In this document: positions 1-64,000 of the stretch, piece after piece | Numbering within the stretch: position 1 is the first letter of the stretch | Layout: each line of letters begins with the position of its first letter | Notes under the pieces: generated by a model | What the model was told of the DNA's origin: nothing | What the model saw: only the letters and a program-made list of their open reading frames with translations | Database searches by the model: none | Source: Escherichia coli | GTDB taxonomy: Bacteria; Pseudomonadota; Gammaproteobacteria; Enterobacterales; Enterobacteriaceae | Length of the DNA stretch: 64,000 nt | NCBI RefSeq assembly: GCF_003018235.1 | Contig: NZ_CP027437.1 | Direction: 5' to 3' (one strand) | Program-made: the position numbers and the translations under genes

Positions 1-878
1 CCACCGGGTCATGTACATACGACTGCGTGTTCAGCCCGCCGCTCAGTTTCAGCGGATCCTGGCTTAAATACTGCCCCGTTCCGGCATCGTAGTAGCGGTG
101 TAAATTATACCACAGCCCGCTCTCCTCATCCTGCCACTGGCCCATGAAGCCCGCATCACAGCTTTCACGCTCACTGTCCGGCGAGTCGTTTGCTGCCAGC
201 CCCCACAGGCTGCGGTGTTTCGTCCACACCTTCCGCCCGTTTGCGCTGTACATCTCCTGCGGTACACCGTCCGGGCCGGTCACTATCGGGTAAAAATGGC
301 TCCGGTCATCATTCGCCGCCCGACGTTCCTTCGCCAGCAGTTCAAATCCGCCACGGTAGTGCCACTGCTCCCGCAGCGCCGGGCTGCCGTCTGCATACCG
401 CTTCTCGCTCGCCGACAGCGCCATGCCCTGCCACTGGTAGCGCACTTCACTGATGGCCTGTTGATGTCGTTTCCACGTCGCCCAGATAACGCAGCGTTTG
501 GCAGTTCTCCGGCCAAAGGCGTCGTAGCTGTACTGCCATACCTCACCGTCTGGTGTCTTTATCTCGCGCAGACGGTCAAAATCGTCCCAGCGGTAGCGCC
601 ACTCCTGTGGGCGAAAGCCGCGTTTTTGTTCTGTGCGCTTTGTCACCCTGCCGCAGGCGTCGTATTCGTAGCGGCTGTCGCCCGCCTGAGTCACACATTC
701 ACGGCTGTACTGGTGCTGCGACAGAATGCCGTTTATCCGGCTTTCCGCTATCTGCTCGTTTACCGTATAGCGATAGCGTTCTTCCTGCGCCGGGCCGTCG
801 GCGTCCAGCCGCAGTACACTGGTTATCTGGTCGCGGGCATCCTACTGGTAGCGCGTTTCCCGCTCCGTACGCGTTTAT
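1..878 (-). pseudogene. Orphan rhs core 3' fragment. It is 5'-truncated and has no start codon. It leaves the window at the DPVGW core-end motif.
   Basis: nt 1-878 are a near-identical direct repeat of nt 1703-2583 inside the main rhs gene. They read in the same YD-repeat frame on the minus strand. An in-frame TAG sits at 842-844 where the main copy has TAC. No RBS or ATG is present. Confidence 0.8.
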
Positions 879-910
879 TAGAAATCAAAAGATACCGATA
901 AAGATTCCCT

Positions 911-1267
911 TCATTTTTTTTCAAGCAACTCCTCATAAAGCCACATAACTAACCATTTACTATTTCTTGAATGTTCTAACATATAATGTCCAGACAAATA
1001 TTTAACAAATTCGCCATCATGAAGAGAAATATTTTTATTCATACTGTCAGAAATTATATTCAGAGTCCCTGACTGTACAAAAATATATCCCGTCATCATT
1101 GTTGTAGGTAAAGACAGCGCAGTTTTGTGAATTTTACTAACAATTCTTGAATTATTTACATTTAAACCAACTGTTAATCTAACATTATCTTCAGTGAGAG
1201 GGATGTCAAAATAATCTGACCACTTATAGATATGAAAGTCACTTAAATTTAGAAAAAACTCTCTCAT
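911..1267 (-). CDS. Putative Rhs immunity protein (RhsI), 118 aa
   Basis: AT-rich ORF beginning at an ATG (1265-1267) 19 nt downstream of the rhs stop. The tool's 157-aa version overlaps the rhs 3' end, so I trimmed it to MREFF. Position and composition are typical of rhs immunity genes. No family was recognised. Confidence 0.6.
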   Translation of the reverse strand: MREFFLNLSDFHIYKWSDYFDIPLTEDNVRLTVGLNVNNSRIVSKIHKTALSLPTTMMTGYIFVQSGTLNIISDSMNKNISLHDGEFVKYLSGHYMLEHSRNSKWLVMWLYEELLEKK

Positions 1268-1286
1268 ATTATTCTCATATAAAAGC

Positions 1287-4200
1287 TTAAGGAAAAATAA
1301 CCCCGTATTCTTCAAACGCAGCTCTAGCCGCTGCTTCAGATGCAGCGTTCTGAGTTCCAGTATTTCCGAAATGATAATGACCACTGTGAGGGGCTATATC
1401 AGTACCGAATCGTCCATTCACAACAGTAGCCTCTCCCGCCGCAAGAACTGGTTTTCCATTTGCAATTGCAGCATGAGAAATTTCTATCCCATCTTGCATT
1501 TTTGGTGCAGTTAATAGAGTGCCATCCTCAAGAAGGACATACTTTATATCGCCAGCTTCATCAGCCATATCTGCAAAACGTGGGTCTGATGGTTTCATCG
1601 GTTCAACACCGGCCTCTCTCATTGCAGCCAATTCCTCATCTAAATGTTCCGGTAATTGATTTTTAAACGGGCACCCAATAAAACCCCACGGATCACACCA
1701 GCCCACCGGGTCATGCACATACGACTGCGTGTTCATCCCGCCGCTCAGTTTCAGCGGGTCCTGGCTTAAATACTGCCCCGTTCCGGCATCGTAGTAGCGG
1801 TGTAAATTATACCACAGCCCGCTCTCCTCATCCCGCCACTGGCCCATGAAGCCCGCATCACAGCTTTCACGCTCACTGTCCGGCGAGTCGTTTGCTGCCG
1901 GAAGTCCCCACAGGCTGCGGTGTTTCGTCCACACCTTCTGGCCGTTCGCGCTGTACATCTCCTGTGGTGCGCCGTCCGGGCCGGTCACTATCGGGTAAAA
2001 ATGGCTCCGGTCATCATTCGCCGCCCGGCTTTCCTTTGCCAGCAGTTCAAACCCGTCACGGTAATGCCACTGTTCCCGTAGCGCCGGGCTGCCGTCTGCG
2101 TAGCACTTCTCACTGATGGAAAGCGCCATGCCCTGCCACTGGTAGCGCATTTCACTGATGGCGTGGCCTTGCTGCTTCCATGCAGCACGGATAACGCAGC
2201 GTTTTGCGGTTCTCCGGCCAAAGGCGTCGTAGCTGTACTGCCATACCTCACCGTCTGGTGTCTTTATCTCGCGCAGACGGTCAAAATCGTCCCAGCGGTA
2301 GCGCCACTCCTGTGGGCGAAAGCCGCGTTTTTGTTCTGTGCGCTTTGTCACCCTGCCGCAGGCGTCGTATTCGTAGCGGCTGTCGCCCGCCTGAGTCACA
2401 CATTCACGGCTGTACTGGTGCTGCGACAGAATGCCGTTTATCCGGCTTTCCGCTATCTGCTCGTTTACCGTATAGCGGTAGCGTTCTTCCTGCGCCGGGC
2501 CACCGGCGTCCAGCCGCAGTACGCTGGTTATCTGGTCGCGGGCATCGTACTGGTAGCGCGTTTCCCGCTCCGTGCGCGTTTTCGACCACACTTCATGCCC
2601 GGTCAGGCGGCCCGATTTATCCCACGCGTAGCGGTGTTCGCCCAGCGGTCGCCACGACGCCACGCTCTGGTGACCGCCAGCCAGCCGCTCTGCGCCCTGT
2701 TTTTGCCATGCCGTACGCCCGCAGGCGTCATATCCCTGCTCCTGCATATACACCGCATGGTTCAGCGGCGTCTGTGCCAGCCAGCTTTCCTCATTCTCCG
2801 GGCGGTAACGTCTGCTTTTTTCCAGCCCGGCGGGGGAATGACCGAAGTCCATCCGGTGGCCGTTGCTGCGGTAGCCCATGAGAATGCCCGAAGCATCGTA
2901 TTCTCTCTGTGTTTCCCCGTCCGGCGTTGTGGTGCCCGCCAGCCGTCCGGCTTCGTCGTAACGGTACTCCGTGCGCTGGCCATCCTGCTCTTCCGCCACC
3001 AGGCGATGACGTTCGTCCCACTCCAGTTTTACCTCGCTGGTCAGCGTGTAACCTGCTTCACTGGCATCACTGCGCTCATACACCTGCGCGCTCACCATCC
3101 GGTCATAATGGTCGTACTGATAACAGAGTTGCTGATGCTCGCCGCTGATGGTCGTCACCCGGCCATAGCCATCCCGCGCATAGCGCCATACGCTACCGTC
3201 CGGGCGGTGTTTTTCTGCCAGTCGGCCCTGTTCATCACGGATATAGACGGTTCTGCGTCCGGACCAGTCATCCTCCCCGGCCATCTGGCCCGCTGCATCA
3301 TAGTGCAGCCGCCACTGCTGGTTGCCGCTGCGCGTAAGCTGCGTCAGCCTTGCGGCACCGTCGTAGTTGCAGAGTATCCGCTGCCCGCCCGCGTCTTCCA
3401 CTTCCCGCAGCAGGTCAAATGCCCCGTGGCGGTAGCGCGTGGCCTGCCCCATGGCCCCGGTGTGGAGGGCGATTTTGCCTTCACCGTCATAGCGGAAGGT
3501 TTCCACGCCGCCATCGGCCCGGATAACCGCACTCAGTTTCTCATGCGGGTTATCAGCACCGGGGCGGTACTGCCAGTTCATGCTGCGCCCTTCCGCATCC
3601 ACCAGCCCCGTCAGCCGCAGCCAGCGGTCTTCCGTGTAATGGGTCGTGCGGCCTTCAGCATCCGTATGGGAAAGCAGGCCACCGTGGGCGCTGTAGCCCC
3701 ACTGTTCGTGGCTGCCGTCCGGGTATGTCACTTCCTTCAGCAGACCGTCTTCGGTATGACGGTACTGCCATTTTTGCCCGTTCACTTCCCGCCGGATAAG
3801 GTTCCCTTCGGCGTTATAGCTATAAGCTGCCGTGGTGTGATGGTCACGGTAGGCCGTTACCTGGCCGAACTCATCCCGCTGCCATTCACGCTTGCGCCCG
3901 TTCTCGTCCGTTTCGCTCAGGATACGCCCGGCGTAGTCGCGTTTTATCTGTGTGATACGCCCGCCCGGCTGGCGGATACACAGCGGCTGGTCGTATTCGT
4001 TACGCTCCCATTCAGTGATACGCCCCAGCGGGTCACGCTGTTTTTTCAGCAGCCAGGATTCATCGAACCACAGCGTGGTGGTGGCTCCGGTGGCGTCGGT
4101 ATAATCGGTTCTGCGCTCATCAGGGAAGTAGCGGAAGGTGTCGTTATACAGGCCTTCCTGTGTGCCTGTGGCAGTCACCCGGCCTTCATCGTCATAGCGC

Positions 4201-5813
4201 AGGTGGAAGTGCGTCGGGCCATTGTCGCGCCAGGAACTCAGCCAGCCCTGTTCGGTATAGGTATAGTGCAATGCACCATTAAAGCGGGTCTGTACATCAC
4301 GCAGCCGCTGCTCATCGCCGTGGCTGATATAGTCGTAACGCACCAGCTCGCTGCCGTCTGACTCGTCGGTCACACGGAATATCTGCCCCTGCGGGCCACA
4401 CCTCACCCGCAGACTCAGGCCGCTACTGTGGGTTACGTTTGTCAGGTGGCCGATGGCGTTATAGGTGAAGCGAATTTCGTTGCGGTTGCGGTCTTTTATT
4501 ACTGTTAGCCGCAGACGACGTGCGCCGGGGGAGATGGGCGTAAAGATATAACCCAGTTGTGAGTATTCGTCGAAAATAATAGCCCGCTCACGGTTTCCCA
4601 GGAGGCGATAGTGCGGGACAAGCAGGTTACGGCTACTGTATGGTGCCTGCTCCGTGGAGTAGGCCGGACATAGCCCCTCAGCATCAAAGTAGGTGACGTT
4701 TTTCCCGTTGCTATCGAACTCCAGAAACTGCGACCAGTTACACAACCAGCGACTGCCCAGCAAACCACTAACCGGATGTCGGCCTGTATAAGCACGTTTC
4801 AGCGTCAGCGGTAAAATATGCGAATAGTTGAAATCAGTTCGGTAATCCAGATATTCACCCGTTCCGGTATCCACCGGATCGCTGAACCCCTGACTGATAC
4901 GCTCATTGGCGGCTCTGTTTAACTGCTTTGCTCCCCATAGAGCTGTTAACACCTCCAGACTTGATACAACAGATTGTTCCAGTACCGTCATATCTGCATT
5001 AATCGGCCCATACTGTCCGGTTGTCTTATCAGCCGTGATGGTTTTACATCCTTCCTGAATAACTGCCGAGCAGGTAATTTTATGGCCCTTACGCGCCAGC
5101 GGCAGGCTGTTGACGGAAATAATTTTGCTCCCTTCCACTATCTGCGGAGGAGGACTGCCCGGATCCTTACTACATTCAACCGGATCAGTGACGCGAGCTA
5201 CCGCTTTTCCTTCAAAAAAAACATTAGGTGAGCCTTCTACAATCTGCCCGGTTTCAGATGCCCAGCGGGAACCAATTACCATCGCTGCACCACCGACAAA
5301 TCCACCAGCTAATCCCCCGGCCCCGGCAGCAACGGTGGCAGCAAGCACACCCAATGCGGCGCCCCCTGTAGCGACAACCAGAGCCCCCACTGCAATCCCT
5401 ACGATAAGTCCACCGATTAACCCACCAATAGCACCCAGAAAGGAATTGTTATGAACAATGTGATGACCCACACACGCCGGTATATCTGTTGGGCCGGAAA
5501 CAGCGTGATCTTTACCCCAGGTATCCATGAACCAGTCACCTGCTTTGGTGCCCAGCCATCCCCCCAGCATCCCGCCAGCCAGTCCGGCAATCAAAGGGCC
5601 TCCAAATCCTGCAACAGCTTTGGCTATTCCGGCTGCACAGGTATTTGCTGCGGCGGCTGCCAGTCCCACCTTTGCCGTTGCTCCCACCATGCTGACAGCC
5701 ATTATTCCAGTACTGGCAATATGTCCTGTGGTAGCAATACTCTCCACTGTTTCGGCATTACTGTCCCGTTGGTCCAGCTCCGCTAACTTCTCCTGCGCGC
5801 TTTTTTCCGTCAT
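1287..5813 (-). CDS. rhs: Rhs-family T6SS effector, 1508 aa. Layout: N-terminal hydrophobic Gly/Ala segments, a split PAAR domain, the YD-repeat shell, then a variable C-terminal toxin.
   Basis: Many YD repeats (YDxxGR-type). PAAR-like motifs GKAVARVTD and LPLARKGH. Core-end motif YVHDPVGWCDPWG, followed by a roughly 130-aa divergent tail. SD GGAAGGA lies upstream of the ATG at 5813. Sits directly downstream of a DUF1795/Eag gene. Confidence 0.92.
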   Translation of the reverse strand: MTEKSAQEKLAELDQRDSNAETVESIATTGHIASTGIMAVSMVGATAKVGLAAAAANTCAAGIAKAVAGFGGPLIAGLAGGMLGGWLGTKAGDWFMDTWGKDHAVSGPTDIPACVGHHIVHNNSFLGAIGGLIGGLIVGIAVGALVVATGGAALGVLAATVAAGAGGLAGGFVGGAAMVIGSRWASETGQIVEGSPNVFFEGKAVARVTDPVECSKDPGSPPPQIVEGSKIISVNSLPLARKGHKITCSAVIQEGCKTITADKTTGQYGPINADMTVLEQSVVSSLEVLTALWGAKQLNRAANERISQGFSDPVDTGTGEYLDYRTDFNYSHILPLTLKRAYTGRHPVSGLLGSRWLCNWSQFLEFDSNGKNVTYFDAEGLCPAYSTEQAPYSSRNLLVPHYRLLGNRERAIIFDEYSQLGYIFTPISPGARRLRLTVIKDRNRNEIRFTYNAIGHLTNVTHSSGLSLRVRCGPQGQIFRVTDESDGSELVRYDYISHGDEQRLRDVQTRFNGALHYTYTEQGWLSSWRDNGPTHFHLRYDDEGRVTATGTQEGLYNDTFRYFPDERRTDYTDATGATTTLWFDESWLLKKQRDPLGRITEWERNEYDQPLCIRQPGGRITQIKRDYAGRILSETDENGRKREWQRDEFGQVTAYRDHHTTAAYSYNAEGNLIRREVNGQKWQYRHTEDGLLKEVTYPDGSHEQWGYSAHGGLLSHTDAEGRTTHYTEDRWLRLTGLVDAEGRSMNWQYRPGADNPHEKLSAVIRADGGVETFRYDGEGKIALHTGAMGQATRYRHGAFDLLREVEDAGGQRILCNYDGAARLTQLTRSGNQQWRLHYDAAGQMAGEDDWSGRRTVYIRDEQGRLAEKHRPDGSVWRYARDGYGRVTTISGEHQQLCYQYDHYDRMVSAQVYERSDASEAGYTLTSEVKLEWDERHRLVAEEQDGQRTEYRYDEAGRLAGTTTPDGETQREYDASGILMGYRSNGHRMDFGHSPAGLEKSRRYRPENEESWLAQTPLNHAVYMQEQGYDACGRTAWQKQGAERLAGGHQSVASWRPLGEHRYAWDKSGRLTGHEVWSKTRTERETRYQYDARDQITSVLRLDAGGPAQEERYRYTVNEQIAESRINGILSQHQYSRECVTQAGDSRYEYDACGRVTKRTEQKRGFRPQEWRYRWDDFDRLREIKTPDGEVWQYSYDAFGRRTAKRCVIRAAWKQQGHAISEMRYQWQGMALSISEKCYADGSPALREQWHYRDGFELLAKESRAANDDRSHFYPIVTGPDGAPQEMYSANGQKVWTKHRSLWGLPAANDSPDSERESCDAGFMGQWRDEESGLWYNLHRYYDAGTGQYLSQDPLKLSGGMNTQSYVHDPVGWCDPWGFIGCPFKNQLPEHLDEELAAMREAGVEPMKPSDPRFADMADEAGDIKYVLLEDGTLLTAPKMQDGIEISHAAIANGKPVLAAGEATVVNGRFGTDIAPHSGHYHFGNTGTQNAASEAAARAAFEEYGVIFP

Positions 5814-5843
5814 CTGTTCGTCCTTCCCGCTGAACTGGCTGGG

Positions 5844-6275
5844 TTATTTATCCTGCGGCATTCCAAAACAAAAATTCAATAATGCTCCCCGCATCGCTTT
5901 ACGATCCTCCTCTGCCAGCGCCTGTGTTGAGGAATAGGTCAGCGTCAGTACTTGTCGCTCGTTCAGAATTACCAGCAGCAACTGCTGTATCATCACCCCC
6001 TTGTTATCCCAGCTAAATTCCCAGTATTCCGCCGGGCGCTCCTGTACATGACAGCGTTCTTCGACGGTGAACACCATTTTCGACAGTTCGGTACGGAATT
6101 TCTTTTTCTGCACCGCCAGATAGTCATCAAACTGCGCACCATCCGGCAATATTTCACGGGTAACAACAACATTAGCCCCGGCAATCGCACTTAATACCGG
6201 TGTCAGAATATTCATACTGCTGTCCTGCCAGTTTCCTGGCAGGGTGAAATGTCCTTCATTAATTAGATATTGCAT
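5844..6275 (-). CDS. eagR: Eag-family (DUF1795) T6SS effector chaperone, 143 aa
   Basis: N-terminus MQYLINEGHFTLPGNWQDSSMNIL is typical of DUF1795. Located between vgrG and a PAAR-Rhs gene with TM segments, as for EagR/SciW in SPI-6. Confidence 0.8.
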   Translation of the reverse strand: MQYLINEGHFTLPGNWQDSSMNILTPVLSAIAGANVVVTREILPDGAQFDDYLAVQKKKFRTELSKMVFTVEERCHVQERPAEYWEFSWDNKGVMIQQLLLVILNERQVLTLTYSSTQALAEEDRKAMRGALLNFCFGMPQDK

Positions 6276-6480
6276 TCTCTTCCCCTGACATTAATTAAAA
6301 AAAATACCATTGATTTAATAATTGAATAACACCAAGATACTTGCATCATGAGTTTATATAGTTTTCCCGCCAACCTATATTTGTTTTTTCACACAAATAA
6401 GAATGTACTTACACACAAACCAATAAATCCACTGGTATCTAAAATAATTATTCTTTACATTATCTTAATCACAGATTTTA

Positions 6481-6930
6481 CTAATGGTTTCTCAAAAAAA
6501 TCTTTGCGTAATTAGGATTATTTAACTCTAAGTTCACCACATTAGATTTAAAATTATAAAAATCCGCATCTCTATCATCCTCTGTAACCTTTGAATCAAC
6601 CGTCGACCACACATTCGTATAAAAACTACACTCATGCTTTCCTGGCGTAATATGGTAATCTCTGGCAATTTGTACATAGTCCCCCACCTTCATTTCTCCG
6701 GGAGAGATTTTGTAATATTCCCCTTGTCCAAGGTTGTACATTACACCTGAATAACGAATCTTCTTGCCATCACATTCAACACTCAATTGATCGGAGCTCG
6801 GATATTTACCTTGAGATATGTACCTGACATCTATATATAATGGAATTTCACCATTATTTTTAACACGTACAGCAACATAAACGTCATCTTCTTTGGGTAT
6901 AACATCCACAATAACCATGTAACATGGCAT
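6481..6930 (-). CDS. Hypothetical beta-rich protein. Candidate immunity or inhibitor for the VgrG C-terminal metallopeptidase (149 aa from the ATG at 6930).
   Basis: AT-rich ORF starting 17 nt after the vgrG stop. No signal peptide or lipobox is visible. The start is ambiguous (ATG at 6930 or 6918; the tool's upstream start overlaps vgrG). Confidence 0.45.
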   Translation of the reverse strand: MPCYMVIVDVIPKEDDVYVAVRVKNNGEIPLYIDVRYISQGKYPSSDQLSVECDGKKIRYSGVMYNLGQGEYYKISPGEMKVGDYVQIARDYHITPGKHECSFYTNVWSTVDSKVTEDDRDADFYNFKSNVVNLELNNPNYAKIFLRNH

Positions 6931-6946
6931 CCATAAATTAAGCCTT

Positions 6947-9784
6947 TTATTCAAAATAACGTTCAAAGTTATAAGCACTTTGTAATGAGGCCCGCTTACC
7001 CTTTTTAGCTAGATCTATACCACCACTTCTTAAACCCTCATCAAAACTTCCGAGCACATCATAAAAATGTGACATTTCATGAATCAAAGTTATGACTTGT
7101 GAATCACGACCGTCCAGGGGATCGTCAATAAATTTATTTCCAAGATAAATGGTATGGGTATAATCTCCATCATTAACTCTTCCATGAACATTAACATCCA
7201 TAAATTCAAAATTTTGGTACTTAATCCCCTCATTAATTTCAATTTCTTTTTTTACAGCGTTTAAAATTTTATTCCTGGCTGCCTCATCATCAACACCGAA
7301 TATATTTCCAAAACGCTCTTTATCGTTATCATTCCAACGAATCAACTCATCTCTTGCTGATTTTAATTTTTTACGCTGCGCTTCAAGAACAAGTTTCATA
7401 TCATTTTCACTGATCCTTTTCTCCTCTATCATTTCATAAACAGGATTTCCATAATTATCTGTAAGAGGTTTTCCATTATATCCAATTATAGCTACTCCAT
7501 TACCCGGCCCTGATGTAGAAAAATCTCTAATTGTATTAATTTTATATTTACCATTTGCGTCACTACCGCCAGGATTCAGTGCCAAGTGAGTAGGTCCATC
7601 AAGGATGATAGTGCCGTCTGAATTCATCACGAGAGTGCTGCTTCCCACAGTCAACGTAATGTTCGTTGCCGCAGTCAAATGAATGGCACCAGATTTTGAT
7701 GTGATGGTAATATCCCCTTCGACAGTCTCCGTGCAGGTTCCCGTTTCTACCGTCACTTCGCGTTTACCCGTTTTCACCGTCAGAGACTGGTCACCTTCTG
7801 TCACAGTAATATCCCGGTTGCCTTTGATGGTTTCGGTGTGCTTACCCTCAACAAATTCTGTGCGATCGATTTTTACCGTAGATGTTTCGTTATGAATGAT
7901 GGTTTTCGTCCGATCTGCCTTTACCGTGTGTGTTTCGTTATTTTTCACGACGGTATTCAGATCTTTCTCCGCAAGAAACCTCACTTCTTCCGCACCTGTT
8001 TTATCGTCAAAGCGCAGCATGTTTCCGTTGGTCGGCCCGCCATACAGCGAGTGGCTGAATATCCCGCTCTGCGACGCCATGCCCGGCAATCCCCACGGCG
8101 GCATGGTGTCCTGGTTATAGGTGCGCCCTACAATGATCGGTAAATCCGGGTCGCCGTTTTTGAAATCCACCAGCACTTCCTGGCCGATGCGCGGGATCTG
8201 GATCATCCCGAATCCTTTCCCCGCCCACGGGTAGCTGACGCGGATCCAGCAGGAGCTGTTTTCGTCATTCTTTCCGTAACGGTCCCAGCCAAACTGGACC
8301 TTCACCCGGCCATATTTATCCGTCCAGATTTCCTGCCCCGCAGGGCCGGTGACGATGGCGCTCTGCGGGCCTTTGGTGTGGGGTTTGCTCAGGGTTCGCT
8401 GTGGGCGGTAAACTTCGCTGGTGGGATGCAGTTCAAACGTGGTGACATAGGTAAAATGCTGCTCCTGACCGCTGTGCTGCGCATTATCCCGTAAAAACAG
8501 CGTGGTCTGTACCAGTAGGTATTCCTGGTTGACCTCTGCCGTTGGATGATTCATCAGCGTAAAGGTGTAACCCGTCATGAGGGTGCGGATATGACCTGCC
8601 CCATGTGCCCGGCTGCCGGGGCTGCGCTGCGCTTCCATACGAATGCGCGTCAGCATCTCGCCTTCGCCCGTAGTGAAGTAATCACCAGGCCATTCATAAT
8701 GCTCGTATTCAGCATGACCGGTATCACGCGGACTAGCCACGGTACTTTTAAGCAGCGAACGAGGCTTCATAAAATCAAAATCGTCCATCACCCACTTTCC
8801 AGTACGTAGCCTCTCACTGGCCGTAATGGTGTGGATAAATTCCTTGTCCAGTTTCAGACCTTCCTGGTGCCACTCCACCAGTGGCGAGTCAGGGCACGCT
8901 TTATGACCATTGATGGCATCCGCCAGCACCAGCGTATGGCTGTTCTCGCTGTGCTCAAACCACCAGTAAATTCCCCACTCCTGCATCAGGCGCTGGATGA
9001 AATCAAAATCCGTTTCACCGTACTGTACCTGCCAGGCACGAGGTGGATAATTTTCCACCAGCCGTTTTTCCACCGGAAAGGAATATTCATCCAGTACTTC
9101 ATCGAGAATATCCACCACGGTTTTATTCTGGAACGCCTTGTAGTCGCTGGTATGGGTCAGCAGCTTCAGCCATGGCTCAATGCGTAATTCATACGTTACC
9201 GAACGGCCCTCATGGCCGACCACCCGCGCTGCCGTCACCAGCCCGCTGATATACCGTTTTTCGCCACCGTCCAGTTCAATACTGACGCACAGGTCTTTGC
9301 CCACCATGGGCTGAAGCGGCAGGTTGGCAGCGGGAGAAACGTAACCCAGGTTCAGGATGTCCGGCGTTTTAAGCTGTACTGTGTAGGAAAACAGATTCCC
9401 AAGTCCTTCCGAACCATTCATGCCTGCAAACAAAAGCAACTGCGGCGGCACCGCGCTACCACTTACTGTGACGTTATGCGCCCCCGGACCACCGGCTGCA
9501 AGCGACGACGCCGCATCCTGAACTGTACCAGCCATATCCGAGATCCCTACTGCAGCAGCGGCAGCCTGCGCAGCAGTTACTGCAGCTTTAACCAGACCTG
9601 ACGGTTCCGGCAACGCACCAAACAGGTCCGCCGCGGCCTGTTCTGCCATCTCCTCGGCGGCACCAGATACATCGGTTACGGCTGAACTGGCGCTTACAGC
9701 ACTACTTTCTCCGGCTATCGGTGGCGTGGAGATAGCTGGCCCACCGTTACTGCCAGATTTATTACTCGTAGATACAAAACTCAT
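6947..9784 (-). CDS. vgrG: Evolved VgrG spike protein, 945 aa. It has an Ala/Ser-rich N-terminal extension and a C-terminal aspzincin-like (M35-like) zinc metallopeptidase domain.
   Basis: gp27/gp5-like core ([12 protein letters not shown]..., beta-helix repeats [25 protein letters not shown]...). The last roughly 207 aa are AT-rich and contain TLIHEMSHF (HExxH at nt 7067-7081). An Asp lies 9 residues after the second His (GSFDEGL), which is the aspzincin spacing. SD AAGGAA lies before the ATG at 9784. Confidence 0.9.
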
Positions 9785-9808
9785 GATATTTATTCCTTTA
9801 ATATCGGA

Positions 9809-10180
9809 TTAGAATTTAGCGCCCGGCGGCCAGAAAAAATAAGAAATAACCCGCCACTGTCCATCTTTATAATGAAAAAAACATGTCAGATTTAAATCCC
9901 CCCGCAAATGCCAAAACATTTCTTTGATGGGAATATTTCTGAATTTAGGATTTGTTGAGCGATAGGTGTTTTCAATTTCTATATAATACTCACCGACAAA
10001 TTTATAACGAGGATTTATAAATTCATACGCTGGCTGACCATAGTTATTTAATAGAACATTCTCTTCAACTCCATTATACACACCACTCGCATTCAGATAA
10101 GCATGCCCAGGAATATCAGACATGCTATTTTTCGCCCCACCCACTATCAAAAAAATTACCACAGCGTATATTAGTTTCAT
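9809..10180 (-). CDS. Secreted (signal-peptide) small protein, 123 aa. Putative periplasmic immunity for the upstream HELGH metallopeptidase.
   Basis: N-terminus MKLIYAVVIFLIVGGAKN is a classical signal sequence. Its start overlaps the upstream stop as ATGA (10177-10180). AT-rich. Confidence 0.6.
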   Translation of the reverse strand: MKLIYAVVIFLIVGGAKNSMSDIPGHAYLNASGVYNGVEENVLLNNYGQPAYEFINPRYKFVGEYYIEIENTYRSTNPKFRNIPIKEMFWHLRGDLNLTCFFHYKDGQWRVISYFFWPPGAKF

Positions 10181-10911
10181 TTTTTTACGCTTTTCACAAA
10201 AAAATTAGAACCCGGAACCATTCTATTTAACCGCTCAATGACATTTCCCATATAACGAGAGCGCAGTTCCATACCAATATTCATTAACGCACTGGCGTCC
10301 CCGGAGAATGGTGTAGTTGCTTTATCTGCATCATCACTATAGTATTCATCAGCAAGATATCCAATAATATGCCCAAGCTCGTGAGACAGCCCTATTTGCT
10401 CATGGCAAACTTTTGATGAGCCAAGACATTTAGCTGCTGCAACTATATCTTTAGAGTCAAGTTCAACGTATCGACTATTCCAGACAATGGAACTCTGTCG
10501 AAAACTATTTGGATCATCATTATCAATTTTAAACACCACCACATCCCAATACCCATGACGATCAGTCTGAATTATTTCTATTGAGAAAGATAAATCCTTA
10601 CCATTAAACTTACTGGCAAACTCAGACTTCCCAGAAACGGATAAAAAAATCTTATTATTCCATGTTTGATTAATGACAAAAATAACTTCCCCATGAAAGG
10701 TATTTTTCTCCAAATCTGTCCAGTCAGTTTTTGCATCCCATCTTTTTATCCAATTATATTTCCATCTCAGCAACAATGAGATTGCACCATTTTCACGGTC
10801 AATTCTTAAATCTCCCCAGGCATCATTGTCCCTGAAATATCGTTTATCCAGCATTAAGTCGTCATAAGCATCGTATGCCTGCTGAATAGCCTCATCATGA
10901 GAGTTACCCAT
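10177..10911 (-). CDS. Putative T6SS effector: zinc metallopeptidase with a HELGH motif, 244 aa
   Basis: HExxH at nt 10369-10383 in the context GLSHELGHIIGYLADEY, followed by ALMNIG (a possible Met-turn). Strong SD AAGGAGG lies 5 nt before the ATG at 10911; the tool's GTG at 10917 lies inside the SD. No signal peptide. Located between tagF and vgrG. Confidence 0.65.
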   Translation of the reverse strand: MGNSHDEAIQQAYDAYDDLMLDKRYFRDNDAWGDLRIDRENGAISLLLRWKYNWIKRWDAKTDWTDLEKNTFHGEVIFVINQTWNNKIFLSVSGKSEFASKFNGKDLSFSIEIIQTDRHGYWDVVVFKIDNDDPNSFRQSSIVWNSRYVELDSKDIVAAAKCLGSSKVCHEQIGLSHELGHIIGYLADEYYSDDADKATTPFSGDASALMNIGMELRSRYMGNVIERLNRMVPGSNFFVKSVKK

Positions 10912-10943
10912 GATCACCTCCTTATATTGCTATATATCCAATA

Positions 10944-11037
10944 AACCTGAAGATGCTTGCTTACCCACCAATGCAGACGGGACCAAGGGTAGCCTGAAGT
11001 CAACAGATAGCAATCAACTTGAAGTTCATGGGTATAT
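10944..11037. repeat. ERIC/IRU-related remnant (partial)
   Basis: The segment gtcaacagatagcaatcaacttgaagttcatgggtata resembles the right arm of the ERIC copy at 16018-16055 (gtcaacgcagaggcaacctgaaggataaggtgtata). Alignment was by eye only. Confidence 0.3.
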
Positions 11038-11102
11038 TTTTTCCCCATCTACACGTTTATCGTCATATTTTTGTATAGCTATTCTCAGCATTCGTGGGCA
11101 CA

Positions 11103-11867
11103 TTATTTTTTCTCCAGTCGCAAAGCATCCACATACCGCCCTTCGCTGTTCTGCTGCCAGAACCAGCCCTGCCCCTGCTGCGCCTGCGTCAGCATTTTGT
11201 CCGGCCAGCCCGGCCACGGCAGGTGGCGCACACCGGGCAGTTCCACTACCGGCGCATCCGGCAGCCCGGTGAGTTCCCGGCTACGCTGCGGCACACGTCG
11301 TAGGCCGCGCAGCCATTGCGTCCAGCGCTGCCCCGGTCGCCACATCGCCCAGAGCTGGTCGGCCTGCTCTGCCAGTCGCCCGCGCCGTTCCGCCTGTGGT
11401 GCAACCTGCGCCGCCACCAGCCGCGCCAGCCAGTACAGCCAGCCCTGTGTGTCATCCAGGCTCTCTTCCAGCCATTCCCGCCCGGCACACTGGTAAATCA
11501 CCAGTGGCCACGGCCTGCCCGTACTGTCACGCGAGGCGGTCAGTACCCCGGTCAGCCACTCATCGCGCCCACCAATGGGTAAAAATCCCGGCGATAAAAC
11601 AAAGCTCCACGGTAGCGGATGGTGTTCCGGCACCGCCGTTTTCTCGCGCGGTGACAGATGCATCCAACCGTCAGTTACTCCGGTCTTCGCAGCATCCGTT
11701 CCTTCCGGCAGAACAATATGCCGCCCCTGTCCCAGCCACGTCTGCTGGTTCAGCCACGCCTGCCACACCTGCCCTTCGTTCGCACTCACCCGCCAGCGCA
11801 CATAGTCCCGCTGGTCCGGCAGTCTGCCGAACATCGCCGGAGCCGATACCACTGCCCGGCGAATCAC
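11103..11867 (-). CDS. tagF: TagF (DUF2094) T6SS accessory protein, 254 aa
   Basis: N-terminal FGRLPDQRDYV matches the TagF signature GKLPxxGDFV. GTGA overlap with the tssM stop. An alternative ATG start exists at 11834. Confidence 0.75.
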   Translation of the reverse strand: MIRRAVVSAPAMFGRLPDQRDYVRWRVSANEGQVWQAWLNQQTWLGQGRHIVLPEGTDAAKTGVTDGWMHLSPREKTAVPEHHPLPWSFVLSPGFLPIGGRDEWLTGVLTASRDSTGRPWPLVIYQCAGREWLEESLDDTQGWLYWLARLVAAQVAPQAERRGRLAEQADQLWAMWRPGQRWTQWLRGLRRVPQRSRELTGLPDAPVVELPGVRHLPWPGWPDKMLTQAQQGQGWFWQQNSEGRYVDALRLEKK

Positions 11868-14800
11868 AGCGCTCGCTCCGGGCAGGCGAAGCGTTGCAAT
11901 AGTCCGCGATCCACTGGGTCAAAATCCCGTCCGGCGGTGATTTCCAGTATCACCCGCCGACCATCAAAGCTGTACTCCACCTGCTGTGTTCCCCGTACCG
12001 CCGTTTCTTGCGCTTTTCCCGCATCCAGCAGGTGAAACAGCGCCCACGGTCCATTAGTCAGCAGCGTCGAGGTGTCCTGGCGGATGCGCGGGCTGGCGGT
12101 TATTTCCGCCATTGAGCCGTTGCGCGGACCCGGCCAGTTAACTTTCAGCGGCCTGACCGGGCCGTGAGCGTAACGCAGTACCTGGCCGTCAATGTCAATC
12201 ACCAGTTCGGTGATGGCCGGGTCCATATCCACGACGCGGACCTGCATCGCCCATGAGAACTTTTTCCCTCCGTCGCCGTTAAAAAACACGCTGCGGATCT
12301 GTTTCGCCTCCTGAAACGGCGTCAGGTCCGGCCCCTGTAAGGTCATGTTGCCTTCGGTCGGTTTGTAGCGCCACGGATTGCTGGCGGTGTCCGCCTGTGG
12401 GGCCAGTTGCTTCGTCCAGAAGGCATCCAGCACGCCGCCGCTGGCAAAGATACGGTTAAAATCGTCCGCGCTGACCTCCTGCGGGCTGTCGGTGAAGGGG
12501 TAGCGCCCGTCGATGGCGTCGCGGCACTCATCACCGATCACCGCTTCCATCTGCGCGTTCAGCACTTCACCGGTGCCGGCGTTGATTTTTCGCGTTCCCT
12601 GCTGCGTGAGATCCAGCAGAATATTTTTCAGCGGCGCGGGCAGTTTTGCCGCCTCCAGTTGCAGTTTATCCGCCGCAGAAATGCGCCCCGGCAGAGTGCT
12701 CGCAGCCAGCGCACTGTCGGCAATGGTGAGCTGAGTGTAATACTCATTGAGCATCGTCAGCAGCGAATTTAATTGCGGCACGCCGCCGCCCTGCCCGCTG
12801 TCCGTCCGCCCGGAAACCACTTCCCGCAGGGCGGCGAAGCGGTCTTCCACCAGTGATTTTTCCAGCCGCTCTTCCGGGTGAATGTCCTGCAACAGCTTCG
12901 CCGTCTGCACCGCTTTTCCCGCATTGCCGGAGAGCCGGTCCTGCGCGCGCTGGGCCATCTGCTTTTGTCTGGCCTGCGCATCCAGAGGCGGCACCAGCGT
13001 GGTCTGCACCACCACCGCTTTACTCAGGCGCATCAGCGGGGAATCCGGCGAGGCCAGAGTGCGGAGCACCTGAAGGTCATACGCTAGTCCAGGGCTACCG
13101 TCCTCCCCGGCGCTGTTGATGCTGTGAATGCTTGCCAGAAAATCCTGCCATCGGCGAGCATATTCAGCCAGGTACAGACGACGTACCTCACGGGTAACCG
13201 GGAGTTCCTGCCCCGGTAGCTGACTCATCACAATATCAGTCGTTTTTTTTTGCGCACTTTCCCGGCCCATCACCCAGGCGTCGTCCGCTGATGCGGCGGC
13301 GACAAACTCCGACAGCCGTTTGTCGAACAGTTCCCGGTAGCCTTCGCGGGTGAAGATGCCGGGCACGCCCCTGTCCAGCGGCGCGCCATCCGTGCGGACA
13401 AAAACCGTTCCCGCATCCGCGCCCACAGCGCGAACCAGCGAAAACTCCTGCGGTGCTTCGCTCTCCATGGAAGCCAGGGCTCGAGTGTAGATACGCTCAG
13501 TGCTGTTATGGCCGTCAAGGAAGGCCCGCGCCTGGCGGATCAGCCCCTCATCTTTTTCCCAGGGCGAATGCACCACGCGGCTGCCGTCAAACAGGGCGTC
13601 AATATGCTCCAGCACGGCTGCGCGACCGCCAAACTCCGCTACGCTGTCGCGGTTGTCCAGATCGTTCAGCACCCAGGCGTGGATCTCCGCCGCGTTGTAT
13701 TTGTCCTCGTGGTCCTTATCGAGGTTCAGCAGCAGATAAACATGCAGGGCGTCATAGGCGGCTTTGCTGTCCTGACGCGCAATCGCATCTGAAAGCACGT
13801 ATTCCATTCGTTTCACCAGCGGAGGGAGCAGTAGCTGGTCCAGCAGGCGGTCATACAGGGATGCGACACTCTCCATCACCGGCGGGACGCTGTAAAGACC
13901 ATAACGCCAGGCCAGCGGCGGCGAGTCCGGGTCCATCCCCGGCCAGGCAGAGAGCGCCCGCGCCTGATTCAGCAGGGCCGGAACAGGCTGCATAGCAGGT
14001 TTTCCGGTATAGGCTTTGACATCACCATCCAGTTGGGTCGTCCGGCTGGCGATTTCATTCAGATAACCGCTGTTACCCTGCTGGCTACCCTGCATTCCCT
14101 GCCACAACCAGAAAACCAGCGCCAATACCAGCAGATGCCCGCCGGTACGCAGCAGGCGATAACGCCAGGCCCATTGAAGATTCGGCTCCACCAGGTGCGC
14201 TTCGCGGAAGATAAACCGCGTCAGTAGATCGTGCAGGAAATAGCTGCGGTTGCCGTCCGGCAGGGTATGGGATGGGGAATCTGCCTTCCCTTTGATCGCC
14301 CGGACAAAACGCTGCCAGATGCCTGTCTGATCGGCCACCGCGTCTGCCTGCGCCTGCGCGGCACTGGTGAAAAATACGCCGCGCAGGGTGTTGTTAAGCT
14401 GGGTAGCATCAAATTTTGAATCGAGGAAAATCTGTTCAATAGCTTCCAGCAGCGGCGCGCCCAGCGCGGCAAATTCACGCGGGAAGCGGTAGAGCCGCTG
14501 ACGGCTTTTAAGGTCGTACTCTTCCTGCAACCGGGTATCCAGCCCCTGATCCAGCCGCTGTGTCAGGTTTGCCAGTTCCCGGCCACAGAGCGCATGCAGC
14601 GACTGCGGATCGCTGGCGTGACGCCTGCGGCTGTAAGGCAGGGTGAAGCCCCAGACCTGGGCTCGCAGGTGACTGGTCAACCCACGGAAATACTCCGTAA
14701 AGCCCGGCAGCAGATCCATCTTGGTGACAACCAGATAGACCGGAAAACGAATGCCCAGCGTCTCCCGCAGTTCCGCCAGCCGCGCACGCAGAGCTGCACA

Positions 14801-15730
14801 GGCAGCCAGCCGTTCCGCCGGGGACTGCGCGGTCAGATCCGCCACGTTCAGCGTCAGGATCACGCCGTTGAGCGGTGCGCCTGGGCGGTGTTTACGCAGC
14901 AGCCCCAGAAACCCCTGCCATTCCCCGGCGTTACGCTGGGTCGCGCTGATTTCGCCGCCGTCATCGTGTCGGGCATAGCGCCCGGCGGTATCAATAAGCA
15001 CTGCTTCGTTGGTAAACCACCAGTCGCAGTGCAGCGTGCCGCCGCCCGGCACGGTGAGGATATGCGCGGTCTGCTCCATCTGCTCCGCCAGCGGAAACTG
15101 TAGCCCGGTGTTAAGCAGCGCAGTGGTTTTACCATCGCCGGGGCTGCCGATAACCATAAACCACGGCAGTTCGTACAGAAAACGCTTTCCTTCCAGGACT
15201 TTTCGCCAGCCAGGAAGATCCACACGCAGTTGTTTCAGTTGCCGGATGGCGCGGCTGACAATATGGCTGACGGTACGCAGGTCGGCTTTAATTTCCCCTG
15301 CCACAGGTACGTCTTCCCCACGCGGATGCAGGAAACGGCGCAGCAGTTGTTCATCCAGACGCAGCGCCCGCCACAGCCGGTACAGGCCATACAGAGCATA
15401 AGTCAGCAGGATCAGACCGATAAGCGTCAGACGCAGCCACAGCGGCGCAAATGGATGAACATCACCGAGGGACAGCAGGGGTGAAACAAAACCGATGACC
15501 AGGCACAGAACCGTCACGCCAATGATGCTCATCGACCAGTTAACCAGCCACAGTGCGAGGAACATCAGTAACAGAACGATGGTGACTACCCGACTTCCCA
15601 CGGACGCGAGCGGATGCAGGGTGTCAAACGCCACCAGCGGCCCAACAAACCAGACCAGCAACGCCAGCATCACCACGCCAACAATGGCCAGCGCGCGGCG
15701 GGAAAACAGCATACTGAGAAATTTTTGCAT
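11864..15730 (-). CDS. tssM: TssM (IcmF-like) membrane complex protein, 1288 aa
   Basis: Three N-terminal TM segments, Walker A GSPGDGKTT, and the size and position typical of IcmF/TssM. Confidence 0.93.
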   Translation of the reverse strand: MQKFLSMLFSRRALAIVGVVMLALLVWFVGPLVAFDTLHPLASVGSRVVTIVLLLMFLALWLVNWSMSIIGVTVLCLVIGFVSPLLSLGDVHPFAPLWLRLTLIGLILLTYALYGLYRLWRALRLDEQLLRRFLHPRGEDVPVAGEIKADLRTVSHIVSRAIRQLKQLRVDLPGWRKVLEGKRFLYELPWFMVIGSPGDGKTTALLNTGLQFPLAEQMEQTAHILTVPGGGTLHCDWWFTNEAVLIDTAGRYARHDDGGEISATQRNAGEWQGFLGLLRKHRPGAPLNGVILTLNVADLTAQSPAERLAACAALRARLAELRETLGIRFPVYLVVTKMDLLPGFTEYFRGLTSHLRAQVWGFTLPYSRRRHASDPQSLHALCGRELANLTQRLDQGLDTRLQEEYDLKSRQRLYRFPREFAALGAPLLEAIEQIFLDSKFDATQLNNTLRGVFFTSAAQAQADAVADQTGIWQRFVRAIKGKADSPSHTLPDGNRSYFLHDLLTRFIFREAHLVEPNLQWAWRYRLLRTGGHLLVLALVFWLWQGMQGSQQGNSGYLNEIASRTTQLDGDVKAYTGKPAMQPVPALLNQARALSAWPGMDPDSPPLAWRYGLYSVPPVMESVASLYDRLLDQLLLPPLVKRMEYVLSDAIARQDSKAAYDALHVYLLLNLDKDHEDKYNAAEIHAWVLNDLDNRDSVAEFGGRAAVLEHIDALFDGSRVVHSPWEKDEGLIRQARAFLDGHNSTERIYTRALASMESEAPQEFSLVRAVGADAGTVFVRTDGAPLDRGVPGIFTREGYRELFDKRLSEFVAAASADDAWVMGRESAQKKTTDIVMSQLPGQELPVTREVRRLYLAEYARRWQDFLASIHSINSAGEDGSPGLAYDLQVLRTLASPDSPLMRLSKAVVVQTTLVPPLDAQARQKQMAQRAQDRLSGNAGKAVQTAKLLQDIHPEERLEKSLVEDRFAALREVVSGRTDSGQGGGVPQLNSLLTMLNEYYTQLTIADSALAASTLPGRISAADKLQLEAAKLPAPLKNILLDLTQQGTRKINAGTGEVLNAQMEAVIGDECRDAIDGRYPFTDSPQEVSADDFNRIFASGGVLDAFWTKQLAPQADTASNPWRYKPTEGNMTLQGPDLTPFQEAKQIRSVFFNGDGGKKFSWAMQVRVVDMDPAITELVIDIDGQVLRYAHGPVRPLKVNWPGPRNGSMAEITASPRIRQDTSTLLTNGPWALFHLLDAGKAQETAVRGTQQVEYSFDGRRVILEITAGRDFDPVDRGLLQRFACPERAL

Positions 15731-15935
15731 TATTGTTCAGAACTCCACATTGTAATCATCAACAATAAAAGGCCACAAGCTGAAAATGTTTTCCCGATTC
15801 AGCACAAAAAAATAGATGGCGATCCGAAACATCACTAAACCTGAAAAATAAAATTTCGCAGCATCATTTTATTTACATCATCACGCAACAACGTTGTCAT
15901 TATTAGGTTTATGCTCAATATTTTAATTTATATAC

Positions 15936-16055
15936 AAAATCATTCGAGTTGCATCAAGGCGGCAAGCGAGAGGATCCCGAAGCATTTATTCCGGTAAGTG
16001 ACTCGGGTGAACGAGTGCAGTCAACGCAGAGGCAACCTGAAGGATAAGGTGTATA
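15936..16055. repeat. ERIC (IRU) intergenic repeat element
   Basis: Matches the remembered ERIC consensus blocks (caaggcggcaag..., gtaagtgactcgggtgaacgag, gcaacctgaaggat). It has an imperfect palindromic structure. Lies in the 327-bp tldi1-tssM gap. Confidence 0.7.
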
Positions 16056-16057
16056 CA

Positions 16058-16501
16058 TCAAAATTCTCTGGATAGAATAATATAGCCATTGAATCTTACG
16101 GAACACTCATTTTCATTAATAAGGCCGGATGCAATAACAACATCTTTCCCCCTGTCATTGTTAATATAGGTATATTTTGCCACAATAGACTTAGCATGAT
16201 TTTCATAGTAGCTATCAAAATACGATTTTTCATCTAACATTGCCTTCTTATTTCTGGCTTTGTCCTTCTCATAATCAATCTTAGCCAGAGACTCTGCATA
16301 AAACTTAGACACAGGAGAAACATCAAGAACTTCTACCCTTGTTTTATCTCTTAAAATAGTAGAAGAATTTATATTCAAATCACTTTTCATTGCATCAAAT
16401 AACGACAACTCTATTGAGGCTCCAACCGTAGCGCAACCATCATTTTGTGCATATGAAATTGCAGGTATGCCAGCTAACAGGCAGATTATTACCTTGAACA
16501 T
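16058..16501 (-). CDS. tldi1: Tldi1-like periplasmic immunity protein, 147 aa from the ATG at 16501
   Basis: Signal peptide MFKVIICLLAGIPAISYA. Its start lies 1 nt after the Tlde1 stop. AT-rich. Confidence 0.65.
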   Translation of the reverse strand: MFKVIICLLAGIPAISYAQNDGCATVGASIELSLFDAMKSDLNINSSTILRDKTRVEVLDVSPVSKFYAESLAKIDYEKDKARNKKAMLDEKSYFDSYYENHAKSIVAKYTYINNDRGKDVVIASGLINENECSVRFNGYIILSREF

Positions 16502-16502
16502 A

Positions 16503-16871
16503 TTAGTCCTCAACCACTAATATTTTATCAGTACTGGCAGCAATAACCTTGCGATAAGGTAAATCCAGAATTATACAGCCATCAGAGGCTTCTCCTGGAT
16601 GGGCTGAACTCTCTCCGTGTATCATGAAACCGTCACGCCCGCACATTTGATTTTCGGGGTAAGGCGTGAGCCTCATCGTCCATGCTCTTGTTCTTGCATG
16701 AAAAAATGCAGGTCCAATTGTATATGAACCTCTTGGCAATGGTCCCTTATCTCTTACACACTCATTAACAGAGTCATCTTTAAAACCCGGTCTGCCAGAA
16801 TATCTGGCATTGAACTGATAGCTACCATTTAAATAAAATGAACGTGCATTAATTTTGTATACCCAAGGCAT
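16503..16871 (-). CDS. tlde1: Tlde1-family (DUF2778, L,D-transpeptidase-like) T6SS peptidoglycan effector, 122 aa
   Basis: Catalytic-type motif HGESSAHPGEASDGCIIL (His ... S-x-G-C). Same size and same position between tssL and tssM as Tlde1 in Salmonella SPI-6. Confidence 0.75.
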   Translation of the reverse strand: MPWVYKINARSFYLNGSYQFNARYSGRPGFKDDSVNECVRDKGPLPRGSYTIGPAFFHARTRAWTMRLTPYPENQMCGRDGFMIHGESSAHPGEASDGCIILDLPYRKVIAASTDKILVVED

Positions 16872-16962
16872 TACACAATCTCCTTTTTGTTAAAAAATAA
16901 TAGTCAGATCAGAACACCATATTTTATTGTTAGTTTTCTGACCTAACCATAGTCATATTAAT

Positions 16963-18279
16963 TCACTCCACCACCAGAATTTCCACCCGACGGTTCTGCG
17001 CCCGTCCGGTTTTAGTGCGGTTATCGGCCACCGGTACGGTATCTCCTTTCCCGACAACCCGGATCCGGCTGGCCGGAATACCACCGGACGTCAGCAGTGA
17101 AGCCACTTCCGCCGCCCGTTTTTCCGACAATACCTGGTTGGACGGGAATTCAGCGGAGTGGATCGGCTGGCTGTCCGTGTGGCCGGTCACCGTCACCGCG
17201 CCCCCCACACGCGCAATCTCACGCGCGGCCTTGTCAATCACCGGGCGCAGCGCATCATTCACGGTTTTCTGCCCCGGTATAAACATCGTATCGCCACGAA
17301 AGATTACACGGCTGTGATGGTCATCTTCCTCCACCGTCAGCAGGCCACGGGCGATTTCGTTCGCCAGCAGGATTTTCAGCCGCAGTTTATGCACTGGAAC
17401 GGGTGGCGGCGGTAGATTTTTACCAATGGCGTCGATACGCTGTTGTACGGTTTCGGTGGCGAGGTTCATCCGGTGGCTGTAAAGGCCAAACAGCGTCAGC
17501 ATCACCAGCAGGGCGATTCCGGCGCTCAGCCAGACCGGCACCCGGCGCATCCGCCGCATTCGCCCACTGACGGCACCGGCAAAACCCGGCGAGAGCGTCG
17601 GCGTGATCGGATCGCGACGCTGGACCAGTTGAGTCAGCAGTTGCTGGCGGATATCGTCCAGTTGTTTACGCCCGTCAGGCCGTACACTGTAGCGGCCTTC
17701 AAAACCCAGTCCCAGAATGTGGTAAATGATTTCCAGTACATCGCTGTGCTCCTGGAAGCTGGCGGCCAGACGCCCGATTATCTGAAACAGCTTGATGCCG
17801 CCTTCACTTTCGCCATGAAAAGTCACCAGCAGGCTCTTCCCGGCCCAGACACCGCGTCGCCCCCAGACGGTGTTGTTGGCAGCTTCATCCAGCGCCGTGC
17901 ACACGCAGTAACGTACCGCCAGCACATGTTCGCGGCGCAGGTTTGCCTGGTCGCACAGCGTCTGATACCGGCGGACTTCACGCTCCAGTAGGGCGCGATA
18001 ATGTTCGACAAAACCAGGGGAAAGTTCACGGGGCATTTGCGCCAGCGCGCATAACAGAGGGCTGGCCGCCGCCAGAAGAGGATTCACAGCAGCAGTGATC
18101 TCAGCCAAGCGGAGCTTCAAATCTGGCCCGTCTTCAACCACCACCTTTATATCTTCCCTGCGAAGGCTGTCCTGGACGAGCGTATCGTAACCGTCATTAT
18201 CAGGCGACCTTGTTCCCCTTATTGAAGGCTGTAATTGCAGGGTATTCACCGCAGGTTGCGTCAGAATATCGTCGGTCAT
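16963..18279 (-). CDS. tssL: TssL (DotU) fused to a C-terminal OmpA-like peptidoglycan-binding domain, 438 aa
   Basis: DotU-like N-terminal region, one TM segment (VWLSAGIALLVMLTLFGLY), and an OmpA_C motif TGHTDSQP...NRRVEILV. Confidence 0.9.
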   Translation of the reverse strand: MTDDILTQPAVNTLQLQPSIRGTRSPDNDGYDTLVQDSLRREDIKVVVEDGPDLKLRLAEITAAVNPLLAAASPLLCALAQMPRELSPGFVEHYRALLEREVRRYQTLCDQANLRREHVLAVRYCVCTALDEAANNTVWGRRGVWAGKSLLVTFHGESEGGIKLFQIIGRLAASFQEHSDVLEIIYHILGLGFEGRYSVRPDGRKQLDDIRQQLLTQLVQRRDPITPTLSPGFAGAVSGRMRRMRRVPVWLSAGIALLVMLTLFGLYSHRMNLATETVQQRIDAIGKNLPPPPVPVHKLRLKILLANEIARGLLTVEEDDHHSRVIFRGDTMFIPGQKTVNDALRPVIDKAAREIARVGGAVTVTGHTDSQPIHSAEFPSNQVLSEKRAAEVASLLTSGGIPASRIRVVGKGDTVPVADNRTKTGRAQNRRVEILVVE

Positions 18280-19619
18280 TTATCGCGAACTCCCCACAGC
18301 TCCAGCTCCAGCCCTGGAAACTCTCCGGCGGTATGCATTGCCATGCCACCATAGCGGGCGATATGTTCCCACAACACGCCGTCGCGGCGGATGTCGTAAT
18401 AGATGTAACCGGACTGGAACGGGATCTGACGCGGTGGCACTGGCAGCATCTGTAGAACAAGACCAGGAAGGTGCGAGCGAATCAGTTCCGGCAGGCGTTC
18501 TGACGGCCCTATTTTGGTCTGAGCCGAAAAATGTTGTAGTAAGGTGTCGGCGGACATCTGTGCCTTCACCGCCAATACTAACGAGCTGAAATCTGACAGT
18601 TCGGTAGGTTCAACCACCGCATTGAGAATACCGTAAGTTCCCTCTTCCAGAGGGATTCGCTGCGCCCCACGTATTAGCACAGCATTCAGCAGATACTGAA
18701 CCTCGTCCACCACCGATTTCAGCCCGGCATAGGGCGTCAGGTGCTTATATTCTTTATATTCTTCCGGACGACGTGTTTGCGGACGCACGTAGGTAGAGAG
18801 TTCTCCGGCCAGTGCGCAGAGGTTACGATAGAGTACTTCAGGCGATAGCGGCGTTTTCGACATATGGATCAATAAGGGGCCGAAACGATTAAGAACTTGC
18901 AGAAGCAGGTAATCCGACACTTCCGCCGCTTCATGACCGTGTTTGTCGCTCCCCGTCAATCGTTCCGCCAGCGAATCTGCACGCATTTTTATCAGATCGT
19001 TAATCCACGACAGCCAGGTACATATCAGCGTACTGGCCTGGTAGTTCGCCACTGGCGGGATCAACTCTTTGTCTATATCGACCCGACCATCGGGATGCAG
19101 CGCCGTGATGCGCGTCAGCGGCAGGCCGATCCACGCGTCTGTCACCGCCTTTTCCGGTAACAGTCGCAAGCGCAGGTGGCTAAGTTGCAGCAGTTGCGCG
19201 CCTCGCCCCAGCGAATTGGCATCACGGATTTCACTTTCATGTACCGAAAAACGTGCCAGTGATTCAGGGTTATTGTCGAAACTGGTTTCTTCACTGTTCG
19301 GCGTACGTATTGGCACAGCCAGATAAATCAACTGGTTAAGATGTTCTGGAAGGATGGTCAGAGGCGGCGGGAGTGGTGTATGACCCGGCGCATTAAAAGG
19401 TGTACCGTCAGCAAATACCCCGGAAGCCTTCGTAAGTACCAGTTTTCCGATGTTCAGCGCCTCACTACCAATACCATACTCATTGAAGCCCCAGTAAAAA
19501 GGTGAAAGAGGCAAACTGCGATAATGAATGACATGTTCCAGATAGCGTTCCTGCTGCTGAAACATCTGTGGCAACAAAAATTGTCCTTCACTCCAGACCA
19601 CCCGGTTATTCCAACTCAT
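18276..19619 (-). CDS. tssK: TssK baseplate protein, 447 aa
   Basis: N-terminus MSWNNRVVWSEGQFLLPQMFQQQERY is characteristic of TssK. ATGA overlap with tssL. Confidence 0.92.
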   Translation of the reverse strand: MSWNNRVVWSEGQFLLPQMFQQQERYLEHVIHYRSLPLSPFYWGFNEYGIGSEALNIGKLVLTKASGVFADGTPFNAPGHTPLPPPLTILPEHLNQLIYLAVPIRTPNSEETSFDNNPESLARFSVHESEIRDANSLGRGAQLLQLSHLRLRLLPEKAVTDAWIGLPLTRITALHPDGRVDIDKELIPPVANYQASTLICTWLSWINDLIKMRADSLAERLTGSDKHGHEAAEVSDYLLLQVLNRFGPLLIHMSKTPLSPEVLYRNLCALAGELSTYVRPQTRRPEEYKEYKHLTPYAGLKSVVDEVQYLLNAVLIRGAQRIPLEEGTYGILNAVVEPTELSDFSSLVLAVKAQMSADTLLQHFSAQTKIGPSERLPELIRSHLPGLVLQMLPVPPRQIPFQSGYIYYDIRRDGVLWEHIARYGGMAMHTAGEFPGLELELWGVRDK

Positions 19620-19622
19620 AAT

Positions 19623-20195
19623 TTACTCATCCCGTTCTTTAATCACTATGGCGCTTTGCTCTATGCCAGCATCCAGTTCGACTTTTTTCTTTGGCATAAA
19701 GCGGCTGTACCAACTTTTTTCCGGTGGATCAGGAATTTTATATGTAGCCCGCCAGACCGATTTTCCCAGATTGCGGTATCCGGCGAGGATCCCCAGCGTG
19801 GTAGTTTCCTTATTGAGGGCGCGGCGTAATTTTTTCTCCTCGCCCGGACGCAGGATAAAGCTGTCGCGGTGGAGTAAATCATCGGCAAGAACAGCCTTGT
19901 CATTGTCCTGAAGGGACCACCAGTCCGCCGCCGTGAAAGCTGCATCAATTTTCAGTTCATAAACGCGTATCTCTATGGGCGCGGCTTTTTTCTGATTGTC
20001 AGGATTCATCTTATCGGAAGCCTTAATCACCAGATCGAGTCTTTGTGACATCAGGTCCGGCACGTCGTCGCTGTCAATGCTGCACCCGGAAAGCAGGAAG
20101 ACAAAAGACAAAGCTACCGCACATAACCACCCACCGGGGTTACGCCATTTATTCACTTTAATTTCCTTTAAAATCAAATAATAAAAACCGGCCAA
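19623..20195 (-). CDS. tssJ: TssJ outer-membrane lipoprotein
   Basis: Lipobox LLSGC. Conserved position upstream of tssK. The true start is more likely the GTG at 20156, preceded by SD AAGGAA. Confidence 0.88.
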   Translation of the reverse strand: MAGFYYLILKEIKVNKWRNPGGWLCAVALSFVFLLSGCSIDSDDVPDLMSQRLDLVIKASDKMNPDNQKKAAPIEIRVYELKIDAAFTAADWWSLQDNDKAVLADDLLHRDSFILRPGEEKKLRRALNKETTTLGILAGYRNLGKSVWRATYKIPDPPEKSWYSRFMPKKKVELDAGIEQSAIVIKERDE

Positions 20196-20223
20196 GCTAT
20201 ATACCTGGCCGGGAAAATGTTGC

Positions 20224-20709
20224 TTAAATTTCTTTGTTAGCTTTGAAATCGTAACCTGCCGTGATAGTGCCGCCGCTGCCGCCCTGCTGGTTCTGCACCA
20301 CGTATTCCTGCTTCACGGTGCTGAAAGAGAGTTCGACTGACTCACGAGAAGCTATTTCTCCCCCCTGACTCCCGCTGGGCGAAACCATTGCTACGATCAA
20401 ATCAGTAAAACTGTATTTGAGGTATTCCAGTGGGTTGCCGCCTGCTTTGCGCATGGTCAGCACGGCTTTCGGAATGTGTTTGCCGGAGGCGCAGTATTTG
20501 AACAGGTTCGGGCTGGCGCGATCGATATAGTGTTCAAATGAAAGATTAGTTACGGATACCTTGCCGGATCCCAGACCGCTACCCGCGTGCATGGTGGACT
20601 CCTGGTGGATATTCCAGCGCCAGCTCAACACCTCAATTTCATTTTTATGTTTGTCATCCATTGACTCGCCGTCAATGCCGTCAATTTTCAGAAAAATATC
20701 ATAAGACAT
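20224..20709 (-). CDS. hcp: Hcp tube protein, 161 aa
   Basis: MSYDIFLKIDGIDGES... is a canonical Hcp N-terminus, and the size fits. Confidence 0.95.
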   Translation of the reverse strand: MSYDIFLKIDGIDGESMDDKHKNEIEVLSWRWNIHQESTMHAGSGLGSGKVSVTNLSFEHYIDRASPNLFKYCASGKHIPKAVLTMRKAGGNPLEYLKYSFTDLIVAMVSPSGSQGGEIASRESVELSFSTVKQEYVVQNQQGGSGGTITAGYDFKANKEI

Positions 20710-20820
20710 ATTTCATACCTTTTATTTAAATTAATTTTGGTTTATCCGCTTACAAATAAACCATTACTTTACAACACTCTTCCACATATGGAATCGGCAG
20801 AACAAAGGATTGAATATATT

Positions 20821-21192
20821 TCATTTCTTAACACTCCTGGAAATCAACTCATCCAATTCATTTCCATGAATGAAATCTATACATTTCATAGTACTGAAGT
20901 CTGATGCTATAGAACCATCATATTTTAATGATGCATATTTTCTCGCTATCGCATCTATTTCACGAAAAATTTCTACAGGTTGCTGACCATATTCAAGATA
21001 AGCACTAGCTGTAGCTCTGGCATCATCCTGAACGACATCATTTTTATACACCAATGACAAACAATGACTCAAAGCCCAATTGCGTAAGAGCTCTGACTGA
21101 GAATATTTTTCAGTCAATGCTTCCTGAGCATAAGATAATTGACATATCTGTAGCCCACAGAGGCCCCAAAATATTAATTTCAGCCATTTCAT
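20821..21192 (-). CDS. tai4: Tai4 immunity protein, 123 aa from the ATG at 21192
   Basis: Signal peptide MKWLKLIFWGLCGLQICQLSYA. ATGA overlap with the tae4 stop. Confidence 0.75.
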   Translation of the reverse strand: MKWLKLIFWGLCGLQICQLSYAQEALTEKYSQSELLRNWALSHCLSLVYKNDVVQDDARATASAYLEYGQQPVEIFREIDAIARKYASLKYDGSIASDFSTMKCIDFIHGNELDELISRSVKK

Positions 21193-21674
21193 GGTAGTAC
21201 CCACAGGATTCCGACTTCAGGAACAAATGTTCCATTATCTGGATCATTTAGTAGATGGCATTGATCTGAACAAACGCTACCATTCCATAATGTTACATGT
21301 CCCCGAGCATTGCTCCAGCCATGGCCTTTTACAACAATGATGCCTTTTTTACCTGTAAAGTCACCAGGAGTTGGATTATTAATGACAAGATCTGGCTTCC
21401 CCATAATCTGGGTCAGATGTTCAATCATATCATTCACACGATAAATATAAAATTTCTTATCAGAACCACTAACCGTTGCATAGGGAGAACTACGGGATAT
21501 CGGAAATCCCGTAGCATTCAAAACATAACTCATACGAATTGGACAAGCATTTTCAAAATAGCCACCTGAAATATTTTGCCCAACATTTCCGCCAATTATA
21601 AGACCGACATCAGCAACGGGAAAATTCACTTTTCCAAATGCCGACCATGCCTCATTAAATGAAGGTCTACCCAT
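21189..21674 (-). CDS. tae4: Tae4 family T6SS peptidoglycan amidase effector, 161 aa
   Basis: Closely resembles the remembered Salmonella/Enterobacter Tae4 sequence (RPSFNEAW...NACPIRMSYVLN...GHGWSNARGHVTLWNG...CHLLNDPDNG). The catalytic Cys (ACPIRM) and His (GHVTLW) contexts are present. Confidence 0.88.
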   Translation of the reverse strand: MGRPSFNEAWSAFGKVNFPVADVGLIIGGNVGQNISGGYFENACPIRMSYVLNATGFPISRSSPYATVSGSDKKFYIYRVNDMIEHLTQIMGKPDLVINNPTPGDFTGKKGIIVVKGHGWSNARGHVTLWNGSVCSDQCHLLNDPDNGTFVPEVGILWVLP

Positions 21675-21726
21675 TTTCTTTATCCTCTAAAAAATCTGCA
21701 TCACAAGCTTTATGAAATATAATAAA

Positions 21727-23241
21727 TCAGGTATTACCCTGTTTTACCGACGGCAGTTTTGTGACCAGACGCAGTGATCCTGTTAACCCTTCAAGCTGAA
21801 AATGCGGGCGCAGGAAGAATTTGGCATCGTAATAATCCGGATTACCTTCCACCTCTTCCACCACCACTTCAGCAGCTGCCAGTGGGCGACGAGCTTTGGT
21901 TTCCTGTGAGGAGTTCACCGGATCGGCATCGACGTAGTTCATGATCCACTCATTGAGCCAGCGCTGCATATCTTCACGCTCTTTGAACGAGCCGATCTTG
22001 TCGCGCACGATACATTTGAGGAAGTGCGCAAACCGTGAACAGGCGAAAAGATATGGCAAACGAGCTGAGAGATTGGCGTTGGCCGTAGCGTCCGGATCGT
22101 AATACTCCTGCGGTTTTTGTAGAGACTGAGCGCCAATAAAGGCGGCGTAATCAGAGTTTTTGCGGTGGATAAGTGGGATAAAACCATTTTTCGCCAGTTC
22201 AGCTTCACGACGGTCAGAGATGGCAATTTCTGTCGGGCATTTCATATCCACGCCGCCGTCATCGGTCGGGAAGGTATGACAGGGCAGATTTTCCACCGCG
22301 CCACCAGATTCAACACCGCGGATCAACGTACACCAACCGTAATGTTTGAAAGAGCGGTTGATATTTACACCCATTGCATAGGCGGCATTGCTCCAGACAT
22401 ATTTGCTGTGATCTGCGCCATCCGCATCTTCTTCAAAATCAAACTCATCGACAGGGTTTGTTTTCGCACCATAAGGCAAACGGGAGAGAAAACGTGGCAT
22501 CGTCAGGCCAATGTAGCGAGAATCCTCACTTTTTCGCAGCGAGTTCCACGGTGCGTATTCGAGGTTTTGGGTCACAATTTTGGTCAGATCACGCGGGTTA
22601 GCCAGTTCCTGCCAGGAGTCCATCTGCAACACTGACGGAGAGGCCCCAGCAATAAACGGCGCATGGGCTGAGGCTGCCACTTTGGCAATGGAGCCGAGCA
22701 GATCCACATCCGGTGGCGTGTGATCAAAATAATAATCCGCAATGATACAACCGTAAGGTTCTCCGCCTAACTGTCCATATTCAGCTTCATAAAGCTTTTT
22801 GAACATGGGGCTTTGATCCCAGGCGATCCCTTTGTAACGCTTCATATTTTTCCGCAATTCATCCTTTGAAAGATTCATAAAACGGATTTTTAATTTTTCA
22901 TCGGTTTCAGTGTTGTAAACCAAATGTTCCATCCCACGCCAGGAGGACTCCAGTTTCTGAAATTCCGGATGACTCAGGATTAGTTTGATCTGCTCAGTTA
23001 ATTTGAAATCGATCTGCTCAATAATCGCAGCAATACTTTTATAAGCGTCGTCACTGACGGTGACGGTATTTGTCAAAGCCTGTTGGGCCAGCGTCTGAAC
23101 TGCTGCCTCAACAGCCTTTGCTGCCTGAGGTGTCTTGGGACGGAAGGCTTTATCCAGGAGCGAATCAAATTCAGTGTCCTGATAGGCAGTGGTTTGCGCA
23201 GCAGAGAGTTCGCCAGTCGCCAGAAGAGTATCGTTTACCAT
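21727..23241 (-). CDS. tssC: TssC sheath large subunit, 504 aa
   Basis: Size, position after tssB, and conserved VipB-like sequence. Confidence 0.95.
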   Translation of the reverse strand: MVNDTLLATGELSAAQTTAYQDTEFDSLLDKAFRPKTPQAAKAVEAAVQTLAQQALTNTVTVSDDAYKSIAAIIEQIDFKLTEQIKLILSHPEFQKLESSWRGMEHLVYNTETDEKLKIRFMNLSKDELRKNMKRYKGIAWDQSPMFKKLYEAEYGQLGGEPYGCIIADYYFDHTPPDVDLLGSIAKVAASAHAPFIAGASPSVLQMDSWQELANPRDLTKIVTQNLEYAPWNSLRKSEDSRYIGLTMPRFLSRLPYGAKTNPVDEFDFEEDADGADHSKYVWSNAAYAMGVNINRSFKHYGWCTLIRGVESGGAVENLPCHTFPTDDGGVDMKCPTEIAISDRREAELAKNGFIPLIHRKNSDYAAFIGAQSLQKPQEYYDPDATANANLSARLPYLFACSRFAHFLKCIVRDKIGSFKEREDMQRWLNEWIMNYVDADPVNSSQETKARRPLAAAEVVVEEVEGNPDYYDAKFFLRPHFQLEGLTGSLRLVTKLPSVKQGNT

Positions 23242-23265
23242 GAAAGTTCCTTAATAAAATCGCAG

Positions 23266-23811
23266 TTAGTCTGCTGTTCCCGTTTCACCTGATAAGACAC
23301 TTTCCTGTTGAGCGACAGGTTTTGGCGCACTAGCCAGAGCTTTCAGTAACGTAGGGTCTTGTAATAGTTTGTTGATAAGATTTTCTGCTCCCGCTTTACC
23401 ATCCATGTAGGTTTGTAGGTTGGCAAGCTGAGTACGCGCTTCCAGCAGCTGGTTCAGGGCATCCACCTTACGGGCAATCTGCGCAGGCGAAAAATCGTCC
23501 ATATTCTCTAACGTGATATCGACCATTAACTGCCCTTCGCCCGTCAGCGTATTGGGGACAGCAAACGCCACGCGCGGCGCAATGGCTTTCATCCTCTCGT
23601 TGAAGTTATCGATATCAATATCAAGGAATTTACGATCGGTGACCGGCGGCAGCTCTTCACGCGGTTTACCCGCCAGGTCGGCCAGCACCGCCATGACAAA
23701 CGGCAGTTCGATTTTTTTCTCGGAGCCGTAAATCTCAACGTCATACTCAATCTGCACGCGGGGCGCGCGGTTGCGGGCAATAAACTTCTGCGCGCTGTTG
23801 TTGATAGCCAT
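23266..23811 (-). CDS. tssB: TssB sheath small subunit, 181 aa
   Basis: The RAPRVQIEYDVEIYG motif is typical of TssB/VipA. Confidence 0.95.
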   Translation of the reverse strand: MAINNSAQKFIARNRAPRVQIEYDVEIYGSEKKIELPFVMAVLADLAGKPREELPPVTDRKFLDIDIDNFNERMKAIAPRVAFAVPNTLTGEGQLMVDITLENMDDFSPAQIARKVDALNQLLEARTQLANLQTYMDGKAGAENLINKLLQDPTLLKALASAPKPVAQQESVLSGETGTAD

Positions 23812-23872
23812 AATCCTTCATTTCCTTATCAGTCAGCCGACGACCACCTGGGGAGTGGCCCGACGGTACAGT

Positions 23873-24163
23873 TTAAAAATCATACGCAGAGAGTATTTTT
23901 ATAATCTCTTTGTTTTCTTTGTACTTTTCCCGAAGCACAGGGAGTGATTTCTTCGCCGGAGGACACCAGGTATCAACCCCCTTTTCGATGTCTCTTTTAT
24001 CCTTCTTTGGTAAAGAACTGTCCCATTCACCAGCAAGATGCTGGCACATTTCCGCATTACTCAGAAAATGCTGCACATCCTGTGGTAAAGGCGGTTCCCC
24101 CTGAACACAGAAAGCGAACATCATTAACAGGAATGTCAACAACATCGGATAACGAAATGTCAT
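23873..24163 (-). CDS. Secreted 96-aa Cys-containing protein. Putative periplasmic immunity for the upstream M15-like peptidase.
   Basis: Signal peptide MTFRYPMLLTFLLMMFAFCVQG. Its start lies 2 nt after the upstream stop. Confidence 0.55.
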   Translation of the reverse strand: MTFRYPMLLTFLLMMFAFCVQGEPPLPQDVQHFLSNAEMCQHLAGEWDSSLPKKDKRDIEKGVDTWCPPAKKSLPVLREKYKENKEIIKILSAYDF

Positions 24164-24165
24164 AC

Positions 24166-24729
24166 TTAATGTCCATCAATTGACCAGTGAGGTATATCTG
24201 TATTGCCGCCAACAAATTTTCTGACGCCGTAACCCAGACCTACCGCCTGAAGCTGGGCATTCATTCCGGTTCGAGGTAGTGTATTAATTGCAACATTCTG
24301 ACCATTGCTCCCCGCAATTGTTAATGTTCCGCTCCAACTGATATTCATATCTATCGCAGTACCGCGTGTATGGTTGGAGCTCAGTGCAGGCGCGACATTC
24401 AGATTATTCATACCATAGGCCGTAACCATAGCCTGCGCCGCTTCAAGCGAGGCTTGCTCAGTCGGGTGAACCCACTCAATATCCATCCCCTCCATCGCCG
24501 GGACGTTTTTTGCCTGAACGATTTCATGAGCAATCAACCATGACCAGTGCATGAGATATGCTCTGGCGGGAGGGCGATATGTTGCAGAGATACTGACCCT
24601 TGCACGCGCATTACCAAGCGCGCGCAAAAAATTATCTACCGATGCACGAAAAGTCCCCTGCAAATCATTAGTGGAAGAACTTCCAGGAAAGCGACTGACC
24701 CACAGTGCGCCACTTAATTCTTTTGCCAT
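24166..24729 (-). CDS. Putative T6SS effector: LAS/M15-type (VanY-like) zinc peptidoglycan peptidase, 187 aa
   Basis: SxHxxGxAxD motif SNHTRGTAID at nt 24349-24378 (H-x6-D zinc ligands), plus a distal DIPHW His. No signal peptide. Sits 12 nt downstream of clpV, inside the T6SS operon. Confidence 0.65.
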   Translation of the reverse strand: MAKELSGALWVSRFPGSSSTNDLQGTFRASVDNFLRALGNARARVSISATYRPPARAYLMHWSWLIAHEIVQAKNVPAMEGMDIEWVHPTEQASLEAAQAMVTAYGMNNLNVAPALSSNHTRGTAIDMNISWSGTLTIAGSNGQNVAINTLPRTGMNAQLQAVGLGYGVRKFVGGNTDIPHWSIDGH

Positions 24730-24741
24730 AAGGATGCTCCA

Positions 24742-26223
24742 TTAATCCGTTTCAAAAATAATCTGTTCATCCTCATCAACACGAATGCGGATTTGCGTGA
24801 TGGCCGTTTTCTCTGTCATCGCCTGCAACCAATAACGGGACAGTTGTGGGAGGATATGTTGTTCGATATAGCCGATGAGCAAACGAGCGCCGGTTTCGTG
24901 CATCGGGCAGCGCGACACAATATGCGTAATCAGTTCATCGCCATACACCAGTGAAACGCCATGCTGCTCCGCCATCCGATCCATCAATCTGCCAAGATGC
25001 AGGCGGGCAATAACACCACGCGCGGTCTCATCCAGCGGTAAATAAGGAATAACCGTCACACGCCCCAGGAAAGCCGCCGGGAAGTGTTTACGTAACTCCG
25101 GCATTAACGCCTCTTTTAGTCCTGCCGAATCAGGCATCAGCGCCGGATCCTTTTCGATATGGCGTTTGTACTCGCTCCAAGTGGTTGCGCCGATGGTGCG
25201 CAGGGTGCCACGCGCCAGCGCCGGTTTCAGCAGGTTGGCAGCATCCCCCGTACCGGATGTACCACCAGCGCCCACCAGCGTGTGAACTTCATCAACAAAA
25301 AGGATTACCGGCTGCGGCGAGCGCGCGGCCTCTTCTAGCAACGCTTTCAGGCGGGATTCAAATTCACCCTTCATGGACGCCCCAGCCAGCAGCGCTCCAA
25401 CATCCAGTGACAGCAACCGCACGTTACGCAGTGAAGGCGGTACTTCCCCCCCGGCAATCGCCAGCGCGAATCCTTCCACCACTGCCGTTTTCCCGACTCC
25501 CGCTTCGCCGGTCAGTAGCGGGTTGTTCTGGCGACGGCGCAGCAGAATATCCGTCATAGTACGGATCTCGTGTTCGCGACCGGTGACCGGATCGATATTG
25601 CCTTCACGGGCCAGCGCAGTCATGTCCTGGCAGTATTTCGCCAGCGCGGATTTGCTTCCGGTTGATTCGCCGGCAAAGACCTGGCTAGCTTCCCCCGGTA
25701 CTGCAGAATTTAAATCCGAGCCGTCATAAGGCATTTCTGTTAATTCAGGAGATGAAGTGATTAAAGACGGAAGAATATCTAATAGTTCATCTACCGGTAG
25801 CTCTGCCAATGGCGCACAAATATTTTTTAACACCCGACACAATTCTGGCGTGGTTAACCAGGCAAGTAATAACCATCCACTACGAATTTTTTTATCGCCA
25901 AAGCGGATACTTGCCAACATCCAGGCTTTTTCAACAGAAAGATCGATATGATGGGAAAAATCGTTAATTACACTCGCTCCGGCAGGCAATATATTCAATT
26001 GCTGAATTAACGCCTTCTCAACATCAGCAGATGTTATTTGATAATGTCGAAGCACATTGTGAATGTCATTCTCTGGTTGTTGTATTAACTGATGCAACCA
26101 ATGCGTCAGTTCGACATAAGGATTAGCGCGTAATTTACAGAACGTCGTCGCAGATTCCAAAGATCTAAACAAAGATTTGGTTAGCTTTCCATACAGTGCA
26201 CTGCGCGAAACAGGAGTGTCCAT
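24742..26223 (-). CDS. clpV: ClpV AAA+ sheath-recycling ATPase carrying an apparent large in-frame internal deletion (493 aa instead of roughly 850-900)
   Basis: ClpV N-domain, then D1 Walker A GEAGVGKT and Walker B ILFVDEVH. At ...IEKDPAL|[26 protein letters not shown]... (junction about nt 25135-25145) the sequence jumps into the C-terminal small domain. There is no second Walker A. Confidence 0.8.
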
Positions 26224-26555
26224 CTGTTACACCTAATGATGTAAGAACATATAAATGATACATAAACATAACTGTACCGATTAAAACTTCTAATTAATAG
26301 AATTATCAAAAAGGCCGAATGAAACAATGATGCATATCACAGAACACAATGTAATATAGCAGGTAGTATCTTTTTCATGGTGATATTCAATAGAGCAAGC
26401 CAATTTCATACATACCATGAATATATTAAATTGAAAATCGCCACTATATATTTCCGCGAAAACTTATATTGATAAAGTAAATTGATCAGCATTGCTTATC
26501 TAAAAATTTAGAAAACTTATTCTTTTGAAAGAAACATTCTACACAGTGATACACA
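26224..26555. promoter_or_regulatory. AT-rich divergent control region between the clpV operon (-) and the tagH operon (+)
   Basis: A 332-bp very AT-rich non-coding gap between divergently oriented first genes. It contains the dyad GATAA-N20-TTATC around a GATC at 26484-26487. No promoter was mapped. Confidence 0.5.
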
Positions 26556-27470
26556 ATGAAACCAAATATTACGTGGGGACTCCAAAAAATACAGGCGCAC
26601 GGGATCGCCGATAACACAATTTACGCGACTGAAGGAACCCAAATTATCTTCACCGTTACCTCACCCTGGATTCCTGTTTTTGAGGTGAATGATGATGTAA
26701 AGATTGCCCTCAGTCTGACCCGCCACGAAGAAGCATGGTGGATTATCAATCAGTCTACCGAATATTGCTGTACGGTAAACGACCAGATTGTGGAACCTCA
26801 TCACCGTATGCGTCTGAATGAAGGCGATCTGATAGAATGGGGGTTATCTTCATGGTGCCTTGTGCACGGCAATCCATCATCTCCGGACCTGAGCGCAGTA
26901 AATACGACATCGCAGACTGCCACCATGTCGGAAACAATAACCGAATATCTGGATCTGGATTGGTTCAGGCAGCAGCATCTGACATCACAAAATCCATTCG
27001 ATATCATTCCTGTTCATGGAGCCTCCTCCACTGGAGAAGATGCTAAAAAAGAAAATGCCCTGACTCGACTTTATCAGGAATACCGCGAGGCGTTGTTATC
27101 TCCTGAACAAGATCTTCATCGCCATGCTGATCCTTTTCCCTTTAACGAAGAGCCCTCCTCACAGGATCTGGATTCATTGCGTGATCTGGTCACTGAAGCC
27201 GAGACATTGCAGGATATGGTCACTGGCGGGTTAAGCATTGACGCTATTCTCGATGTCCTGGACGCCACCGGCGAAGGGGAAACCGCCTGGCCTGCCGAAA
27301 AGACGCCCCCAGATATCCTGCACCTGCTATCCCCGGAATGCGCACCGGAAACAGCGCATAACACCGTTCTACCCGACCTGACACGCAAAGAGCATCGCAT
27401 CATTGGCATTGACAGCCATTATCGGATAAACCCGGCACAACACGGAGAGATATCTCATGACAAACAATAA
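26556..27470 (+). CDS. tagH: TagH-like protein with a degenerate N-terminal FHA-like domain, 304 aa
   Basis: First gene of the + operon. The segment CTVNDQIVEPHHRMRLNEGDLIEWG resembles the FHA core. The C-terminal half is acidic and low-complexity. Confidence 0.5.
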   Translation: MKPNITWGLQKIQAHGIADNTIYATEGTQIIFTVTSPWIPVFEVNDDVKIALSLTRHEEAWWIINQSTEYCCTVNDQIVEPHHRMRLNEGDLIEWGLSSWCLVHGNPSSPDLSAVNTTSQTATMSETITEYLDLDWFRQQHLTSQNPFDIIPVHGASSTGEDAKKENALTRLYQEYREALLSPEQDLHRHADPFPFNEEPSSQDLDSLRDLVTEAETLQDMVTGGLSIDAILDVLDATGEGETAWPAEKTPPDILHLLSPECAPETAHNTVLPDLTRKEHRIIGIDSHYRINPAQHGEISHDKQ

Positions 27471-28287
27471 CGAGCTACCGGCTACCCTGTCGGCGCTGCT
27501 GCGGGATTATTCCGTGGCGGAGGGCATTCAAATGGCAGAGCAGCAGGTCAGGATGCACCCGGCGCAGGCCTCCCGCCGCCACAGCTTATTTCAGTTATTG
27601 TGCGTGGCAGGCTACTGGTCGCGGGCACTGCAACAGATCCAGCTATGCGCCCGGATGGACGCAAATTATACCCGCGAAGCGCAGGTATTTGGCGAGCTGA
27701 TACGCTGTGAGATATACCGCCACGCCTGCTTTCAGGGAGAACAGCGGCCCGATTTTATTCTCCCGCCGCCCGCCTGGATGGAGGATCTGCTGACCGCCCT
27801 CGCCTGTAACGCTCGTGGTGAAGCGCAGGAAGCTGACGCCCACCGCAGCCGCGCACTTGAGGCCATAACAGATACTGCAGGGCAGTGGAATGGCGGCGCA
27901 TTTGACTGGATTAGCGACAGCGACTCCCGTACCGGTCCGGTACTCGAACTCATCGCGGGCGGAGTATATATCTGGCTGCCGTTTTCACAAATCTGTTCGC
28001 TAAAATCGCCGCGGCCTGCGCATCTGACCGATTTGATCTGGAAACCCGTCAACGTCACACTGAATAATGGCGACACACACAGTGCCTGGCTGTTTTCCCG
28101 CTACAGCGGCTCTGAAAAGGCTGCCGACTCCCTGCGTCTGTGCCGGGAAACGGTCTGGCAGGACGGGCCGGGAGAGACTCTGGTACAGGCGCTGGGTCAG
28201 AGGGTGTGGCTCACCGGTCACGGCGATATCAGCCTGCTGGATTTGTCCACCTGTACCTTTAACACCGCTGAAGGAAGCGACGCGTGA
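27457..28287 (+). CDS. tagJ: TagJ (ImpE/SciE family) T6SS accessory protein, 276 aa
   Basis: TPR-like N-terminal part and an ImpE-like C-terminal part (WISDSDSRTGPVLE...YIWLPF). Position before tssE. Confidence 0.7.
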   Translation: MTNNNELPATLSALLRDYSVAEGIQMAEQQVRMHPAQASRRHSLFQLLCVAGYWSRALQQIQLCARMDANYTREAQVFGELIRCEIYRHACFQGEQRPDFILPPPAWMEDLLTALACNARGEAQEADAHRSRALEAITDTAGQWNGGAFDWISDSDSRTGPVLELIAGGVYIWLPFSQICSLKSPRPAHLTDLIWKPVNVTLNNGDTHSAWLFSRYSGSEKAADSLRLCRETVWQDGPGETLVQALGQRVWLTGHGDISLLDLSTCTFNTAEGSDA

Positions 28288-28778
28288 GCGCTTCCCGCCA
28301 GCGTCCGGGCAATCACCTGCTGCCCACGCTGTTTGACCGCCTGTGTGATGATGCCCCAAACCAGAAACGCGACCACGATATCAGCGTCAGCCCGGTTCAG
28401 CTTAAGGAGATCATTCGCCGGGATTTGTCATTTCTGCTCAACACCGTCAGCCATGAAGATGATATTGATGCTGCACGTTATCCGGACGCGGCAGCGTCCG
28501 TACTGAACTACGGCCTGCCGCCACTGGCGGGCAGCTTTCTGTATGAACACAAGTGGGACGATATTCGCAGGGCCATTTTGCGTACCATCATCCGGTTTGA
28601 ACCCCGGCTGAAAGCGTCCACCCTGCAAATCATCCCACTTCAGGATGAGCGCCACCAGAGCGGCCATAACACATTACAGTTTGAAATTCGCGGCGAGATC
28701 CTCACGCAGCCCTACCCGATGGCATTCCGGGTACGCAGCGCGCTGGATATGGAACAGAGCCGCATTACGTTTTTTTAA
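28284..28778 (+). CDS. tssE: TssE (gp25-like) baseplate protein, 164 aa
   Basis: LLPTLFDRL...L...SV..DL..LLNT motifs. GTGA overlap with tagJ. Confidence 0.9.
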   Translation: MSASRQRPGNHLLPTLFDRLCDDAPNQKRDHDISVSPVQLKEIIRRDLSFLLNTVSHEDDIDAARYPDAAASVLNYGLPPLAGSFLYEHKWDDIRRAILRTIIRFEPRLKASTLQIIPLQDERHQSGHNTLQFEIRGEILTQPYPMAFRVRSALDMEQSRITFF

Positions 28779-28793
28779 TTCAGAGAGAAACCG

Positions 28794-30677
28794 ATGGATC
28801 CACGGCTACTGGAATACTACAACCGCGAACTGAGCTATCTGCGGGAAACGGGAGCCGAATTTGCCGCCCGTCATCCTAAAGTCGCCGCCCGACTGGGTAT
28901 GCAGGGAACGGATATTGCCGATCCGTATGTGGAGCGAATGGTCGAGGCCTTCAGCTTCCTGACCGCCCGCACGCAGCTAAAAATTGACGCTGAATTCCCC
29001 CGTTTCACCCAGCGTCTGCTGGAAGTGGTCAGCCCCAATTACGTCACACCCACGCCCTCAATGAGCGTGGCGCAGCTTCATCCCGATCCGGAAGAAGGCG
29101 ATCTGGCGAAGGGATTCACCGTCCCGCGCAACACGGCCTTTTTTTCCGCCATTCCGGAAGGCGAAAGTACCGCCTGCCAGTTTCGTAGCAGCCAGAATGT
29201 GACGCTGTGGCCACTTGCCATCGAAGAGGTGCGGCTGACCGCCGCGCCGCCGGATATGCCTGCCCTGCACCGCTACCTGCCAGCCAACATTCACGTCGCT
29301 GGTGCGCTGCGTATTACCCTGCGCACCTTTGGTGAACTGACGTTCAGTCAGCTTGCAGGGCTGAACAAGCTGCCATTTTATCTCTGCGGCGAGGAGCGCA
29401 CGGCCTCACACCTGTTCGAACTACTGCATACCAGCGCCATCGCGAGCCTGGCTGGCATTCCGGGGCATTTTGACGGCGCACTGGATGTGAATCTGAAACA
29501 GCCCGTTATGTACGAAGGCCTGGATCCGGATCAGGGACTGTTGCCGCTGGCGTGGAATGTGTTTCACGGCCATAACCTGCTACATGAATATTTTACCTGT
29601 CCGGAACGCTTCTTTTTTTTCACCCCGACAGGCCTGTCTGCCGGGTTACAGAAAATTAACGGCGGCGTGGCGGAGATTGTTATCCTGCTGAACCGCCTGC
29701 CGCCGGACTGGCTGATCCACCAGACAAACGCGGCACAGTTCAGCCTGTTCTGTACCCCAGTTATCAACCTGTTTCCCCGCGTCGCCGCCCGGATCGATGT
29801 CACGCACAGCACGACGGAACAGCATCTGGTGGTGGACAGAACCCATCCGCTGGATTATGAGGTGTTCTCGGTCCAGGAAGTGGAAGGGCTGGAAACTGAC
29901 ACCACACGGAAGATGGCCTTTCGCCCGCTCTACCACACCCGCAATAATGATGAAGGCAATCACGGACGTTATTTTTCCCTGCGCCGGGAGCCGCGCCGGT
30001 TGTCGGAAAATGCCCGCCGCTATGGCACCCGCACCTCCTATACAGGATCAGAAGTGTTCCTGTCGCTGGTTGACCAGTATGAAGCGCCGTACCCGGAAAA
30101 TCTGCGCCATATCACCATCACGGCTATGGTCACCAACCGCGATCTGCCCTGTCTTATTGCCCGCAATGGACGGGACGATCTGACCGTGGATGCGGCCATC
30201 CCGGTGGCGGGCGTGGGGCTTATCCGTCCGCCGCGTCCGCCGCAGCCTCCGCTGGCTGAACGTGAAATGGCCTGGCGGTTGATCCGCCAGTTATCCTTTA
30301 ACTATCTGCCGCTGGCCGATCTGGATCACCGTACCGGTGGTCAGGCGCTGCGCGATCTGCTTAACCTGTTTATTCCGGCGCATGACAGTCCGCAGTCGCG
30401 CCAGGTGCGCAGCCTGATTGGCTGCAACACCACCCCGGTCACCCGCCGTCTGCCCGGTTCCGGGCTGCTGGTCTATGGGCGCGGCGTCAGTTGTGAACTG
30501 ACCGTGGATGAGGAGGGGTTCTCCGGTATCAGTCCGTATCTGTTCGGTCTGGTGTTGGAGCACTATATCGCCCGTCATGTTTCCATTAATACCTTCTCGC
30601 AGATGACGCTGCACAGCATGCAGCGCGGCAAAATTATGACCTGGCCTGCCAGGGCGGGACAGCGGGGAAGCGTATGA
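28794..30677 (+). CDS. tssF: TssF baseplate protein, 627 aa
   Basis: N-terminus MDPRLLEYYNRELSYLRETGAEFAARHPKVA is canonical TssF. Confidence 0.95.
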   Translation: MDPRLLEYYNRELSYLRETGAEFAARHPKVAARLGMQGTDIADPYVERMVEAFSFLTARTQLKIDAEFPRFTQRLLEVVSPNYVTPTPSMSVAQLHPDPEEGDLAKGFTVPRNTAFFSAIPEGESTACQFRSSQNVTLWPLAIEEVRLTAAPPDMPALHRYLPANIHVAGALRITLRTFGELTFSQLAGLNKLPFYLCGEERTASHLFELLHTSAIASLAGIPGHFDGALDVNLKQPVMYEGLDPDQGLLPLAWNVFHGHNLLHEYFTCPERFFFFTPTGLSAGLQKINGGVAEIVILLNRLPPDWLIHQTNAAQFSLFCTPVINLFPRVAARIDVTHSTTEQHLVVDRTHPLDYEVFSVQEVEGLETDTTRKMAFRPLYHTRNNDEGNHGRYFSLRREPRRLSENARRYGTRTSYTGSEVFLSLVDQYEAPYPENLRHITITAMVTNRDLPCLIARNGRDDLTVDAAIPVAGVGLIRPPRPPQPPLAEREMAWRLIRQLSFNYLPLADLDHRTGGQALRDLLNLFIPAHDSPQSRQVRSLIGCNTTPVTRRLPGSGLLVYGRGVSCELTVDEEGFSGISPYLFGLVLEHYIARHVSINTFSQMTLHSMQRGKIMTWPARAGQRGSV

Positions 30678-31669
30678 GCGACGATTTCACTCAGGCGCAG
30701 GAAACCCCCTGGCGTTACGGTTTTCTGAACCTGATGCGCCGCGTGGATGTGCAGTTGTGTACCGTTCCGGCAGGCAACACCTGGCAACCACGGATGGAAA
30801 AATTTCGCCTCGGACAAACTCCCGCGCTGACCTTTGCGCCACGGGAAATCGCCAGTGTGAGCTGGCAGGAAGAGCGGCTGCACATCAGTTTGTACAGTCT
30901 CGGGCTGTGGGGGCCGAACGGTCCACTGCCGCTGCACTACACCGAACTGGCGCGCAACCGGACTGAAAGCCGAAGAGACCCGACGCTAACCCGTTTTTCT
31001 GATCTTTTTCATCACCGCTGGCTGACGCAGTTTTACCAGGCATGGCGCAGCGCCCAGTCCGCTGGGGGCGGTCTGGATAAACCACAACATGACCGTTTTG
31101 CCTTTTATATCGCCAGCCTCAGCGGGCAGGATTTGCGGGAGAGCGCCGACAGCCCGTTGCCGGATCACGCTCGCCTGGCGGCATCGGCCCATCTGGTGCG
31201 TGAGTCCCGCAATCCGGACGGTCTGGCCACCACGCTGGCGCACTATTTCGGTGTACCTTTCCGGATACAGGAGTATGTCCTGCACTGGATAGCCGTGGCG
31301 GACGATGAGATCACCCGGCTGGGGATGCCAGCCCCCTCTTCCGTTATTGGCAACGGTGCACTCATCGGCCAGGCCGTGCCGGACATGCAGTATAAGTTCC
31401 GGCTGGTTATCGGCCCGCTGACGCTGGAGGATTACCGACGTTTTCTGCCTGGCGGCAATAACCTGCCAGTCCTGACAGAACTGGTCCGCGCCTTTAGCGG
31501 TTTTGAATACTGCTGGGAAATTGAGCTACAGCTAAAGCCCCACGCCGCCCCTCCGGCTGTTACCGGTGGTTCGTACCAACTGGGCTGGACCGCATGGGCG
31601 GGTAAAGCCATGCACGAAAACCCGGTGACGGGCATGATTTTCGAACCAGAACACTACCTGGCGCACTGA
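30674..31669 (+). CDS. tssG: TssG baseplate protein, 331 aa
   Basis: ATGA overlap with tssF. Conserved RYGFLNLMRR and QxPALTFAP motifs. Confidence 0.93.
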   Translation: MSDDFTQAQETPWRYGFLNLMRRVDVQLCTVPAGNTWQPRMEKFRLGQTPALTFAPREIASVSWQEERLHISLYSLGLWGPNGPLPLHYTELARNRTESRRDPTLTRFSDLFHHRWLTQFYQAWRSAQSAGGGLDKPQHDRFAFYIASLSGQDLRESADSPLPDHARLAASAHLVRESRNPDGLATTLAHYFGVPFRIQEYVLHWIAVADDEITRLGMPAPSSVIGNGALIGQAVPDMQYKFRLVIGPLTLEDYRRFLPGGNNLPVLTELVRAFSGFEYCWEIELQLKPHAAPPAVTGGSYQLGWTAWAGKAMHENPVTGMIFEPEHYLAH

Positions 31670-31679
31670 GGATAATTTA

Positions 31680-32726
31680 ATGGATACATCCCTGTCTGAC
31701 CCAATTTCGGCAGAATGCCCCTGCGGCCCGGATCTGGAGTACGATCCGGAATACCTGCTACTGTTCACGCGCGCCGCACCGCGTGAAGAAGCGCAATACG
31801 GCGATTTTGTCAGTACGCCGGAAACCATTAACTGGGCGGAGCTTGAGCGGGATGCCTGCCGACTGCTGACGCGCAGCAAAGATATCCGCATTCTGGTTGT
31901 CCTGCTGCGCTGCCGTATCCAGCAGGCCGGTGCCAGGGGACTGGCGGAGGCGCTCGCGCTGCTGGAAACGTTGTGCGCCACGTACCCGAACGCCATCCAT
32001 CCTCAACTGCTCGCGACTGAAGATATCACCGCCGAAGAGGCGGCAGTGGCACGTAGTAACGCCCTGGCGGCATTGCTGGACCATGAAGGCGTAATAGCGG
32101 ATATTCGTGGCATTACACTGTCAAACAATGCTGCCATACGCCTTCAGGTACGGGATGTGGAGCGTTCGCTGTCTGCATCACGCCCGGCGGATGCGCTGGC
32201 ACCAGAATCGGTACGCCAGCAACTGGCCGACCTGGAGGCGCGCGGCACACTGCCGCTGGATGCCTTTCGCCAGGCCGCAGAGACCACTGAGCGGCTGCAA
32301 CGCCATGCGCTTGAAACGCTGAATGACCAGGCACCGAACCTATCCCGTCTGACACAATTGCTGGCCCTGTTGCCGGGAGCGATACGGACCACCACGCCGG
32401 AGATCCTGCCACAACCAGTGGCTGAACAGCCGGAGAGCACCACCATCGTTCATACTGAAGAGATATCATCAGAGCAGATTGCGCTACCGGTGCATATCGC
32501 GGAGGAAATATCACCGATGTCCGGCGCAGAACCCCGGCAGATCCGCGACCGGAACGACGCGCTGGAACGCCTGCGTGTCATCCGTCGCTGGTTTGAGCAC
32601 AGCGAACCGAGCAGCCCGACCATTCCTTTGCTGCGCCAGGCAGAACGCCTGGTCGGAAAACGCTTCTCGGAGGTAATAAATGAAATTCCAGTAGAACTGC
32701 TGGAAAAATGGGATGCGCTGGAGTAA
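31680..32726 (+). CDS. tssA: TssA (short, ImpA_N-containing) protein, 348 aa
   Basis: ImpA_N signature CGPDLEYDPEYLLL. Conserved C-terminal EPSSPTIPLLRQAERLVGKRFSEV. Confidence 0.85.
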   Translation: MDTSLSDPISAECPCGPDLEYDPEYLLLFTRAAPREEAQYGDFVSTPETINWAELERDACRLLTRSKDIRILVVLLRCRIQQAGARGLAEALALLETLCATYPNAIHPQLLATEDITAEEAAVARSNALAALLDHEGVIADIRGITLSNNAAIRLQVRDVERSLSASRPADALAPESVRQQLADLEARGTLPLDAFRQAAETTERLQRHALETLNDQAPNLSRLTQLLALLPGAIRTTTPEILPQPVAEQPESTTIVHTEEISSEQIALPVHIAEEISPMSGAEPRQIRDRNDALERLRVIRRWFEHSEPSSPTIPLLRQAERLVGKRFSEVINEIPVELLEKWDALE

Positions 32727-32732
32727 CAGAAG

Positions 32733-32764
32733 TGGCCAGAATTTATATTATCTGGCCATTTTTT
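32733..32764 (+). terminator. Rho-independent terminator of the tagH-tssA operon
   Basis: Stem tggccaga/tctggcca with a 10-nt loop, followed by TTTTTT. Confidence 0.75.
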
Positions 32765-32817
32765 AAATCATATTCGTTTTACTTGCGGAGTGAAAAATTC
32801 TCGCTTCACCAAAACGA

Positions 32818-32850
32818 CGAAAGCCCGAATCAGTAATGATTCGGGCTTTC
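32818..32850 (-). terminator. aspV terminator hairpin
   Basis: Perfect inverted repeat gaaagcccgaatc / gattcgggctttc, immediately 3' of tRNA-Asp. Confidence 0.75.
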
Positions 32851-32857
32851 TGAATAT

Positions 32858-32934
32858 TGGCGGAACGGACGGGACTCGAACCCGCGACCCCCTGCGTGAC
32901 AGGCAGGTATTCTAACCGACTGAACTACCGCTCC
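32858..32934 (-). tRNA. aspV: tRNA-Asp (GUC), 77 nt including CCA
   Basis: The reverse complement reads GGAGCGGTAGTTCAGTCGGTTAGAATACCTGCCTGTCACGCAGGGGGTCGCGGGTTCGAGTCCCGTCCGTTCCGCCA. Adjacent to dnaQ, as in K-12. Confidence 0.97.
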
Positions 32935-32962
32935 GCGTTGTGTTCCGTTGGGAACGAGGCGA

Positions 32963-32991
32963 ATATTACGGATTGCCTCTCCCTTCGTCAA
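32963..32991 (-). promoter_or_regulatory. aspV promoter
   Basis: On the minus strand: TTGACG, a 17-nt spacer, TAATAT, then a GC-rich discriminator just upstream of the tRNA 5' end. Confidence 0.6.
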
Positions 32992-33066
32992 CGGTTTTTC
33001 TCATCTTTTGAATCGTTTGCTGCAAAAATCGCCCAAGTCGCTATTTTTAGCGCCTTTTACAGGTAT

Positions 33067-33798
33067 TTATGCCCGCCAGAGGCAGCTTCCCCCCTTCTTC
33101 TGCACCAGATCGAGACGGGCTTCATGTGCTGCAAGCTCTTCATCTGTCGCAAAAACAACGCGTAACTTACTTGCCTGACGCACAATGCGCTGAATTGTTG
33201 TTTCATCTTGTTGCTGTTGTGTCTCTCCTTCCATCGCAAAAGCCATCGACGTTTGCCCACCAGTCATCGCCAGATAAACTTCCGCAAGGATCTGGGCATC
33301 GAGTAATGCCCCGTGCAACGTTCGTTTACTGTTATCTATTTCGTAGCGGGCACATAACGCATCGAGGCTGTTGCGCTTACCGGGAAACATTTTCCTCGCC
33401 ACCGCAAGGCTATCGGTGACCTTACAGAAGGTATTGGTCTTCGGAATATCGCGCTTAAGCAACGAAAACTCGTAGTCCATAAAGCCGATATCGAACGCTG
33501 CGTTATGGATCACCAACTCCGCGCCGCGAATATAGTCCATGAACTCATCGGCTACTTCGGCAAACGTGGGCTTATCGAGCAAAAATTCATCGGCAATACC
33601 ATGTACGCCAAAGGCTTCCGGATCCACCAGCCGATCGGGTTTGAGATAAACATGGAAGTTATTGCCCGTCAGGCGACGGTTCACCACTTCAACGGCACCA
33701 ATCTCAATGATCTTGTGGCCTTCATAGTGCGCGCCAATCTGGTTCATACCGGTAGTTTCGGTATCGAGAACGATCTGGCGTGTAATTGCAGTGCTCAT
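33067..33798 (-). CDS. dnaQ: DNA polymerase III epsilon subunit (3'-5' proofreading exonuclease), 243 aa
   Basis: [17 protein letters not shown]... matches DnaQ. The tool ORF starts 3 codons upstream. Confidence 0.97.
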
Positions 33799-33862
33799 AG
33801 CGGTCATTTATGTCAGACTTGTCGTTTTACAGTTCGATTCAATTACAGGAAGTCTACCAGAG

Positions 33863-34330
33863 ATGCTTAAACAGGTAGAAATTTTCACCGATGGTTCGTG
33901 TCTGGGCAATCCTGGACCTGGGGGTTACGGCGCTATTTTACGCTATCGCGGACGCGAGAAAACCTTTAGCGCAGGCTACACCCGCACCACCAACAACCGT
34001 ATGGAGTTGATGGCCGCTATTGTCGCGCTGGAGGCGTTAAAAGAACATTGCGAAGTCATTTTGAGTACCGACAGCCAGTATGTCCGCCAGGGTATCACCC
34101 AGTGGATCCATAACTGGAAAAAACGTGGCTGGAAAACAGCAGACAAAAAACCAGTAAAAAATGTCGATCTCTGGCAACGTCTTGATGCTGCGCTGGGGCA
34201 GCATCAAATCAAATGGGAATGGGTTAAAGGCCATGCCGGACACCCGGAAAACGAACGTTGCGATGAACTAGCTCGTGCCGCAGCGATGAATCCCACACTG
34301 GAAGATACGGGCTATCAAGTCGAAGTTTAA
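33863..34330 (+). CDS. rnhA: Ribonuclease HI, 155 aa
   Basis: [23 protein letters not shown]... matches RNase HI. Divergent from dnaQ. Confidence 0.97.
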
Positions 34331-35049
34331 GCCTGTGGTTTACGACATTGCCGGGTGGCTCCAACCGCCTGGCGAATTCGTGGCTTGTTTTTACTCTGTT
34401 TCATCGGATTTAGCGTTAAAGGAATAGTCCGTTTCCGGGCGACAATAAGTTGTAAGCAACCAAGCGCAGGAATATGCGCATTCAATAGTTTTCCACCGTG
34501 TTTGTTCCACGGGAGAACGTGGAAACGGCTGGCGTGTAGCACTTCAAAATTCAACAAAGAGAGCCAGTCCAGCTGCCGCATCAGAGTAAACATCCGGCTG
34601 TTATAGGGAGAGGTTTTTCGCAATACCGGCACAAGTTTGCGTAATCCCATTAAACTGATGGGATTGAAGCCACTAATCACCAGCCAGCCATCATCAATCA
34701 ATACCCGATCGGCTTCACGCAATAAACGATGCGGATCGGTGCACCACGGCAATGTATGTGCCAGTAGACAAACATCAACGGATTTATCGGCAAAAGGAAG
34801 ATGAAGTGGGTCCGCCTGCACCTGGACGGGCATTCCTTGCGCAGAAACATTCACTTGATGAGAAACCGCGCACGCTTCGCAATTGATTTCTGCGCTTAAA
34901 TTGCCAATCTTAAGCAGATGAAAACCATACATTTTAGTGAACCACGGGTTGAGCTGGCGCTCCAGCGCCTTGCGATAAAGCTCTCCCCAGGGCAAATCGC
35001 CCCAGCAATCAGGAGCCACGACAGTTTGAGGGACTCTTGCCGGTTTCAT
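34327..35049 (-). CDS. yafS: SAM-dependent methyltransferase-like protein YafS, 240 aa
   Basis: Sequence and synteny between rnhA and gloB. Start taken at MKPARVPQ. Confidence 0.85.
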
Positions 35050-35079
35050 CACAACCTTCCGTTTCACACTGAGAGGTAA

Positions 35080-35838
<759 letters not shown>

Positions 35839-35909
35839 TAAAACTTTCTTGTCATCGGCTCCGTTCGCCGTTATGATCGGTCGTCTTTTAAGCAACTATT
35901 GACACACAC

Positions 35910-37268
35910 ATGAAGGCAAAAGCGATATTACTCGCCTCTGTCCTGCTCGTGGGTTGCCAGAGTACCGGCAACGTTCAACAGCACGCACAGAGCCTTTCTG
36001 CAGCTGGTCAAGGGGAAGCAGCAAAGTTTACAAGTCAGGCACGATGGATGGACGATGGGACGTCTATCGCGCCAGATGGTGACTTGTGGGCTTTCATTGG
36101 CGACGAGCTAAAGATGGGAATTCCGGAAAATGACCGGATTCGCGAACAGAAACAGAAATATTTACGCAATAAGAGCTATCTCCACGATGTAACTTTACGG
36201 GCAGAGCCGTATATGTACTGGATAGCCGGGCAAGTTAAAAAACGTAACATGCCTATGGAACTGGTACTACTACCCATAGTGGAGAGCGCTTTTGATCCTC
36301 ACGCAACGTCTGGCGCCAATGCAGCAGGCATCTGGCAGATCATTCCGAGCACGGGGCGCAATTATGGTTTGAAACAGACCCGCAATTATGACGCGCGTCG
36401 CGATGTTGTTGCTTCAACAACTGCCGCGCTGAACATGATGCAGCGTCTGAACAAGATGTTTGACGGCGACTGGCTTCTGACCGTAGCGGCTTATAACAGC
36501 GGCGAAGGTCGAGTCATGAAGGCAATTAAAACGAACAAAGCACGTGGGAAATCCACGGACTTTTGGTCGTTACCGTTGCCGCAGGAAACGAAGCAGTACG
36601 TGCCTAAAATGCTGGCATTGAGCGATATTCTCAAAAACAGTAAACGTTATGGTGTACGTCTGCCGACGACCGATGAAAGCCGTGCTCTGGCGCGTGTACA
36701 CCTGAGTAGCCCGGTTGATATGGCGAAGGTTGCAGATATGGCGGGAATTTCCGTCAGCAAGCTGAAGACATTCAACGCTGGTGTGAAAGGCTCCACGCTG
36801 GGCGCAAGTGGCCCGCAGTACGTGATGGTGCCAAAGAAGCATGCAGATCAACTGCGTGAATCTCTGGCTTCGGGCGAAATTGCTGCTGTACAGTCGACGC
36901 TGGTTGCCGACAATACGCCGCTTAACAGCCGTGTTTACACCGTACGCTCTGGCGACACGCTTTCAAGCATCGCTTCACGTCTCGGCGTAAGCACCAAAGA
37001 TTTGCAGCAGTGGAACAAACTGCGCGGCTCTAAGCTGAAACCAGGCCAAAGTCTGACGATTGGCGCAGGTAGTAGCGCACAGCGGTTGGCAAACAACAGC
37101 GATAGCATTACTTATCGTGTGCGCAAAGGCGATTCGCTTTCAAGCATTGCTAAACGCCACGGCGTGAACATCAAAGATGTGATGCGCTGGAACAGCGATA
37201 CTGCGAATCTGCAACCAGGCGATAAGCTGACGTTGTTTGTGAAAAACAACAACATGCCAGATTCCTGA
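35910..37268 (+). CDS. mltD: Membrane-bound lytic murein transglycosylase D, 452 aa
   Basis: Lipobox LLVGC, an SLT domain, and two C-terminal LysM repeats (YTVRSGDTLSSIA and YRVRKGDSLSSIA). Confidence 0.95.
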   Translation: MKAKAILLASVLLVGCQSTGNVQQHAQSLSAAGQGEAAKFTSQARWMDDGTSIAPDGDLWAFIGDELKMGIPENDRIREQKQKYLRNKSYLHDVTLRAEPYMYWIAGQVKKRNMPMELVLLPIVESAFDPHATSGANAAGIWQIIPSTGRNYGLKQTRNYDARRDVVASTTAALNMMQRLNKMFDGDWLLTVAAYNSGEGRVMKAIKTNKARGKSTDFWSLPLPQETKQYVPKMLALSDILKNSKRYGVRLPTTDESRALARVHLSSPVDMAKVADMAGISVSKLKTFNAGVKGSTLGASGPQYVMVPKKHADQLRESLASGEIAAVQSTLVADNTPLNSRVYTVRSGDTLSSIASRLGVSTKDLQQWNKLRGSKLKPGQSLTIGAGSSAQRLANNSDSITYRVRKGDSLSSIAKRHGVNIKDVMRWNSDTANLQPGDKLTLFVKNNNMPDS

Positions 37269-37282
37269 CAAACCAGATAATA

Positions 37283-37313
37283 AAAGGCACCGATTCCCCC
37301 GGTGCCTTTTTTA
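37283..37313. terminator. Bidirectional terminator between mltD and yafE
   Basis: Hairpin aaaaggcaccg / cggtgcctttt flanked by A- and T-runs. Confidence 0.75.
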
Positions 37314-37314
37314 T

Positions 37315-38085
37315 TTATGCCGCTTTATGTGCTTCTACCATGATGATATCACTGGTGAAAGAGCCATCATTCTGCAAGGCAAAATACGTTTTCACCTCTG
37401 TCGATGCGCTCTGTTGGTAAATGCGAATAGCGTCTACTAACGCTTCTGGCGTACGCATTCTCGCGACCCATGAAGAAAATTCTAGCGGTAACCTATCTGT
37501 AATTAAATTATCAACGATCAGATTGGCTTCATTGATTAACGTCAACCACTCACCGCTGGCGTAGTTTCGTACGTGAGAGATATCGCGTAATGCTTCTACC
37601 GTCTGTAACCAGACGTCGCGCACTGGGTGACCCGGAGACATTACGTCCATCACAATCAGCCTACCGCCAGGTTTCAATATCCTATTCACTTCTCGCAGTG
37701 CTGCACCAACATCATGCCAGTGATGGGCAGAATAACGGCTGATAACAATATCAAATGCGTTATCGGCAAATGGCAGACTTTCGGCATAACCCTGGCGGGT
37801 GGCGATATTTTTCAGTTGCCGGGCTTCGGCAGCTTGTGCCACGACATCCAGCATTTGGGCAGATAAGTCATACGCCACCACCGCGCTCACGTTTTGCGCA
37901 GCGACAAAGCTGGCATGCCCTGCTCCGCAGCCCATATCAAGTACACTTGCATCAGGATAATCAGCCAGACGCACCGCCAGGCGCTGTAAATCTCGCCCGG
38001 ATGCATGTACGGTACTGGTTAAATACTCACTGGCCTGCGAGCTAAACTGCTTTTCTACGTGGTCATGGTGGGATTGTGTTGTCAT
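37315..38085 (-). CDS. yafE: SAM-dependent methyltransferase YafE, 256 aa
   Basis: Motif I VLDMGCGAGH. Synteny. Confidence 0.88.
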   Translation of the reverse strand: MTTQSHHDHVEKQFSSQASEYLTSTVHASGRDLQRLAVRLADYPDASVLDMGCGAGHASFVAAQNVSAVVAYDLSAQMLDVVAQAAEARQLKNIATRQGYAESLPFADNAFDIVISRYSAHHWHDVGAALREVNRILKPGGRLIVMDVMSPGHPVRDVWLQTVEALRDISHVRNYASGEWLTLINEANLIVDNLITDRLPLEFSSWVARMRTPEALVDAIRIYQQSASTEVKTYFALQNDGSFTSDIIMVEAHKAA

Positions 38086-38161
38086 TGCGCTGTCCTTTTA
38101 TTGTTTGATTAAAAAGGGCAGCGCCAAACGTTGGTCTGCCCTGTGGCAGACCTGACATACC

Positions 38162-39013
<852 letters not shown>

Positions 39014-39202
39014 CTACTGTTATAGGGATTTTAGCTCACTCTTTCAACGAGCAATTGTATATTGTTATGTAAGCAAGTGCTTACACCGGTCAGAAATTTG
39101 CTCATTATTGAGAACATTAAATCGGATGACATATCACGCATCCTGATGGTTTAATGACAAATAAATTCAAAATATCTCATCTATTTTGCAACAGGAGCAA
39201 AA

Positions 39203-40117
39203 ATGAAAGCCACGTCGGAAGAACTCGCCATTTTTGTTTCGGTCGTCGAAAGCGGCAGCTTTAGCCGGGCAGCGGAACAATTAGGGCAAGCAAACTCAGC
39301 GGTAAGCCGGGCGGTGAAAAAGCTGGAGATGAAACTTGGCGTTAGCCTGCTTAATCGCACCACGCGACAACTTAGCCTAACGGAAGAAGGCGAGCGTTAT
39401 TTTCGTCGCGTACAGTCAATTTTGCAGGAGATGGCAGCGGCAGAATCAGAAATTATGGAGACGCGTAATACACCGCGTGGACTGTTGCGCATCGATGCCG
39501 CAACTCCAGTGGTGCTGCACTTTCTGATGCCGTTAATTAAGCCTTTCCGTGAACGCTATCCGGAAGTCACTTTATCGCTAGTCTCCTCCGAAACGATTAT
39601 TAATTTGATCGAAAGAAAAGTGGATGTCGCGATACGCGCTGGTACGTTAACGGATTCCAGCTTACGTGCCAGGCCGTTATTTAACAGTTATCGAAAAATT
39701 ATCGCCTCCCCCGATTATATTTCCCGCTACGGGAAGCCAGAAACGATCGACGATTTAAAGCAACATGTTTGCCTGGGATTCACTGAACCCGCTTCCCTCA
39801 ATACCTGGCCGATAGCCTGTAGTGATGGACAATTACATGAGGTGAAGTACGGTTTGTCATCCAATAGTGGGGAAACACTGAAACAGCTTTGCCTGAGTGG
39901 CAACGGGATTGCGTGTTTGTCCGACTACATGATCGACAGAGAAATCGCTCGCGGAGAATTGGTGGAGTTAATGGCAGATAAAGTATTGCCAGTGGAAATG
40001 CCATTTAGTGCAGTCTATTACAGCGACCGTGCGGTAAGTACGCGCATCCGGGCTTTTATCGATTTCCTTAGCGAGCATGTAAAAACAGCTCCCGGAGGAG
40101 CTGTCAGAGAGGCTTAA
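39203..40117 (+). CDS. yafC: LysR-family transcriptional regulator YafC, 304 aa
   Basis: N-terminal wHTH ([23 protein letters not shown]). Synteny. Confidence 0.9.
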
Positions 40118-40916
40118 TCCCATTCAGGAGCCAGACCTTCCGGGCTAACCAGGCGATCGTTGCAATCCAGTGCGGCGATCGCTTTTTTATCTTCGGCATC
40201 AAGCTGTAAATTTTGTGCCTTAAGATTACTTTCCAGGTTTTTACGTTTAGTAGAAGAAGGAATTACGGAGTAACCTTCCCCCATAGCCCACGCCAGAATC
40301 ACTTGTGCCGGAGTCGCATTGTGTTTAGCTGCGATACGAGCAATAACCTCATCTTTCAGGGCCTTACCATACGCCAGTGTCATATAGGAAGTAATATGGA
40401 TGCCGTGCTGTTTAGCCAGGCAACCACTTTACGGTTTTGCAGATAAGGAGAGAGTTCAATCTGGTTAGTAGCGATGTTTTCAGCGCCAACAGCAGCAATC
40501 GCCTTTTCCATCAATGGGATCGTGAAGTTGGAAATACCGATCTCACGCGTCAGCCCTTGTTTTTTGGCTTCCAGCAGCGCCTGCATAAACTCTTCAACAG
40601 AGACTTCATCGTTTGGTGACGGCCAGTGGATTAGCGTCAGATCAACATAATCGATACGCAATTTTTGCAGGCTCTCTTTCAGACTCGGGATCAATTTGTC
40701 TTTGCTGAGATTTTCAATCCAGATTTTAGTGGTGATGTAGAGTTCATGACGTGGCACGCCACTTTCTGCAATCGCGTGACCTACTGCGGCTTCGTTATCA
40801 TAGATTTGTGCGGTATCAATTGCGCGATAACCAAGTTCAAGCGCCGTTTTCACAGATGAAATAACAACGTCGTCTTTCAGACGGAAAGTACCTAAACCAA
40901 ATGCAGGGATAGCCAT
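40114..40916 (-). pseudogene. dkgB: 2,5-diketo-D-gluconate reductase B (aldo-keto reductase) disrupted by a 1-nt frameshift
   Basis: Two abutting ORFs, 40380-40916 (178 aa) and 40114-40383 (89 aa), together cover a full AKR. The frame changes after ...NRKVVAW near nt 40415-40420, and the first ORF ends in the out-of-frame tail [11 protein letters not shown]. Confidence 0.85.
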
Positions 40917-41033
40917 AATATGCCTCTTTTAATGCTTTTCGTTAACTGAGGTGATTATGGGCTTCAGACTGTTGCGGAAAAAGAGCGTAAAACGCAGAGG
41001 ATTTTTGCGATTCTGGCAATAATAGATATCCAG

Positions 41034-41064
41034 ACGAAAAAAAACCTCGAGCGTTAACTCGAGG
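41034..41064 (-). terminator. rrnH operon terminator (distal to aspU)
   Basis: Hairpin cctcgag-cgttaa-ctcgagg followed by a T-run on the minus strand. Confidence 0.75.
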
Positions 41065-41076
41065 ATTCTTAATAAG

Positions 41077-41153
41077 TGGCGGAACGGACGGGACTCGAAC
41101 CCGCGACCCCCTGCGTGACAGGCAGGTATTCTAACCGACTGAACTACCGCTCC
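41077..41153 (-). tRNA. aspU: tRNA-Asp (GUC), distal tRNA of rrnH
   Basis: Identical 77-nt sequence to the copy at 32858-32934. Confidence 0.97.
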
Positions 41154-41205
41154 ACCGAATTCTTTTACAACCACCGGTTTTATGACCGGCTTACTGCTTA
41201 ATTTG

Positions 41206-41325
41206 ATGCCTGGCAGTTCCCTACTCTCGCATGGGGAGACCCCACACTACCATCGGCGCTACGGCGTTTCACTTCTGAGTTCGGCATGGGGTCAGGTGGG
41301 ACCACCGCGCTAAGGCCGCCAGGCA
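41206..41325 (-). rRNA. rrfH: 5S ribosomal RNA
   Basis: The reverse complement matches E. coli 5S (TGCCTGGCGGCC...CTGCCAGGCAT), 120 nt. Confidence 0.97.
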
Positions 41326-41417
41326 AATTCTGTTTCATCAGACCGCTTCTGCGTTCTGATTTAATCTGTATCAGGCTGAAAATCTTCTCTCATCCGCCAA
41401 AACAGCTTCGGCGTTGT

Positions 41418-44321
<2,904 letters not shown>

Positions 44322-44504
44322 TCACAACCCGAAGATGTTTCTTTCGATTCATCATCGTGTTGCGAAAATTTGAGAGACTCACGAACAACTTTCGTTGTTC
44401 AGTGTTTCAATTTTCAGCTTGATCCAGATTTTTAAAGAGCAAAACTTCGCAGTGAACCTTTGCAGGTACACTCTGAAATATTTTTTATTTAATCACTACA
44501 GAGA

Positions 44505-44580
44505 TGGTGGAGCTATGCGGGATCGAACCGCAGACCTCCTGCGTGCAAAGCAGGCGCTCTCCCAGCTGAGCTATAGCCCC
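44505..44580 (-). tRNA. alaV: tRNA-Ala (UGC), spacer tRNA
   Basis: The reverse complement reads GGGGCTATAGCTCAGCTGGGAGAGCGCCTGCTTTGCACGCAGGAGGTCTGCGGTTCGATCCCGCATAGCTCCACCA. Confidence 0.97.
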
Positions 44581-44622
44581 ATAACATGTAGTTAAAACCT
44601 CTTCAAATTTGCGGTGCAAATT

Positions 44623-44699
<77 letters not shown>

Positions 44700-44767
44700 G
44701 TAGAGGTTTTACTGCTCATTTTCATCAGACAATCTGTGTGAGCACTGCAAAGTACGCTTCTTTAAGG

Positions 44768-46309
<1,542 letters not shown>

Positions 46310-46440
46310 AAAAGTTTGATGCTCAAAGAATTAAACTTCGTAATGAATTACGTGTTCACTCTTGAGACTTGGTATTCATTTTTCGTCTTGCGACGTTAAG
46401 AATCCGTATCTTCGAGTGCCCACACAGATTGTCTGATAAA

Positions 46441-46453
46441 TTGTTAAAGAGCA
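46441..46453 (-). promoter_or_regulatory. rrn leader antitermination boxA
   Basis: The minus strand reads TGCTCTTTAACAA. Confidence 0.85.
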
Positions 46454-46493
46454 GTTGCGACGCGGCTTTCAGCTCACTGTCGCGAGGTGGCGT

Positions 46494-46521
46494 ATATTAC
46501 ACTTTCCTCTTTCAGAGTCAA
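46494..46521 (-). promoter_or_regulatory. rrnH P2 promoter
   Basis: The minus strand reads TTGACT-N16-TAATAT (ttgactctgaaagaggaaagtgtaatat). Confidence 0.8.
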
Positions 46522-46603
46522 CCCTGAATTTCAGGATTTTTCTCTTCAACCGAACCGGCTGTTTGTGTGAAGTGATTCACATCCGCCGTGTCGATGGAGG
46601 CGC

Positions 46604-46632
46604 ATTATAGGGAGTCGGCTCAGGAAGACAAG
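46604..46632 (-). promoter_or_regulatory. rrnH P1 promoter, with an upstream A/T-rich UP-like region
   Basis: The minus strand reads CTTGTC...TATAAT followed by GCGCC (cttgtcttcctgagccgactccctataatgcgcc). An A/T-rich tract lies at 46633-46660. Confidence 0.8.
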
Positions 46633-46674
46633 CGGAAAAATGCATTTTTATGTCAACCGCTCATCTTTTAATCA

Positions 46675-47247
46675 TTACGCCGGTTTTTGCTGCTTTTTTA
46701 TCGCTTGCGGCAGGTCTGCCAGGCTATTTAACACCCAATCCGCCGCGTTTTCTGCTTCAGGCGTAACAGGTTTACCCGTACGCACCAGCACTTTTGTTCC
46801 CACGTTCGCCGCAGCCGCTGCCTGCATATCTTCTAATTTATCGCCCACCATATAAGAAGCGGCCATATCAATATGCAAATAATCGCGTGCTGACAAAAGC
46901 ATCCCCGGATGTGGTTTGCGGCAGTCGCAGACCTGGCGAAACTCTTCAACACTACCCTGCGGATGATGCGGGCAATAATAGATACCATCCAGATCGACAT
47001 CGCGGTCCGCCAGCGACCAGTCCATCCACTCGGTCAGCGTTTCAAACTGTGCTTCAGTAAATTTACCGCGAGCAATGCCAGACTGGTTGGTTACTACCAC
47101 CAGCGCAAAGCCCATTTTTTTTAGCTCGCGCATGGCGTCAATAACACCGTCGATAAATTCAAAGTTGTCGATCTCGTGGACATAGCCGTGATCGACATTA
47201 ATGGTGCCATCACGGTCAAGAAAAATTGCGGGTACGCTCTTCGCCAC
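46675..47247 (-). CDS. gmhB: D-glycero-beta-D-manno-heptose-1,7-bisphosphate 7-phosphatase
   Basis: HAD motif FLDRDGT. Full-length recall match. Synteny next to rrnH. Confidence 0.95.
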
Positions 47248-47336
47248 CTTTTATAGCTCCTTAATAAGGCATGTGACGCTAGTATCGCATGTTTCGACCA
47301 GCAAGAAAGTGCTCTTCGCATAAACCTGATTGATTT

Positions 47337-47360
47337 AGACGTCTGGATGCCTTAACATCC
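47337..47360 (+). promoter_or_regulatory. MetJ operator (tandem met boxes) upstream of metN
   Basis: AGACGTCT (a perfect 8-bp met box) followed by two degenerate boxes, GGATGCCT and TAACATCC, about 75 nt upstream of metN. Confidence 0.65.
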
Positions 47361-47434
47361 ATTTCATTGACGGCGTTGCCCGTTCCAGGCATTCGAAATG
47401 CCACGACTAACTTAATGACGATAATAAATAATCA

Positions 47435-48466
47435 ATGATAAAACTTTCGAATATCACCAAAGTGTTCCACCAGGGCACCCGCACCATCCAGGCGTTGAAC
47501 AACGTCAGCCTGCATGTGCCAGCTGGACAAATTTATGGCGTTATCGGTGCCTCAGGCGCGGGTAAGAGTACGCTTATACGTTGTGTAAACCTGCTGGAGC
47601 GCCCAACCGAGGGTAGCGTGCTGGTCGATGGCCAGGAACTGACCACGCTGTCAGAATCCGAGTTGACCAAAGCTCGCCGCCAGATTGGTATGATTTTCCA
47701 GCATTTTAACCTGCTCTCTTCGCGTACTGTTTTTGGCAACGTGGCTCTGCCGCTGGAGCTGGACAACACACCGAAAGATGAGATCAAACGTCGCGTGACG
47801 GAATTGCTGTCATTGGTTGGTCTTGGCGATAAGCATGATAGCTACCCGTCGAATCTTTCCGGTGGGCAGAAACAGCGTGTGGCGATTGCCCGTGCGTTAG
47901 CCAGCAATCCCAAAGTATTGCTGTGTGATGAGGCCACCAGCGCGCTGGATCCGGCAACGACACGTTCTATTCTCGAACTGCTGAAAGACATCAACCGCCG
48001 TCTGGGTTTGACGATTCTGTTGATCACCCACGAAATGGACGTTGTGAAGCGCATTTGTGATTGCGTGGCGGTCATCAGCAATGGCGAACTGATCGAGCAG
48101 GACACGGTAAGTGAAGTGTTCTCGCATCCGAAAACGCCGCTGGCGCAGAAGTTTATTCAGTCGACCCTGCATCTGGATATCCCGGAAGATTACCAGGAAC
48201 GTCTGCAAGCGGAGCCATTCACTGACTGCGTGCCGATGCTGCGTCTGGAGTTTACCGGTCAATCGGTCGATGCCCCACTGCTTTCTGAAACCGCGCGTCG
48301 TTTCAACGTCAACAACAACATTATTAGCGCGCAGATGGATTACGCCGGTGGCGTTAAGTTCGGCATCATGCTGACTGAAATGCACGGCACACAACAAGAT
48401 ACGCAAGCCGCCATTGCCTGGCTGCAGGAACACCATGTAAAAGTAGAGGTACTGGGTTATGTCTGA
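47435..48466 (+). CDS. metN: Methionine ABC transporter ATP-binding protein, 343 aa
   Basis: Walker [10 protein letters not shown], signature LSGGQKQR, and a C-terminal NIL domain. Confidence 0.96.
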
Positions 48467-49112
48467 GCCGATGATGTGGCTGCTGGTTCGTGGCGTATGG
48501 GAAACGCTGGCAATGACCTTCGTATCCGGATTTTTTGGGTTTGTGATTGGTCTGCCGGTTGGCGTCCTGCTTTATGTCACGCGTCCGGGGCAAATTATTG
48601 CTAACGCGAAGCTGTATCGTACCGTTTCTGCGATTGTGAACATTTTCCGTTCTATCCCGTTCATTATCTTGCTGGTATGGATGATTCCGTTTACCCGAGT
48701 TATTGTCGGTACATCGATTGGTTTGCAGGCAGCGATTGTTCCGTTAACCGTTGGTGCAGCACCGTTTATTGCCCGTATGGTCGAGAACGCTCTGCTGGAG
48801 ATCCCAACCGGGTTAATTGAAGCTTCCCGCGCAATGGGTGCCACGCCAATGCAGATCGTCCGTAAAGTGCTGTTACCGGAAGCGTTGCCGGGTCTGGTGA
48901 ATGCGGCAACTATCACCCTGATTACCCTGGTCGGTTATTCCGCGATGGGTGGTGCAGTCGGTGCCGGTGGTTTAGGTCAGATTGGCTATCAGTATGGCTA
49001 CATCGGCTACAACGCGACGGTGATGAATACGGTACTGGTATTGCTGGTCATTCTGGTTTATTTAATTCAGTTCGCAGGCGACCGCATCGTCCGGGCTGTC
49101 ACTCGCAAGTAA
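48459..49112 (+). CDS. metI: Methionine ABC transporter permease, 217 aa
   Basis: Polytopic permease. Overlaps the metN stop. Synteny. Confidence 0.95.
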
Positions 49113-49151
49113 CGTTCAACACAACATAAATAATTGAAGAAGGAATAAGGT

Positions 49152-49967
49152 ATGGCGTTCAAATTCAAAACCTTTGCGGCAGTGGGAGCCCTGATTGGAT
49201 CACTGGCACTGGTAGGCTGCGGTCAGGATGAAAAAGATCCAAACCACATTAAAGTCGGCGTGATTGTTGGTGCCGAACAGCAGGTTGCAGAAGTCGCGCA
49301 GAAAGTTGCGAAAGACAAATATGGTCTGGACGTTGAGCTCGTAACCTTCAACGACTATGTTCTGCCAAACGAAGCATTGAGCAAAGGCGATATCGACGCC
49401 AACGCCTTCCAGCATAAACCGTACCTTGATCAGCAACTGAAAGATCGTGGCTACAAACTGGTCGCAGTAGGCAACACTTTTGTTTATCCGATTGCAGGTT
49501 ACTCCAAGAAAATCAAATCACTGGATGAACTGCAGGATGGTTCGCAGGTTGCCGTGCCAAACGACCCAACTAACCTTGGTCGTTCACTGCTGCTGCTGCA
49601 AAAAGTGGGCTTGATCAAACTGAAAGATGGCGTTGGCCTGCTGCCGACCGTTCTTGATGTTGTTGAGAACCCCAAAAATCTGAAAATTGTTGAGCTGGAA
49701 GCACCGCAGCTGCCGCGTTCTCTGGACGACGCGCAAATCGCTCTGGCAGTTATCAATACCACCTATGCCAGCCAGATTGGCCTGACTCCGGCGAAAGACG
49801 GTATCTTTGTCGAAGATAAAGAGTCCCCGTACGTAAACCTGATCGTAACGCGTGAAGATAACAAAGACGCCGAGAACGTGAAGAAATTCGTCCAGGCTTA
49901 TCAGTCTGACGAAGTTTACGAAGCAGCAAACAAAGTGTTTAACGGCGGCGCTGTTAAAGGCTGGTAA
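49152..49967 (+). CDS. metQ: Methionine-binding lipoprotein, 271 aa
   Basis: Lipobox LVGCG. NlpA family. Confidence 0.95.
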   Translation: MAFKFKTFAAVGALIGSLALVGCGQDEKDPNHIKVGVIVGAEQQVAEVAQKVAKDKYGLDVELVTFNDYVLPNEALSKGDIDANAFQHKPYLDQQLKDRGYKLVAVGNTFVYPIAGYSKKIKSLDELQDGSQVAVPNDPTNLGRSLLLLQKVGLIKLKDGVGLLPTVLDVVENPKNLKIVELEAPQLPRSLDDAQIALAVINTTYASQIGLTPAKDGIFVEDKESPYVNLIVTREDNKDAENVKKFVQAYQSDEVYEAANKVFNGGAVKGW

Positions 49968-50084
49968 TTTTTAGGCTGTTTCCACAATTTGTAATATCAT
50001 TCAGGACGGGCGCTTGCCCGTCTTGTCATTTCTACAAGCTCCTGATTCAATATTGACGTTTTGATCATACATTGAGGAAATACT

Positions 50085-50489
50085 ATGCGTGCTTTACCGA
50101 TCTGTTTAGTAGCACTCATGCTAAGCGGCTGTTCCATGTTAAGCAGATCCCCTGTCGAACCCGTTCAAAGCACTGCACCCCAGCCGAAAGCGGAGCCTGC
50201 AAAACCGAAAGCGCCGCGCGCCACGCCGGTCCGAATTTATACCAATGCAGAAGAATTAGTCGGCAAACCGTTCCGCGATCTCGGTGAAGTCAGTGGCGAC
50301 TCTTGCCAGGCCTCTAATCAGGACTCTCCGCCGAGCATTCCAACCGCGCGTAAGCGGATGCAAATCAACGCCTCGAAAATGAAAGCCAATGCGGTATTAC
50401 TGCATAGCTGCGAAGTCACCAGCGGTACGCCAGGCTGCTATCGTCAGGCTGTATGTATCGGTTCTGCGCTTAACATTACGGCGAAATGA
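50085..50489 (+). CDS. rcsF: Outer-membrane lipoprotein RcsF (Rcs phosphorelay sensor), 134 aa
   Basis: Lipobox LMLSGCS, a Pro/Lys-rich linker, and four Cys in the C-terminal domain. Confidence 0.93.
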   Translation: MRALPICLVALMLSGCSMLSRSPVEPVQSTAPQPKAEPAKPKAPRATPVRIYTNAEELVGKPFRDLGEVSGDSCQASNQDSPPSIPTARKRMQINASKMKANAVLLHSCEVTSGTPGCYRQAVCIGSALNITAK

Positions 50490-51193
50490 GCAGTTTCCAG
50501 TTCGAGCAAATAGGCGTTATTCGCTCGCCCTATAAAGAAAAATTCGCCGTTCCGCGCCAGCCAGGTCTGGTAAAAAGCGCCAACGGCGAACTGCATCTCA
50601 TTGCTCCCTACAACCAGGCCGACGCCGTTCGCGGCCTGGAAGCGTTCAGTCATTTATGGATCCTTTTCGTCTTTCATCAAACGATGGAAGGCGGCTGGCG
50701 TCCGACTGTGCGTCCACCGCGCCTCGGCGGTAATACCAGAATGGGTGTTTTCGCTACGCGCTCCACTTTCCGCCCTAACCCGATTGGTATGTCGCTGGTA
50801 GAGCTGAAAGAGGTTGTTTGCCATAAAGACAGCGTGATTCTGAAGCTCGGCAGTCTGGATCTGGTAGATGGGACGCCGGTGGTGGATATCAAACCGTATC
50901 TCCCCTTTGCCGAATCGCTTCCCGATGCCAGTGCCAGCTATGCGCAAAGTGCGCCAGCTGCAGAGATGGCGGTGAGTTTTACCGCAGAGGTCGAAAAGCA
51001 GCTTTTGACGCTGGAGAAGCGTTATCCGCAGTTAACGCTGTTTATCCGCGAAGTACTGGCGCAGGACCCGCGCCCGGCCTATCGTAAAGGTGAGGAAACG
51101 GGCAAAACCTATGCCGTCTGGCTGCATGATTTTAACGTTCGCTGGCGCGTCACCGACGCAGGTTTTGAAGTCTTTGCGCTGGAACCGCGTTAA
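50486..51193 (+). CDS. tsaA: tRNA (m6t6A37) methyltransferase TsaA/YaeB, 235 aa
   Basis: Sequence recall (IGVIRSPYKEKFAVPRQPG). Synteny. Confidence 0.9.
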   Translation: MSSFQFEQIGVIRSPYKEKFAVPRQPGLVKSANGELHLIAPYNQADAVRGLEAFSHLWILFVFHQTMEGGWRPTVRPPRLGGNTRMGVFATRSTFRPNPIGMSLVELKEVVCHKDSVILKLGSLDLVDGTPVVDIKPYLPFAESLPDASASYAQSAPAAEMAVSFTAEVEKQLLTLEKRYPQLTLFIREVLAQDPRPAYRKGEETGKTYAVWLHDFNVRWRVTDAGFEVFALEPR

Positions 51194-51303
51194 ATTCACG
51201 CCCTTCTCTTTTGACATTTCTTTTGCACTGGTAAACTAAATCACTTTTTTTGTCCCAGGCTCACCTTGAGCCTGTTCTACCTTCCAACTGGAACCGTAAC
51301 AAC

Positions 51304-53022
51304 ATGCGTACTAGCCAATACCTGCTCTCCACTCTCAAGGAGACACCTGCCGACGCCGAGGTGATCAGCCATCAGCTGATGCTGCGCGCCGGGATGATCC
51401 GCAAGCTGGCCTCCGGGTTATATACCTGGCTGCCGACCGGCGTGCGCGTTCTGAAAAAAGTCGAAAACATCGTGCGTGAAGAGATGAACAACGCCGGTGC
51501 GATCGAGGTGTCGATGCCGGTGGTTCAGCCAGCCGATTTGTGGCAAGAGAGTGGTCGTTGGGAACAGTACGGTCCGGAACTGCTGCGTTTTGTTGACCGT
51601 GGCGAGCGTCCGTTCGTACTCGGCCCAACTCATGAAGAAGTTATTACAGACCTGATTCGTAACGAGCTTAGCTCTTACAAACAGCTGCCGCTGAACTTCT
51701 ATCAGATCCAGACCAAGTTCCGCGACGAAGTGCGTCCGCGTTTCGGCGTCATGCGTTCCCGCGAATTCCTGATGAAAGATGCTTACTCTTTCCATACTTC
51801 TCAGGAATCCTTACAGGAAACCTACGATGCAATGTATGCGGCCTACAGCAAAATCTTCAGCCGCATGGGGCTGGATTTCCGCGCCGTACAGGCCGACACC
51901 GGTTCTATCGGCGGTAGCGCCTCTCACGAATTCCAGGTGCTGGCGCAGAGCGGTGAAGACGATGTGGTCTTCTCCGACACCTCTGACTATGCAGCGAACA
52001 TTGAGCTGGCAGAAGCTATCGCGCCGAAAGAACCGCGCGCTGCTGCTACCCAGGAAATGACGCTGGTTGATACGCCGAACGCGAAGACCATCGCGGAACT
52101 GGTTGAACAGTTCAATCTGCCGATTGAGAAAACGGTTAAGACTCTGCTGGTTAAAGCGGTTGAAGGCAGTAGCTTCCCGCTGGTTGCGCTGCTGGTGCGC
52201 GGTGACCACGAGCTGAACGAAGTTAAAGCAGAAAAACTGCCGCAGGTTGCAAGCCCGCTGACTTTCGCGACCGAAGAAGAAATTCGTGCCGTGGTTAAAG
52301 CCGGTCCGGGTTCACTGGGTCCGGTAAACATGCCGATTCCGGTGGTGATTGACCGTACCGTTGCAGCGATGAGTGATTTCGCTGCTGGTGCTAACATCGA
52401 TGGTAAACACTACTTCGGTATCAACTGGGATCGCGATGTCGCTACCCCGGAAATTGCTGATATCCGTAACGTGGTGGCGGGCGATCCAAGCCCGGATGGC
52501 CAGGGTACACTGCTGATCAAACGTGGTATCGAAGTTGGTCACATCTTCCAGCTGGGTACCAAGTACTCCGAAGCACTGAAAGCCTCCGTACAGGGTGAAG
52601 ATGGCCGTAATCAAATCCTGACGATGGGTTGCTACGGTATCGGAGTAACGCGTGTAGTAGCTGCGGCGATTGAGCAGAACTACGACGAACGCGGCATCGT
52701 ATGGCCTGACGCTATCGCACCGTTCCAGGTGGCGATTCTGCCGATGAACATGCACAAATCCTTCCGCGTACAGGAGCTTGCTGAGAAACTGTACAGCGAA
52801 CTGCGCGCGCAGGGTATCGAAGTGCTGCTGGATGACCGCAAAGAGCGTCCGGGCGTGATGTTTGCTGATATGGAACTGATCGGTATTCCGCACACTATTG
52901 TGCTGGGCGACCGTAACCTCGACAACGACGATATCGAATATAAATATCGTCGTAACGGCGAGAAACAGTTAATTAAGACTGGTGACATCGTCGATTATCT
53001 GGTGAAACAGATTAAAGGCTGA
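51304..53022 (+). CDS. proS: Prolyl-tRNA synthetase, 572 aa
   Basis: [30 protein letters not shown]. The tool's upstream TTG start was rejected. Confidence 0.97.
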
Positions 53023-53029
53023 TGCCAGA

Positions 53030-53058
53030 AAGGGTCCTGAATTTCAGGGCCCTTTTTT
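53030..53058 (+). terminator. proS terminator
   Basis: Hairpin agggtcctga / tcagggccct followed by TTTTTT. Confidence 0.8.
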
Positions 53059-53074
53059 ACATGGATTGTATAAA

Positions 53075-53899
53075 ATGGATAAACCAAAGGCGCATTGCTG
53101 CCTGCTTCTCCCCTGCTTTCTTTTACTTTCGGCCTGTACCGTTGATATCAGCCAGCCAGACTCATCAGCCACAGTGGTAAATGCCGAGACGAAAACATGG
53201 GCTGTAAAATTCCAGCATCAAAGCTCTTTCACCGAACAATCAATAAAAGAAATAACGGAACCAGATCTCAAACCCGGCGATTTGCTTTTCTCCTCAAGCC
53301 TTGGGGTAACCTCATTTGGTATCTGCGTATTCAGCACTTCCTCTGTGAGTCACGTTGCAATCTATTTGGGAGATAATAACGTTGCCGAAGCGACAGGCGC
53401 TGGCGTCCAGATTGTTTCCCTTAAAAAAGCCATAAAGCATAGTGATAAGCTTTTCGTCTTACGAGTCCCGGATCTTACCCCGCAACAAGCCACAGAAATC
53501 ACCGCGTTCGCCAACAAAATTAAAGATAGCGGTTACAACTATCGCGGCATTGTCGAATTTATTCCATTTATGGTGACTCGCCAGATGTGCTCACTAAATC
53601 CGTTCTCCGAGGATTTTCGTCAACAGTGCGTCAGCGGCCTGGCGAAAGCGCAGTTAAGCAGTGTGGGCGAAGGAGACAAAAAGTCGTGGTTTTGTTCGGA
53701 ATTTGTCACTGATGCATTTGCCAAAGCCGGGCATCCGCTTACGCTGGCGCAATCAGGCTGGATTAGCCCTGCCGATCTGATGCATATGCGTACTGGCGAT
53801 ATCTCTGCGTTTAAGCCAGAAACGCAGTTACAGTATGTTGGGCACATGAAGCCTGGGATTTATATCAAGACAGGCCGCTTTGTTGGGCTGACTCAGTGA
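53075..53899 (+). CDS. yaeF: NlpC/P60-like lipoprotein YaeF, 274 aa
   Basis: Lipobox LLSAC. Sequence recall and synteny. Confidence 0.88.
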   Translation: MDKPKAHCCLLLPCFLLLSACTVDISQPDSSATVVNAETKTWAVKFQHQSSFTEQSIKEITEPDLKPGDLLFSSSLGVTSFGICVFSTSSVSHVAIYLGDNNVAEATGAGVQIVSLKKAIKHSDKLFVLRVPDLTPQQATEITAFANKIKDSGYNYRGIVEFIPFMVTRQMCSLNPFSEDFRQQCVSGLAKAQLSSVGEGDKKSWFCSEFVTDAFAKAGHPLTLAQSGWISPADLMHMRTGDISAFKPETQLQYVGHMKPGIYIKTGRFVGLTQ

Positions 53900-53924
53900 T
53901 AAAAGCCAGCCTCGTGCGCAAAAT

Positions 53925-54024
53925 GCCGGATGCGGCGTGAACGCCTTATCCGGCCTACAAAATTGTGCTAATTCAAAATATTGCATTGTATGCTTTATGA
54001 CTGATAAGCGCAGCGCATGAGGCA
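53925..54024. repeat. REP/BIME element (two REP units)
   Basis: gccggatgcggcgtgaacgccttatccggcctac and ctgataagcgcagcgcatgaggca are REP-type palindromes in the convergent yaeF/nlpE gap. Confidence 0.75.
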
Positions 54025-54054
54025 ATATTTCATTTGTTTCTGTCTCAAGACGGG

Positions 54055-54765
54055 TTACAGCCCCAAACTACTGCAATCCTGGTTTGGGTAAAATTTACCT
54101 GCCGTATCGGGCGCTAATACTTTGGTCGGCGCACCGGTATCCGGATTAGCCTCAAGCGTAAAGTGACCTTCTACTGACAGTAACACCGGTTTTTCACTGT
54201 TACCGCGCGCAGCCAGGTAGCCACGCTCCAGCTCTGCGTTATTCGCCACCATGAAACGTTTTCCGGTCGCGCAATCAGTGAAGGTCGCCGCATCAGCCAT
54301 ATAAAAATACATGCCCCGCAGGGTCATCGGTGTCATGGGTAAGCTGGATTGTGCCGGTTCCAGCGTATAGTTGAACTGCGATTCAATCGGATTACCTTCA
54401 CGATCGAGCATCTCCAGCGCATCGCCTTTCGCCCGATAATATGACTTTTCACCTTTGCTGTCGGTTAATACCAGCTTGTCAGCGGTTCGCGCCCATGTAC
54501 CGTAGGAAGTGAAAGAGGAAGGCTCTTCACGCGCACCAAGATAGCGTTCATTCATCACCCAGGTTCCATCTTTTTCGAGGAACAAAGAGGTTTCGATCCC
54601 TTCGCAATCGGCACACGGCAGCACGCCGCGCCAACTTTGCGGCATCGGTTTCAGTTCGGCAGCCTGCGCCGGAGAAAGCGTGTCGACTTCGGCCCGATTA
54701 TTACATCCCATCAGAGTAAAGAGGCTGATTACAGTCATCGCTGTCACTATCGCTTTTTTCACCAT
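54055..54765 (-). CDS. nlpE: Lipoprotein NlpE (Cpx-pathway activator), 236 aa
   Basis: Lipobox LMGCN and a CxxC motif (CADCEG). Confidence 0.93.
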   Translation of the reverse strand: MVKKAIVTAMTVISLFTLMGCNNRAEVDTLSPAQAAELKPMPQSWRGVLPCADCEGIETSLFLEKDGTWVMNERYLGAREEPSSFTSYGTWARTADKLVLTDSKGEKSYYRAKGDALEMLDREGNPIESQFNYTLEPAQSSLPMTPMTLRGMYFYMADAATFTDCATGKRFMVANNAELERGYLAARGNSEKPVLLSVEGHFTLEANPDTGAPTKVLAPDTAGKFYPNQDCSSLGL

Positions 54766-54778
54766 CCATTCCTTCTTT

Positions 54779-55201
54779 TTATTCCCGACCGCTGCGCACT
54801 TTGCCGCGCATCGCCTTCACGCTTGATTTTTGTGCTTTCGATGCCAGCCTGCGCTCTTTTGATGCGCGGGTGGGCCGCGTGGGTCGTCGGGCTTTTTGTT
54901 CTGTTGTTAAATCTTTAATCACTGCCACCAGCCGGGCCAGCGCCGCTTCGCGGTTGAGCTCCTGATTGCGGTATTCCTGTGCCTTAATGACAATCACGCC
55001 ATCACTGCTGATCAAATGATGGCTGGCGGCGAGCAGACGCTCTTTGTAATACTCTGGCAGGCTGGACGCCCGAATGTCAAAACGCAGATGAATAGCCGTT
55101 GAGGTCTTATTAACATGCTGCCCGCCCGCACCCTGCGCACGAATGGCGGTGATCTCAAGCTCACCATCGGGGATAGCAACATGTCGGGAAATCACAATCA
55201 T
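54779..55201 (-). CDS. arfB: Peptidyl-tRNA hydrolase ArfB (ribosome rescue factor), 140 aa
   Basis: GGQ motif ([10 protein letters not shown]) and a basic C-terminal tail. Confidence 0.95.
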
Positions 55202-55743
55202 GAAGGTTGTTGCCAGACGGTTAAGTTCACTTCCAGATTATTCTTATCATCCGATAACCAGATCACGCCATCCTGAATCGTTGCCTGCAGCGTCATGGTA
55301 CGATCGGCAAAGGCGCTTACTTTCGCCAGTTGTTCATCGTCCAGATACCAGACGGAAAGATTGGCAAACTGCGCACATTTGCTCTGATTTTGCTGCCACC
55401 AGATTTGCGCCGCCCGACTATTATAGGCAAACAGCGCTACTTCTGCGGCCTGGGTGCAGGCTTTCTTAATCCGCCGCTCATCCGGCAGCCCCAGCTCAAT
55501 CCACAAATCAATGCCCAGGTGATCGTTACGCAGCCACGCTTCCGGCTCATCATCGGCACACAAACCACGGGTAAATTGCAGACGTTCATCAGCATATTTC
55601 AGCCACGCCAGCAGGCGCAGCATCATGCGCTCCTGGGTTTCTGAAGGGTGGCGCGCCAGCGTCAGAGAGGCATCGAGAAACTGGTTGCGGTCGAGATCGG
55701 CCACATTAACCGTCGCTTTATAAATTGTCGCTTTAAGCGCCAT
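55198..55743 (-). CDS. yaeQ: YaeQ family protein, 181 aa
   Basis: [20 protein letters not shown]. Synteny. Confidence 0.9.
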
Positions 55744-55908
55744 AAGAAAACTCCTTTTGAATCAGGAGGCCATTGTAACGGAATACGTGCAGTTGCGGCG
55801 CTGATATTGCAGAAATGAGTGTGGTATAGTCACCTTGCGAAACAGAGTTTATCTTCGTAGGCTTAGACTTGCATCCACGGTTAAGTCAGAGTGCTGACAG
55901 GAGGGCAT

Positions 55909-56109
55909 GTGGAAAAATATTGTGAGTTAATACGCAAGCGGTACGCGGAAATCGCCAGCGGAGACTTAGGATACGTTCCGGACGCGCTGGGCTGCGTTTT
56001 GAAAGTGCTGAATGAAATGGCTGCCGACGACGCCCTTTCTGAGGCTGTCAGGGAAAAAGCAGCATACGCTGCGGCAAACTTACTGGTGAGCGATTATGTC
56101 AATGAATGA
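55909..56109 (+). CDS. yaeP: UPF0253 protein YaeP, 66 aa
   Basis: GTG start preceded by AGGAGG. The sequence (M)[18 protein letters not shown] matches by recall. Confidence 0.85.
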
Positions 56110-56356
56110 TACGTATCAACCAATCAATTGTGATGATTACGATAATCTTGAGCTCGCCTGCCAGCATCATTTAATGCTGACACTTGAGCTGAAAGATGGC
56201 GAAAAATTGCAGGCGAAGGCCAGCGATTTAGTCTCCCGCAAAAATGTGGAGTATCTGGTCGTCGAGGCCGCTGGTACAACCCGCGAGCTGCGTCTGGATA
56301 AAATTACCAGCTTTAGCCACCCGGAAATCGGTACGGTGGTGGTGAGCGAGTCCTGA
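56096..56356 (+). CDS. rof: Rho-binding antiterminator Rof (YaeO)
   Basis: [23 protein letters not shown].... The start is either 56096 or 56102. Confidence 0.9.
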
Positions 56357-56365
56357 TTGACTTTC

Positions 56366-56398
56366 GCCGGATGCGACGTTTGAAGCGTCTTATCCGGC
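56366..56398. repeat. REP element
   Basis: The palindrome gccggatgcgacgtttgaagcgtcttatccggc. Confidence 0.75.
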
Positions 56399-56404
56399 TT
56401 TCAC

Positions 56405-57703
56405 TTAACTAAGCGTTTTCTGCCAGACAAAACTGACGCCATTCTCACCTTCAGCCACACCTTCTTGCGTCACAAATACCCCTGCCGCCGCAATCAACGT
56501 TTCGCCATAAAACAGCAGTGGCGTGGTGTCACGTAGCCACGGCGGCACACCCAGCTCTTGCCAGATTTTCTTCAGCTTACGTCCGCCGTTGCGCCCGATA
56601 ATATGCAGCAATCCTGGCGCTTTGAAACGCACGCTGACCGCTTCGTCTGCACGCGGAGGGCGAATATCGCCTCCCGCAGTAAGCTGTACACTTCCCAGTC
56701 CCGCCGGTAATTCCAGCGGTTGTAGCCACGTCTGCCACGGCACAATGGTTTCGCTTTGCCCGGCAACGGATTTAATCCACCACAGTTGCGACTGATAGCG
56801 GCGGATTTCAAACGCGCCCAGACGTAAACAGGGGGAAGCATCTTCCCGCGCCAGCGCCACTTCCTGCCAGATCCTCACCAACGCGTCGCGGGAAGGCATC
56901 GGTGCATTCTTCCCTGCCAGCCAGCGGCGGATAATCGCCGCGCGGCGGGCATCACTCATCGCCAGCATTGGCGCAATCTGCAGCGTCCCCTGCGGCTTTT
57001 GACAGTGCGCTATATCATCCGCCAGCAGTTCATCTAACAGGCTCTCTTGTTCAGCGCAAAGCGCAGCGCTGCGGGCCGTTGCTTCGGCAAAATGCGGCCA
57101 ACGCTGCTGCAATAACGGCACCACGCGCAGGCGCAGAAAGTTACGATCGTAGCTATCATCCTGATTACTTTCGTCTTCAATCCAGCGTAAATCATACTGA
57201 CGCGCCCACTGCACCAGTTCTCCCCGCGTGCGGGCGAGCAACGGACGGATAAGCCGTGTTCCGGCAAACTCCGAAACTTCTCCCATAGCCGAAAGCCCGG
57301 CAGGGCCGCTACCGCGTTTTAGCGCCAGCAGAAAGGTTTCACATTGATCGTCGAGATGTTGCGCGGTGACCAGCACTTCACCGGGCAACAAGGTGCGGGC
57401 AAATGCCTGATAACGCGCCTGCCGCGCCTGGGCCTCAATCCCCAGTCCTTCTTGTGCAAGTTGCACGCGCTCGACCACCAGCGGCACCTGCCACTGTTGG
57501 CAGATGTTTTCGCAATGCGTAACCCAAGCATCGGCATTGGCACTTAAACCGTGATGCACATGGATAGCGCGCAGAGTGACGCCCGGATTTTCCGCCCGCC
57601 ACTGCACCAACTGATGCAGCAAAACGGTGGAGTCAAGCCCGCCGCTAAAGGCCACCAGAATCTGGCGTGAGGTGAGAAATTGTCTATTGAGCGTGAGTGT
57701 CAT
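56405..57703 (-). CDS. tilS: tRNA(Ile)-lysidine synthetase, 432 aa
   Basis: PP-loop SGGLDS. Synteny. Confidence 0.95.
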
Positions 57704-57767
57704 AATGGTGCGATTTTACAGTAGCAATGCCCGGCACGTTACCGGGCAAATGCGGCGATGACAAGCC

Positions 57768-58157
57768 TTACTGCTCATACAGTTCCAACGGCAGCCCGTC
57801 CGGATCGTTAAAGAACGTGAAGCGTTTTTGCGTGTATGGATCGACACGGATGGCTTCACACTTCACGTTATGGCTTTCAAGGTGCGCCACTGCCGCATCG
57901 ATATCATCAACGCTAAAAGCCAGATGACGCAGGCCGCAAGCTTCCGGTCGGCTGGGGCGCTCCGGCGGGAACGGAAATGAGAAAAGCTCAATCACATATT
58001 GCCCATTAAGCGCCAAATCCCCTTTCCACGAGTCGCGCGCTTCGCGATAGACTTCGCTTTGCAGCGTGAAACCAAGAATATCGCAGTAGAAAGCTTTGCT
58101 CACCGCATAATCCGTCGCAATAATCGCAATATGGTGAACCTGTTTTAAACCCAGCAT
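57768..58157 (-). CDS. yaeR: Glyoxalase/VOC-family protein YaeR, 129 aa
   Basis: MLGLKQVHHIAIIATDY.... The tool start lies 9 codons upstream. Confidence 0.88.
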   Translation of the reverse strand: MLGLKQVHHIAIIATDYAVSKAFYCDILGFTLQSEVYREARDSWKGDLALNGQYVIELFSFPFPPERPSRPEACGLRHLAFSVDDIDAAVAHLESHNVKCEAIRVDPYTQKRFTFFNDPDGLPLELYEQ

Positions 58158-58213
58158 AACGTCTCCTTTATTTGTTAACAGCACGTTACTCGCCCGGAAG
58201 CCGCTCTGGCAAA

Positions 58214-60355
58214 TTATCCCGCCATTTTTAGGACTCGTACGCGGTAAACGCCGTCTTCGTCCTGTTTCGCGCCGTGAATATCCGTTTCAAAACCGGGGTA
58301 ATGTTGCCCTACGGAACAAAGCATCAGTAGAAAATCGAGTACTGTGCGGCTCTCTTTGGTCAGCATTTCTCCAGGCATCAACAGCGGTACGCCCGGTGGA
58401 TAAGGCAGGATCATATTTGCCGATACTCTACCGACCAGTTGTTCCAGCGCAATGGTTTCTACTTCACCTTTAATCTGTCTCTGCCATGCCTGATGTGGCG
58501 TCATGATCATTTCCGGCAAGGTATCAAATGCCCGCAACATCAAACCGGGAAGATCGTGTTTACGAATCAGCTTATGGATCCCTTGCGCCAGATCCTGAAT
58601 ACGCATATTGCGGTAGAAATCAGGATCTTCTGCATAGAGATCGGGCAGCATATTTTTGATCCGCAGGTTGAGATCGTAAGAGCGCTTAAATTCCGTCAAC
58701 CCACGCAATAATCCCATTGCTTTGGTTTTATCGATGCCAATACTAAAGAGAAACAGCAGGTTATAAGGGCCGGTTTTCTCTACAACGATCCCACGTTCGT
58801 CGAGGAATTTTGCCACCAGCGCCGCCGGGATCCCCTCATCGCTCATATTGCCCTGCTCGTCCATCCCCGGTGTCAAAATAGTGACTTTAACCGGATCGAG
58901 AAACATATGATCGGCATCCGCATCGTTAAAGCCGTGCCACTGTTCGCCAGGCGCAACGGGCCAGCATTCGGCTTCATCCACCTGCGGCGGTTGCCAGATA
59001 TCGAAAAACCAGCCGTCAGACTCTTCCCGCAGCCGCTGGACCTCTTTGCGAAAATGCAGCGCCCGCTCCACCGAACGGTTAATCAGCCGTTTGCCCGGAT
59101 TACCACGCAGCATCGCCGCCGCCGTCTCAACCGAAGCAACAATGGGATAACTGGGCGAGGTGGTGGTATGCATCATAAAGGCTTCGTTAAACGCCTCTTC
59201 GTCATACTCGCCTTTAATGTGGATCAGCGAAGCCTGCGATAACGCCGCCAGCATTTTGTGGGTCGATTGCGTTTCGAAGATCACTTTTCCCGCAACACGC
59301 TCACCGCTCATGCCACTTTTACCCTGGTAGATCGGATGAAAATGGGTGTACGGCACCCAGGCAGAATCGAAGTGAATCGACGGGACATCCAGCGTCTGTT
59401 TGATCCAGTCGGTGTTGTAGAGCAAGCCATCATAGGTGGAGTTGGTAATCACCGCATGAACCGGCCATTGTGCTTGCGTGGTAGCAGCGACTTTCTCTGC
59501 GATGCTGTCGCGAGTAAATTCACGGCGCGGGATCCCACCCAGAATCCCCAACGCATTACGCGTCGGTTTCAGCCAGACTGGCACTACATCGTTCATCATC
59601 AACAGATGCGCCAGCGATTTATGACAATTGCGGTCGATCAACAGCGTACTGCCGGATGGCGCGGCGTACATACCCACAATTTTGTTCGACGTCGATGTTC
59701 CGTTGGTAACGATATAACTCTGTTCCGCGCCAAAAGTCCGCGCGATGTACTCTTCCGCTTCCAGGTGTGGCCCGGTGTGGTCGAGCAACGAACCAAGCTC
59801 GGTAACCGAAATAGAGACATCAGCCTTAAGAGTATTCCCGCCGAAAAAATCATAAAACAGACAGCCAACCGGGCTTTTTTGATATGCGGTGCCGCCCATA
59901 TGACCCGGCGTACAAAAGGTGTACTTCCGCTCTTTGACGTAGGTAAACAAGGCTTTCGTGAACGGCGGTGTAATGTTATCAAGATATTCGTCGGTGTACT
60001 GACGCATACGAATGGCGATATCTTCCGCCTGCCCCAGCGCATATTCAAAAAACCAGAGCGCCATCCGCATATCCTGCACGCTGACATCCATCGTCGAGTG
60101 GGTGTTGATGAAGGTATAAAGCGGGAGATATTCATTAAGTTGATTGATATCGCTACATAAATCGAGACTGTACTCATCCCAGTCAAAAATCACGCCGCAA
60201 ATTCGAGGGTTATGTTCGATAAATTTCAGCAAATCAACGCTGTTTTGTGGCCAGATAATCTGAAAGCCTTGCGCCACCAGCGCCGACTCCAGTTCTTTGA
60301 TGGGCTCATCTTTATAAAAGACGCCATGCGGTCCCATAATGGCAATGATGTTCAT
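58214..60355 (-). CDS. ldcC: Constitutive lysine decarboxylase, 713 aa
   Basis: Full-length Orn/Lys/Arg decarboxylase with the PLP Lys context STHKML. Synteny between accA and yaeR. Confidence 0.95.
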   Translation of the reverse strand: MNIIAIMGPHGVFYKDEPIKELESALVAQGFQIIWPQNSVDLLKFIEHNPRICGVIFDWDEYSLDLCSDINQLNEYLPLYTFINTHSTMDVSVQDMRMALWFFEYALGQAEDIAIRMRQYTDEYLDNITPPFTKALFTYVKERKYTFCTPGHMGGTAYQKSPVGCLFYDFFGGNTLKADVSISVTELGSLLDHTGPHLEAEEYIARTFGAEQSYIVTNGTSTSNKIVGMYAAPSGSTLLIDRNCHKSLAHLLMMNDVVPVWLKPTRNALGILGGIPRREFTRDSIAEKVAATTQAQWPVHAVITNSTYDGLLYNTDWIKQTLDVPSIHFDSAWVPYTHFHPIYQGKSGMSGERVAGKVIFETQSTHKMLAALSQASLIHIKGEYDEEAFNEAFMMHTTTSPSYPIVASVETAAAMLRGNPGKRLINRSVERALHFRKEVQRLREESDGWFFDIWQPPQVDEAECWPVAPGEQWHGFNDADADHMFLDPVKVTILTPGMDEQGNMSDEGIPAALVAKFLDERGIVVEKTGPYNLLFLFSIGIDKTKAMGLLRGLTEFKRSYDLNLRIKNMLPDLYAEDPDFYRNMRIQDLAQGIHKLIRKHDLPGLMLRAFDTLPEMIMTPHQAWQRQIKGEVETIALEQLVGRVSANMILPYPPGVPLLMPGEMLTKESRTVLDFLLMLCSVGQHYPGFETDIHGAKQDEDGVYRVRVLKMAG

Positions 60356-60410
60356 GTGTTCCTCCTGGAAAATCCTTCCTTAATCATAGCCTGCTCAAAC
60401 CGTGGCGATA

Positions 60411-60440
60411 AAAAAGGGCCACCGAAGTGACCCTTTTTCA
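60411..60440 (-). terminator. accA terminator
   Basis: Minus-strand hairpin aaagggtcac-ttcg-gtggcccttt followed by a T-run. Confidence 0.75.
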
Positions 60441-60453
60441 GAACTTTTGCGAA

Positions 60454-61413
60454 TTATGCGTAACCGTAGCTCATCAGGCGCTGATAACGACGATTTTTTA
60501 AATCTTCAGTGCTTAACACGTCGAGATCGGCCAGATCCGCCAGCAGTTGCGCTTTCAACGATGCAGCCATCGCTTCCGGGTTACGATGAGCGCCGCCCAG
60601 CGGTTCCGGGATGATGGAGTCGATCAGTTTCAGCTCTTTCAGACGCGGAGCGATGATACCCATCGCTTCAGCCGCCAGCGGCGCTTTGTCGGCGCTCTTC
60701 CACAGAATGGACGCACAACCTTCCGGCGAGATAACGGAATAGGTGCTGTATTGCAGCATATTCACTTTATCGCCCACGCCAATCGCCAGCGCACCGCCAG
60801 AACCACCTTCACCGATAACCGTACAAACTACCGGTACGCCGAGGCGAGACATTTCACGCAGGTTGCGTGCAATGGCTTCAGACTGACCGCGCTCTTCTGC
60901 GCCCACGCCAGGATAAGCCCCCGGGGTGTCGATAAAGGTGATGATAGGCATCTTAAAGCGTTCAGCCATTTGCATCAGACGCAGTGCTTTACGGTAACCT
61001 TCTGGCGCTGGCATACCAAAGTTACGGCGAATTTTTTCTTTGGTTTCACGACCTTTTTGATGACCAATGATCATCACCGGACGACCATCGAGACGGGCGA
61101 TACCACCGACGATAGCTTTATCGTCTGCATACGCGCGGTCGCCAGCCAGTTCGTCAAATTCATCAAATGCCAGGCGAACGTAATCCAGGGTATAAGGACG
61201 CTGTGGATGGCGTGCCAGTTGCGCAATCTGCCATGCACCGAGATCGGCGAAGATTTTACGCGTCAGTTCTACGCTTTTTTCACGCAGACGATGCACTTCT
61301 TCATCGATGTTAATATCCAGTTTCTCATCCTGACGGCTAACCGCAGTCAGAGAATCGATTTTCGCTTCCAGCTCTGCAATCGGCTGTTCAAAATCAAGGA
61401 AATTCAGACTCAT
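60454..61413 (-). CDS. accA: Acetyl-CoA carboxylase carboxyltransferase alpha subunit, 319 aa
   Basis: [22 protein letters not shown]... matches by recall. Confidence 0.97.
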
Positions 61414-61425
61414 AGTATTCCTGTA

Positions 61426-64000
61426 TTAGTCAAACTCCAGTTCCACCTGCTCCGAACCAATGAGGCCACGGAGATCGTTTAATAAACGATCGCTCGGAGA
61501 GACACGCCACGTCGCGCCAAAACGCAACCGCGCGCGTGCATCCGCCCTCTGATAGTAGAGATGTACTGGAATTGTCCCAGAGCGGTGGGGTTCCAGAGAC
61601 TGACGGAGTCGGTTTAAAAGCTGGTCATCAATTTGCCTGTCCGTCAGCGAGATAGCAAGCCCGCGAGCATATTTTTCCCGGGCTTCGTCAATATCCATCA
61701 CTTCGCGAGCGGTCATTTTAAGCCCACCGCTGAAGTCATCAAAGCTGACCTGTCCGCTGACGATAAGTATGCGGTCTTTTTCCAGCAATTGCTGGTATTT
61801 ATCCAGGGCGTCAGTAAACAACATCACTTCCAGCCGCCCGGAACGGTCATCCAGCGTGCAGAGACCGATACGATTGCCGCGCTTGGTGACCATAACCCGC
61901 GCGGCAACAACGAGCCCCGCAGCCGTGATGACTTTACCACGTTCTGTCGGGTGCATGTCTTTCAGCCTTACGCCTCCGACATAACGCTCAATCTCTTTTA
62001 AATACTGATTGATAGGGTGTCCCGTCAGGTACAGACCTAACGTTTCACGTTCCCCATCTAATACCACCTGCTCCGGCCACGGTTGGCAGCTGGCGTAGGA
62101 TTGTTCAATTTGTTCCGGCTCTTCGGCCAGCACACCGAACATATCGGCCTGACCGATAGCTTCCGCTTTCGCGTGTTGATCTGCCGCTTTTAACGCATCG
62201 CCCAGCGAGTTCATCAGCGCCGCGCGGTGTGGCCCAAGACGGTCAAACGCCCCGGACATGATCAGTTTTTCCAGCACCCGCCGGTTTAACTTTTTGGTGT
62301 CGGTACGGGCGCAGAGATCAAACAGTTCGCGGAAGTAGCCGCCTTTATTACGGGCTTCGATGATCGCCTCAATCGGACCTTCACCGACCCCTTTGATCGC
62401 GCCAATACCATACACGATTTCGCCGTCGTCGTTGACGTGGAAATGGTAAAGACCGGAGTTTATATCCGGCGGCAGGATTTTCAGCCCCATCCGCCAGCAC
62501 TCATCCACCAGGCCCACCACCTTCTCGGTATTGTCCATATCGGCGGTCATTACCGCCGCCATAAACTCCGCCGGATAGTGCGCTTTCAGCCATAACGTTT
62601 GATATGACACCAAAGCATAGGCCGCAGAGTGCGATTTGTTAAATCCGTAACCAGCGAATTTCTCCACCAGGTCGAAGATTTTCATCGCCAGTTCGGCGTT
62701 GATTCCGTTCTTTTCTGCACCTTCAGCAAATACAGAACGCTGCTTAGCCATCTCTTCCGGCTTTTTCTTACCCATCGCACGACGCAGCATATCCGCGCCA
62801 CCGAGGGTATAACCAGAAAGCACCTGGGCAATCTGCATGACCTGTTCCTGATACAGGATGATGCCGTAGGTTGGCTCCAGTACCGGTTTCAGGCTTTCAT
62901 GCTGCCACTGCACGTCCGGATAGGAGATCTCTTCGCGACCATGTTTACGGTCGATAAAGTTATCCACCATCCCTGATTGCAACGGGCCGGGGCGGAACAG
63001 TGCCACAAGTGCGATCATATCTTCGAAGCAGTCAGGTTGCAGACGCTTGATCAGGTCCTTCATGCCGCGCGATTCAAGCTGGAATACCGCCGTGGTTTCC
63101 GAGCGTTGCAGCATGTCGAAGCTTTTCTTGTCATCCAGCGGGATCGCGGCGATATCCAGCGGCGGCTCGCCATTCTTCGCCCGCCGCTTGTTGATCATCT
63201 CCAGCGCCCAGTTGATGATGGTGAGCGTACGCAAACCGAGGAAGTCGAACTTCACCAGCCCGGCGTATTCAACGTCGCTTTTATCAAACTGGGTGACCGG
63301 ATGTTTGCCCTCTTCATCGCAGTAAAGCGGCGCAAAATCGGTAATTTTGGTCGGTGCGATAACCACCCCACCGGCGTGCTTACCGGCGTTACGGGTGACC
63401 CCTTCCAGTTTGCGCGCCATGTCGATCAGCGCCTTAACTTCTTCATCCGCTTCGTAGATTTCCGGCAGCTGCGGCTCGGCTTCAAACGCTTTTGCCAGCG
63501 TCATCCCCGGATCGGGCGGGATCAGTTTCGAGATACGGTCGACAAAGCCGTACGGATGCCCCAGCACGCGGCCTACGTCGCGGATCACCGCTTTCGCCGC
63601 CATCGTACCGAAGGTGATAATCTGCGATACCGCATCACGACCGTACATGTCCGCTACGTGCTCGATAACCTGGTCGCGTTTCTCCATACAGAAGTCAACG
63701 TCGAAGTCAGGCATGGAGACACGTTCCGGGTTAAGGAAACGTTCGAACAGCAGGTCAAATTCCAGCGGATCGAGGTCGGTGATTTTCAGCGCGTAGGCCA
63801 CCAGTGAACCCGCACCGGAGCCACGGCCTGGCCCTACCGGTACGCCGTTATCTTTCGACCACTGGATAAATTCCATAACGATGAGGAAGTAACCCGGGAA
63901 GCCCATCTGGTTGATAACCTGAAGTTCAGTCTCCAGACGCTCGTCATATTCTGGGCGGCGCTTCAGACGTTCTTCCTCGTCAGGGAATAAAAAGGCCAGA
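61426..64000 (-). CDS. dnaE: DNA polymerase III alpha subunit. Only the C-terminal roughly 858 codons are here; the 5' end lies beyond the window.
   Basis: The frame is open to the window edge. The sequence matches the DnaE fingers, beta-binding, OB and tau-binding regions, ending ...EQVELEFD. Confidence 0.96.

Follow-up and report, generated by a model that had tools for sequence, protein, structure and literature searches.

Among described systems, the closest to the locus studied here is the SPI-6 rhs region of Salmonella Typhimurium LT2, where a main rhs gene and an orphan fragment recombine across 522 bp of 95%-identical sequence (Koskiniemi et al. 2014, PMC3967940). The initial annotation had invoked this precedent as a plain deletion of the resident toxin and immunity pair, which misreads it. 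In Salmonella the recombination followed a duplication, and for that reason the resident immunity gene was kept; the same study argues that loss of this gene is tolerated only after duplication (PMC3967940). The main and orphan tips of Salmonella have also been described as internally expressed toxin-antitoxin modules (PMC7043789). More broadly, dissociated rhs tips form C-terminal displacement arrays in Enterobacteriaceae, for which a model of displacement and circular intermediates has been proposed (Jackson et al. 2009, PMC2935791). Because orphan Rhs tips and their recombinational fusion to a main gene are already textbook polymorphic-toxin biology, a further locus of this known kind comes as no surprise.

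Here we analysed a 64-kb stretch of Escherichia coli DNA (64,000 nucleotides, referred to as the window). We conclude, with a probability of roughly 0.8, that it carries a standard E. coli Rhs gene with a displaced orphan tip downstream, that the two core copies recombine in wild strains, and that the orphan toxin has been killed by an amber codon in this lineage. The features on which this reading draws are as follows.

6947-9784, minus strand: VgrG spike of 945 aa whose C-terminal extension weakly resembles Aspzincin_M35 (profile match)
5844-6275, minus strand: DcrB/DUF1795 (Eag-type) chaperone gene (PF08786, E 8.6e-27)
1287-5813, minus strand: main rhs, an intact 1,508-aa PAAR-DUF6531-RHS effector (open reading frame and profile matches)
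1703-2583, minus strand: main-gene arm of the direct repeat (repeat search and alignment)
1698-1712, minus strand: DPVGW core-end motif (DPxGx type) of the main Rhs (translation and TIGR03696)
1287-1697, minus strand: resident toxin tip at the C-terminus of the main Rhs (136 aa beyond DPVGW), family uncharacterised
911-1267, minus strand: putative immunity gene for the resident toxin; 118 aa at 30-33% GC (open reading frame and position)
876-881, minus strand: TAA TAA closing the orphan frame at the 5' limit of the homologous stretch (translation and alignment)
842-844, minus strand: in-frame TAG of the orphan; the main copy has TAC at 2547-2549 (alignment)
1-878, minus strand: orphan rhs core fragment comprising the final 878 nt of an Rhs core up to D-P-V-(G), where the window edge truncates it (alignment and PF05593)

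Judged by its domains and its neighbours, the main gene is a PAAR-Rhs type VI effector gene. Its product has an N-terminal PAAR domain (PF05488, E 3.6e-16, residues 186-252), an Rhs repeat shell (PF05593, E 7.2e-61; TIGR01643 also matched) and an Rhs_assc_core match (TIGR03696, 64.4 bits, residues 1316-1377), and the gene lies with vgrG and the Eag-type chaperone gene in a locus that also contains TssM and TagF upstream. We read the locus as the distal part of an E. coli vgrG-eag-rhs operon for type VI secretion, with displaced Rhs tips arranged in a classical array. The part of the literature that describes E. coli VgrG-EagR-Rhs islands (Ma et al. 2017, cited in bioRxiv 10.1101/2024.03.05.583533) gives the same vgrG-eagR-rhs order, with Rhs fragments truncated at the N-terminus and their own immunity genes downstream of the full-length gene. 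The tips named in that part are MafB19 deaminase, AHH and MPTase4, whereas an EndoU orphan and the resident tip found here go unmentioned in it.

Alignment confirmed that positions 1-878 repeat 1703-2583 in direct orientation and that, as first described, the copies differ by scattered substitutions, one 3-nt indel and one divergent patch. The global alignment spans 881 columns with 52 mismatches and a single 3-nt gap (94.1% identity), the gap falling at orphan position 198 and main positions 1900-1902. The divergent patch covers orphan positions 445-503, and the longest identical stretch measures 269 nt (504-772). A repeat search recovered two collinear families, 1-197 with 1703-1899 (98%) and 191-490 with 1896-2195 (86%), and codon changes between the main and orphan copies comprise 23 synonymous and 18 non-synonymous ones. 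Given the length and identity of the match, the repeat is not due to chance.

The orphan fragment begins 32 nt past the stop of the putative immunity gene, in direct orientation, and is homologous to the 3' end of the main rhs. Its minus-strand frame preserves the YD-repeat Rhs core, as had been claimed (PF05593, E 7.8e-15 for 1-841), and the TAG at 842-844 does stand where the main gene has TAC; in L006 and L028 the orphan, too, reads TAC there. The description of the orphan as having neither ribosome-binding site nor start codon holds in its first part, as no Shine-Dalgarno sequence was seen by eye before the GTG at 692-694. That GTG is, however, a start-type codon, the earliest in the frame, and the RefSeq annotation of a 99.7%-identical genome begins a 361-aa 'RHS repeat domain-containing protein' at this codon. 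In keeping with an orphan module, the fragment is without an N-terminal delivery region and without a proper translation start. It reaches the core-end motif, although of the DPVGW placed at positions 1-10 the window holds only D-P-V and the first base of the glycine codon.

Because the left flank of this DNA lies outside the window, we infer the EndoU tip, its immunity gene and the amber codon from other assemblies, namely GCA_038099465.1, which differs from the window at a single position in 16,275 nt, and the annotated genome MEI003 (locus L005), which is 99.7% identical. In these near-identical assemblies the orphan frame runs past DPVGW into an EndoU RNase domain, followed by a 73-aa MafI-like immunity gene, a third, shorter rhs core remnant and ISAs1. 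Tip and 73-aa open reading frame occur in assemblies 99.6-99.99% identical to the window (1-38 mismatches over 11.3 kb), so that the second, different toxin/immunity module predicted just past the window edge is indeed present in close relatives. The intact allele of the tip matches EndoU_bacteria (PF14436) with 50.2 bits against a cut-off of 25.3 (E 4.2e-13), and a sequence search for a related solved structure found none. The 73-aa product, which UniRef names 'MafI family immunity protein', is encoded by a gene that is invariant across all ten aligned loci; it spans the full MafI profile (NF033691, positions 1-67, E 2.8e-7) at 30.3 bits, just under the cut-off of 31. Some MafB toxins are EndoU nucleases. 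As in the Neisseria MafB/MafI systems, the orphan module combines a toxin domain of EndoU type with a small MafI-resembling protein, here, unlike in Neisseria, on an Rhs/type VI scaffold.

Within 5,426 complete RefSeq E. coli genomes, MEI003 is the sole carrier of the orphan tip and immunity DNA, and a recombinant population can therefore not be screened for in that set. With one genome per species, the sole match to the tip is a Bacteroidetes metagenome-assembled genome (67% identity). Against 5.8 billion proteins the tip returned 14 short matches, 54-69% identical apart from a 78-aa fragment that follows the amber codon. No full-length Rhs with this tip was found among those proteins; the 361-aa orphan open reading frames were not returned either, and the search is thus uninformative on deployment.

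Together these features place the locus alongside LT2 rhs-main/rhs-CT-orphan (STM0291/STM0292). In both, a PAAR-Rhs gene and its immunity gene are followed by a direct orphan core fragment with neither translation-initiation nor export signals but with an immunity gene of its own, and in both recombination in the shared core joins the orphan tip to the main gene. The core homology is 522 bp at 95% in LT2 and 878 bp at 94% in the window. The two differ in species, type VI cluster and toxins, the locus described here combining an EndoU orphan with a resident tip of an uncharacterised family. The array also resembles those of Jackson et al., with tips attached to core fragments of variable length (878 nt, then about 282 nt), AT-rich tips (30-33% GC) against a GC-rich core (58-64%), and an ISAs1/H-rpt element that closes the array. 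The orphan would then be a former tip, pushed downstream by C-terminal displacement when the resident module arrived.

The orphan has been called silent. A tentative and somewhat doubtful alternative, compatible with the displaced-tip explanation, is that a promoter inside the core end transcribes the orphan tip and immunity gene, as in Salmonella. Its main effect would be to keep the orphan immunity gene expressed. Two sites bear on it.

104-112, minus strand: TGGTATAAT, resembling an extended -10, within the orphan core fragment at the position homologous to the Salmonella internal P2 -10
1806-1814, minus strand: TGGTATAAT in the main copy, homologous to 104-112

The motif occurs only twice in 64 kb, at these homologous positions, and it aligns with the -10 of P2, an internal promoter of Salmonella rhs mapped by 5'RACE (PMC7043789, S2 Fig); P2-like sequences have been reported in E. 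coli too (PMC7043789). Against this, TGGTATAAT doubles as the W-Y-N codons of a conserved Rhs motif and may be kept because of what it encodes, the element at the -35 position (AGGATG) is a poor one, and a sigma-70 consensus scan of 1-2700 returned no promoter; terminators there were no commoner than chance.

In-register recombination between the copies deletes 1,702-1,705 bp, in line with the predicted loss of about 1.7 kb including the gene at 911-1267, and one natural genome, L020 (GCA_974496725.1), has exactly this deletion. This locus equals L024 minus exactly 1,705 bp, with a crossover interval that is a 28-nt identical stretch. In it, rhs joins directly to the EndoU tip, with the resident tip and immunity gene missing, and the one remaining repeat copy is a mosaic in which 29 main-type sites in a row give way to 32 orphan-type sites in a row. 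In L011, the main and orphan copies carry reciprocal gene-conversion patches. The two 94%-identical copies are a working substrate for homologous recombination in related wild genomes; fusion to the main rhs was found in the locus family, though not in the window's strain, and the natural recombinant is one assembly (n=1). Since the L020 rhs is frameshifted by a 1-nt deletion, common to L007 and L011, it shows recombination happening and not selection for toxin switching. Unlike the LT2 case, the recombinant found here is a plain deletion on a frameshifted rhs, not a selected duplication-plus-recombination. The modest gain is a clean natural case of the predicted deletion, with parent and product 2 SNPs apart in 13.5 kb of flanks, and the main/orphan gene-conversion mosaics.

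A more elaborate proposal holds that in wild E. coli the 1,705-bp unit is a cassette that actively excises and re-inserts, the postulated circular intermediate of Rhs tip exchange, with two-way conversion between main and orphan copies, an undescribed toxin family and an orphan transcribed from the internal extended -10 promoter. In its favour, direct repeats bound a unit made of core fragment, tip and immunity gene, as in the circular-intermediate model of Jackson et al. Unlike in that model, the deletion side of the reaction alone is documented here, with no circle or transfer observed, and we regard the full proposal as unlikely.

The initial annotation had presented the repeat as a ready-made substrate for toxin switching, and had named further stops in the fragment as grounds for abandoning that idea. 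Leftward extension, made by proxy, probably does meet such a stop past the core-end motif. In GCA_038099465.1 and the other nearest assemblies, the orphan EndoU domain carries a TGG to TAG change 141-143 nt left of the window edge, 46 codons after DPVGW; it hits the tryptophan codon of FPDTW, which is codon 339 in the orphan frame, and EndoU profile positions 71-126 are lost through it. All assemblies that differ from the window at 12 or fewer sites across 6.3 kb have the TAG (1, 1, 3, 10, 10, 12 and 12 mismatches), whereas loci with an intact toxin codon are all at least 17 mismatches away over the same 6.3 kb. L002, L004, L009 and L010 carry the change and six others lack it; the orphan haplotype is identical in all TAG loci, and the 78-aa open reading frame that follows the stop is present on 68 contigs. 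Because the closest assemblies carry this amber codon, the substrate is not ready-made. By the same proxy, the intact orphan toxin frame that a functional fusion calls for is wanting. Unlike in LT2, the orphan toxin is thus probably a dead pseudogene in this lineage, its amber codon lying just outside the window. A single TAG to TGG reversion or an amber suppressor would restore it.

It is accordingly very improbable that the orphan is an intact, silent and ready alternative toxin that a single recombination in this genome would deploy. The geometry fits such a switch, with 841 nt of the 878-nt homology following the TAG at 842-844; the EndoU tip is intact in sister alleles (L003, L005 of MEI003, and L006-L008), and a natural fusion exists in L020. 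Nevertheless, besides the amber codon of the closest assemblies, a simple deletion costs the resident immunity gene, a loss that, as argued for Salmonella, is tolerated only after duplication (PMC3967940). Of the proposed switching, the deletion and fusion stand, as L020 demonstrates, whereas in the window lineage the same event would yield a truncated, most likely inactive toxin together with loss of the resident immunity gene.

Whether L020 is a deletion product at all also needs to be considered. Integration of a circle, as modelled by Jackson et al. (PMC2935791), runs precisely this reaction backwards and would produce an identical mosaic, and repeat-unit-repeat arrangements are prone to mis-assembly. 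L020 is nonetheless nested among array-bearing strains. The genome closest to it, L024, carries the complete array and differs from it at 2 sites in 8.3 kb upstream and at none in 5.2 kb downstream, other array-bearing strains being 9-50 differences away, and the derived 1-nt rhs frameshift is common to L020 and L024. On these flank distances and the shared frameshift we rejected an ancestral, pre-insertion state. Identical runs of more than 100 nt were available, yet the junction falls within one of 28 nt, and the contig measures 5.0 Mb; both observations disfavour k-mer collapse of the repeat. We therefore consider it highly doubtful that L020 is anything other than a deletion product. The repeat itself is no assembly artefact, since more than 20 independent assemblies share it. 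Contigs with the locus were looked up through the immunity and Eag proteins encoded in the window and through the 78-aa fragment.

A second, independent lesion in the orphan toxin, a frameshift, was found in L026. Displaced tips thus decay here through two independent inactivating mutations while the immunity gene stays invariant, a pattern that fits a view of orphan arrays as mainly immunity reservoirs. The orphan immunity gene would be the part still likely functional, and may protect against relatives that deploy the EndoU tip.

The resident toxin tip, being uncharacterised, is the sole element of this locus possibly worth experimental work. Neither it nor the 118-aa protein matches a family in Pfam or NCBIfam. 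The tip has a confidently predicted fold, for which a comparison with the PDB gave no match, and five homologues among 5.8 billion proteins. The gene at 911-1267 is its putative immunity gene, as suggested by position, size and low GC, and the exact 118-aa protein is present on 279 contigs.

The orphan core fragment at the left edge of the window and the core of the main rhs gene form a genuine direct repeat, as had been reported from the sequence alone. The features involved are as follows.

Main rhs: 1287-5813, minus strand, intact 1,508 aa, with PAAR, DUF6531, RHS repeats and an Rhs-associated core domain.
Eag-type chaperone (DcrB/DUF1795): 5844-6275, upstream of the main rhs.
VgrG: 6947-9784, minus strand, 945 aa, upstream of the main rhs.

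Global alignment of 1-878 with 1703-2583 gave 94.1% identity over 881 columns; the copies differ by 52 mismatches and by one gap of 3 nt (orphan 198, main 1900-1902). A repeat search returned two collinear direct-repeat families, 1-197 versus 1703-1899 (98%) and 191-490 versus 1896-2195 (86%). Identity is mosaic, reaching 100% over 269 nt (504-772), falling to 78-82% across 379-478 and lying at 92-100% outside these stretches; mismatches are densest at 445-503. On the minus strand both copies encode the C-terminal YD-repeat part of the Rhs core, and the orphan frame is in register with that of the main gene, the single indel being 3 nt long. A TAC codon of the main gene corresponds to TAG in the orphan (842-844); the orphan also carries TAA TAA at 876-881, exactly at the end of homology. 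Two related loci, L006 and L028, read TAC at the equivalent of this TAG, possibly through conversion by the main copy. The initial annotation credited the orphan with neither a ribosome-binding site nor a start codon. There is indeed no ATG before the GTG at 692-694, the first start-type codon past the TAG, and no Shine-Dalgarno sequence was found there by eye; nonetheless, the RefSeq pipeline calls a 361-aa protein from this GTG in a near-identical genome. The orphan was also said to reach DPVGW at 1-10; the window contains D-P-V plus a single base, the first of the Gly codon, at position 1, and the rest of the motif lies outside.

The left flank was read from E. coli MEI003 (99.7% match to window 1-3000), from contigs carrying the exact 118-aa protein encoded at 911-1267, and from GCA_038099465.1, which differs from the window by one base in 16,275 nt. 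That base, window 2313, sits within the main repeat copy. In each of these assemblies the orphan reads on beyond DPVGW into a 128-aa tip matching EndoU_bacteria (50.2 bits, cut-off 25.3), whose stop is overlapped by a 73-aa ORF. This ORF resembles MafI immunity proteins, scoring 30.3 bits (cut-off 31), and UniRef names it as a member of that family. Thus the prediction of a second, different toxin/immunity module directly outside the window was correct. Further left lies another rhs core fragment.

Third rhs core remnant: 97-aa ORF (about 282 nt) at 11933-12226 of the related locus L002, which puts it about 665-960 nt beyond the left edge of the window.

The remnant is 87% identical to window 315-596 and 2020-2301 (mid-repeat), is cut off at both ends and carries no toxin tip. 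It is followed by an ISAs1 transposase gene, frameshifted in some strains, and then by yafV; in MEI003 the annotated neighbours of the locus are yafV, ivy and fadE.

Alignment of the tip region across ten loci revealed a TGG>TAG change at the Trp of GKFPDTW, 46 codons past DPVGW, at 141-143 nt beyond the left edge of the window. The stop is present in all loci with at most 12 mismatches from the window over 6.3 kb (1, 1, 3, 10, 10, 12 and 12), and the toxin codon is intact only in loci with at least 17. The orphan haplotype is identical in all loci with the TAG, which implies a single origin. The stop removes the stretch of the tip aligned to EndoU profile positions 71-126, and the 78-aa ORF arising behind it is found in 68 contigs. 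In locus L026 the orphan core has a 1-nt frameshift that arose independently, and the ten aligned loci show no variation in the 73-aa immunity gene, a pattern expected if displaced toxins decay while immunity genes are kept. Judging from the near-identical assemblies, we put the probability that this particular genome carries the TAG at about 0.9, and the orphan toxin is probably dead in its lineage. The proposal that the orphan is a ready-made switching substrate in this genome is therefore probably wrong.

The recombination route itself is supported by a natural recombinant among contigs encoding the window's exact Eag protein. In L020 (GCA_974496725.1, a 5.0-Mb contig) rhs is joined directly to the EndoU tip, with the 73-aa gene behind it; the resident tip and the 118-aa gene are both missing. 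At the diagnostic sites, its single core copy is main-type for 29 in a row and then orphan-type for 32 in a row. Relative to L024 (GCA_050626315.1), in which main rhs and orphan array are both present, L020 has 2 differences across 8.3 kb upstream and none across 5.2 kb downstream, compared with 9-50 relative to the remaining array-bearing strains. Comparison inwards from either flank shows L020 to be L024 with exactly 1,705 bp removed, and places the crossover in a 28-nt identical stretch corresponding to orphan 417-444 and main 2122-2149. Furthermore, a derived 1-nt deletion that frameshifts rhs is common to L020, L024/L007 and L011. This deletion, GG>G at rhs nt 2843 (about 2970 in window coordinates), marks one sublineage; homopolymer-length changes in the rhs of L004 and L008 (T8>T7, A6>A5) may be real or sequencing errors.

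In the reverse reaction of the Jackson model, a circle with core fragment, tip and immunity gene integrates (PMC2935791). An ancestor preceding such integration would show the same mosaic as L020, but is made unlikely by the flank differences, the shared frameshift and the exact 1,705-bp fit. Together these argue that L020, a single assembly, is a recent deletion product. L011 has reciprocal gene-conversion patches: in orphan coordinates, its main copy is of orphan type at 323-503 and its orphan copy of main type at 132-266. Taken together, the sequences indicate that in this locus family the copies recombine and that homologous recombination can fuse the orphan tip to the main rhs, as suggested. 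L020 shows recombination, not selection for a toxin switch, since its rhs already carried the frameshift. Such recombinants are uncommon, the chimeric protein occurring in 1 contig, compared with 279 for the 118-aa and 304 for the 73-aa protein.

The two core copies are in register. Of the 878 homologous nt, 841 are downstream of the TAG (842-844), so that a crossover almost anywhere in the repeat leaves the core frame open. Main-orphan recombination takes out 1,702-1,705 bp and with them the resident tip and 911-1267, in agreement with the deletion of about 1.7 kb originally predicted and with L020. In the window's lineage the fusion protein would be cut short after 45 residues of the EndoU tip, and the recombinant cell would lack the resident immunity gene among siblings that would still fire the resident toxin. 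For Salmonella it has been argued that the cost of lost immunity is avoided only if recombination follows duplication (PMC3967940). A truncated product combined with lost immunity would make the switch doubly disfavoured here; reversion of the TAG to TGG, a single base change, would arm it again.

Main and orphan tips of Salmonella are both expressed from P2, an internal promoter located within the conserved end of the core (PMC7043789). A perfect extended -10 match, TGGTATAAT, lies at the P2-homologous codons in both copies, aligned with the -10 of the experimentally mapped Salmonella rhs internal P2, and occurs only twice in 64 kb.

TGGTATAAT, extended -10-like: 104-112, minus strand.
TGGTATAAT, extended -10-like: 1806-1814, minus strand.

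Its -35 equivalent is poor, a strict sigma-70 consensus scan returned no promoter anywhere in 1-2700, and the same bases code for the conserved residues W-Y-N. An internal promoter in the orphan core is a lead, not a finding.

The locus has the features of a PAAR-Rhs effector with an orphan rhs-CT/rhsI array except, judged by proxy, an intact orphan toxin frame, and is a further example of a well-described kind (PMC2935791, PMC3150448, PMC3967940). Truncated Rhs fragments likewise lie downstream in E. coli vgrG-eagR-rhs islands (bioRxiv 10.1101/2024.03.05.583533). The initial interpretation is partly supported: the identity, geometry and recombination route stand, and the label 'silent' for the orphan is unproven.

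The least understood part of the locus is the resident tip. Neither the 136 residues after DPVGW nor the 118-aa ORF at 911-1267 has a Pfam or NCBIfam match. Their stretch has a GC content of 30-33%, compared with 58-64% for the core, a contrast typical of acquired Rhs tips with their immunity genes. Only five homologues of the tip were found, with common motifs EISHA, GKPVLAAGEA and PHSGHY, and its AlphaFold model is confident (pLDDT 91.8). The exact 118-aa protein is common (its 279 contigs were indexed in 400 blocks), and Pseudocitrobacter sp. RIT415 has a member of its cluster (at least 90% identical), which suggests that the resident tip and putative immunity module moves between genera.

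TssM and TagF lie further upstream in the same cluster. VgrG, which is annotated as a pseudogene in MEI003, has a C-terminal extension that matches the Aspzincin_M35 metallopeptidase family at 28.5 bits, below the cut-off of 30. A family-less ORF of 150-165 aa (6481-6978, minus strand) comes after VgrG and could be a partner or immunity protein of this extension. An extra Glucosaminidase/T6SS_Tgi2PP effector-immunity pair, absent from the window's type, is present upstream of vgrG in some relatives, lying between tagF and vgrG in L026 and L027.

Follow-up and report, generated by a model that had tools for sequence, protein, structure and literature searches.

A probable T6SS-delivered PAAR-Rhs toxin of Escherichia coli from a widespread family without a curated model

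Introduction

Rhs, CDI and T7SS toxins have been a repeated source of new enzymatic activities. The closest described systems to the locus reported here are the prePAAR-class PAAR-Rhs effectors, which are chaperoned by Eag proteins and carry N-terminal TM segments, such as RhsA of Pseudomonas protegens and the effectors of the Salmonella and E. coli T6SS-1 (PMC7773334). The criteria for recognizing polymorphic toxins were set out by Zhang et al. 2012 (PMC3482391) and restated in PMC12994826.

We analyzed a 64,000-nucleotide stretch of an E. coli contig (the window); E. coli MEI003 (NZ_CP071263.1) carries an identical sequence. The window has in common with the prePAAR-class effectors a VgrG, a DcrB/Eag chaperone, a PAAR-Rhs protein with a glycine-rich hydrophobic N-terminus, a core end of the DPxG...DPxG type, a variable C-terminal toxin, a small downstream immunity gene, and an adjoining orphan rhs fragment. 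As a system, the combination of Rhs effector, Eag, VgrG, immunity and orphan module is textbook knowledge. The window toxin differs from this class in its C-terminal domain, which lies outside all named toxin families, and a possible prePAAR motif, read by eye, is divergent (ACVGHHIVH vs AARxxDxxxH). We consider it highly probable that the locus encodes a T6SS-delivered PAAR-Rhs toxin of a widespread, cross-phylum family that has no curated model, together with a co-transcribed immunity ORF at 911-1267.

Results and Discussion

A PAAR-Rhs effector gene in a T6SS-1 island

The whole T6SS-1 island lies within the window, inserted beside a tRNA-Asp gene, and contains TssA-M, Hcp, Tae4/Tai4 and an effector with a Tlde1 domain. 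These genes are followed by VgrG, a 165-aa ORF, a DcrB/Eag-type chaperone, the Rhs gene, a 118-aa ORF and an orphan rhs fragment. All features for which coordinates are given below are on the minus strand. The VgrG spike gene (6947..9784, 945 aa) matched Phage_GPD (E 2.1e-101) and Gp5_trimer_C. The DcrB/DUF1795 (Eag-type) gene (5844..6275) matched Pfam DcrB (E 8.6e-27) and is annotated by PGAP as 'DcrB-related protein'; by analogy with the chaperones described in PMC7773334, its product would serve the N-terminal hydrophobic region of the Rhs protein.

The effector gene (1287..5813), recognized as an ORF, by Pfam and by PGAP (WP_250375826.1), encodes 1508 aa. In its product, glycine-rich hydrophobic segments at the N-terminus are followed by a PAAR domain (Pfam PF05488, PAAR_motif, residues 186-252, E 3.6e-16), DUF6531 (E 2.9e-14), RHS repeats (RHS_repeat, 11 stretches, E 7.2e-61), the core and a toxin tail, and the protein closes with ...YVHDPVGWCDPWGFIGCPFKNQLPEHLDEE...EEYGVIFP. 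PAAR-Rhs effectors are recognized by an N-terminal PAAR, a shell of RHS/YD repeats, a core ending in DPxG...DPxG, a variable C-terminal toxin with a small gene behind it, and linkage to a VgrG, an Eag/DcrB chaperone and a complete T6SS, all of which were found here.

The NCBIfam model Rhs_assc_core (TIGR03696, E 4.8e-19) stops at residue 1377, at profile position 75 of 76, and this residue is the G of DPWG in the core end DPVGWCDPWG. The core-end motif YVHDPVGWCDPWG (1683..1721), placed from the sequence and from the end of TIGR03696, closes the Rhs-associated core. The GAC codon of HDPVG lies at 1712-1710, exactly where a sequence-only reading of this DNA had put the aspartate codon. From knowledge of Rhs proteins, the motif is the presumed autoproteolytic boundary. 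GC content drops from 0.58-0.65 in the rhs core to 0.30 at 901-1200, and the tail, at 0.40-0.50, is intermediate.

The tail belongs to a large toxin family

Counted from the end of TIGR03696, the C-terminal toxin domain comprises Rhs residues 1378-1508 (1290..1682), or 131 aa, in line with the length of about 130 aa given earlier. The tail had no Pfam or NCBIfam match at E<=1. In 89 full-length relatives, too, the toxin part was covered by no Pfam model, the toxin domains of 38 relatives had no Pfam match even at E<=10, and no NCBIfam model covered the region in the relatives scanned. Searches against PDB sequences, with the single sequence and with a profile, gave chance-level matches only; these, HrcQ2 (E 0.026) and nitrophorin-4 (E 0.063), were dropped as candidate relatives, as the structure search gave neither. 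The claim of the sequence-only reading that the family was an unrecognized one is thus borne out, in that Pfam, NCBIfam and PDB sequence searches assign the tail to no characterized toxin family.

A word-indexed search with the tail returned four metagenomic relatives only. An exhaustive HMMER profile search, which covered 1.84 billion representatives, returned 599 cluster representatives at E<=1e-3 and 324 at E<=1e-10. Because of these 599 relatives, the toxin ORF is beyond chance. The family, of about 600 sequence clusters, spans Proteobacteria, Actinobacteria, Cyanobacteria and Myxobacteria, with hosts that include Streptomyces, Luteimicrobium, Mastigocoleus, Scytonema, Planktothrix, Polyangiaceae and, in divergent forms, Pseudomonas. 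The DNA of the tail plus the 118-aa ORF was present in one of 5426 complete E. coli genomes.

We asked which modules accompany the domain. Among the 89 full-length relatives, the N-terminal partners were PT-HINT (14), RHS (12) and the eCIS core (3), as well as PT-TG, Tox-PAAR-like, WXG100-like (WXG100_2), ALF and DUF637; the delivery contexts of the family include CdiA-type modules. In Planktothrix, the domain forms a 144-aa cassette; this and a CdiA_C toxin cassette belong to one array, which lies downstream of an FtsK/SpoIIIE ATPase. Among the best 151 of the 599 relatives, 144 carry the domain at the extreme C-terminus. One C-terminal domain joined to a range of trafficking or processing modules that are unrelated to one another is a hallmark named by Zhang et al., and this fusion to many unrelated delivery modules, together with the C-terminal position, indicates that the tail is a genuine polymorphic-toxin domain. 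Judged on its sequence by the accepted criteria (PMC3482391; PMC12994826), it represents a genuine polymorphic-toxin domain family without a curated model.

A few architectures could be read differently. The domain stands N-terminal to Ntox28 or Ntox35 in two relatives (P0102 and P0104), is paired with a PI3/PI4-kinase-like module in three others (P0113, P0065 and P0081), and occurs as two tandem copies in P0033, as might be expected of an accessory or pre-toxin module (an adaptor or an activator-binding domain), in which case the downstream ORF would not encode immunity. We regard this as very improbable: the domain is terminal in 144 of the 151 relatives and directly follows Rhs, HINT or CdiA-type processing modules, stand-alone cassettes occur and are then followed by conserved small ORFs, and the invariant polar residues of the domain are enzyme-like.

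No paper describing the family was found in the text-searchable literature, where accession numbers and family motif strings gave nothing, nor was the family found in the STox supplement. Judged by the sequence searches above, the family of the toxin domain is both large and new.

A putative cognate immunity gene and three immunity families

The 118-aa ORF (911..1267, GC ~30%) has a PGAP annotation as a CDS in the MEI003 record. Its ATG is at 1267, 19 nt past the rhs TAA, and its N-terminus is without a hydrophobic segment (maximal Kyte-Doolittle(15) value of 0.09 in the first 30 aa). The length, AT-richness (GC 0.30), 19-nt gap and lack of a signal peptide that had been read from the letters all hold. 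Between rhs and the ORF, no promoter-like or terminator-like site was found in a scan of 700-1400. The product had no Pfam or NCBIfam match at E<=1. The exact protein is present on 279 E. coli contigs, near-identical cluster members occur in Pseudocitrobacter, and in one locus (L002) a homologue (25% identity, E 1e-14) lies downstream of a toxin homologue. Because the exact sequence recurs on 279 contigs and a homologue stands behind the toxin homologue in L002, the ORF is beyond chance. Its position, the co-occurrence in L002 and the parallel distribution of ORF and toxin in E. coli suggest that ORF 911-1267 is likely the cognate immunity gene.

Genome loci of toxin relatives, nine in number, were found from a narrower alignment. 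Where the sequence of a locus reached far enough, a same-strand ORF nearly always overlaps the toxin gene or starts within about 25 nt of its stop. A candidate immunity gene directly behind the toxin, another of the features listed by Zhang et al., was seen in 13 loci; L008 and L009 had none, or no clear one. These downstream ORFs fall into three unrelated families. Imm-A (177-205 aa, ending in W..L..LP) was found in seven loci from actinobacteria, cyanobacteria and metagenomes; Imm-B (118-141 aa) is the window type and is common to the window and L002; Imm-C (acidic, ~124 aa) accompanies the divergent Pseudomonas toxins. Most toxin relatives use immunity families unrelated to the window ORF, which has a homologue behind one toxin relative. 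In L004, the downstream ORF matched Cupin_3 (E 2.5e-5) and weakly matched the window ORF (BLASTP E 0.002 over 33 aa; hhalign E 0.037), and so is possibly kin to Imm-B by a weak link. Profile scans of further toxins and immunity proteins otherwise gave no match over these regions. A model of the toxin family would rename hundreds of proteins now called 'hypothetical' or 'RHS repeat'; with it, three unrelated families of immunity proteins against one toxin fold would be defined.

Predicted fold and conserved residues

The AlphaFold2 model of the toxin domain, built from an 82-sequence alignment, had a pLDDT of 93.6 and a pTM of 0.88. In the numbering of the 137-aa query, the model consists of a helix (17-29), a helix (42-49), two strands (52-57 and 62-66), a short helix (76-79), two further strands (85-94 and 98-103), the S-G-H loop and a last helix (115-131). 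The sequence-only reading had proposed a Foldseek search with such a model; when run against all PDB chains, it gave no match (best E 1.4), so the predicted fold is one without a clear solved relative.

Conservation was computed over 213 family members and is given in Rhs residue numbering. N1385 of the NQLP motif (codon 1659..1661) is conserved at 0.92, E1394 at 0.94 and F1413 at 0.95. K1424 (codon 1542..1544), in IKY on strand beta1 of the model, reaches 0.99. At the start of the short helix, E1444-I-S-H1447 (1473..1484) has E at 0.96 and H at 1.00, and G1453 (1.00) and V1456 (0.98) follow. The strand A1458-A1459-G1460-E1461 (1431..1442) is conserved at 0.92, 0.99 and 1.00, with E at 0.83 and Q at 0.13 in the last position. 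The S1477-G1478-H1479 loop (1377..1385) stands at 0.99, 0.99 and 1.00, and F1500 (0.97) and G1504 (0.95) lie near the end. The TGTQNA segment is missing in 68% of members.

These values bear on the activity that the sequence-only reading had suggested, namely, as a speculation, a beta-beta-alpha-metal nuclease (HNH/EndoVII, GH-E-like). In a DNase of this kind, the HSGHYH hairpin would bind metal, with N and E residues on the next helix. The window sequence itself invites this reading, as three histidines within six residues follow a beta-hairpin and precede a helix. The HNH/EndoVII polymorphic toxins (Tox-GHH, Tox-SHH, Tox-HNH, GH-E) likewise have a short His-rich motif after a hairpin and are delivered at Rhs C-termini. 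HNH/EndoVII nucleases are marked by a conserved His where the first hairpin strand ends and by Asn/His metal ligands on the helix. However, only S-G-H of HSGHYH is invariant across the family: H1476 is conserved at 0.63, H1481 is mostly L, Q, R or M, N1484 is variable, and the helix N/E residues are not conserved. Furthermore, no nuclease or beta-beta-alpha-Me fold matched the high-confidence model and no profile matched. There is thus very little chance that the toxin is an HNH-type nuclease; the facts that had been reported on toxin and immunity gene stood, and the nuclease speculation did not. A HIT-like reading of H-Y-H-F was ruled out as well, since H1481 is not conserved.

Likeness to the PHPT1 active site

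We compared the toxin with human PHPT1, a 14-kDa phosphohistidine phosphatase of the Janus-Ocnus family (PF05005; PDB 2nmm, 2hw4, 2ai6). Members of this family have a six-stranded sheet flanked by two helices, and a catalytic His53 that, with K21, R78, S94 and backbone amides, surrounds a phosphate. The active site of PHPT1 comprises K21, E51-Y52-H53-A54, R78 (in GGGR) and Y93-S94-M95-A96, and lies in the region bounded by the start of helix 1 and by the loop preceding helix 2 (PMC4817053). In a manual mapping, the four strongest motifs of the toxin were colinear with these segments and fell on equivalent secondary-structure elements. IK1424Y on strand 1 corresponds in order to K21, E1444-I-S-H1447-A at the start of the short helix to E51-Y-H53-A54, A-A-G-E1461 on strand 3 to G75-G-G-R78, with E/Q replacing R78, and S1477-G-H1479 in the loop before the last helix to Y93-S94-M95-A96. 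The toxin differs from PHPT1 in having an extra N-terminal helical region with the invariant N1385 and E1394, and an extra invariant H1479. Neither the window tail nor the relatives' domains scanned matched PF05005. Against a 98-sequence PHPT1 alignment, a narrow profile of vertebrate homologues only, hhalign with the toxin family gave a probability <1% and hmmsearch gave nothing significant, and Foldseek with the toxin model did not recover PHPT1 from the PDB.

Because the order and the matching elements are the same as in the PHPT1 active site, we propose that the toxin may bind a phosphoryl group. Tentatively, and at well below even odds, the best explanation of the whole is a Rhs toxin with its immunity in which the tail is a phosphoryl-acting enzyme. 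From established Rhs/prePAAR biology, the tail would be released within the Rhs shell by cleavage at the DPxG...DPxG end of the core and would be fired on the VgrG/PAAR spike, and the N-terminal hydrophobic segments would aid its entry into the recipient cytoplasm. There, K1424, E1444/H1447, the strand A1458-A-G-E1461 and the S1477-G-H1479 loop would form an enzyme pocket in which a phosphoryl group is bound and then hydrolysed or transferred. The substrate would be something other than nucleic acid, perhaps a nucleotide, a metabolite or a phosphoprotein (a phosphohistidine carrier, for example), and the immunity protein would block the pocket via direct binding. That the pocket is PHPT1-like and acts on a phosphoprotein or a small phospho-compound is a doubtful possibility, which we nevertheless rank first among the chemistries, with an RNase second and a metal-dependent hydrolase third.

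The stronger idea, that the toxin is a weaponised bacterial relative of the PHPT1/Janus fold which dephosphorylates phosphohistidine (or related P-N or acyl-phosphate) intermediates, is quite unlikely. If true, its targets could be such as PTS EI/HPr, NDK, succinyl-CoA synthetase and two-component kinases, so that injection by T6SS, CDI, T7SS-like systems or eCIS would halt phosphorelay signalling and the uptake of sugars. The literature searched gave no interbacterial toxin that acts as a phosphohistidine phosphatase. If the weak resemblance to PHPT1 is real, phosphoryl-protein or phospho-metabolite chemistry would be a new target class in interbacterial warfare.

Other chemistries

The E/Q at 1461, in place of the PHPT1 arginine, is also compatible with a metal-dependent hydrolase (an amidase, a peptidase or a nucleotide hydrolase). 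In such an enzyme, H1447, H1479 and E1444 (or E1461) would bind a divalent metal, and K1424, S1477 and N1385 would position the substrate. The family does have an invariant set of two His plus a carboxylate, and the acidic pocket would suit cation binding; but no metallohydrolase fold or motif (HExxH, HxD etc.) was matched by profiles or structure, and residue 1461 is Q in 13% of members. We consider this chemistry distinctly improbable.

The toxin domains are acidic, with a median pI of 5.25 and a median charge of -5, and the charge of the window domain is -10.8; therefore they fit poorly with a nucleic-acid substrate. Acidic RNases do exist, and a metal-independent RNase can be modelled on RNase A, EndoU and the colicin E5/D-type toxins. 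H1447 and H1479 would then be the general acid and base, K1424 and S1477 would stabilise the transition state, and tRNA, rRNA or mRNA would be cleaved in the recipient cytoplasm. The invariant His/His/Lys plus Ser and Glu would suit such an enzyme, and the immunity protein is cytoplasmic, being without a signal peptide. RNases are the commonest class among cytoplasm-acting polymorphic toxins (general knowledge; PMC3482391). Moreover, the cassette beside the domain in Planktothrix carries a toxin of the CdiA_C tRNase type, and the two relatives with Ntox28 or Ntox35 carry the domain joined upstream of these. The window toxin has in common with the metal-independent RNase toxins (colicin E5/D, EndoU, BECR-fold Ntox, CdiA_C) a small C-terminal domain that acts in the cytoplasm, invariant His/His/Lys and a dedicated immunity, but it is acidic instead of basic. 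In the Pfam and Foldseek searches, it had no profile or fold similarity to barnase, EndoU, colicin E5/D or RelE. We regard an RNase as unlikely, less so than the metal hydrolase; were it correct, the family would define a new nuclease fold. The confident predicted fold and the sharp set of invariant residues open the family to direct tests with point mutants and activity assays.

The VgrG extension and the orphan rhs fragment

VgrG carries an AT-rich C-terminal extension that resembles an M35-like metallopeptidase (Aspzincin_M35, E 2.4e-6; AsaP1, 2x3a, E 1.6e-4). Downstream of the 118-aa ORF lies an orphan rhs core fragment (1..880, PGAP WP_250375827.1), which leaves the window at its own YVHDPV motif. 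Direct repeats link it to the main rhs gene: positions 1-197 match 1703-1899 (98%) and positions 191-490 match 1896-2195 (86%), so that its core end is a copy, at 98% identity, of the core end of the main rhs gene.

Likely effectors around the rhs gene

The VgrG encoded upstream of the PAAR-Rhs effector gene has an intact open reading frame (6947-9784, minus strand; 945 aa). Its C-terminal part, about 220 aa (especially 6950-7606), is an AT-rich extension in which an HEMSH motif occurs. The extension resembled the aspzincin (M35) peptidases, with a Pfam Aspzincin_M35 hit (E 2.4e-6) that narrowly missed the cut-off, and matched the AsaP1 toxic endopeptidase 2x3a (E 1.6e-4), suggesting that this protein is likely an 'evolved VgrG' metallopeptidase effector. 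PGAP labels the gene a C-terminally truncated pseudogene and, therefore, the likely effector stays unannotated. Overlapping the VgrG stop is an AT-rich ORF of 165 aa (6481-6978, minus strand), for which searches of Pfam and NCBIfam returned no family match; we consider it a candidate immunity protein or adaptor for the peptidase extension. The same T6SS island bears further effector/immunity pairs within about 16060-21680 of the window (3999153-4004769 of the record): one is Tae4/Tai4, and in the other a hypothetical ORF lies downstream of the gene for a Tlde1-domain protein.

Directly downstream of the putative immunity gene lies an orphan rhs core fragment (1-880, minus strand), whose core end is 98% identical to that of the main rhs gene (1-197 vs. 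1703-1899). The window edge cuts this fragment exactly at its own YVHDPV motif, and we therefore infer that a second toxin/immunity module sits just outside the window, past the fragment and beyond the sequence seen. In that region, the record contains more rhs fragments and an ISAs1 pseudogene.

In the N-terminal part of the main Rhs protein, the sequence ACVGHHIVH (residues about 112-121; window about 5450-5480, minus strand) falls between the two glycine-rich hydrophobic segments. Read only by eye, it might represent a diverged form of the prePAAR motif (AARxxDxxxH).

Relatives of the toxin domain

Among the relatives, the same toxin family is followed by three unrelated immunity families (loci L003, L005-L007, L014, L016 and L017; L010, L011 and L013). 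The commonest, of 177-205 aa with W..L..LP at its end, had no model in Pfam or NCBIfam. In the divergent Pseudomonas forms (GGGHIDLANGKPVIAAGE...NTSGHYEPS), the toxin is paired with a separate immunity protein, which is acidic and about 124 aa long.

Three actinobacterial proteins (P0113, P0065 and P0081) pair the toxin domain with a PI3/PI4-kinase-like module (DRNxGN...IDHG), P0113 having an additional N-terminal PP2C-like region; Ntox28 or Ntox35 sits downstream of it in P0102 and P0104, and P0033 carries it twice in tandem. A Nannocystales MAG (locus L012, 3773-4399, plus strand) encodes a distant homologue that stands alone and is about 176-208 aa long. It keeps E-H and PVLAAGE and has a C-terminal zinc ribbon; its Lys is missing and SGH is replaced by STG. 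This protein may represent a cellular form of the fold that is not a toxin. In the metagenome protein P0002, a chimera, an Rhs core ending in PQEMYSANG is fused straight to the toxin at RPVLAAGE. This protein, which lacks K1424 and H1447 (Rhs numbering), looks like a truncated orphan produced by a recombination scar at the common ANG(K/R)PV/KVW stretch.

Follow-up and report, generated by a model that had tools for sequence, protein, structure and literature searches.

The region analysed here is an aspV-linked T6SS island of Escherichia coli that resembles Salmonella SPI-6. We consider it likely that the island encodes four cargo enzymes acting in the periplasm and two spike toxins, that such stacking is normal, and that the system is crippled in its recycling ATPase ClpV. 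This reading draws on gene content, family and fold assignments, the conservation of catalytic residues, effector-immunity pairing and the location signals of the immunity proteins.

Within the window (the whole 64,000-nucleotide stretch of DNA that was analysed), the island is complete from the window start to the tRNA-Asp gene, beyond which lie dnaQ and rnhA (Table 1). The flanking DNA matched E. coli at 99%, and the island of strain MEI003 matched that of the window at 99.6%, with an identical gene order. The island goes on to the left of the window, at whose edge an orphan Rhs fragment is found. This fragment shared 93% identity with the main Rhs core; its MEI003 equivalent is annotated as an RHS repeat protein. 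Since its toxin tip lies past the left edge, a seventh module is partly outside the window. The six effector/immunity modules of the initial annotation were all found intact, at the positions given there or close to them, and their identities, including two calls made from motifs only (M15/LAS and HELGH), were supported by family or fold matches. The GC content of the cassettes was 0.29-0.45, compared to 0.49-0.65 for the core genes, and these low-GC cassettes would have been placed in fixed slots among the core genes. The toxin genes form a co-directional array. The claim of a single operon was overstated, as one is not demonstrated and a strong terminator-like hairpin lies 3' of hcp, at 20212-20188.

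Table 1. Features of the T6SS island in the window.
Feature	Coordinates	Strand	Basis or remark
Orphan Rhs core fragment	1..874	-	RHS core translation ending DPLKLSGG...VHDPV
Candidate Rhs-CT immunity protein, 118 aa	911..1267	-	357-nt CDS in MEI003; GC 0.29
PAAR-Rhs polymorphic toxin	1287..5813	-	Pfam PAAR_motif, DUF6531, RHS_repeat; Rhs_assc_core
Eag-type chaperone (DcrB/DUF1795) for Rhs N-terminal region	5844..6275	-	Pfam DcrB 94.2 bits
Candidate partner/immunity protein of VgrG aspzincin	6481..6978	-	Leaderless; GC 0.36
VgrG spike with C-terminal aspzincin (M35) domain	6947..9784	-	Pfam Phage_GPD, Phage_base_V, Gp5_trimer_C, Aspzincin_M35
Putative immunity protein of metzincin-like effector, 123 aa	9809..10180	-	Hydrophobic N-terminal leader or anchor MKLIYAVVIFLIVGGA
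Metzincin-like zinc metallopeptidase, candidate cargo effector, 244 aa from ATG at 10911	10177..10917	-	HELGH at residue 179
TagF + TssM	11103..15730	-	Pfam
Tldi1-type immunity candidate, 147 aa from ATG at 16501	16058..16513	-	Sec leader
Tlde1-family L,D-transpeptidase-like effector, 122 aa	16503..16871	-	Pfam Tlde1_dom 48.9 bits, cut-off 30.1
TssL (OmpA-extended), TssK, TssJ	16963..20195	-	Pfam
Hcp, sole Hcp of the island	20224..20709	-	Pfam T6SS_HCP 138.7 bits
Tai4 immunity protein	20821..21204	-	Pfam Tai4 70.3 bits
Tae4, peptidoglycan amidase effector	21189..21674	-	Pfam Tae4 77.4 bits, cut-off 27
TssC + TssB (sheath)	21727..23811	-	Pfam
Putative immunity protein of M15-like effector, 96 aa, two conserved Cys	23873..24163	-	Canonical Sec leader MTFRYPMLLTFLLMMFAFCVQG
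M15/LAS-fold zinc peptidase, candidate cargo effector, 187 aa, leaderless	24166..24729	-	Fold level
ClpV/TssH, internally deleted	24742..26223	-	Pfam: single AAA region + D2-small domain only
TagK, TagJ, TssE, TssF, TssG, TssA (divergent unit)	26556..32726	+	Pfam, MEI003 annotation
tRNA-Asp (aspV), right-hand island border	32858..32934	-	ARAGORN

Two of the cargo modules belong to established effector families. Tae4 matched the S. Typhimurium Tae4 structure 4J30 with an E-value of 6.5e-94, and 4HFF and 4JUR also gave about 7e-94, full length; the protein has Cys44 and His126. Tai4, which matched 4HFF_B with an E-value of 7.5e-49, carries a canonical Sec signal peptide and probably starts at the ATG at 21192. 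Tlde1 has an HG-x12-SDGC motif at residues 85-99. The Tldi1-type candidate, annotated as 444 nt in MEI003, has the N-terminus MFKVIICLLAGIPAISYA-QN, a canonical Sec leader, and a pair of a 122-aa effector and a secreted 147-aa partner matching this module was reported previously (PMC10469887).

For the M15-like protein, nothing scored above threshold in Pfam or NCBIfam, and it fell under every Pfam M15 cut-off. The M15/LAS assignment was confirmed at the fold level, with the family signature SxHxxGxAxD plus DxxH and with metal and catalytic residues invariant in 40 homologues. Other relatives include SLT-M15 and pesticin-M15 fusions, and versions with a Sec leader occur in Paenibacillus. An immunity homologue followed the gene in 40 of 80 species loci, a PAAR gene lay directly upstream in 34 of the 80 species genomes, and T6SS core genes lay within 10 kb in 11 of them. 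The 96-aa partner shared 48% identity with the ORF following the M15-like homologue in Pectobacterium, and 27% with its counterpart in Herbaspirillum. We infer that this peptidase cuts the peptidoglycan stem peptide or a cross-link.

The HELGH protein likewise gave nothing above threshold in Pfam or NCBIfam and stayed under every metzincin threshold, while its metzincin-like assignment was confirmed at the fold level. Its motif, HELGHIIGY...DEY, is missing the third zinc-binding histidine, and its model is weak (pLDDT about 52) exactly where a substitute zinc ligand is expected. The family comprises 307 representatives and shows a weak Reprolysin-type Pfam signal. Homologues of the partner were located directly downstream of the effector in loci L005 and L006 (56-74% identical) and downstream of it in 41 of 80 metagenome loci; 13 of the 16 inspected had a signal peptide, and several had a lipobox-like Cys. 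In the window, the N-terminus of this partner was strongly hydrophobic and its cleavage site not clear. Of the four immunity leaders proposed earlier, those of the ORFs at 16058, 20821 and 23873 proved to be canonical Sec leaders, while the one at 9809 was upheld as a hydrophobic N-terminus only. The metzincin-like peptidase presumably acts on peptidoglycan or on a peptidoglycan-bound protein.

The other two predicted toxins are built into the spike. The Rhs core ends with DPVGW at residue 1368, and the C-terminal toxin, 136 aa encoded by 1287-1697, had a GC content of 0.45 compared to 0.58 in the core. Matches of this Rhs protein in the PDB reached the core end only, not the C-terminal toxin. 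The order vgrG-eag-rhs was also found in loci L006 and L010. The bounds of the immunity ORF were corrected from 911-1384 to those of the MEI003 annotation; its product had neither a signal peptide nor a hydrophobic N-terminus, and family searches with it gave no match. In VgrG, the aspzincin domain (about 6950-7330, HEMSH at residue 902) scored 28.5 bits for Aspzincin_M35 when the whole VgrG was scanned, and 30.5 bits with the C-terminal part alone, against a cut-off of 30. The C-terminus matched AsaP1 (2X3A, E 1.6e-4) and GfMEP (1G12, E 0.016) in the PDB, was 47.6% identical to that of a Cronobacter VgrG, and had a GC content of 0.34 compared to 0.54 in the VgrG core. The partner ORF at 6481, which probably starts at an internal ATG (about 149 aa), shared 26% identity (E 5.8e-5) with the ORF that follows the VgrG gene of Cronobacter pESA3. 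The earlier statement that the partners at 6481 and 911 are without signal peptides was borne out and, since both are leaderless, both toxins probably act in the cytoplasm.

The four small leaderless cargo enzymes (Tae4, Tlde1, M15/LAS and metzincin-like) would act in the periplasm of the target, and in the producing cell a secreted or lipid-anchored immunity protein would neutralise each of them. What these enzymes catalyse, which bonds they cleave and how they are loaded is inferred. The two spike-built toxins would be carried as an aspzincin domain on VgrG and as the tip of the Eag-loaded PAAR-Rhs. Pfam searches of the island found no DUF4123, DUF2169 or Tap-like ORF, so the free peptidases are without a classical adaptor, as noted earlier, while Rhs has its own Eag. 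Since the spike-adaptor module of M15 relatives elsewhere is absent from this island, analogy to other small effectors of the T6SS points to the Hcp lumen as the likeliest loading route of the four enzymes, with Hcp as candidate carrier.

Several alternative functions were weighed against this scheme. The M15-like protein might be no toxin but an accessory hydrolase with which the producer opens its own peptidoglycan for assembly, like Acinetobacter TagX, a VanY-like L,D-endopeptidase on which T6SS biogenesis depends (PMC5061870). The core genes clpV and tssB indeed enclose its gene, which sister islands retain as well. However, the protein has neither a leader nor a membrane anchor, and it is paired with a small secreted protein, also at loci distant from T6SS core genes. 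Moreover, PAAR and M15 are fused in one ORF in Rhodanobacter, PAAR or VgrG genes precede it in 34 of the 80 species, and Salmonella SPI-6 retains just a 32-aa remnant (PMC10469887), which makes the protein evidently dispensable there. An assembly role is hardly credible, and we regard the protein as a candidate effector. It is possible, if somewhat doubtful, that the metzincin-like effector cleaves envelope proteins (peptidoglycan-bound lipoproteins, periplasmic enzymes) as a genuine protease and is not a peptidoglycan peptidase. Its structural neighbours all cleave proteins, the peptidoglycan-binding modules fused to its relatives (LysM, PG_binding_1, OmpA) could equally park a protease at the wall, and the VgrG2b substrate is likewise thought to be a protein; against this, the Salmonella relative was classed as a putative peptidoglycan hydrolase, from its domains only (PMC10469887). 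For the VgrG aspzincin, the count of five in the earlier "four or five" envelope modules presupposes an envelope-acting domain like the periplasmic metallopeptidase of P. aeruginosa VgrG2b (PMC6899460), and a further VgrG-linked metallopeptidase working in the periplasm is the M35 protein of E. coli PAR (PMC10673891). Yet PA0261 protects only with its leader (PMC6899460), whereas ORF 6481 lacks a signal peptide, as does its Cronobacter homologue; the solved VgrG2b C-terminal domain was missing among the PDB matches of the window domain even at E-values up to 10; and T6EC12, a T6SS effector with Aspzincin_M35, is toxic in the cytoplasm, the periplasm and yeast (bioRxiv 10.64898/2026.09.28.754971). 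A fifth envelope toxin is unlikely, and four are favoured. The target of the aspzincin is probably cytoplasmic, as suggested by the leaderless partners in two homologous cases, the sole basis.

At the level of the island, six intact modules in about 33 kb, together with the rare VgrG aspzincin tip (found in three of the 5426 complete genomes of E. coli and in strain 64A:C), could point to an exceptional, strain-specific build-up. However, at least 80% of window positions 6000-26500 was covered in 104 of the 5426 genomes, and the four cargo cassettes are common to about 100 island-bearing genomes. E. coli JNE120442 carries in the same island an M15-like protein, a Tae2-like protein, Tlde1, an extra Tae4, the HELGH protein and Rhs, with five wall-directed modules, and in locus L006 the stretch from tagF to vgrG stacks Tge2-like, HELGH and Tlde1-like cassettes. 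The variable regions of Salmonella SPI-6 are enriched in stacked peptidoglycan-targeting effectors (PMC10469887), and SPI-6 surveys found the same stacking (PMC11669294, PMC12994826). A strain-specific build-up is highly improbable; several stacked wall-directed effectors are the normal state of the island lineage, and the description "unusually redundant" does not hold, given equal loads in sister islands and SPI-6. The "three distinct folds" of zinc peptidases were also too many: metzincins and aspzincins belong, as separate families, to a single zincin clan, which leaves two fold classes and three families. Nor were the M15-like and HELGH proteins new, as both are in silico candidate effectors of SPI-6, with a 243-aa Reprolysin_4 candidate in VR2 and a ChiX-like L-Ala-D-Glu endopeptidase remnant in the tssH-tssB gap (PMC10469887).

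Alignment to MEI003 revealed an in-frame internal deletion of 1152 nt in clpV, leaving 493 of 877 aa, with the junction at about 25137-25151; each breakpoint carries the 15-nt direct repeat TCAGCGCCGGATCCT. An assembly artefact was considered, as the repeat lies between two homologous AAA+ halves, where assemblers can collapse sequence, and the junction was found in none of the 5426 complete E. coli genomes or strain 64A:C. But the sequencing reads are far longer than 15 nt, the deletion is exactly in frame and the surrounding DNA is otherwise colinear with MEI003 (99.5%), so we judge an artefact very unlikely and treat the deletion as a real allele. Because half of ClpV is removed, the T6SS of this strain is probably crippled and its arsenal fired poorly or not at all. 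Residual activity is possible in some species for a T6SS with ClpV deleted.

Among known systems, TagX resembles the M15-like protein in being a VanY-like peptidase encoded within a T6SS cluster (PMC5061870). TagX is membrane-anchored, serves assembly and has no immunity partner, whereas the window protein is leaderless, has such a partner and has PAAR-fused relatives. With the M15/LAS peptidases (VanY, VanX, LdcB, Serratia ChiX and the phage L-Ala-D-Glu endolysins Ply500 and T5) it shares the signature, and its Sec-leader and lysozyme-fused relatives imply an extracytoplasmic substrate. It differs in its low identity (about 12-17%, below all Pfam M15 cut-offs), its lack of a leader, its own secreted immunity partner and its PAAR/VgrG-linked family. 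The metzincin-like effector resembles the VR2 Reprolysin_4 candidate SESEF3709_03438 (PMC10469887) in size, in a partner with a signal peptide, in the weak Reprolysin-type signal across the family and in its slot downstream of tssM/tagF; this likeness is by description, and the Salmonella report is in silico only. Its HELGHIIGY...DEY differs from the M12B motif HExxHxxGxxH.

The VgrG aspzincin shares with VgrG2b and M35-PAR a zinc metallopeptidase as or on a VgrG spike, with an immunity gene behind it (PMC6899460, PMC10673891), but has no detectable pairwise similarity to them, scores as a canonical aspzincin and has a partner lacking a signal peptide, which PA0261 requires. T6EC12 is likewise a T6SS-linked Aspzincin_M35 protein in which an Asp follows HExxH; it is a free methanotroph cargo and predicted Hcp rider, unlike the VgrG-fused window domain, and the immunity proteins of its family are reported as unrelated among members (bioRxiv 10.64898/2026.09.28.754971). 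The S. enterica SPI-6 T6SS (VR1-VR3) differs in its host, in lacking the aspzincin tip and the internal clpV deletion, and in its remnant where the window encodes the full-length 187-aa M15-like protein. It nevertheless shares the tRNA-Asp (aspV) insertion site, the accessory set TagF, TagK, TagJ and long TssL, near-identical Tae4/Tai4 in S. Typhimurium, Tlde1 adjoining tssM, the vgrG-eag-rhs module at the end, and effector cassettes in matching slots (PMC10469887).

The initial annotation had counted six toxin modules in the island, and this count was correct, with minor fixes to the coordinates. The module identities were upheld by Pfam matches, folds and motifs. Tae4, an amidase-family effector, scored 77.4 bits against PF14113 (cut-off 27) and Tai4 scored 70.3 bits against PF16695 (cut-off 27.1), and both matched solved structures over their full length (4J30, E 6.5e-94, and 4HFF_B, E 7.5e-49, respectively). 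Cys44 and His126, which we take to be the catalytic residues of the family, were present in Tae4. Tlde1, an L,D-transpeptidase-like effector, reached 48.9 bits against the Pfam model Tlde1_dom (gathering score 30.1) and carried the YkuD-type His...Ser-x-Gly-Cys motif (HGESSAHPGEASDGC, residues 85-99), and the PDB search found no solved relative by sequence. The ORF next to it encodes 147 aa, starts with a Sec leader and matched no family model in Pfam or NCBIfam. The two free peptidases had no Pfam or NCBIfam match above threshold, and phmmer against the PDB returned only noise. The worth of the island is as a well-annotated way in to these two uncharacterised zinc-peptidase effector families, not as an island as such. 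Each family has a conserved, periplasm-located immunity partner, and fusion partners link both to peptidoglycan.

Coordinates of the features in the window and in the loci of relatives
Feature	Locus	Position	Strand	Remark
Orphan Rhs core fragment	window	1-874	minus	runs off left window edge
Rhs partner ORF	window	911-1267		118 aa; extent per MEI003 annotation
Non-coding gap	window	6276-6480
VgrG-aspzincin partner ORF	window	from 6481
HELGH partner ORF	window	from 9809
HELGH effector	window	10177-10917
Non-coding gap	window	10918-11102
Non-coding gap	window	15731-16057
Tlde1 partner ORF	window	from 16058
Terminator-like hairpin	window	20212-20188	minus	directly 3' of hcp
Tai4 ORF	window	from 20821
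M15-like partner ORF	window	from 23873
M15-like effector	window	24166-24729
ClpV/TssH	window	24742-26223
clpV deletion junction	window	~25137-25151
tRNA-Asp (aspV)	window	32858-32934		right island boundary; dnaQ and rnhA beyond
Right flank of island	window	33000-45000
VgrG of MEI003	L001	9609-11786		annotated truncated
HELGH partner of MEI003	L001	11811-12183		frameshifted
~80-aa CSC module protein	L003	5457-6053
~80-aa CSC module protein	L004	5415-6008
~80-aa CSC module protein	L033	7687-9990
M15-like fusion ORF	L035	5032-6075
M15-like fusion ORF	L047	9557-10564
M15-like fusion ORF	L061	9035-10549
M15-like fusion ORF	L062	9092-10555
tagF-vgrG slot of related enterobacterial island	L006	5386-7777 and 9397-10766

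The M15-like protein stayed below the cut-offs of the M15 models (14.7 bits compared to 25 for Peptidase_M15_4, and 14.3 compared to 176 for the NCBIfam D-Ala-D-Ala dipeptidase). As no M15 sequence model was reached, the protein represents a separate, unmodelled family within clan MD. Its AlphaFold model (pLDDT 96.5) had the Hedgehog/DD-peptidase fold, and SNHTRGTAID corresponded to SxHxxGxAxD, the signature of VanY-type enzymes, with the catalytic motif DxxH further on and the zinc triad of His-x6-Asp and a distal His. A database search returned 304 relatives, and R52, H120, D127, D178 and H181 were invariant across 40 homologues. Pectobacterium carries the same 186-aa and 96-aa pair as an orphan locus, and in Ralstonia and Herbaspirillum the gene lies directly 3' of a PAAR gene. 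Among 80 loci, one genome per species, a PAAR-like ORF abutted the gene in 34, an immunity homologue lay downstream in 40, and T6SS core genes were found at most 10 kb away in 11; these association counts are lower bounds, since T6SS markers in the distant loci were sought with E. coli queries only. These neighbourhoods indicate a T6SS toxin, not a housekeeping enzyme. M15-like domains also occur in other T6SS effector classes (PMC12135965).

The likely target of the family was then judged from its fusions and partners. Within single open frames, M15-like domains were fused with PAAR in the lineage of Rhodanobacter, with an SLT lytic transglycosylase in Pannus, a cyanobacterium, and with a lysozyme of the pesticin type in a planctomycete. 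Two cysteines are conserved in the secreted immunity protein, which shares 48% identity with the partner in Pectobacterium and 27% with that in Herbaspirillum. In three loci of Paenibacillus and Singulisphaera (L081, L086 and L088), M15-like proteins about 46-47% identical carried Sec signal peptides, with neither an immunity homologue nor T6SS genes nearby; this part of the family looks secreted and unconnected with T6SS. The SLT and pesticin fusions, the partner-less versions with Sec leaders and the secreted immunity protein all support a cell-wall substrate. A hydrolase needed for assembly of the machine, like the membrane-anchored TagX of Acinetobacter, which has no immunity partner, was also considered for the M15-like gene and was rejected, as the protein has no hydrophobic segment and a conserved secreted partner is present.

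As for delivery, PAAR proteins (Ralstonia and Herbaspirillum) and VgrG proteins (Pseudomonas) encoded directly upstream of an M15-like effector had in common a C-terminal module of about 80 aa ending in CSC, which is a candidate cargo-docking domain. The docked M15 relatives carry an N-terminal Thr/Pro-rich extension, and the protein in the window is without it. A docking module in the window was likewise rejected (tblastn E >0.5), and with both absent, Hcp, of which the island has a single copy, would by analogy be the likeliest carrier. The island had been described as free of DUF4123, DUF2169 and Tap-like genes, and Pfam scans of its sizeable ORFs agreed.

The HELGH protein gave five clusters in a word-indexed protein search, and the wider family surfaced only in an exhaustive profile search of representatives, which yielded 307 of them. 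The family motif is HE(F/L)GHxIG ... (G)DEY ... D ... (L/I)MN.G..LR.R, in which M212, within (A/S)(L/I)MN, is nearly invariant and is a candidate for the Met-turn of metzincins. The protein has the fold of a metzincin catalytic domain. It departs from the consensus HExxHxxGxxH, as Ala takes the place of the third ligand in HELGHIIGYLADEY. Further on, D190-E191-Y192 is near-invariant, and model confidence is low at the place expected for a substitute ligand (D190/E191). The HELGH protein is predicted to work like a metzincin, yet one defining feature, the third His, is absent. In some members of the family, LysM, PG_binding_1 or OmpA modules occur at the N-terminus. In a metagenome scan via a sub-alignment, a homologue of the partner lay downstream in 41 of 80 loci, and of the 16 partner homologues inspected, 13 had an N-terminal signal peptide, which in several included a lipobox-like Cys.

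On the boldest reading, the M15-like protein (187 aa) and the metzincin-like protein (244 aa) would each stand for a widespread T6SS effector family that biochemistry has left untouched, and we give this reading as a whole about even chances. It would place the M15-like family in dozens of proteobacterial genera and have it delivered as free cargo, docked on the ~80-aa PAAR-VgrG module or fused directly to PAAR, with an N-terminal Thr/Pro-rich tag on the docked forms and none on the E. coli form. The metzincin-like family would supply the first T6SS toxin of the metzincin type; some of its members would be held on peptidoglycan by their LysM, PG_binding or OmpA modules, and its target may be a new bond or a protein anchored to the wall. 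The alternative spike-loading formats of the M15-like family make it directly testable which bond is cut and how Hcp or spike cargo is chosen.

The two spike-borne toxins differ from these in their partners, neither of which has a leader. The tip of VgrG scored 30.5 bits against Aspzincin_M35 (PF14521, cut-off 30) when its C-terminal 217 aa were taken alone and 28.5 bits within the whole VgrG. It aligned to AsaP1 via HExxH (here HEMSH) and the downstream Asp; in GSFDEGL, compared with the motif GTxDxxYG, this Asp is aligned and Thr and Tyr are replaced. The tip was rare in E. coli (three complete genomes and strain 64A:C) and gave a single cluster in the word-indexed protein search. A VgrG of the Cronobacter plasmid pESA3 had a tip 47.6% identical to it, and the ORFs following the two VgrG genes were homologous (E 5.8e-5) and both leaderless. 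A periplasmic module like that of VgrG2b of P. aeruginosa would require an immunity protein with a leader, as the VgrG2b immunity protein protects only if exported (PMC6899460), and a T6SS effector that has Aspzincin_M35 as a free protein is toxic in the cytoplasm, in the periplasm and in yeast (bioRxiv 10.64898/2026.09.28.754971). The leaderless homologous partners, together with the contrast to VgrG2b and the toxicity of the free effector, therefore led us to count the VgrG-aspzincin module as probably acting in the cytoplasm. Where four or five envelope-directed modules had been proposed, four are favoured, and the fifth, VgrG-aspzincin, was not supported given its leaderless partner.

The Rhs protein showed PAAR, RHS repeats, a core ending in DPxGW and a variable toxin at its C-terminus, and its gene has an immunity gene downstream and a DUF1795 (DcrB/Eag) gene upstream. 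The 136-aa tip after DPVGW and the partner belonged to no recognisable family in Pfam, NCBIfam or the PDB. An Eag-chaperoned hydrophobic N-terminal region is tied to cytoplasmic delivery in such effectors, and this region and the leaderless partner fit such delivery. The annotated Rhs partner ORF was present, and only its extent had to be corrected. The leaders assigned to the partners of Tlde1, Tae4 and the M15-like protein were of the Sec type, and those of VgrG and Rhs had none, as annotated; the HELGH partner had a strongly hydrophobic N-terminus with no clear cleavage site.

The effector genes are intact in the window and clpV has an internal deletion. ClpV/TssH was 493 aa compared to 877 aa, owing to an in-frame deletion of 1152 nt, the breakpoints of which are two 15-nt direct repeats (TCAGCGCCGGATCCT) encoding KDPAL and EDPAL. 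The protein thereby lacks the final part of D1, the middle domain and the nucleotide-binding/ATPase motifs of D2. The junction was found in 0 of 5426 complete E. coli genomes and was absent from strain 64A:C. The closest reference, E. coli MEI003, was colinear with the island and 99.6% identical; its clpV is intact, but its VgrG and HELGH partner are pseudogenes, a pattern of decay opposite to that of the window. An arsenal that looks intact need not be deployable, as this private deletion illustrates.

The 64A:C island was 99.4% identical to that of the window, with an intact clpV and one extra Rhs copy. This strain, from a gull cloaca, is filed in the plasmid collection, where its 4.9-Mb replicon (L009, NZ_CP134663.1) is listed as a plasmid. 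Some match to 6000-26500 of the window was found in 572 of 5426 complete E. coli genomes, with at least 80% covered in 104, while the right flank of the island matched essentially every E. coli chromosome at 95-99%. The island had been put at 32 kb. This stretch does hold the six modules; the true extent is longer and continues past the left edge, since the window starts inside an orphan Rhs fragment, so that the island exceeds 32 kb and a seventh toxin module is at least partly included. Beyond the equivalent of this fragment, MEI003 has more Rhs fragments, small ORFs and an ISAs1 transposase, and additional toxin tips therefore probably lie just outside the window.

The GC content was 0.29-0.45 in every cassette compared to 0.49-0.65 in the adjoining core genes, as expected of swapped-in modules. 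Three non-coding gaps of ~200-330 nt beside low-GC cassettes may be recombination scars or internal promoters. In a related enterobacterial island (L006), a HELGH gene lies between tagF and vgrG amid Tge2-like, DUF2195 and Tlde1-like cassettes. Genes counted in this slot are an unknown ORF of 220 aa, one glucosaminidase-like gene accompanied by Tgi2PP, two of the DUF2195 type and one that is Tlde1-like, and the slot looks like a hot spot of cassette exchange. The description of the modules as a single operon was not borne out. Scanning for promoters and terminators did no better than with shuffled sequence and did not define operons. Directly 3' of hcp, a strong terminator-like hairpin with 10 pairs (7 G-C) and a subsequent T-run suggests that hcp is transcriptionally separate from tssJKL.

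Pfam scans of every sizeable ORF found a full T6SS core set, and the accessory genes were TagF, TagK, TagJ and an OmpA-extended TssL. These accessory genes, the aspV site and a Tae4/Tai4 pair almost identical to the S. Typhimurium proteins indicate that the island is the E. coli counterpart of Salmonella SPI-6. Its toxin load, which had been called unusually redundant, is not unusual. In the same slots, E. coli JNE120442 carries M15-like, Tae2-like, Tlde1, a second Tae4, HELGH and Rhs proteins, and in SPI-6 surveys VR1-VR2 were rich in peptidoglycan-directed effectors; already listed for SPI-6 are a Reprolysin_4 candidate of 243 aa whose partner is secreted, a Tlde1-like pair of 122 and 147 aa and, between tssH and tssB, a remnant resembling ChiX (PMC10469887; also PMC11669294, PMC12994826). 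The island is an ordinary SPI-6-type T6SS locus, and the claim of redundancy therefore adds little.

Follow-up and report, generated by a model that had tools for sequence, protein, structure and literature searches.

Organisation of the locus

The window analysed here, a stretch of 64,000 nucleotides, is an Escherichia coli T6SS-1 island in which vgrG forms an intact open reading frame of 945 codons on the minus strand (6947-9784). As shown in Table 1, vgrG is followed by a small gene, a DcrB-family gene and a PAAR-Rhs toxin gene. The VgrG core was matched by Phage_GPD (E=2e-101), Gp5_trimer_C and Phage_base_V in Pfam and by TIGR03361 (E=1e-165) in NCBIfam, and it was 87% identical to vgrG of E. 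coli S10. The S10 gene is an ordinary E. coli vgrG whose protein ends in ...LALNPQ and a stop codon, and ordinary E. coli VgrG stops at residue 739. Because homology to S10 vgrG ended at 7572, the AT-rich extension begins at codon 739 (nt 7570), which bears out the original prediction of an abrupt change in composition over the last roughly 207 codons. The GC content fell from about 0.5-0.6 in the vgrG core to 0.31-0.38 across roughly 7570-6300. The gene thus encodes an evolved (specialised) VgrG, with a full gp27/gp5 spike core and an in-frame C-terminal effector domain in one reading frame.

Table 1. Features of the vgrG locus in the window.
Feature	Position	Strand	Description	Basis
vgrG core	7572..9784	-	Residues 1-738: gp27-like hub, OB domain, gp5 trimerisation beta-helix, partial DUF2345-like extension	Pfam/NCBIfam
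AT-rich cassette	6277..7571	-	1,295 bp: linker, toxin domain, immunity gene and 204-bp spacer	Unmatched against S10 (blastn)
Linker	7502..7570	-	About residues 739-761 ([27 protein letters not shown])	Alignment of VgrG- and PAAR-borne toxins
Toxin module	6950..7501	-	Predicted aspzincin-type zinc metallopeptidase, about residues 762-945; stop codon 6947-6949	Pfam and PDB searches
HEMSH	7067..7081	-	H902 and H906, predicted zinc-binding; E903, predicted catalytic	CAT GAA ATG TCA CAT at 7081-7067 (H902-E903-M904-S905-H906)
Asp915	7040..7042	-	Predicted third zinc ligand, +9 from H906, in G-S-F-D	Asp at +9 invariant in 102/102 sequences
Putative immunity/inhibitor gene	6481..6930	-	149 aa from ATG 6930 (145 aa from ATG 6918); probable free-standing aspzincin pro-domain homologue, without signal peptide	
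Spacer	6277..6480	-	AT-rich, between immunity gene and DcrB/Eag-type chaperone gene; within cassette	GC content and S10 comparison
DcrB-family (Eag-type) gene	5844..6275	-	Context	Pfam DcrB, E=9e-27
PAAR-Rhs toxin gene	1287-5813		Context, after the DcrB gene	RHS_repeat, PAAR_motif, DUF6531 (Pfam)

The segment between the core and the DcrB gene adds about 207 codons to vgrG and one small gene, has a GC content of 0.27-0.39, and is absent from ordinary E. coli T6SS-1 loci. It was found in full in only 3 of 5,426 complete E. coli genomes. The DcrB/PAAR-Rhs side was 98% identical to E. coli S10. The segment is best interpreted as a mobile toxin-immunity cassette that became attached to the T6SS-1 vgrG at its 3' end. 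Its linker was not conserved in PAAR-borne relatives. No ORF of at least 60 aa was found on the plus strand within 6481-7570, no terminator-like site was seen in the spacer, and a promoter and terminator scan of 6150-7100 gave nothing above shuffled expectation.

The C-terminal domain of VgrG is related to aspzincin metallopeptidases

The original prediction described an aspzincin-like metallopeptidase at the C-terminus of VgrG and proposed a search with the Aspzincin_M35 profile. In this search, PF14521 matched residues 819-944 (nt 6953-7330) over profile positions 6-141 of 142, with E=2.4e-6 and 28.5 bits, just below the curated cut-off of 30 bits. T6SS-linked relatives nearer to the canonical form scored above this cut-off (L016, 112 bits; L011, 42 bits). 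The only PDB matches obtained with phmmer were aspzincins, namely AsaP1 of Aeromonas salmonicida (E=1.6e-4) and GfMEP, the peptidyl-Lys metalloendopeptidase of Grifola frondosa (PDB 1G12; E=0.016), and a four-member family profile of the toxin matched the same proteins at E=5.3e-8 and E=4.8e-5, respectively. NCBI already names fragments of the toxin 'M35 family metallo-endopeptidase'. These sequence matches make it almost certain that the domain is homologous to aspzincins of the peptidyl-Lys metalloendopeptidase/AsaP1 type.

The cassette would accordingly supply the spike protein with a C-terminal module of about 185 residues in which H902, H906 and D915 are the predicted ligands and E903 is the predicted catalytic base. 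The HExxH and the Asp nine residues past its second His had both been placed correctly, and HEMSH aligned to the HExxH of AsaP1 and GfMEP. The GTxDxxYG motif of aspzincins held in its GxxD half only. The toxin reads G-S-F-D-E-G-L-R, so that E-G-L-R stands where the canonical motif has x-x-Y-G, and the Tyr-Gly end is absent. The motif Tyr (+12) was present in all 85 classical aspzincins sampled, whereas the clade of the toxin has Leu in 10 of 11 members and Phe in Chimaeribacter. This Tyr is catalytically important in aspzincins, and since it is Leu here the enzyme may work differently or weakly. The His-to-Asp spacing of nine residues is valid for the peptidyl-Lys/AsaP1 branch but does not define the whole family as had been stated, because the third ligand of deuterolysin lies about 32 residues downstream.

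The aromatic-rich C-terminal end was also as described, the protein ending in [10 protein letters not shown]. GfMEP shares the HExxH, the Asp at +9 and the C-terminal helix with the toxin, but it has GTKDYAYG and NADNHEYF where the toxin has GSFDEGLR and this C-terminal end. SAYNFERY of the toxin aligned to NADNHEYF of the helix, with Asp replaced by Tyr and Glu kept. In aspzincins, an acidic S1' pocket on the C-terminal helix (N-A-D-x-x-E) gives Lys specificity. Because the S1' Asp and the motif Tyr are both changed, strict Lys specificity is not assured and should not be assumed for the toxin.

The gene downstream of vgrG resembles an aspzincin pro-domain

The downstream ORF was predicted to be mostly beta-strand and to lack a signal peptide and a lipobox, in agreement with its earlier description; the structure was modelled by AlphaFold with a six-sequence alignment (a single-sequence model had a pLDDT of 46). 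In sister strains, the gene starts at an ATG equivalent to window position 6934 (MDAMLQVIVDV..., 150 aa). A 1-nt insertion at 6917 puts this ancestral ATG out of frame in the window, and the usable start therefore shifts to ATG 6930 or 6918. The window allele is thus frameshifted at codon 6 and relies on an alternative ATG. There was no room for a signal peptide in any of the eight clade members, and in six of them it cannot fit because the ATG is preceded by a stop codon at a distance of 1-11 codons. GTG 6978 was considered as an upstream start that could provide a signal peptide and was rejected, as the stretch concerned is the toxin 3' end in a different frame, shows no conservation and is interrupted by stops in relatives. 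Two cysteines, C54 and C102, are invariant in the protein, a pattern more typical of an exported protein.

Comparison of the ORF with the aspzincin pro-domain by hhalign gave a probability of 96.7% (E=4.1e-10, 131 columns), while the catalytic domain gave 0.4% and reversed and shuffled controls gave at most 0.3%. The pro-domain profile A4, which matched AsaP1 residues 9-164 at E=1e-39, matched the window ORF at E=1.7e-7 among 13,021 ORFs, and all other A4 matches in this set lay inside or adjoining an aspzincin gene. In the opposite direction, more than 15 classical precursors were matched by an HMM of the immunity family in their N-terminal 50-165 region, and in every case the match preceded the catalytic domain. 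The modelled fold of the ORF corresponded to the solved pro-domain fold. The ORF product, a beta-sandwich protein of 150 aa, is therefore very likely a homologue of the pro-domain found at the N-terminus of aspzincin zymogens. The link to AsaP1 emerged only via an intermediate profile of bacterial pro-domains, for which no Pfam model was found; PDB searches with the ORF or its own profile gave chance-level or repeat-driven matches (CBM E1, designed 'Scone' propellers, urease), and AsaP1 was not among them. The ORF is a homologue of the pro-domain and not itself a propeptide, because it is encoded separately and after the catalytic domain; a propeptide is covalently attached at the N-terminus and removed on activation.

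The ORF might instead have nothing to do with the toxin, for example as a beta-sandwich protein placed there by chance. It had no Pfam, NCBIfam or direct PDB sequence match, as such a protein might. However, three independent methods showed specific homology of the ORF to the pro-domain of the toxin's own family, and adjacency to the toxin is conserved across carriers and genera, which makes a chance neighbour extremely improbable. The suggestion in the original prediction that the ORF might not be the immunity protein at all is likewise now unlikely, because it combines pro-domain homology with co-occurrence with the toxin on different carriers.

Distribution of the pair and orphan immunity genes

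The pair of toxin and small ORF is VgrG-borne in E. coli and Enterobacter and PAAR-borne in Cronobacter, Chimaeribacter and a metagenome contig, with the immunity gene immediately downstream on each type of carrier. The toxin modules on the PAAR carriers (Cronobacter L004 and the metagenome contig L009) and a Salmonella remnant showed 44-54% identity. In several Salmonella serovars (L005-L008) vgrG was deleted and the toxin was deleted and frameshifted, while the immunity ORF was intact. In Superficieibacter (L003) the immunity gene was a lone orphan and the toxin was absent. The immunity cluster also included a Pseudocitrobacter member. An exhaustive HMMER search returned just six representatives, a word-indexed protein search with the toxin and with the ORF returned only near-identical E. 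coli entries, and no match was obtained when the Salmonella and Superficieibacter loci were compared with complete E. coli genomes by megablast. Because the pair recurs on different carriers and the gene survives where the toxin has decayed, the ORF very probably encodes the cognate inhibitor or immunity protein.

Decay of relatives could also mean that the module in the window is itself decaying or catalytically dead, with an HExxH that has no present function. The motif Tyr is lost, the start of the window immunity gene is frameshifted, relatives are broken in Salmonella, in Chimaeribacter and by an in-frame stop in Enterobacter ENT03, and RefSeq labels vgrG a pseudogene missing its C-terminus. 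However, this label is an annotation artefact, as the window and all three complete genomes with the cassette have an unbroken 945-codon ORF. HEMSH, the ligand Asp and 60 other positions were invariant across toxins only 44-54% identical, and the immunity family kept 19 invariant positions down to 28% identity. A dead module is thus very improbable. An intact vgrG recorded as a pseudogene and an immunity family without a Pfam or NCBIfam match constitute an annotation problem for such loci.

In the more distant T6SS aspzincin pairs, the pro-domain-like immunity proteins carried a signal peptide or lipobox in 6 of 6 cases. These pairs probably act in the periplasm because their immunity proteins are exported. 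A rough NJ tree placed the clade without signal peptides as monophyletic and nested among the pairs with exported immunity proteins. Since immunity is exported in every more distant T6SS relative, the toxins probably acted ancestrally in the periplasm. A purely cytoplasmic target in the clade of the window would then be a derived state.

Proposed mechanism and site of action

Classical aspzincin pro-domains serve as intramolecular chaperones and inhibitors, and the AsaP1 propeptide inhibits in cis by binding over the active-site cleft. In the cassette the zymogen would in effect be split, with the catalytic half on VgrG (on PAAR in relatives) and the pro-domain half as a separate cytoplasmic protein. 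By analogy with the AsaP1 propeptide, the ORF protein may bind over the active-site cleft. It could keep the protease silent in the producer, perhaps also aid its folding, and neutralise toxin arriving from sibling cells. Our main reading, to which we give a probability of roughly 0.6, is that the cassette is a mobile, zymogen-derived toxin-immunity module on vgrG whose toxin acts in or at the cytoplasm. For the site of action by itself, the cytoplasm of the target cell or its cytoplasmic face is a best guess with about even odds; we infer it because the ORF lacks an export signal and persists at loci with a decayed toxin.

The toxin may also be periplasmic, with the ORF serving on the producer side only, as a trans-acting pro-domain that folds and temporarily inhibits the protease during VgrG assembly in the cytoplasm and gives no protection against incoming toxin. 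The exported partners of all six more distant T6SS aspzincin pairs point to a periplasmic site of action in the wider family, a C-terminal fusion to VgrG or PAAR cannot hold the pro-domain at its usual N-terminal position, and chaperone and inhibitor roles are those of the classical pro-domains. However, siblings would be killed by a toxin that acts in the periplasm if no immunity protein were present there, folding of the exported relatives evidently requires no cytoplasmic partner, and an intact ORF beside a broken toxin in Salmonella, or with none in Superficieibacter, is hard to explain for a pure chaperone. We consider this reading fairly unlikely.

Less likely still, the domain could be mainly an anti-eukaryotic effector and the ORF the cytoplasmic safety catch of the producer rather than an interbacterial immunity protein. 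AsaP1, the closest solved relative, is lethal to fish, and its PDB entry names it a 'toxic extracellular endopeptidase'. An anti-eukaryotic effector would need an inhibitor in the cytoplasm only. Fungal M35 peptidases are described as virulence factors in one abstract (PMC12924839), and the PF14521 effector T6EC12 also kills yeast (bioRxiv 10.64898/2026.09.28.754971). Against this, antibacterial pairs abound in the T6SS-1 island that carries the cassette; they comprise Tae4/Tai4, a tlde1-domain protein and PAAR-Rhs (near-identical MEI003 locus) as well as glucosaminidase/Tgi2PP (VCSW7). The carrier strains found are environmental isolates, and the persistence of orphan immunity genes is characteristic of conflict between bacteria.

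The main reading, of a zymogen-derived pair acting in or at the cytoplasm, can be extended to the family. T6SS aspzincin toxins may tentatively be regarded as split zymogens whose pro-domain was recruited as immunity protein and later lost its export signal in the VgrG/PAAR-fused clade. This loss would mark retargeting from the periplasm to the prey cytoplasm, and the free pro-domain may in addition act in trans as a chaperone that helps the spike-borne protease to fold. The extended model is somewhat less probable than its converse. The pair would show a concrete route to effector-immunity pairs, zymogen fission, and the pro-domain origin offers a testable mechanism of neutralisation, cleft occlusion as in the AsaP1 zymogen. 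The homologous pairs with exported and with cytoplasmic immunity proteins form a natural experiment in which the location of immunity can be compared with the site of toxin action.

Comparison with known systems

Evolved VgrG proteins with metallopeptidase tips and a T6SS effector of the PF14521 type have already been described. Our literature search found nothing on an immunity protein that originated, as a free-standing copy, from the pro-domain of its cognate protease. The AsaP1 zymogen (PDB 2X3A/2X3B/2X3C; MEROPS M35) is one Sec-exported polypeptide with its pro-domain in cis, which is removed after secretion. In the window, by contrast, the two parts are encoded by different genes, and the catalytic part is joined to a T6SS spike. 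A signal peptide is absent from both, and the toxin has substitutions at the motif Tyr and at the S1' Asp.

P. aeruginosa VgrG2b-PA0261, which had been cited as a parallel, agrees with the window in architecture only: an evolved VgrG with a C-terminal HExxH metallopeptidase is followed by a small immunity gene. The C-terminal domain of VgrG2b is a DUF4157-type peptidase with Glu983 as additional zinc ligand; it is toxic only in the periplasm, and PA0261 needs its signal peptide (Wood et al. 2019, PMC6899460). The additional ligand of the window toxin is predicted to be the Asp at +9 and not a Glu, and its immunity ORF, unlike PA0261, has no room for a signal peptide. Membership of the VgrG2b family was rejected, as the toxin gave only aspzincin PDB matches at E up to 10 (sequence) or up to 1 (profile) and no DUF4157 match in Pfam.

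T6EC12-T6IC12 of Methylocaldum szegediense is nearer in family. In the accessible text of the preprint, T6EC12 is a PF14521 T6SS effector that is toxic in E. coli in both the cytoplasm and the periplasm and needs its HExxH, and T6IC12 is predicted to cover its catalytic cleft (bioRxiv 10.64898/2026.09.28.754971). T6EC12 is presented there as a cargo effector with two domains and more than 340 aa, with HELSH at 301-305 and no VgrG fusion, whereas the window toxin is VgrG-fused; a pro-domain origin of T6IC12 is not mentioned in that text. The propeptide-like, free-standing inhibitors of the MEROPS I9/I29 types and the SpeB inhibitor Spi, as well as the intracellular proteinase inhibitor Ipi of Bacillus subtilis (PDB 3ISY), act on serine or cysteine proteases, and none of them is a T6SS immunity protein; the window ORF resembles Ipi in fold only.

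Genetic organization of the vgrG cassette

The analysis established that the cassette combines a spike-borne aspzincin homologue with a separate, non-exported homologue of the aspzincin pro-domain, that the linkage of the two is conserved, and that orphan copies of the second gene are retained. The region belongs to the E. coli T6SS-1 island, and all listed genes of the locus, from tssM to the PAAR-Rhs gene, are on the minus strand. In the near-identical genome of strain MEI003, tRNA-Asp adjoins the island. Positions 5800-7700 of the window matched three complete genomes of E. coli (MEI003, VCSW7 and VCSW5), all from environmental isolates, at 99.7-99.8% identity, and the DcrB/Rhs side alone was common to 91 other genomes.

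The GC content was 0.31-0.38 across approximately 7570-6300, compared to 0.5-0.6 in the vgrG core. In the ordinary E. coli reference S10, vgrG encodes 739 residues ending in ...LALNPQ before the stop codon, DcrB is directly next to it, and 6277-7571 (1,295 bp) had no counterpart by blastn. The end of homology to S10 thus places the start of the vgrG extension at codon 739 (nt 7570), in agreement with the original prediction of an AT-rich extension from this nucleotide. The locus was a mosaic relative to S10, with 87% identity on the vgrG core side (7572-10049) and 98% on the DcrB-Rhs side (5000-6276), which suggests that recombination brought in the cassette along with the 3' region of a foreign vgrG.

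RefSeq (PGAP) labels this vgrG a pseudogene 'missing C-terminus' in both fetched loci L001 and L002; the 945-codon ORF is intact there, and the toxin domain was left unannotated. Because of this annotation and the naming of fragments, a word-indexed protein search gave fragments only and no full-length vgrG protein.

Coordinates of the genes and related features in the window and in the fetched loci (L-numbers)
Feature	Sequence	Coordinates	Strand
tssM	window	11864-15730	-
TagF-domain gene	window	11103-11867	-
small AT-rich gene pair, 246-aa protein	window	10177-10917	-
small AT-rich gene pair, 123-aa ORF	window	9809-10180	-
vgrG, 945 codons	window	6947-9784	-
same vgrG	L001	13149-15986	
same vgrG	L002	7147-9984	
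149-codon ORF	window	6481-6930	-
DcrB/Eag-family gene	window	5844-6275	-
PAAR-Rhs toxin gene	window	1287-5813	-
vgrG-toxin remnant and immunity ORF, Salmonella (L006-L008 equivalent)	L005	7213-8465	
lone immunity homologue, Superficieibacter electus	L003	8001-8453	
in-frame stop, Enterobacter sp. ENT03	L010	654-656	
free-standing pro-domain gene	L025	7730-8281	
free-standing pro-domain gene	L069	7298-8008	
free-standing pro-domain gene	L046	8580-9317	
free-standing pro-domain gene	L031	6273-6854	
free-standing pro-domain gene	L057	6074-6748	
free-standing pro-domain gene	L072	6213-6833	
free-standing pro-domain gene	L042	6263-6934	

The VgrG C-terminal domain as a divergent aspzincin homologue

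The HExxH motif predicted at 7067-7081 was found as HEMSH (7081-7067), and the Asp expected nine residues after the second His in a G-S/T-x-D context is Asp915 (7042-7040), within G-S-F-D. The C-terminal end of the protein also agreed with the original prediction, all of whose sequence statements held. Of the 142 positions of Pfam Aspzincin_M35 (PF14521), 6-141 were matched by VgrG residues 819-944 with E=2.4e-6, at a score of 28.5 bits, slightly under the 30-bit cut-off. When the toxin sequence was searched against all of PDB, the meaningful matches were aspzincins only, AsaP1 of Aeromonas salmonicida (E=1.6e-4) and GfMEP of Grifola frondosa (E=0.016). Relatives were collected from other loci, and A3, a profile of four sequences of the toxin family, matched AsaP1 and GfMEP with E=5.3e-8 and E=4.8e-5, respectively. 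With this gain, homology to the peptidyl-Lys/AsaP1 branch can be regarded as secure, and the aspzincin-like assignment was upheld.

The original prediction had also cited GTxDxxYG as part of the definition of aspzincins, and in the toxin this motif is incomplete. In a motif survey of genes from a genome-wide scan (85 classical aspzincins and 17 linked to T6SS), the ligand Asp at +9 was present in 102/102 sequences. The Tyr at +12 was found in 85/85 classical genes but was kept by just two of the T6SS-linked toxins; the window's clade has Leu in 10 of 11 sequences and Phe in the remaining one (Chimaeribacter). In the C-terminal helix (SAYNFERY versus NADNHEYF in AsaP1), the pocket Asp is replaced by Tyr and the Glu is retained. 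Since the motif Tyr is missing and the pocket Asp is replaced, the domain was filed as a divergent aspzincin homologue, and Lys specificity was not assumed.

VgrG2b has a C-terminal peptidase domain of the DUF4157 type, whose additional zinc ligand is Glu983 (PMC6899460), whereas the predicted ligand in the window toxin is Asp915. VgrG2b was not among the PDB matches of the toxin sequence (E up to 10) or the A3 profile (E up to 1) and, given also its peptidase type, was rejected as a relative.

The downstream ORF as a pro-domain homologue

The 149-codon ORF had no match in Pfam, NCBIfam or by direct PDB sequence search. When 1.84 billion representatives were searched exhaustively with HMMER, only six were returned, all of about 150 aa, from E. 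coli/Shigella/Salmonella (one variant, on 260 contigs), Superficieibacter electus, Salmonella serovars and Pseudocitrobacter, Cronobacter malonaticus, and a metagenome contig. In the alignment of this family (A2), 19 positions are invariant, and members share as little as 28% identity with the E. coli protein.

Searched against all ORFs of the fetched loci, the A2 HMM matched the cognate downstream ORFs and, in more than 15 classical aspzincin precursors of 360-420 aa, the N-terminal region 50-165, which in every case preceded the catalytic domain within one polypeptide. This region is the pro-domain; an alignment of 40 such regions (A4) matched AsaP1 residues 9-164 in PDB with E=1e-39. By hhalign, A2 aligned to A4 over 131 columns with a probability of 96.7% (97.0% in a second run) and E=4.1e-10, while the control values were 0.4% for A2 against the catalytic-domain alignment and at most 0.3% after reversal of A2 or any of ten shufflings of its columns. 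The A4 HMM directly matched the window ORF with E=1.7e-7 among 13,021 ORFs, and every one of its matches outside precursors adjoins an aspzincin gene. The search for a Pfam model of the bacterial aspzincin pro-region was negative, which explains why the ORF appeared to be an orphan.

C54, C102 and the C-terminal H150 (P0001 numbering) are invariant across A2 and are not conserved in exported relatives; such invariance is odd in a cytoplasmic beta-sandwich. The three residues may constitute a metal site; alternatively, the terminal His may extend as far as the zinc of the protease.

Absence of an export signal in the window's clade

In 8/8 members of the window's clade the beta-sandwich begins within about 5 residues of the ATG, and in 6/8 a stop codon lies 1-11 codons upstream, which makes a signal peptide impossible and confirms the predicted lack of an export signal. 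Relative to MEI003 and VCSW7, the window carries a 1-nt insertion at 6917 that frameshifts immunity codon 6 and moves the start from ATG 6934 to ATG 6930 or 6918. At least 20 public contigs have the 145-aa form in their annotation, which marks it as a real allele in circulation rather than a sequencing error.

By contrast, in six more distant T6SS-linked pairs the gene after the aspzincin toxin encodes a pro-domain-like protein with a Sec signal peptide or lipobox. The toxins of these pairs are cargo effectors beside VgrG in Trabulsiella, Rahnella, Phytobacter and Parasulfuritortus, a cargo effector beside PAAR in a Planctomycetaceae MAG, and a PAAR fusion in a Pirellulaceae MAG. The Trabulsiella protein on its own bridged all groups by phmmer. 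In a rough neighbour-joining toxin tree, drawn without support values, the signal-peptide-less clade, every member of which is a VgrG or PAAR fusion, formed one branch nested among the exported-immunity pairs. Pro-domain-derived immunity thus emerges as a general feature of T6SS aspzincin toxins, and the window's clade seems to have lost export secondarily.

Signal-peptide-bearing, free-standing pro-domain genes were also observed just downstream of classical secreted aspzincin precursors in Ideonella/Rubrivivax-like genomes, indicating that detachment of the pro-domain occurred outside T6SS contexts too.

Probable cognate pairing, orphan copies and proposed function

The pair of toxin and small ORF was found on VgrG in E. 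coli and Enterobacter sp. ENT03, and on C-terminal PAAR modules in Cronobacter malonaticus (within a T6SS cluster), Chimaeribacter and the metagenome contig L009. This spread over both carriers is the kind of shuffling characteristic of polymorphic toxin cassettes. In ENT03, an in-frame stop lies between the vgrG core and the toxin module, which may make the gene a pseudogene, mark a site of read-through or leave the toxin as a cargo translated on its own.

The free pro-domain would bind across the active-site cleft in the manner of the AsaP1 propeptide in cis, and the bound form would silence the protease in producer and sibling cells. Since the ORF product stays cytoplasmic, the toxin of this clade would act in the cytoplasm or on the cytoplasmic side of the membrane. 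A recent report on T6EC12, a PF14521 cargo effector, describes HExxH-dependent toxicity in both cytoplasm and periplasm and predicts that the cleft is covered by the cognate immunity protein (bioRxiv 10.64898/2026.09.28.754971). With T6EC12 toxic in both compartments, cytoplasmic action of the window toxin is plausible.

The main alternative is that the ORF is only a pro-domain in trans, a chaperone and temporary inhibitor for a toxin acting in the periplasm; the second is an anti-eukaryotic effector, with the ORF providing mere self-protection. Both are weakened by orphan immunity genes. In several Salmonella serovars the vgrG core is deleted and its first ~45 codons are fused to a toxin frameshifted in an A-run, while the 154-aa immunity ORF is intact and followed by DcrB and Rhs; a Pseudocitrobacter member falls in the same immunity cluster. 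Superficieibacter electus carries a lone homologue (57% identity) without a neighbouring toxin gene, between an IS110 transposase and fragments of Rhs. Retention of an orphan immunity gene argues for protection against incoming toxin, beyond a producer-side role alone. UniRef names the Superficieibacter protein 'CARDB domain-containing protein'.

VgrGs tipped with a metallopeptidase are already known, as is a T6SS effector with a PF14521 domain, and NCBI names fragments of the window toxin 'M35 family metallo-endopeptidase'. In our literature search, no T6SS immunity protein was described as a derivative of the pro-domain of its own toxin. In other systems, protease inhibitors that resemble propeptides and act in trans are an established principle (MEROPS I9 and I29 types).

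A second gene pair upstream of vgrG

Another AT-rich gene pair lies directly upstream of vgrG and is also present in S10. The 246-aa protein has an HExxH within HELGHIIGYLADEY and a weak match to Pfam Peptidase_M64 (E=0.011), and the N-terminus of the 123-aa ORF, MKLIYAVVIFLIVGGAKNS, is signal-peptide-like. From these features, the two genes may be a second metallopeptidase effector pair, with exported immunity.

Follow-up and report, generated by a model that had tools for sequence, protein, structure and literature searches.

A candidate T6SS effector/immunity pair with a predicted metzincin-type peptidase between tagF and vgrG of Escherichia coli

In the window, i.e. the whole 64,000-nt stretch of E. 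coli DNA analysed here, two small genes fill the interval from tagF to vgrG in a T6SS cluster of the SPI-6 type. We propose, at a probability of roughly 0.78, that they form an antibacterial T6SS effector/immunity module, in which the first gene product (X) would be a periplasm-acting zinc endopeptidase and the second (Y) its inhibitor. This interpretation is well supported because a metzincin fold of X, a conserved gene pair, neighbouring hcp and vgrG genes and fusions of relatives to toxin modules all point the same way. Our observations concern the gene structure, the fold class, the conservation of catalytic residues, the gene pair across phyla and its association with T6SS genes and toxin modules. 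The initial annotation had proposed a new pair made up of a periplasmic T6SS zinc protease and an exported immunity protein; the fold, the catalytic residues, the conservation of the pair and the T6SS context agree with this proposal, but the pair is not entirely new. As an effector/immunity cassette within a variable region of a T6SS cluster, it is of a known kind, and it is partly anticipated in the Salmonella literature.

The gene pair and its slot in the T6SS cluster

Judged from their homologues, X and Y are genuine genes and not chance ORFs (Table 1). As initially annotated, X is preceded by a strong Shine-Dalgarno sequence and has no signal peptide, since its N-terminus (MGNSHDEAIQQAYDAYDD...) is acidic and hydrophilic. 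An alternative start in the mechanical ORF list, a GTG at 10917 (246 aa), directly abuts the Shine-Dalgarno site. The start codon of Y overlaps the stop codon of X as ATGA at 10177-10180, and Y begins with the hydrophobic segment MKLIYAVVIFLIVGGAKN, which is signal-peptide-like or anchor-like; both had likewise been noticed before. An equivalent segment is present in all aligned Y homologues, the distant ones carrying a lipobox cysteine. The enterobacterial clade lacks a lipobox and has a non-canonical cleavage site, so that its N-terminus, judged from these residues, may be an anchor instead of a cleaved signal. Glu87 of Y (E86 in the numbering of the alignment, whose query lacks Met1) could, speculatively, be an inhibitory contact. 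In X, the N-terminal helix of residues 5-24 is missing from most of the relatives of ~215 aa, according to the alignment and a comparison of N-termini, and is a possible loading or recognition element.

Table 1. Features of the X-Y locus, with positions in the window
Feature	Coordinates	Strand	Description and basis
Gene X	10177..10911	-	ATG start, 244 aa; candidate T6SS cargo effector, putative zinc metallopeptidase (metzincin fold), from sequence and model
Shine-Dalgarno AAGGAGG	10918..10924	-	6 nt 5' of the X ATG; read directly from the sequence
N-terminal helix of X, ~residues 5-24	10840..10899	-	Clade-specific; alignment, N-termini of relatives, model
HELGH of X	10369..10383	-	H177-E178-L-G-H181; H177, E178 and H181 the same in all 72 family members aligned; part of model helix 174-183
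D188-E189-Y190 of X	10342..10350	-	Each at least 90% conserved; D188 at +7 and Y190 at +9 from H181
S207-ALMNIGMEL-R217 of X	10261..10293	-	Candidate Met-turn (M210); conserved G213 and R217 ahead of C-terminal helix 218-231
Gene Y	9809..10180	-	123 aa; candidate cognate immunity protein, exported; 38 homologous clusters
Hydrophobic N-terminal segment of Y	10127..10180	-	Putative Sec signal peptide or N-terminal anchor; sequence
Glu87 of Y, in IPIKE motif	9920..9922	-	Sole invariant residue among 21 Y-family proteins
Allele-specific cassette	10027..11114	-	X and 5' half of Y; blastn against L131, L002 and L006, GC profile
tagF	11103..11867	-	Left-hand conserved flank; Pfam TagF_N 1.5e-13
vgrG	6947..9784	-	945 aa, 24 nt 3' of Y; TIGR03361 9.6e-166

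The cassette had been described as AT-rich, and indeed the GC content is 0.35-0.39 over positions 9800-10999 versus 0.56-0.69 in the 5' part of vgrG and in tagF/tssM; the identity of both flanking genes was confirmed by Pfam and NCBIfam models. According to blastn, DNA similarity to other alleles of the slot ends at the 3' end of tagF and resumes inside Y. Other E. coli strains carry, at the same tagF-vgrG position, a 233-aa allele with its own Y, and the module is also found in Citrobacter and in SPI-6 of Salmonella, the alleles of the slot being only 34-48% identical. The X allele studied here occurs in 18 of 5426 genomes, compared with 434 that match the tssH-tssB segment of the cluster. 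The remainder of the cluster comprises Tae4/Tai4, Tlde1, Eag-PAAR-Rhs, tssB, C, E, F, G, J, K, L and M, hcp and tssA. The location of a signal-less protein in a T6SS cluster near vgrG and hcp is what characterises a cargo effector; no adaptor gene is present. Neither terminator-like sites nor promoter signals exceeded the shuffled expectation between positions 9600 and 11300, and tssM-tagF-X-Y-vgrG are probably co-transcribed. The C-terminal domain of the neighbouring VgrG is itself AT-rich and aspzincin-like (Aspzincin_M35 matches; AsaP1 match with E = 1.2e-4). We considered a kinship between X and the HEMSH domain at this C-terminus and rejected it (hhalign probability 1%).

A 243-aa protein of Salmonella SPI-6 shares 48% identity with X over 213 aa (E = 1e-68), and its partner shares 56% with Y. 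Both genes occupy the same tagF-X-Y-vgrG slot, 3' of tssM/tagF and 5' of vgrG. Candidate effectors of 243 aa from SPI-6 variable region 2 (VR2) have been listed by the Blondel lab as "Peptidase_M64" (e.g. NCTC7411_03656) and "Reprolysin_4" (e.g. SESEF3709_03438) (Front Microbiol 2023, PMC10469887), and candidates of this description also appear in a 2024 paper (PMC11669294). The listings are bioinformatic only, with a predicted "amidase" activity (PMC10469887, PMC11669294), and the two labels rest on sub-threshold domain matches. Matched by slot, length, serovar and description, the Salmonella counterpart of X very probably corresponds to these candidates; the papers name Senftenberg, Montevideo and Tennessee, serovars from which Y homologues also come. 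A counterpart of the pair in the same slot was thus already a candidate effector, although the E. coli X is a distinct, diverged member. We found no experiments on any member of the X family in the literature searched.

Fold and family assignment of X

X matched none of the curated families. An AlphaFold2 (AF2) model built on an alignment of 72 sequences (pLDDT 90.8) consists of one metzincin-fold domain; it supersedes an earlier run on seven close sequences (pLDDT 75, with residues 187-212 below 50). Several features place X in the metzincin clan MA(M): the predicted overall fold resembles that of solved metzincins, the active-site helix carries HExxH with the catalytic glutamate, and a conserved methionine of the Met-turn is followed by a C-terminal helix, the turn being read from the sequence and not from coordinates. 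The HExxH motif, the glycine three residues past its second histidine (G184), the acidic residue at +7 (D188, followed by E189 and Y190) and the possible Met-turn (M210) had all been pointed out in the initial annotation and were found as described. On the basis of sequence and model, H177 and H181 would be the zinc-binding histidines and E178 the catalytic glutamate on the active-site helix. In contrast, the N-terminal ~170 aa, initially taken for a separate Trp-rich, beta-like region, do not form a domain of their own: in the model they represent the upper subdomain (a beta-sheet with a backing helix) of the single catalytic, metzincin-type domain.

Among 72 diverse family members, D188, E189, Y190, D205, M210, G213, R217 and R219 each reach a conservation of at least 90%. 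The consensus near the C-terminus reads D-xx-S-I-M-N-x-G-xx-L-R-x-R-H, with a Met-turn of the form S-[IL]-M-N-x-G, and the motif HExxH...DEY...SxMN of X has an igalysin-like spacing. D188 is probably the third zinc ligand, judging from its position; since, unlike in canonical metzincins, HExxH and DEY are separated by anything from ~5 to 30 residues across the family, this role is assigned with caution.

The closest parallel is provided by the igalysins (MEROPS M64), which include the IgA peptidase of Thomasclavelia ramosa (PDB 9QA6/9QDH) and Bacteroides proteins (3P1V, 4DF9). They belong to the metzincin clan, as does X, and share with it an aspartate as third zinc ligand (the probable one in X), the Met-turn and the C-terminal helix. 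The igalysin motif is H539ExxH543xxxG547xxD550 with Y552 (PMC12237041). X agrees with it in the aspartate at +7 and the tyrosine at +9, but has its glycine at +3 and not at +4. The spacing H-E-x-x-H-(x)6-D-x-Y is identical in both, as seen from HEFGHSFGGLADEY of 3P1V and HELGHIIGYLADEY of X. The Peptidase_M64 model (PF09471) nevertheless scored only 15.4 bits with X, at a cutoff of 26, and covered only residues 176-203; among the 72 relatives, one matched this model (E = 3e-4).

The Pfam models Tox-MPTase2-5 had no match to X at E ≤ 1 and are missing from the 14 families found in the 72 relatives. X has an alanine (A187) at +6 and thus no third histidine of the Reprolysin/M12B type, and no Reprolysin model of Pfam matched it at E ≤ 1; among its relatives, matches to Reprolysin models were sub-threshold only (best 2.4e-4; P0045, 0.05). 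Peptidase_M91 did not match X at E ≤ 1, PDB sequence searches with X, the X profile or the Y profile returned nothing significant, and no BFVD structure matched X at E ≤ 1e-3. Compared with adamalysins/ADAMs, pappalysins (ulilysin) and astacins, X has 8-15% sequence identity, the probable aspartate ligand at +7 instead of a histidine at +6, and neither a pro-domain nor a disulfide-rich lower subdomain. Unlike adamalysins, pappalysins and astacins, it would also be a toxin that is made in the cytoplasm, injected and paired with its own immunity protein.

Distribution, partner genes and fusions of the X family

Homologues at 50-98% identity to X are present in Escherichia, Citrobacter and Salmonella. 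An exhaustive profile HMM search, required because a word index misses the family, yielded 335 clusters at 50% identity, as compared with 6 clusters in a word-indexed search with X and 11 with the 72-sequence profile. Most members have ~215 aa, lack a signal peptide and begin directly with the catalytic domain. Distant loci were located with a degenerate DNA pattern encoding M-N...D-E-Y...H-E-F-G-H; it brought up 120 loci, of which 35, spread over many phyla, contain a true member of the X family (E < 1e-20), the others being different HEFGH proteases.

In 23 loci the X homologue is followed 3' by a gene on the same strand; in about 20 of them this gene encodes 105-197 aa, carries a signal peptide or a lipobox and lies at a distance of -36 to +252 nt. 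In 11 distant loci, the gene just 3' of the X homologue is matched by the Y-family HMM (E values from 5e-19 to 5e-3); these belong to the Nitrospirota, Neisseriales, Bacteroidota, Rhodobacterales, Planctomycetota and Cellvibrionales. A small exported gene that is co-conserved and co-oriented with its neighbour, together with homologues that repeatedly accompany T6SS genes or delivery modules across unrelated taxa, is what marks effector/immunity pairs. As to the latter, the commonest Pfam families among 113 neighbour proteins are TssD/Hcp (7), Phage_GPD (5) and Phage_base_V (5), the gene order hcp-X-Y-vgrG recurs in Pedobacter, Flavobacterium and Aquimarina, and the X domain is fused to Tox-PAAR-like (L064) and eCIS_core (L098, L059, L061, L111) domains. 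Outside the Bacteroidota and Enterobacteria, T6SS genes are absent from the 8-kb chunk around most X-family loci; the T6SS association of the family is strong, not universal. Orphan X-Y pairs are frequent, and homologous pairs persist in degraded T6SS remnants.

Other relatives carry cell-wall-binding domains: LysM is N-terminal in four clusters and internal in one (L103), PG_binding_1 likewise occurs at the N-terminus, and an OmpA domain follows the catalytic domain. These fusions all score above the Pfam cutoffs and lack signal peptides. They hint at a cell-wall target; the PG_binding_1 fusion is ambiguous, because this domain also serves as the pro-domain of MMPs.

Taken further, X might be the founder of a new metzincin family, an idea that we hold tentatively and at somewhat less than even odds. 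Such a family would consist of compact "toxin metzincins" of ~215 aa without a pro-domain, with the signature HExxH-(variable loop)-DEY-...-SxMN-G-xxLRxRH. It would be an interbacterial weapon used in at least eight phyla as T6SS cargo, PAAR-fused toxin and eCIS-fused toxin. The Y inhibitors would then constitute an undescribed family, whose single invariant glutamate could plug the zinc site, and the substrate could be a conserved envelope component that is new as a T6SS target.

Periplasm-acting T6SS toxins have repeatedly revealed weak spots of the Gram-negative envelope. The X family, which ranges from E. coli, Salmonella and Citrobacter to numerous environmental phyla, has no curated model, solved structure or tested member, yet comprises 335 clusters plus a putative dedicated inhibitor family. 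Its substrate, once found, would enlarge the T6SS repertoire by a class of targets, and Y would be a new protein inhibitor of metzincins. In E. coli and Salmonella populations, the exchangeable tagF-vgrG alleles likely contribute to incompatibility between strains.

Proposed mode of action and alternative explanations

We infer secretion, toxicity, the compartment of action, the zinc ligands, the substrate and the inhibition by Y. In our proposal, X would be synthesised in the cytoplasm without a signal peptide, be loaded on the VgrG spike or inside the Hcp tube, and enter the periplasm of adjacent Gram-negative cells by injection. That the VgrG encoded next to it is the carrier is suggested by adjacency; Hcp-borne delivery is equally possible, since the gene sits between hcp and vgrG in Bacteroidota. 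In the periplasm, X would work as a zinc endopeptidase of the metzincin clan that consists of one domain, with the metal bound by H177, H181 and most likely D188, with E178 as general base and with M210 forming the Met-turn beneath the metal; as in igalysins, the transition state may be stabilised by Y190. The target is probably periplasmic and cell-wall-associated, our best guess being peptide stems or cross-links of peptidoglycan, or an envelope protein tethered to it. Y would be exported to the periplasm of the producer, either cleaved by the Sec pathway or membrane-anchored, and would bind and block X arriving from sister cells.

Established effectors offer partial parallels. Both VgrG2b of P. 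aeruginosa (as summarised in PMC8867033) and the Salmonella Rhs-M91 effector SED_RS06335 (PMC13556075) are reported to be T6SS-delivered HExxH metallopeptidases that are antibacterial and countered by a partner. Their domains are M91-type and fused to VgrG or Rhs, whereas X is free-standing and of another family. Tae4/Tai4 and Tlde1/Tldi1 resemble X-Y in combining a small signal-less cargo with a periplasmic immunity gene in SPI-6-type variable regions, and both Tae4 and Tlde1 are cell-wall-directed. Tae4, however, is a cysteine amidase and Tlde1 is L,D-transpeptidase-like, while X is predicted to be a zinc metzincin.

If the effector/immunity architecture is accepted, the substrate may be a specific envelope protein rather than peptidoglycan, a serious contender that falls short of an even chance. 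Candidates would be Braun lipoprotein, OmpA, Pal, a component of the divisome or elongasome, or a periplasmic chaperone, and the LysM and PG_binding fusions of relatives would merely keep the enzyme close to the wall. The classical activity of metzincins is that of protein endopeptidases rather than muropeptidases, and the structural neighbours of the X model are all protein endopeptidases. The igalysin-like DEY motif stems from a family of strict protein specificity (PMC12237041), and VgrG2b sets a precedent for a T6SS metallopeptidase acting in the periplasm (cited in PMC8867033). The peptidoglycan-binding fusions, for their part, fit either substrate.

Whether the module is active in the present strain is a matter separate from the identity of the two genes. 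The tssH (clpV) gene has an in-frame deletion of 384 codons, or 1152 bp, which makes current delivery doubtful, and this strain may fire its T6SS inefficiently. X-Y could hence be a silent passenger here, decaying or kept only for its immunity gene; the near-identical strain MEI003, whose annotation gives a frameshift in Y and a truncated vgrG, and the pairs that outlast T6SS decay in remnants, point in this direction. We nonetheless regard it as rather unlikely, as X and Y are intact here, with an optimal Shine-Dalgarno sequence and translational coupling, the tssH deletion could have arisen in the assembly, by collapse between the two AAA+ domains, and ClpV-independent residual firing is known in some T6SSs.

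It is improbable that X is mainly an anti-eukaryotic T6SS protease and Y no immunity protein. Metzincins often attack extracellular or cytoskeletal proteins of eukaryotes, and some T6SS metallopeptidases are described as trans-kingdom, e.g. VgrG2b (PMC8867033). The exported, tightly coupled partner, however, is conserved in free-living bacteria from soil, the sea and insect guts that belong to many phyla, its conservation is a hallmark of self-protection from a periplasm-acting toxin, and relatives of X are fused to modules that bind the bacterial cell wall.

A role as an apparatus cell-wall remodeller like TagX or MltE, which would open the producer's peptidoglycan for T6SS assembly with Y as a regulator, might be read from the position inside a structural operon, between tagF and vgrG, and from the cell-wall-binding domains of relatives, but is hardly credible for a protein that lacks a signal peptide or membrane anchor and therefore cannot reach its own periplasm, that occupies a polymorphic slot absent from many clusters of the same type, that often occurs in orphan pairs, and whose domain also serves as C-terminal toxin on PAAR-like and eCIS carriers.

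A phage or endolysin origin of the X family was also considered and dismissed, as the PHROGs matches to fused relatives are confined to their LysM and PG_binding parts and never include the catalytic domain. Applied to 2.9 million viral contigs, the degenerate pattern returned three stretches, one of which holds a true X-family member.

The X-Y cassette and its T6SS cluster

In the window, which is E. coli chromosome, the genes for a predicted 244-aa zinc metallopeptidase (X) and a 123-aa exported protein (Y) lie between tagF and vgrG. This gene pair, as noted in the initial annotation, could be confirmed, and the HELGH motif of X is indeed where it had been placed. A GTG at 10917, suggested as X start by a mechanical ORF list, was rejected because the codon abuts the Shine-Dalgarno site and homologues begin with MGNS or MGDS. 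The cassette has a GC content of 0.35-0.39, and tagF/tssM and the vgrG 5' part are at ~0.6. No terminator-like site was found in 9600-11300, and promoter signal there was not above chance; X and Y are probably transcribed by read-through from the tssM-tagF transcript into vgrG.

Features of the X-Y cassette, its flanking genes and a cassette remnant in Salmonella
Feature	Position	Strand	Remarks
vgrG	6947..9784	minus	downstream of Y
Y	9809..10180	minus	123 aa; start and X stop overlap (ATGA); ends 24 nt before vgrG
X	10177..10911	minus	244 aa; ATG start 6 nt 3' of AAGGAGG
HELGH of X	10369-10383	minus
Shine-Dalgarno AAGGAGG of X	10918-10924	minus
tagF	11103..11867		upstream of X
tssM	11864..15730		upstream of X
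Salmonella SPI-6 remnant features	L003 6387-6761 and L002 6879-7150		L002, L003: loci from other genomes

The stretch 9700-11100 is present at ≥96.7% identity in 18 of 5426 complete genomes. In the annotated, near-identical strain MEI003, the SPI-6-type T6SS adjoins yafV and has the order tssC, tae4, tai4, hcp, tssJ, tssK, tssL, tlde1 plus partner, tssM, tagF, X, Y, vgrG, a hypothetical gene, DcrB/Eag and PAAR-Rhs. Within the window itself we confirmed Tae4, Tai4, Tlde1, DcrB, PAAR-Rhs, TssB, C, E, F, G, A and TagK. All public sources annotate X and Y as 'hypothetical protein'. In the MEI003 locus (L001; DNA 99.8% identical), Y (12110-12482) is annotated as frameshifted and vgrG (9908-12085) as lacking the C-terminal end; the window has both genes intact. 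The window tssH/ClpV gene (24742-26223, minus strand) encodes 493 aa only, versus 878 aa in MEI003. The missing 1152 bp correspond to 384 codons, in frame, about residues 363-746, and the junction lies at a 15-bp repeat common to both AAA+ domains. Either the deletion is real, in which case sheath recycling would be crippled, or the assembly has collapsed here.

A metzincin-like peptidase family

No Pfam or NCBIfam model matched X at cutoff; the best sub-cutoff matches, Peptidase_M64 (15.4 bits, cutoff 26) and M57 (E 0.11), cover the motif only. When 1.84 billion representatives were searched exhaustively with a profile, 335 clusters scored E<=1e-3, of which 147 reached E<=1e-10. Most relatives are ~215 aa long, start with the catalytic domain from the first residues on and carry no signal peptide. 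The family signature consists of HExxH, 5-30 residues, D-E-Y, ~10 residues and D-xx-S-[IL]-M-N-x-G-xx-[LV]-R-x-R-H; H177, E178 and H181 are invariant, and D188, E189, Y190, D205, M210, G213, R217 and R219 are conserved to at least 90%.

The AlphaFold model of X (72-sequence alignment; pLDDT 90.8, pTM 0.85) is a single domain. A clade-specific N-terminal helix (5-24) leads into a β-sheet backed by a helix (66-83); the active-site helix (174-183) is followed by a loop with both DEY and the candidate Met-turn, and residues 218-231 form a C-terminal helix. The Trp-rich N-terminal region of the initial annotation is in this model the upper subdomain of the one catalytic domain. X is thus predicted to be a member of the metzincin clan without a close solved relative. 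C162 and C169, invariant within the enterobacterial clade only, flank a β-hairpin in the model, where a periplasmic disulfide between them is possible.

In igalysins (M64), the motif is H539-E-x-x-H543-x-x-x-G547-x-x-D550, with Y552 as putative 'tyrosine switch' (PMC12237041). When the motif of the M64 structure 3P1V (HEFGHSFGGLADEY) is compared with that of X (HELGHIIGYLADEY), Asp at +7 and Tyr at +9 coincide, whereas Gly is at +3 in X and at +4 in igalysins. This pattern of agreement and mismatch accounts for the marginal M64 matches, and D188 is accordingly likely to be the third zinc ligand of X.

Distribution and pairing with an exported partner

Two other genera, Salmonella and Citrobacter, likewise have the cassette between tagF and vgrG. 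Salmonella SPI-6 encodes a 243-aa X (48% identical) and a 144-aa Y (56% identical); X of Citrobacter farmeri has 244 aa, and window X shares 75% identity with the corresponding database sequence cluster (P0003). In other E. coli this slot holds a diverged 233-aa X allele, 34% identical, that has a 128-aa Y of its own. The 233-aa allele is also kept between rnt and yafV where the T6SS has decayed to remnants. At two E. coli loci (L128 and L129), allele and partner lie between rnt and yafV/ivy, and only a vgrG fragment and Rhs remnants are left of the T6SS cluster, which fits retention for immunity.

Scanning 185,579 species genomes with a DNA pattern gave at least 120 stretches, at least 35 of them with true family members (family match E<1e-20). 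The matches listed include Cellvibrionaceae, Kangiella, Luteimonas, Pseudoxanthomonas, Snodgrassella, Rhodobacteraceae, Sphingomonadaceae, Hyphomicrobiales, Myxococcota, Planctomycetota, Verrucomicrobiota, Acidobacteriota, Thermodesulfovibrionia and many Bacteroidota. Among these listed matches, 23 loci have a downstream gene on the same strand as X; in ~20 of them it encodes 105-197 aa with signal peptide or lipobox, at spacings from a 36-nt overlap up to 252 nt. The enterobacterial Y-family HMM matches 11 of the downstream partners listed (E 5e-19 to 5e-3), and those without a match form two further mutually related groups. The X-Y pairing is hence ancient and co-inherited.

The commonest Pfam families in 113 proteins neighbouring X members, again among the matches listed, were TssD/Hcp (7), Phage_GPD (5) and Phage_base_V (5); ClpB-type AAA and eCIS_core occurred twice each. 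The order hcp-X-Y-vgrG is found in Pedobacter, Flavobacterium and Aquimarina. At five loci the X domain forms the C-terminal part of 538-764-aa proteins, preceded by eCIS_core (DUF4157) in L098, L059, L061 and L111 (Chitinophagales, Aquimarina, Taibaiella, Pseudanabaena) and by Tox-PAAR-like in L064 (Chitinispirillaceae). This position on PAAR-like and eCIS_core carriers argues that the X domain behaves as a polymorphic-toxin warhead. No support was found for a phage origin of X. The sole true member found in 2.9 million viral contigs (L134, 1736-2395 of IMGVR_UViG_2894445195_000001; family HMM E 3e-75) could be carried as a passenger by a prophage, or it could belong to a contractile-system locus wrongly classed as viral.

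The effector/immunity interpretation in the initial annotation was essentially right, although the pair is not wholly new in view of candidates from variable region 2 (VR2) of Salmonella SPI-6. In a list from the Blondel laboratory, 243-aa VR2 ORFs figure as candidate effectors directed at peptidoglycan, with a 'Reprolysin_4' group (SESEF3709_03438 and others, Senftenberg and Tennessee), a 'Peptidase_M64' group (NCTC7411_03656) and partners of 84-144 aa with signal peptide or TM segment (PMC10469887). A later count of the M64 candidate covers the serovars Senftenberg, Tennessee, Montevideo, Give and Braenderup (PMC11669294). Those serovars agree with the sources of the X and Y homologues found here, the published candidates being matched by serovar and description. 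In a 2025 review, later papers and the other literature searched, we found no experimental test of these candidates. In contrast to the published 'amidase' prediction, the fold proposed here is a metzincin with igalysin-like DEY spacing. Besides this assignment, our analysis adds family size and phyletic breadth, the co-conserved immunity family, the PAAR-like, eCIS and peptidoglycan-binding fusions, and the recombination boundaries of the cassette. X represents a good, testable, uncharacterised toxin family, and a feature type expected in a T6SS variable region.

Site of action, delivery and allele exchange

That the partner is exported in every clade argues for action of X in the periplasm. 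Peptidoglycan-binding modules, each scoring above its Pfam cutoff, are fused to relatives that lack signal peptides: LysM (N-terminal in four clusters, internal in the 900-aa protein of locus L103), N-terminal PG_binding_1 and, in one protein, an OmpA domain placed after the catalytic one. Y homologues directly follow several of them (L082, L084, L021). These fusions suggest a target in the cell wall or linked to it. PG_binding_1 doubles as the pro-domain of MMPs, and metzincins are classically protein endopeptidases; for these reasons we consider peptidoglycan peptide and a wall-associated envelope protein about equally likely as substrate.

No adaptor gene of the DUF4123, DUF1795 or DUF2169 type accompanies X, and the downstream DcrB/Eag gene belongs to the PAAR-Rhs effector. 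As vgrG is adjacent in Enterobacteria and X lies between hcp and vgrG in Bacteroidota, delivery could be VgrG-borne or Hcp-borne; the N-terminal helix specific to this clade may act as a recognition element. The window VgrG (945 aa) already has its own C-terminal toxin domain, an AT-rich, aspzincin-like region of ~185 aa with HEMSH (6947-7501, minus strand). Scanned alone, it scores 31.1 bits for Aspzincin_M35 (Pfam cutoff 30) and matches the Aeromonas toxic endopeptidase AsaP1 (2X3A; phmmer E 1.2e-4). This domain is unrelated to X, so the cluster is equipped with a second, different metallopeptidase warhead. An AT-rich 165-codon ORF (6481-6978, minus strand) overlaps the vgrG end by 32 nt; it had no Pfam or PDB match and no obvious signal peptide, and may encode the immunity protein against the C-terminal domain of VgrG.

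DNA similarity between alleles extends through tssM/tagF to about 11115, is then lost, and is back at about 10026-10056, inside Y, onward into vgrG. Judged from these breakpoints, the exchanged unit is X plus the 5' half of Y, and the conserved Y 3' half together with vgrG appears to serve as right-hand homology arm for X allele swaps. Additional copies of the Y 3' segment occur in Salmonella and Citrobacter. In Salmonella SPI-6, the X-Y pair is followed by a 124-aa X remnant (HEIGH...DEY...VMNIGTELR; family HMM E 9e-12), with the Y 3' end repeated just before vgrG, which looks like a decayed tandem cassette. Extra Y 3' copies and X remnant suggest serial cassette insertion, by analogy to orphan toxin arrays. 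In the Citrobacter farmeri locus (L006, 3557-4431), an extra gene pair for 216 aa and 75 aa is located between tagF and X. The pair has no Pfam match; the 216-aa protein has a hydrophobic, Gly/Ala-rich C-terminal half, and the two genes may constitute another effector/immunity pair in the same variable region.
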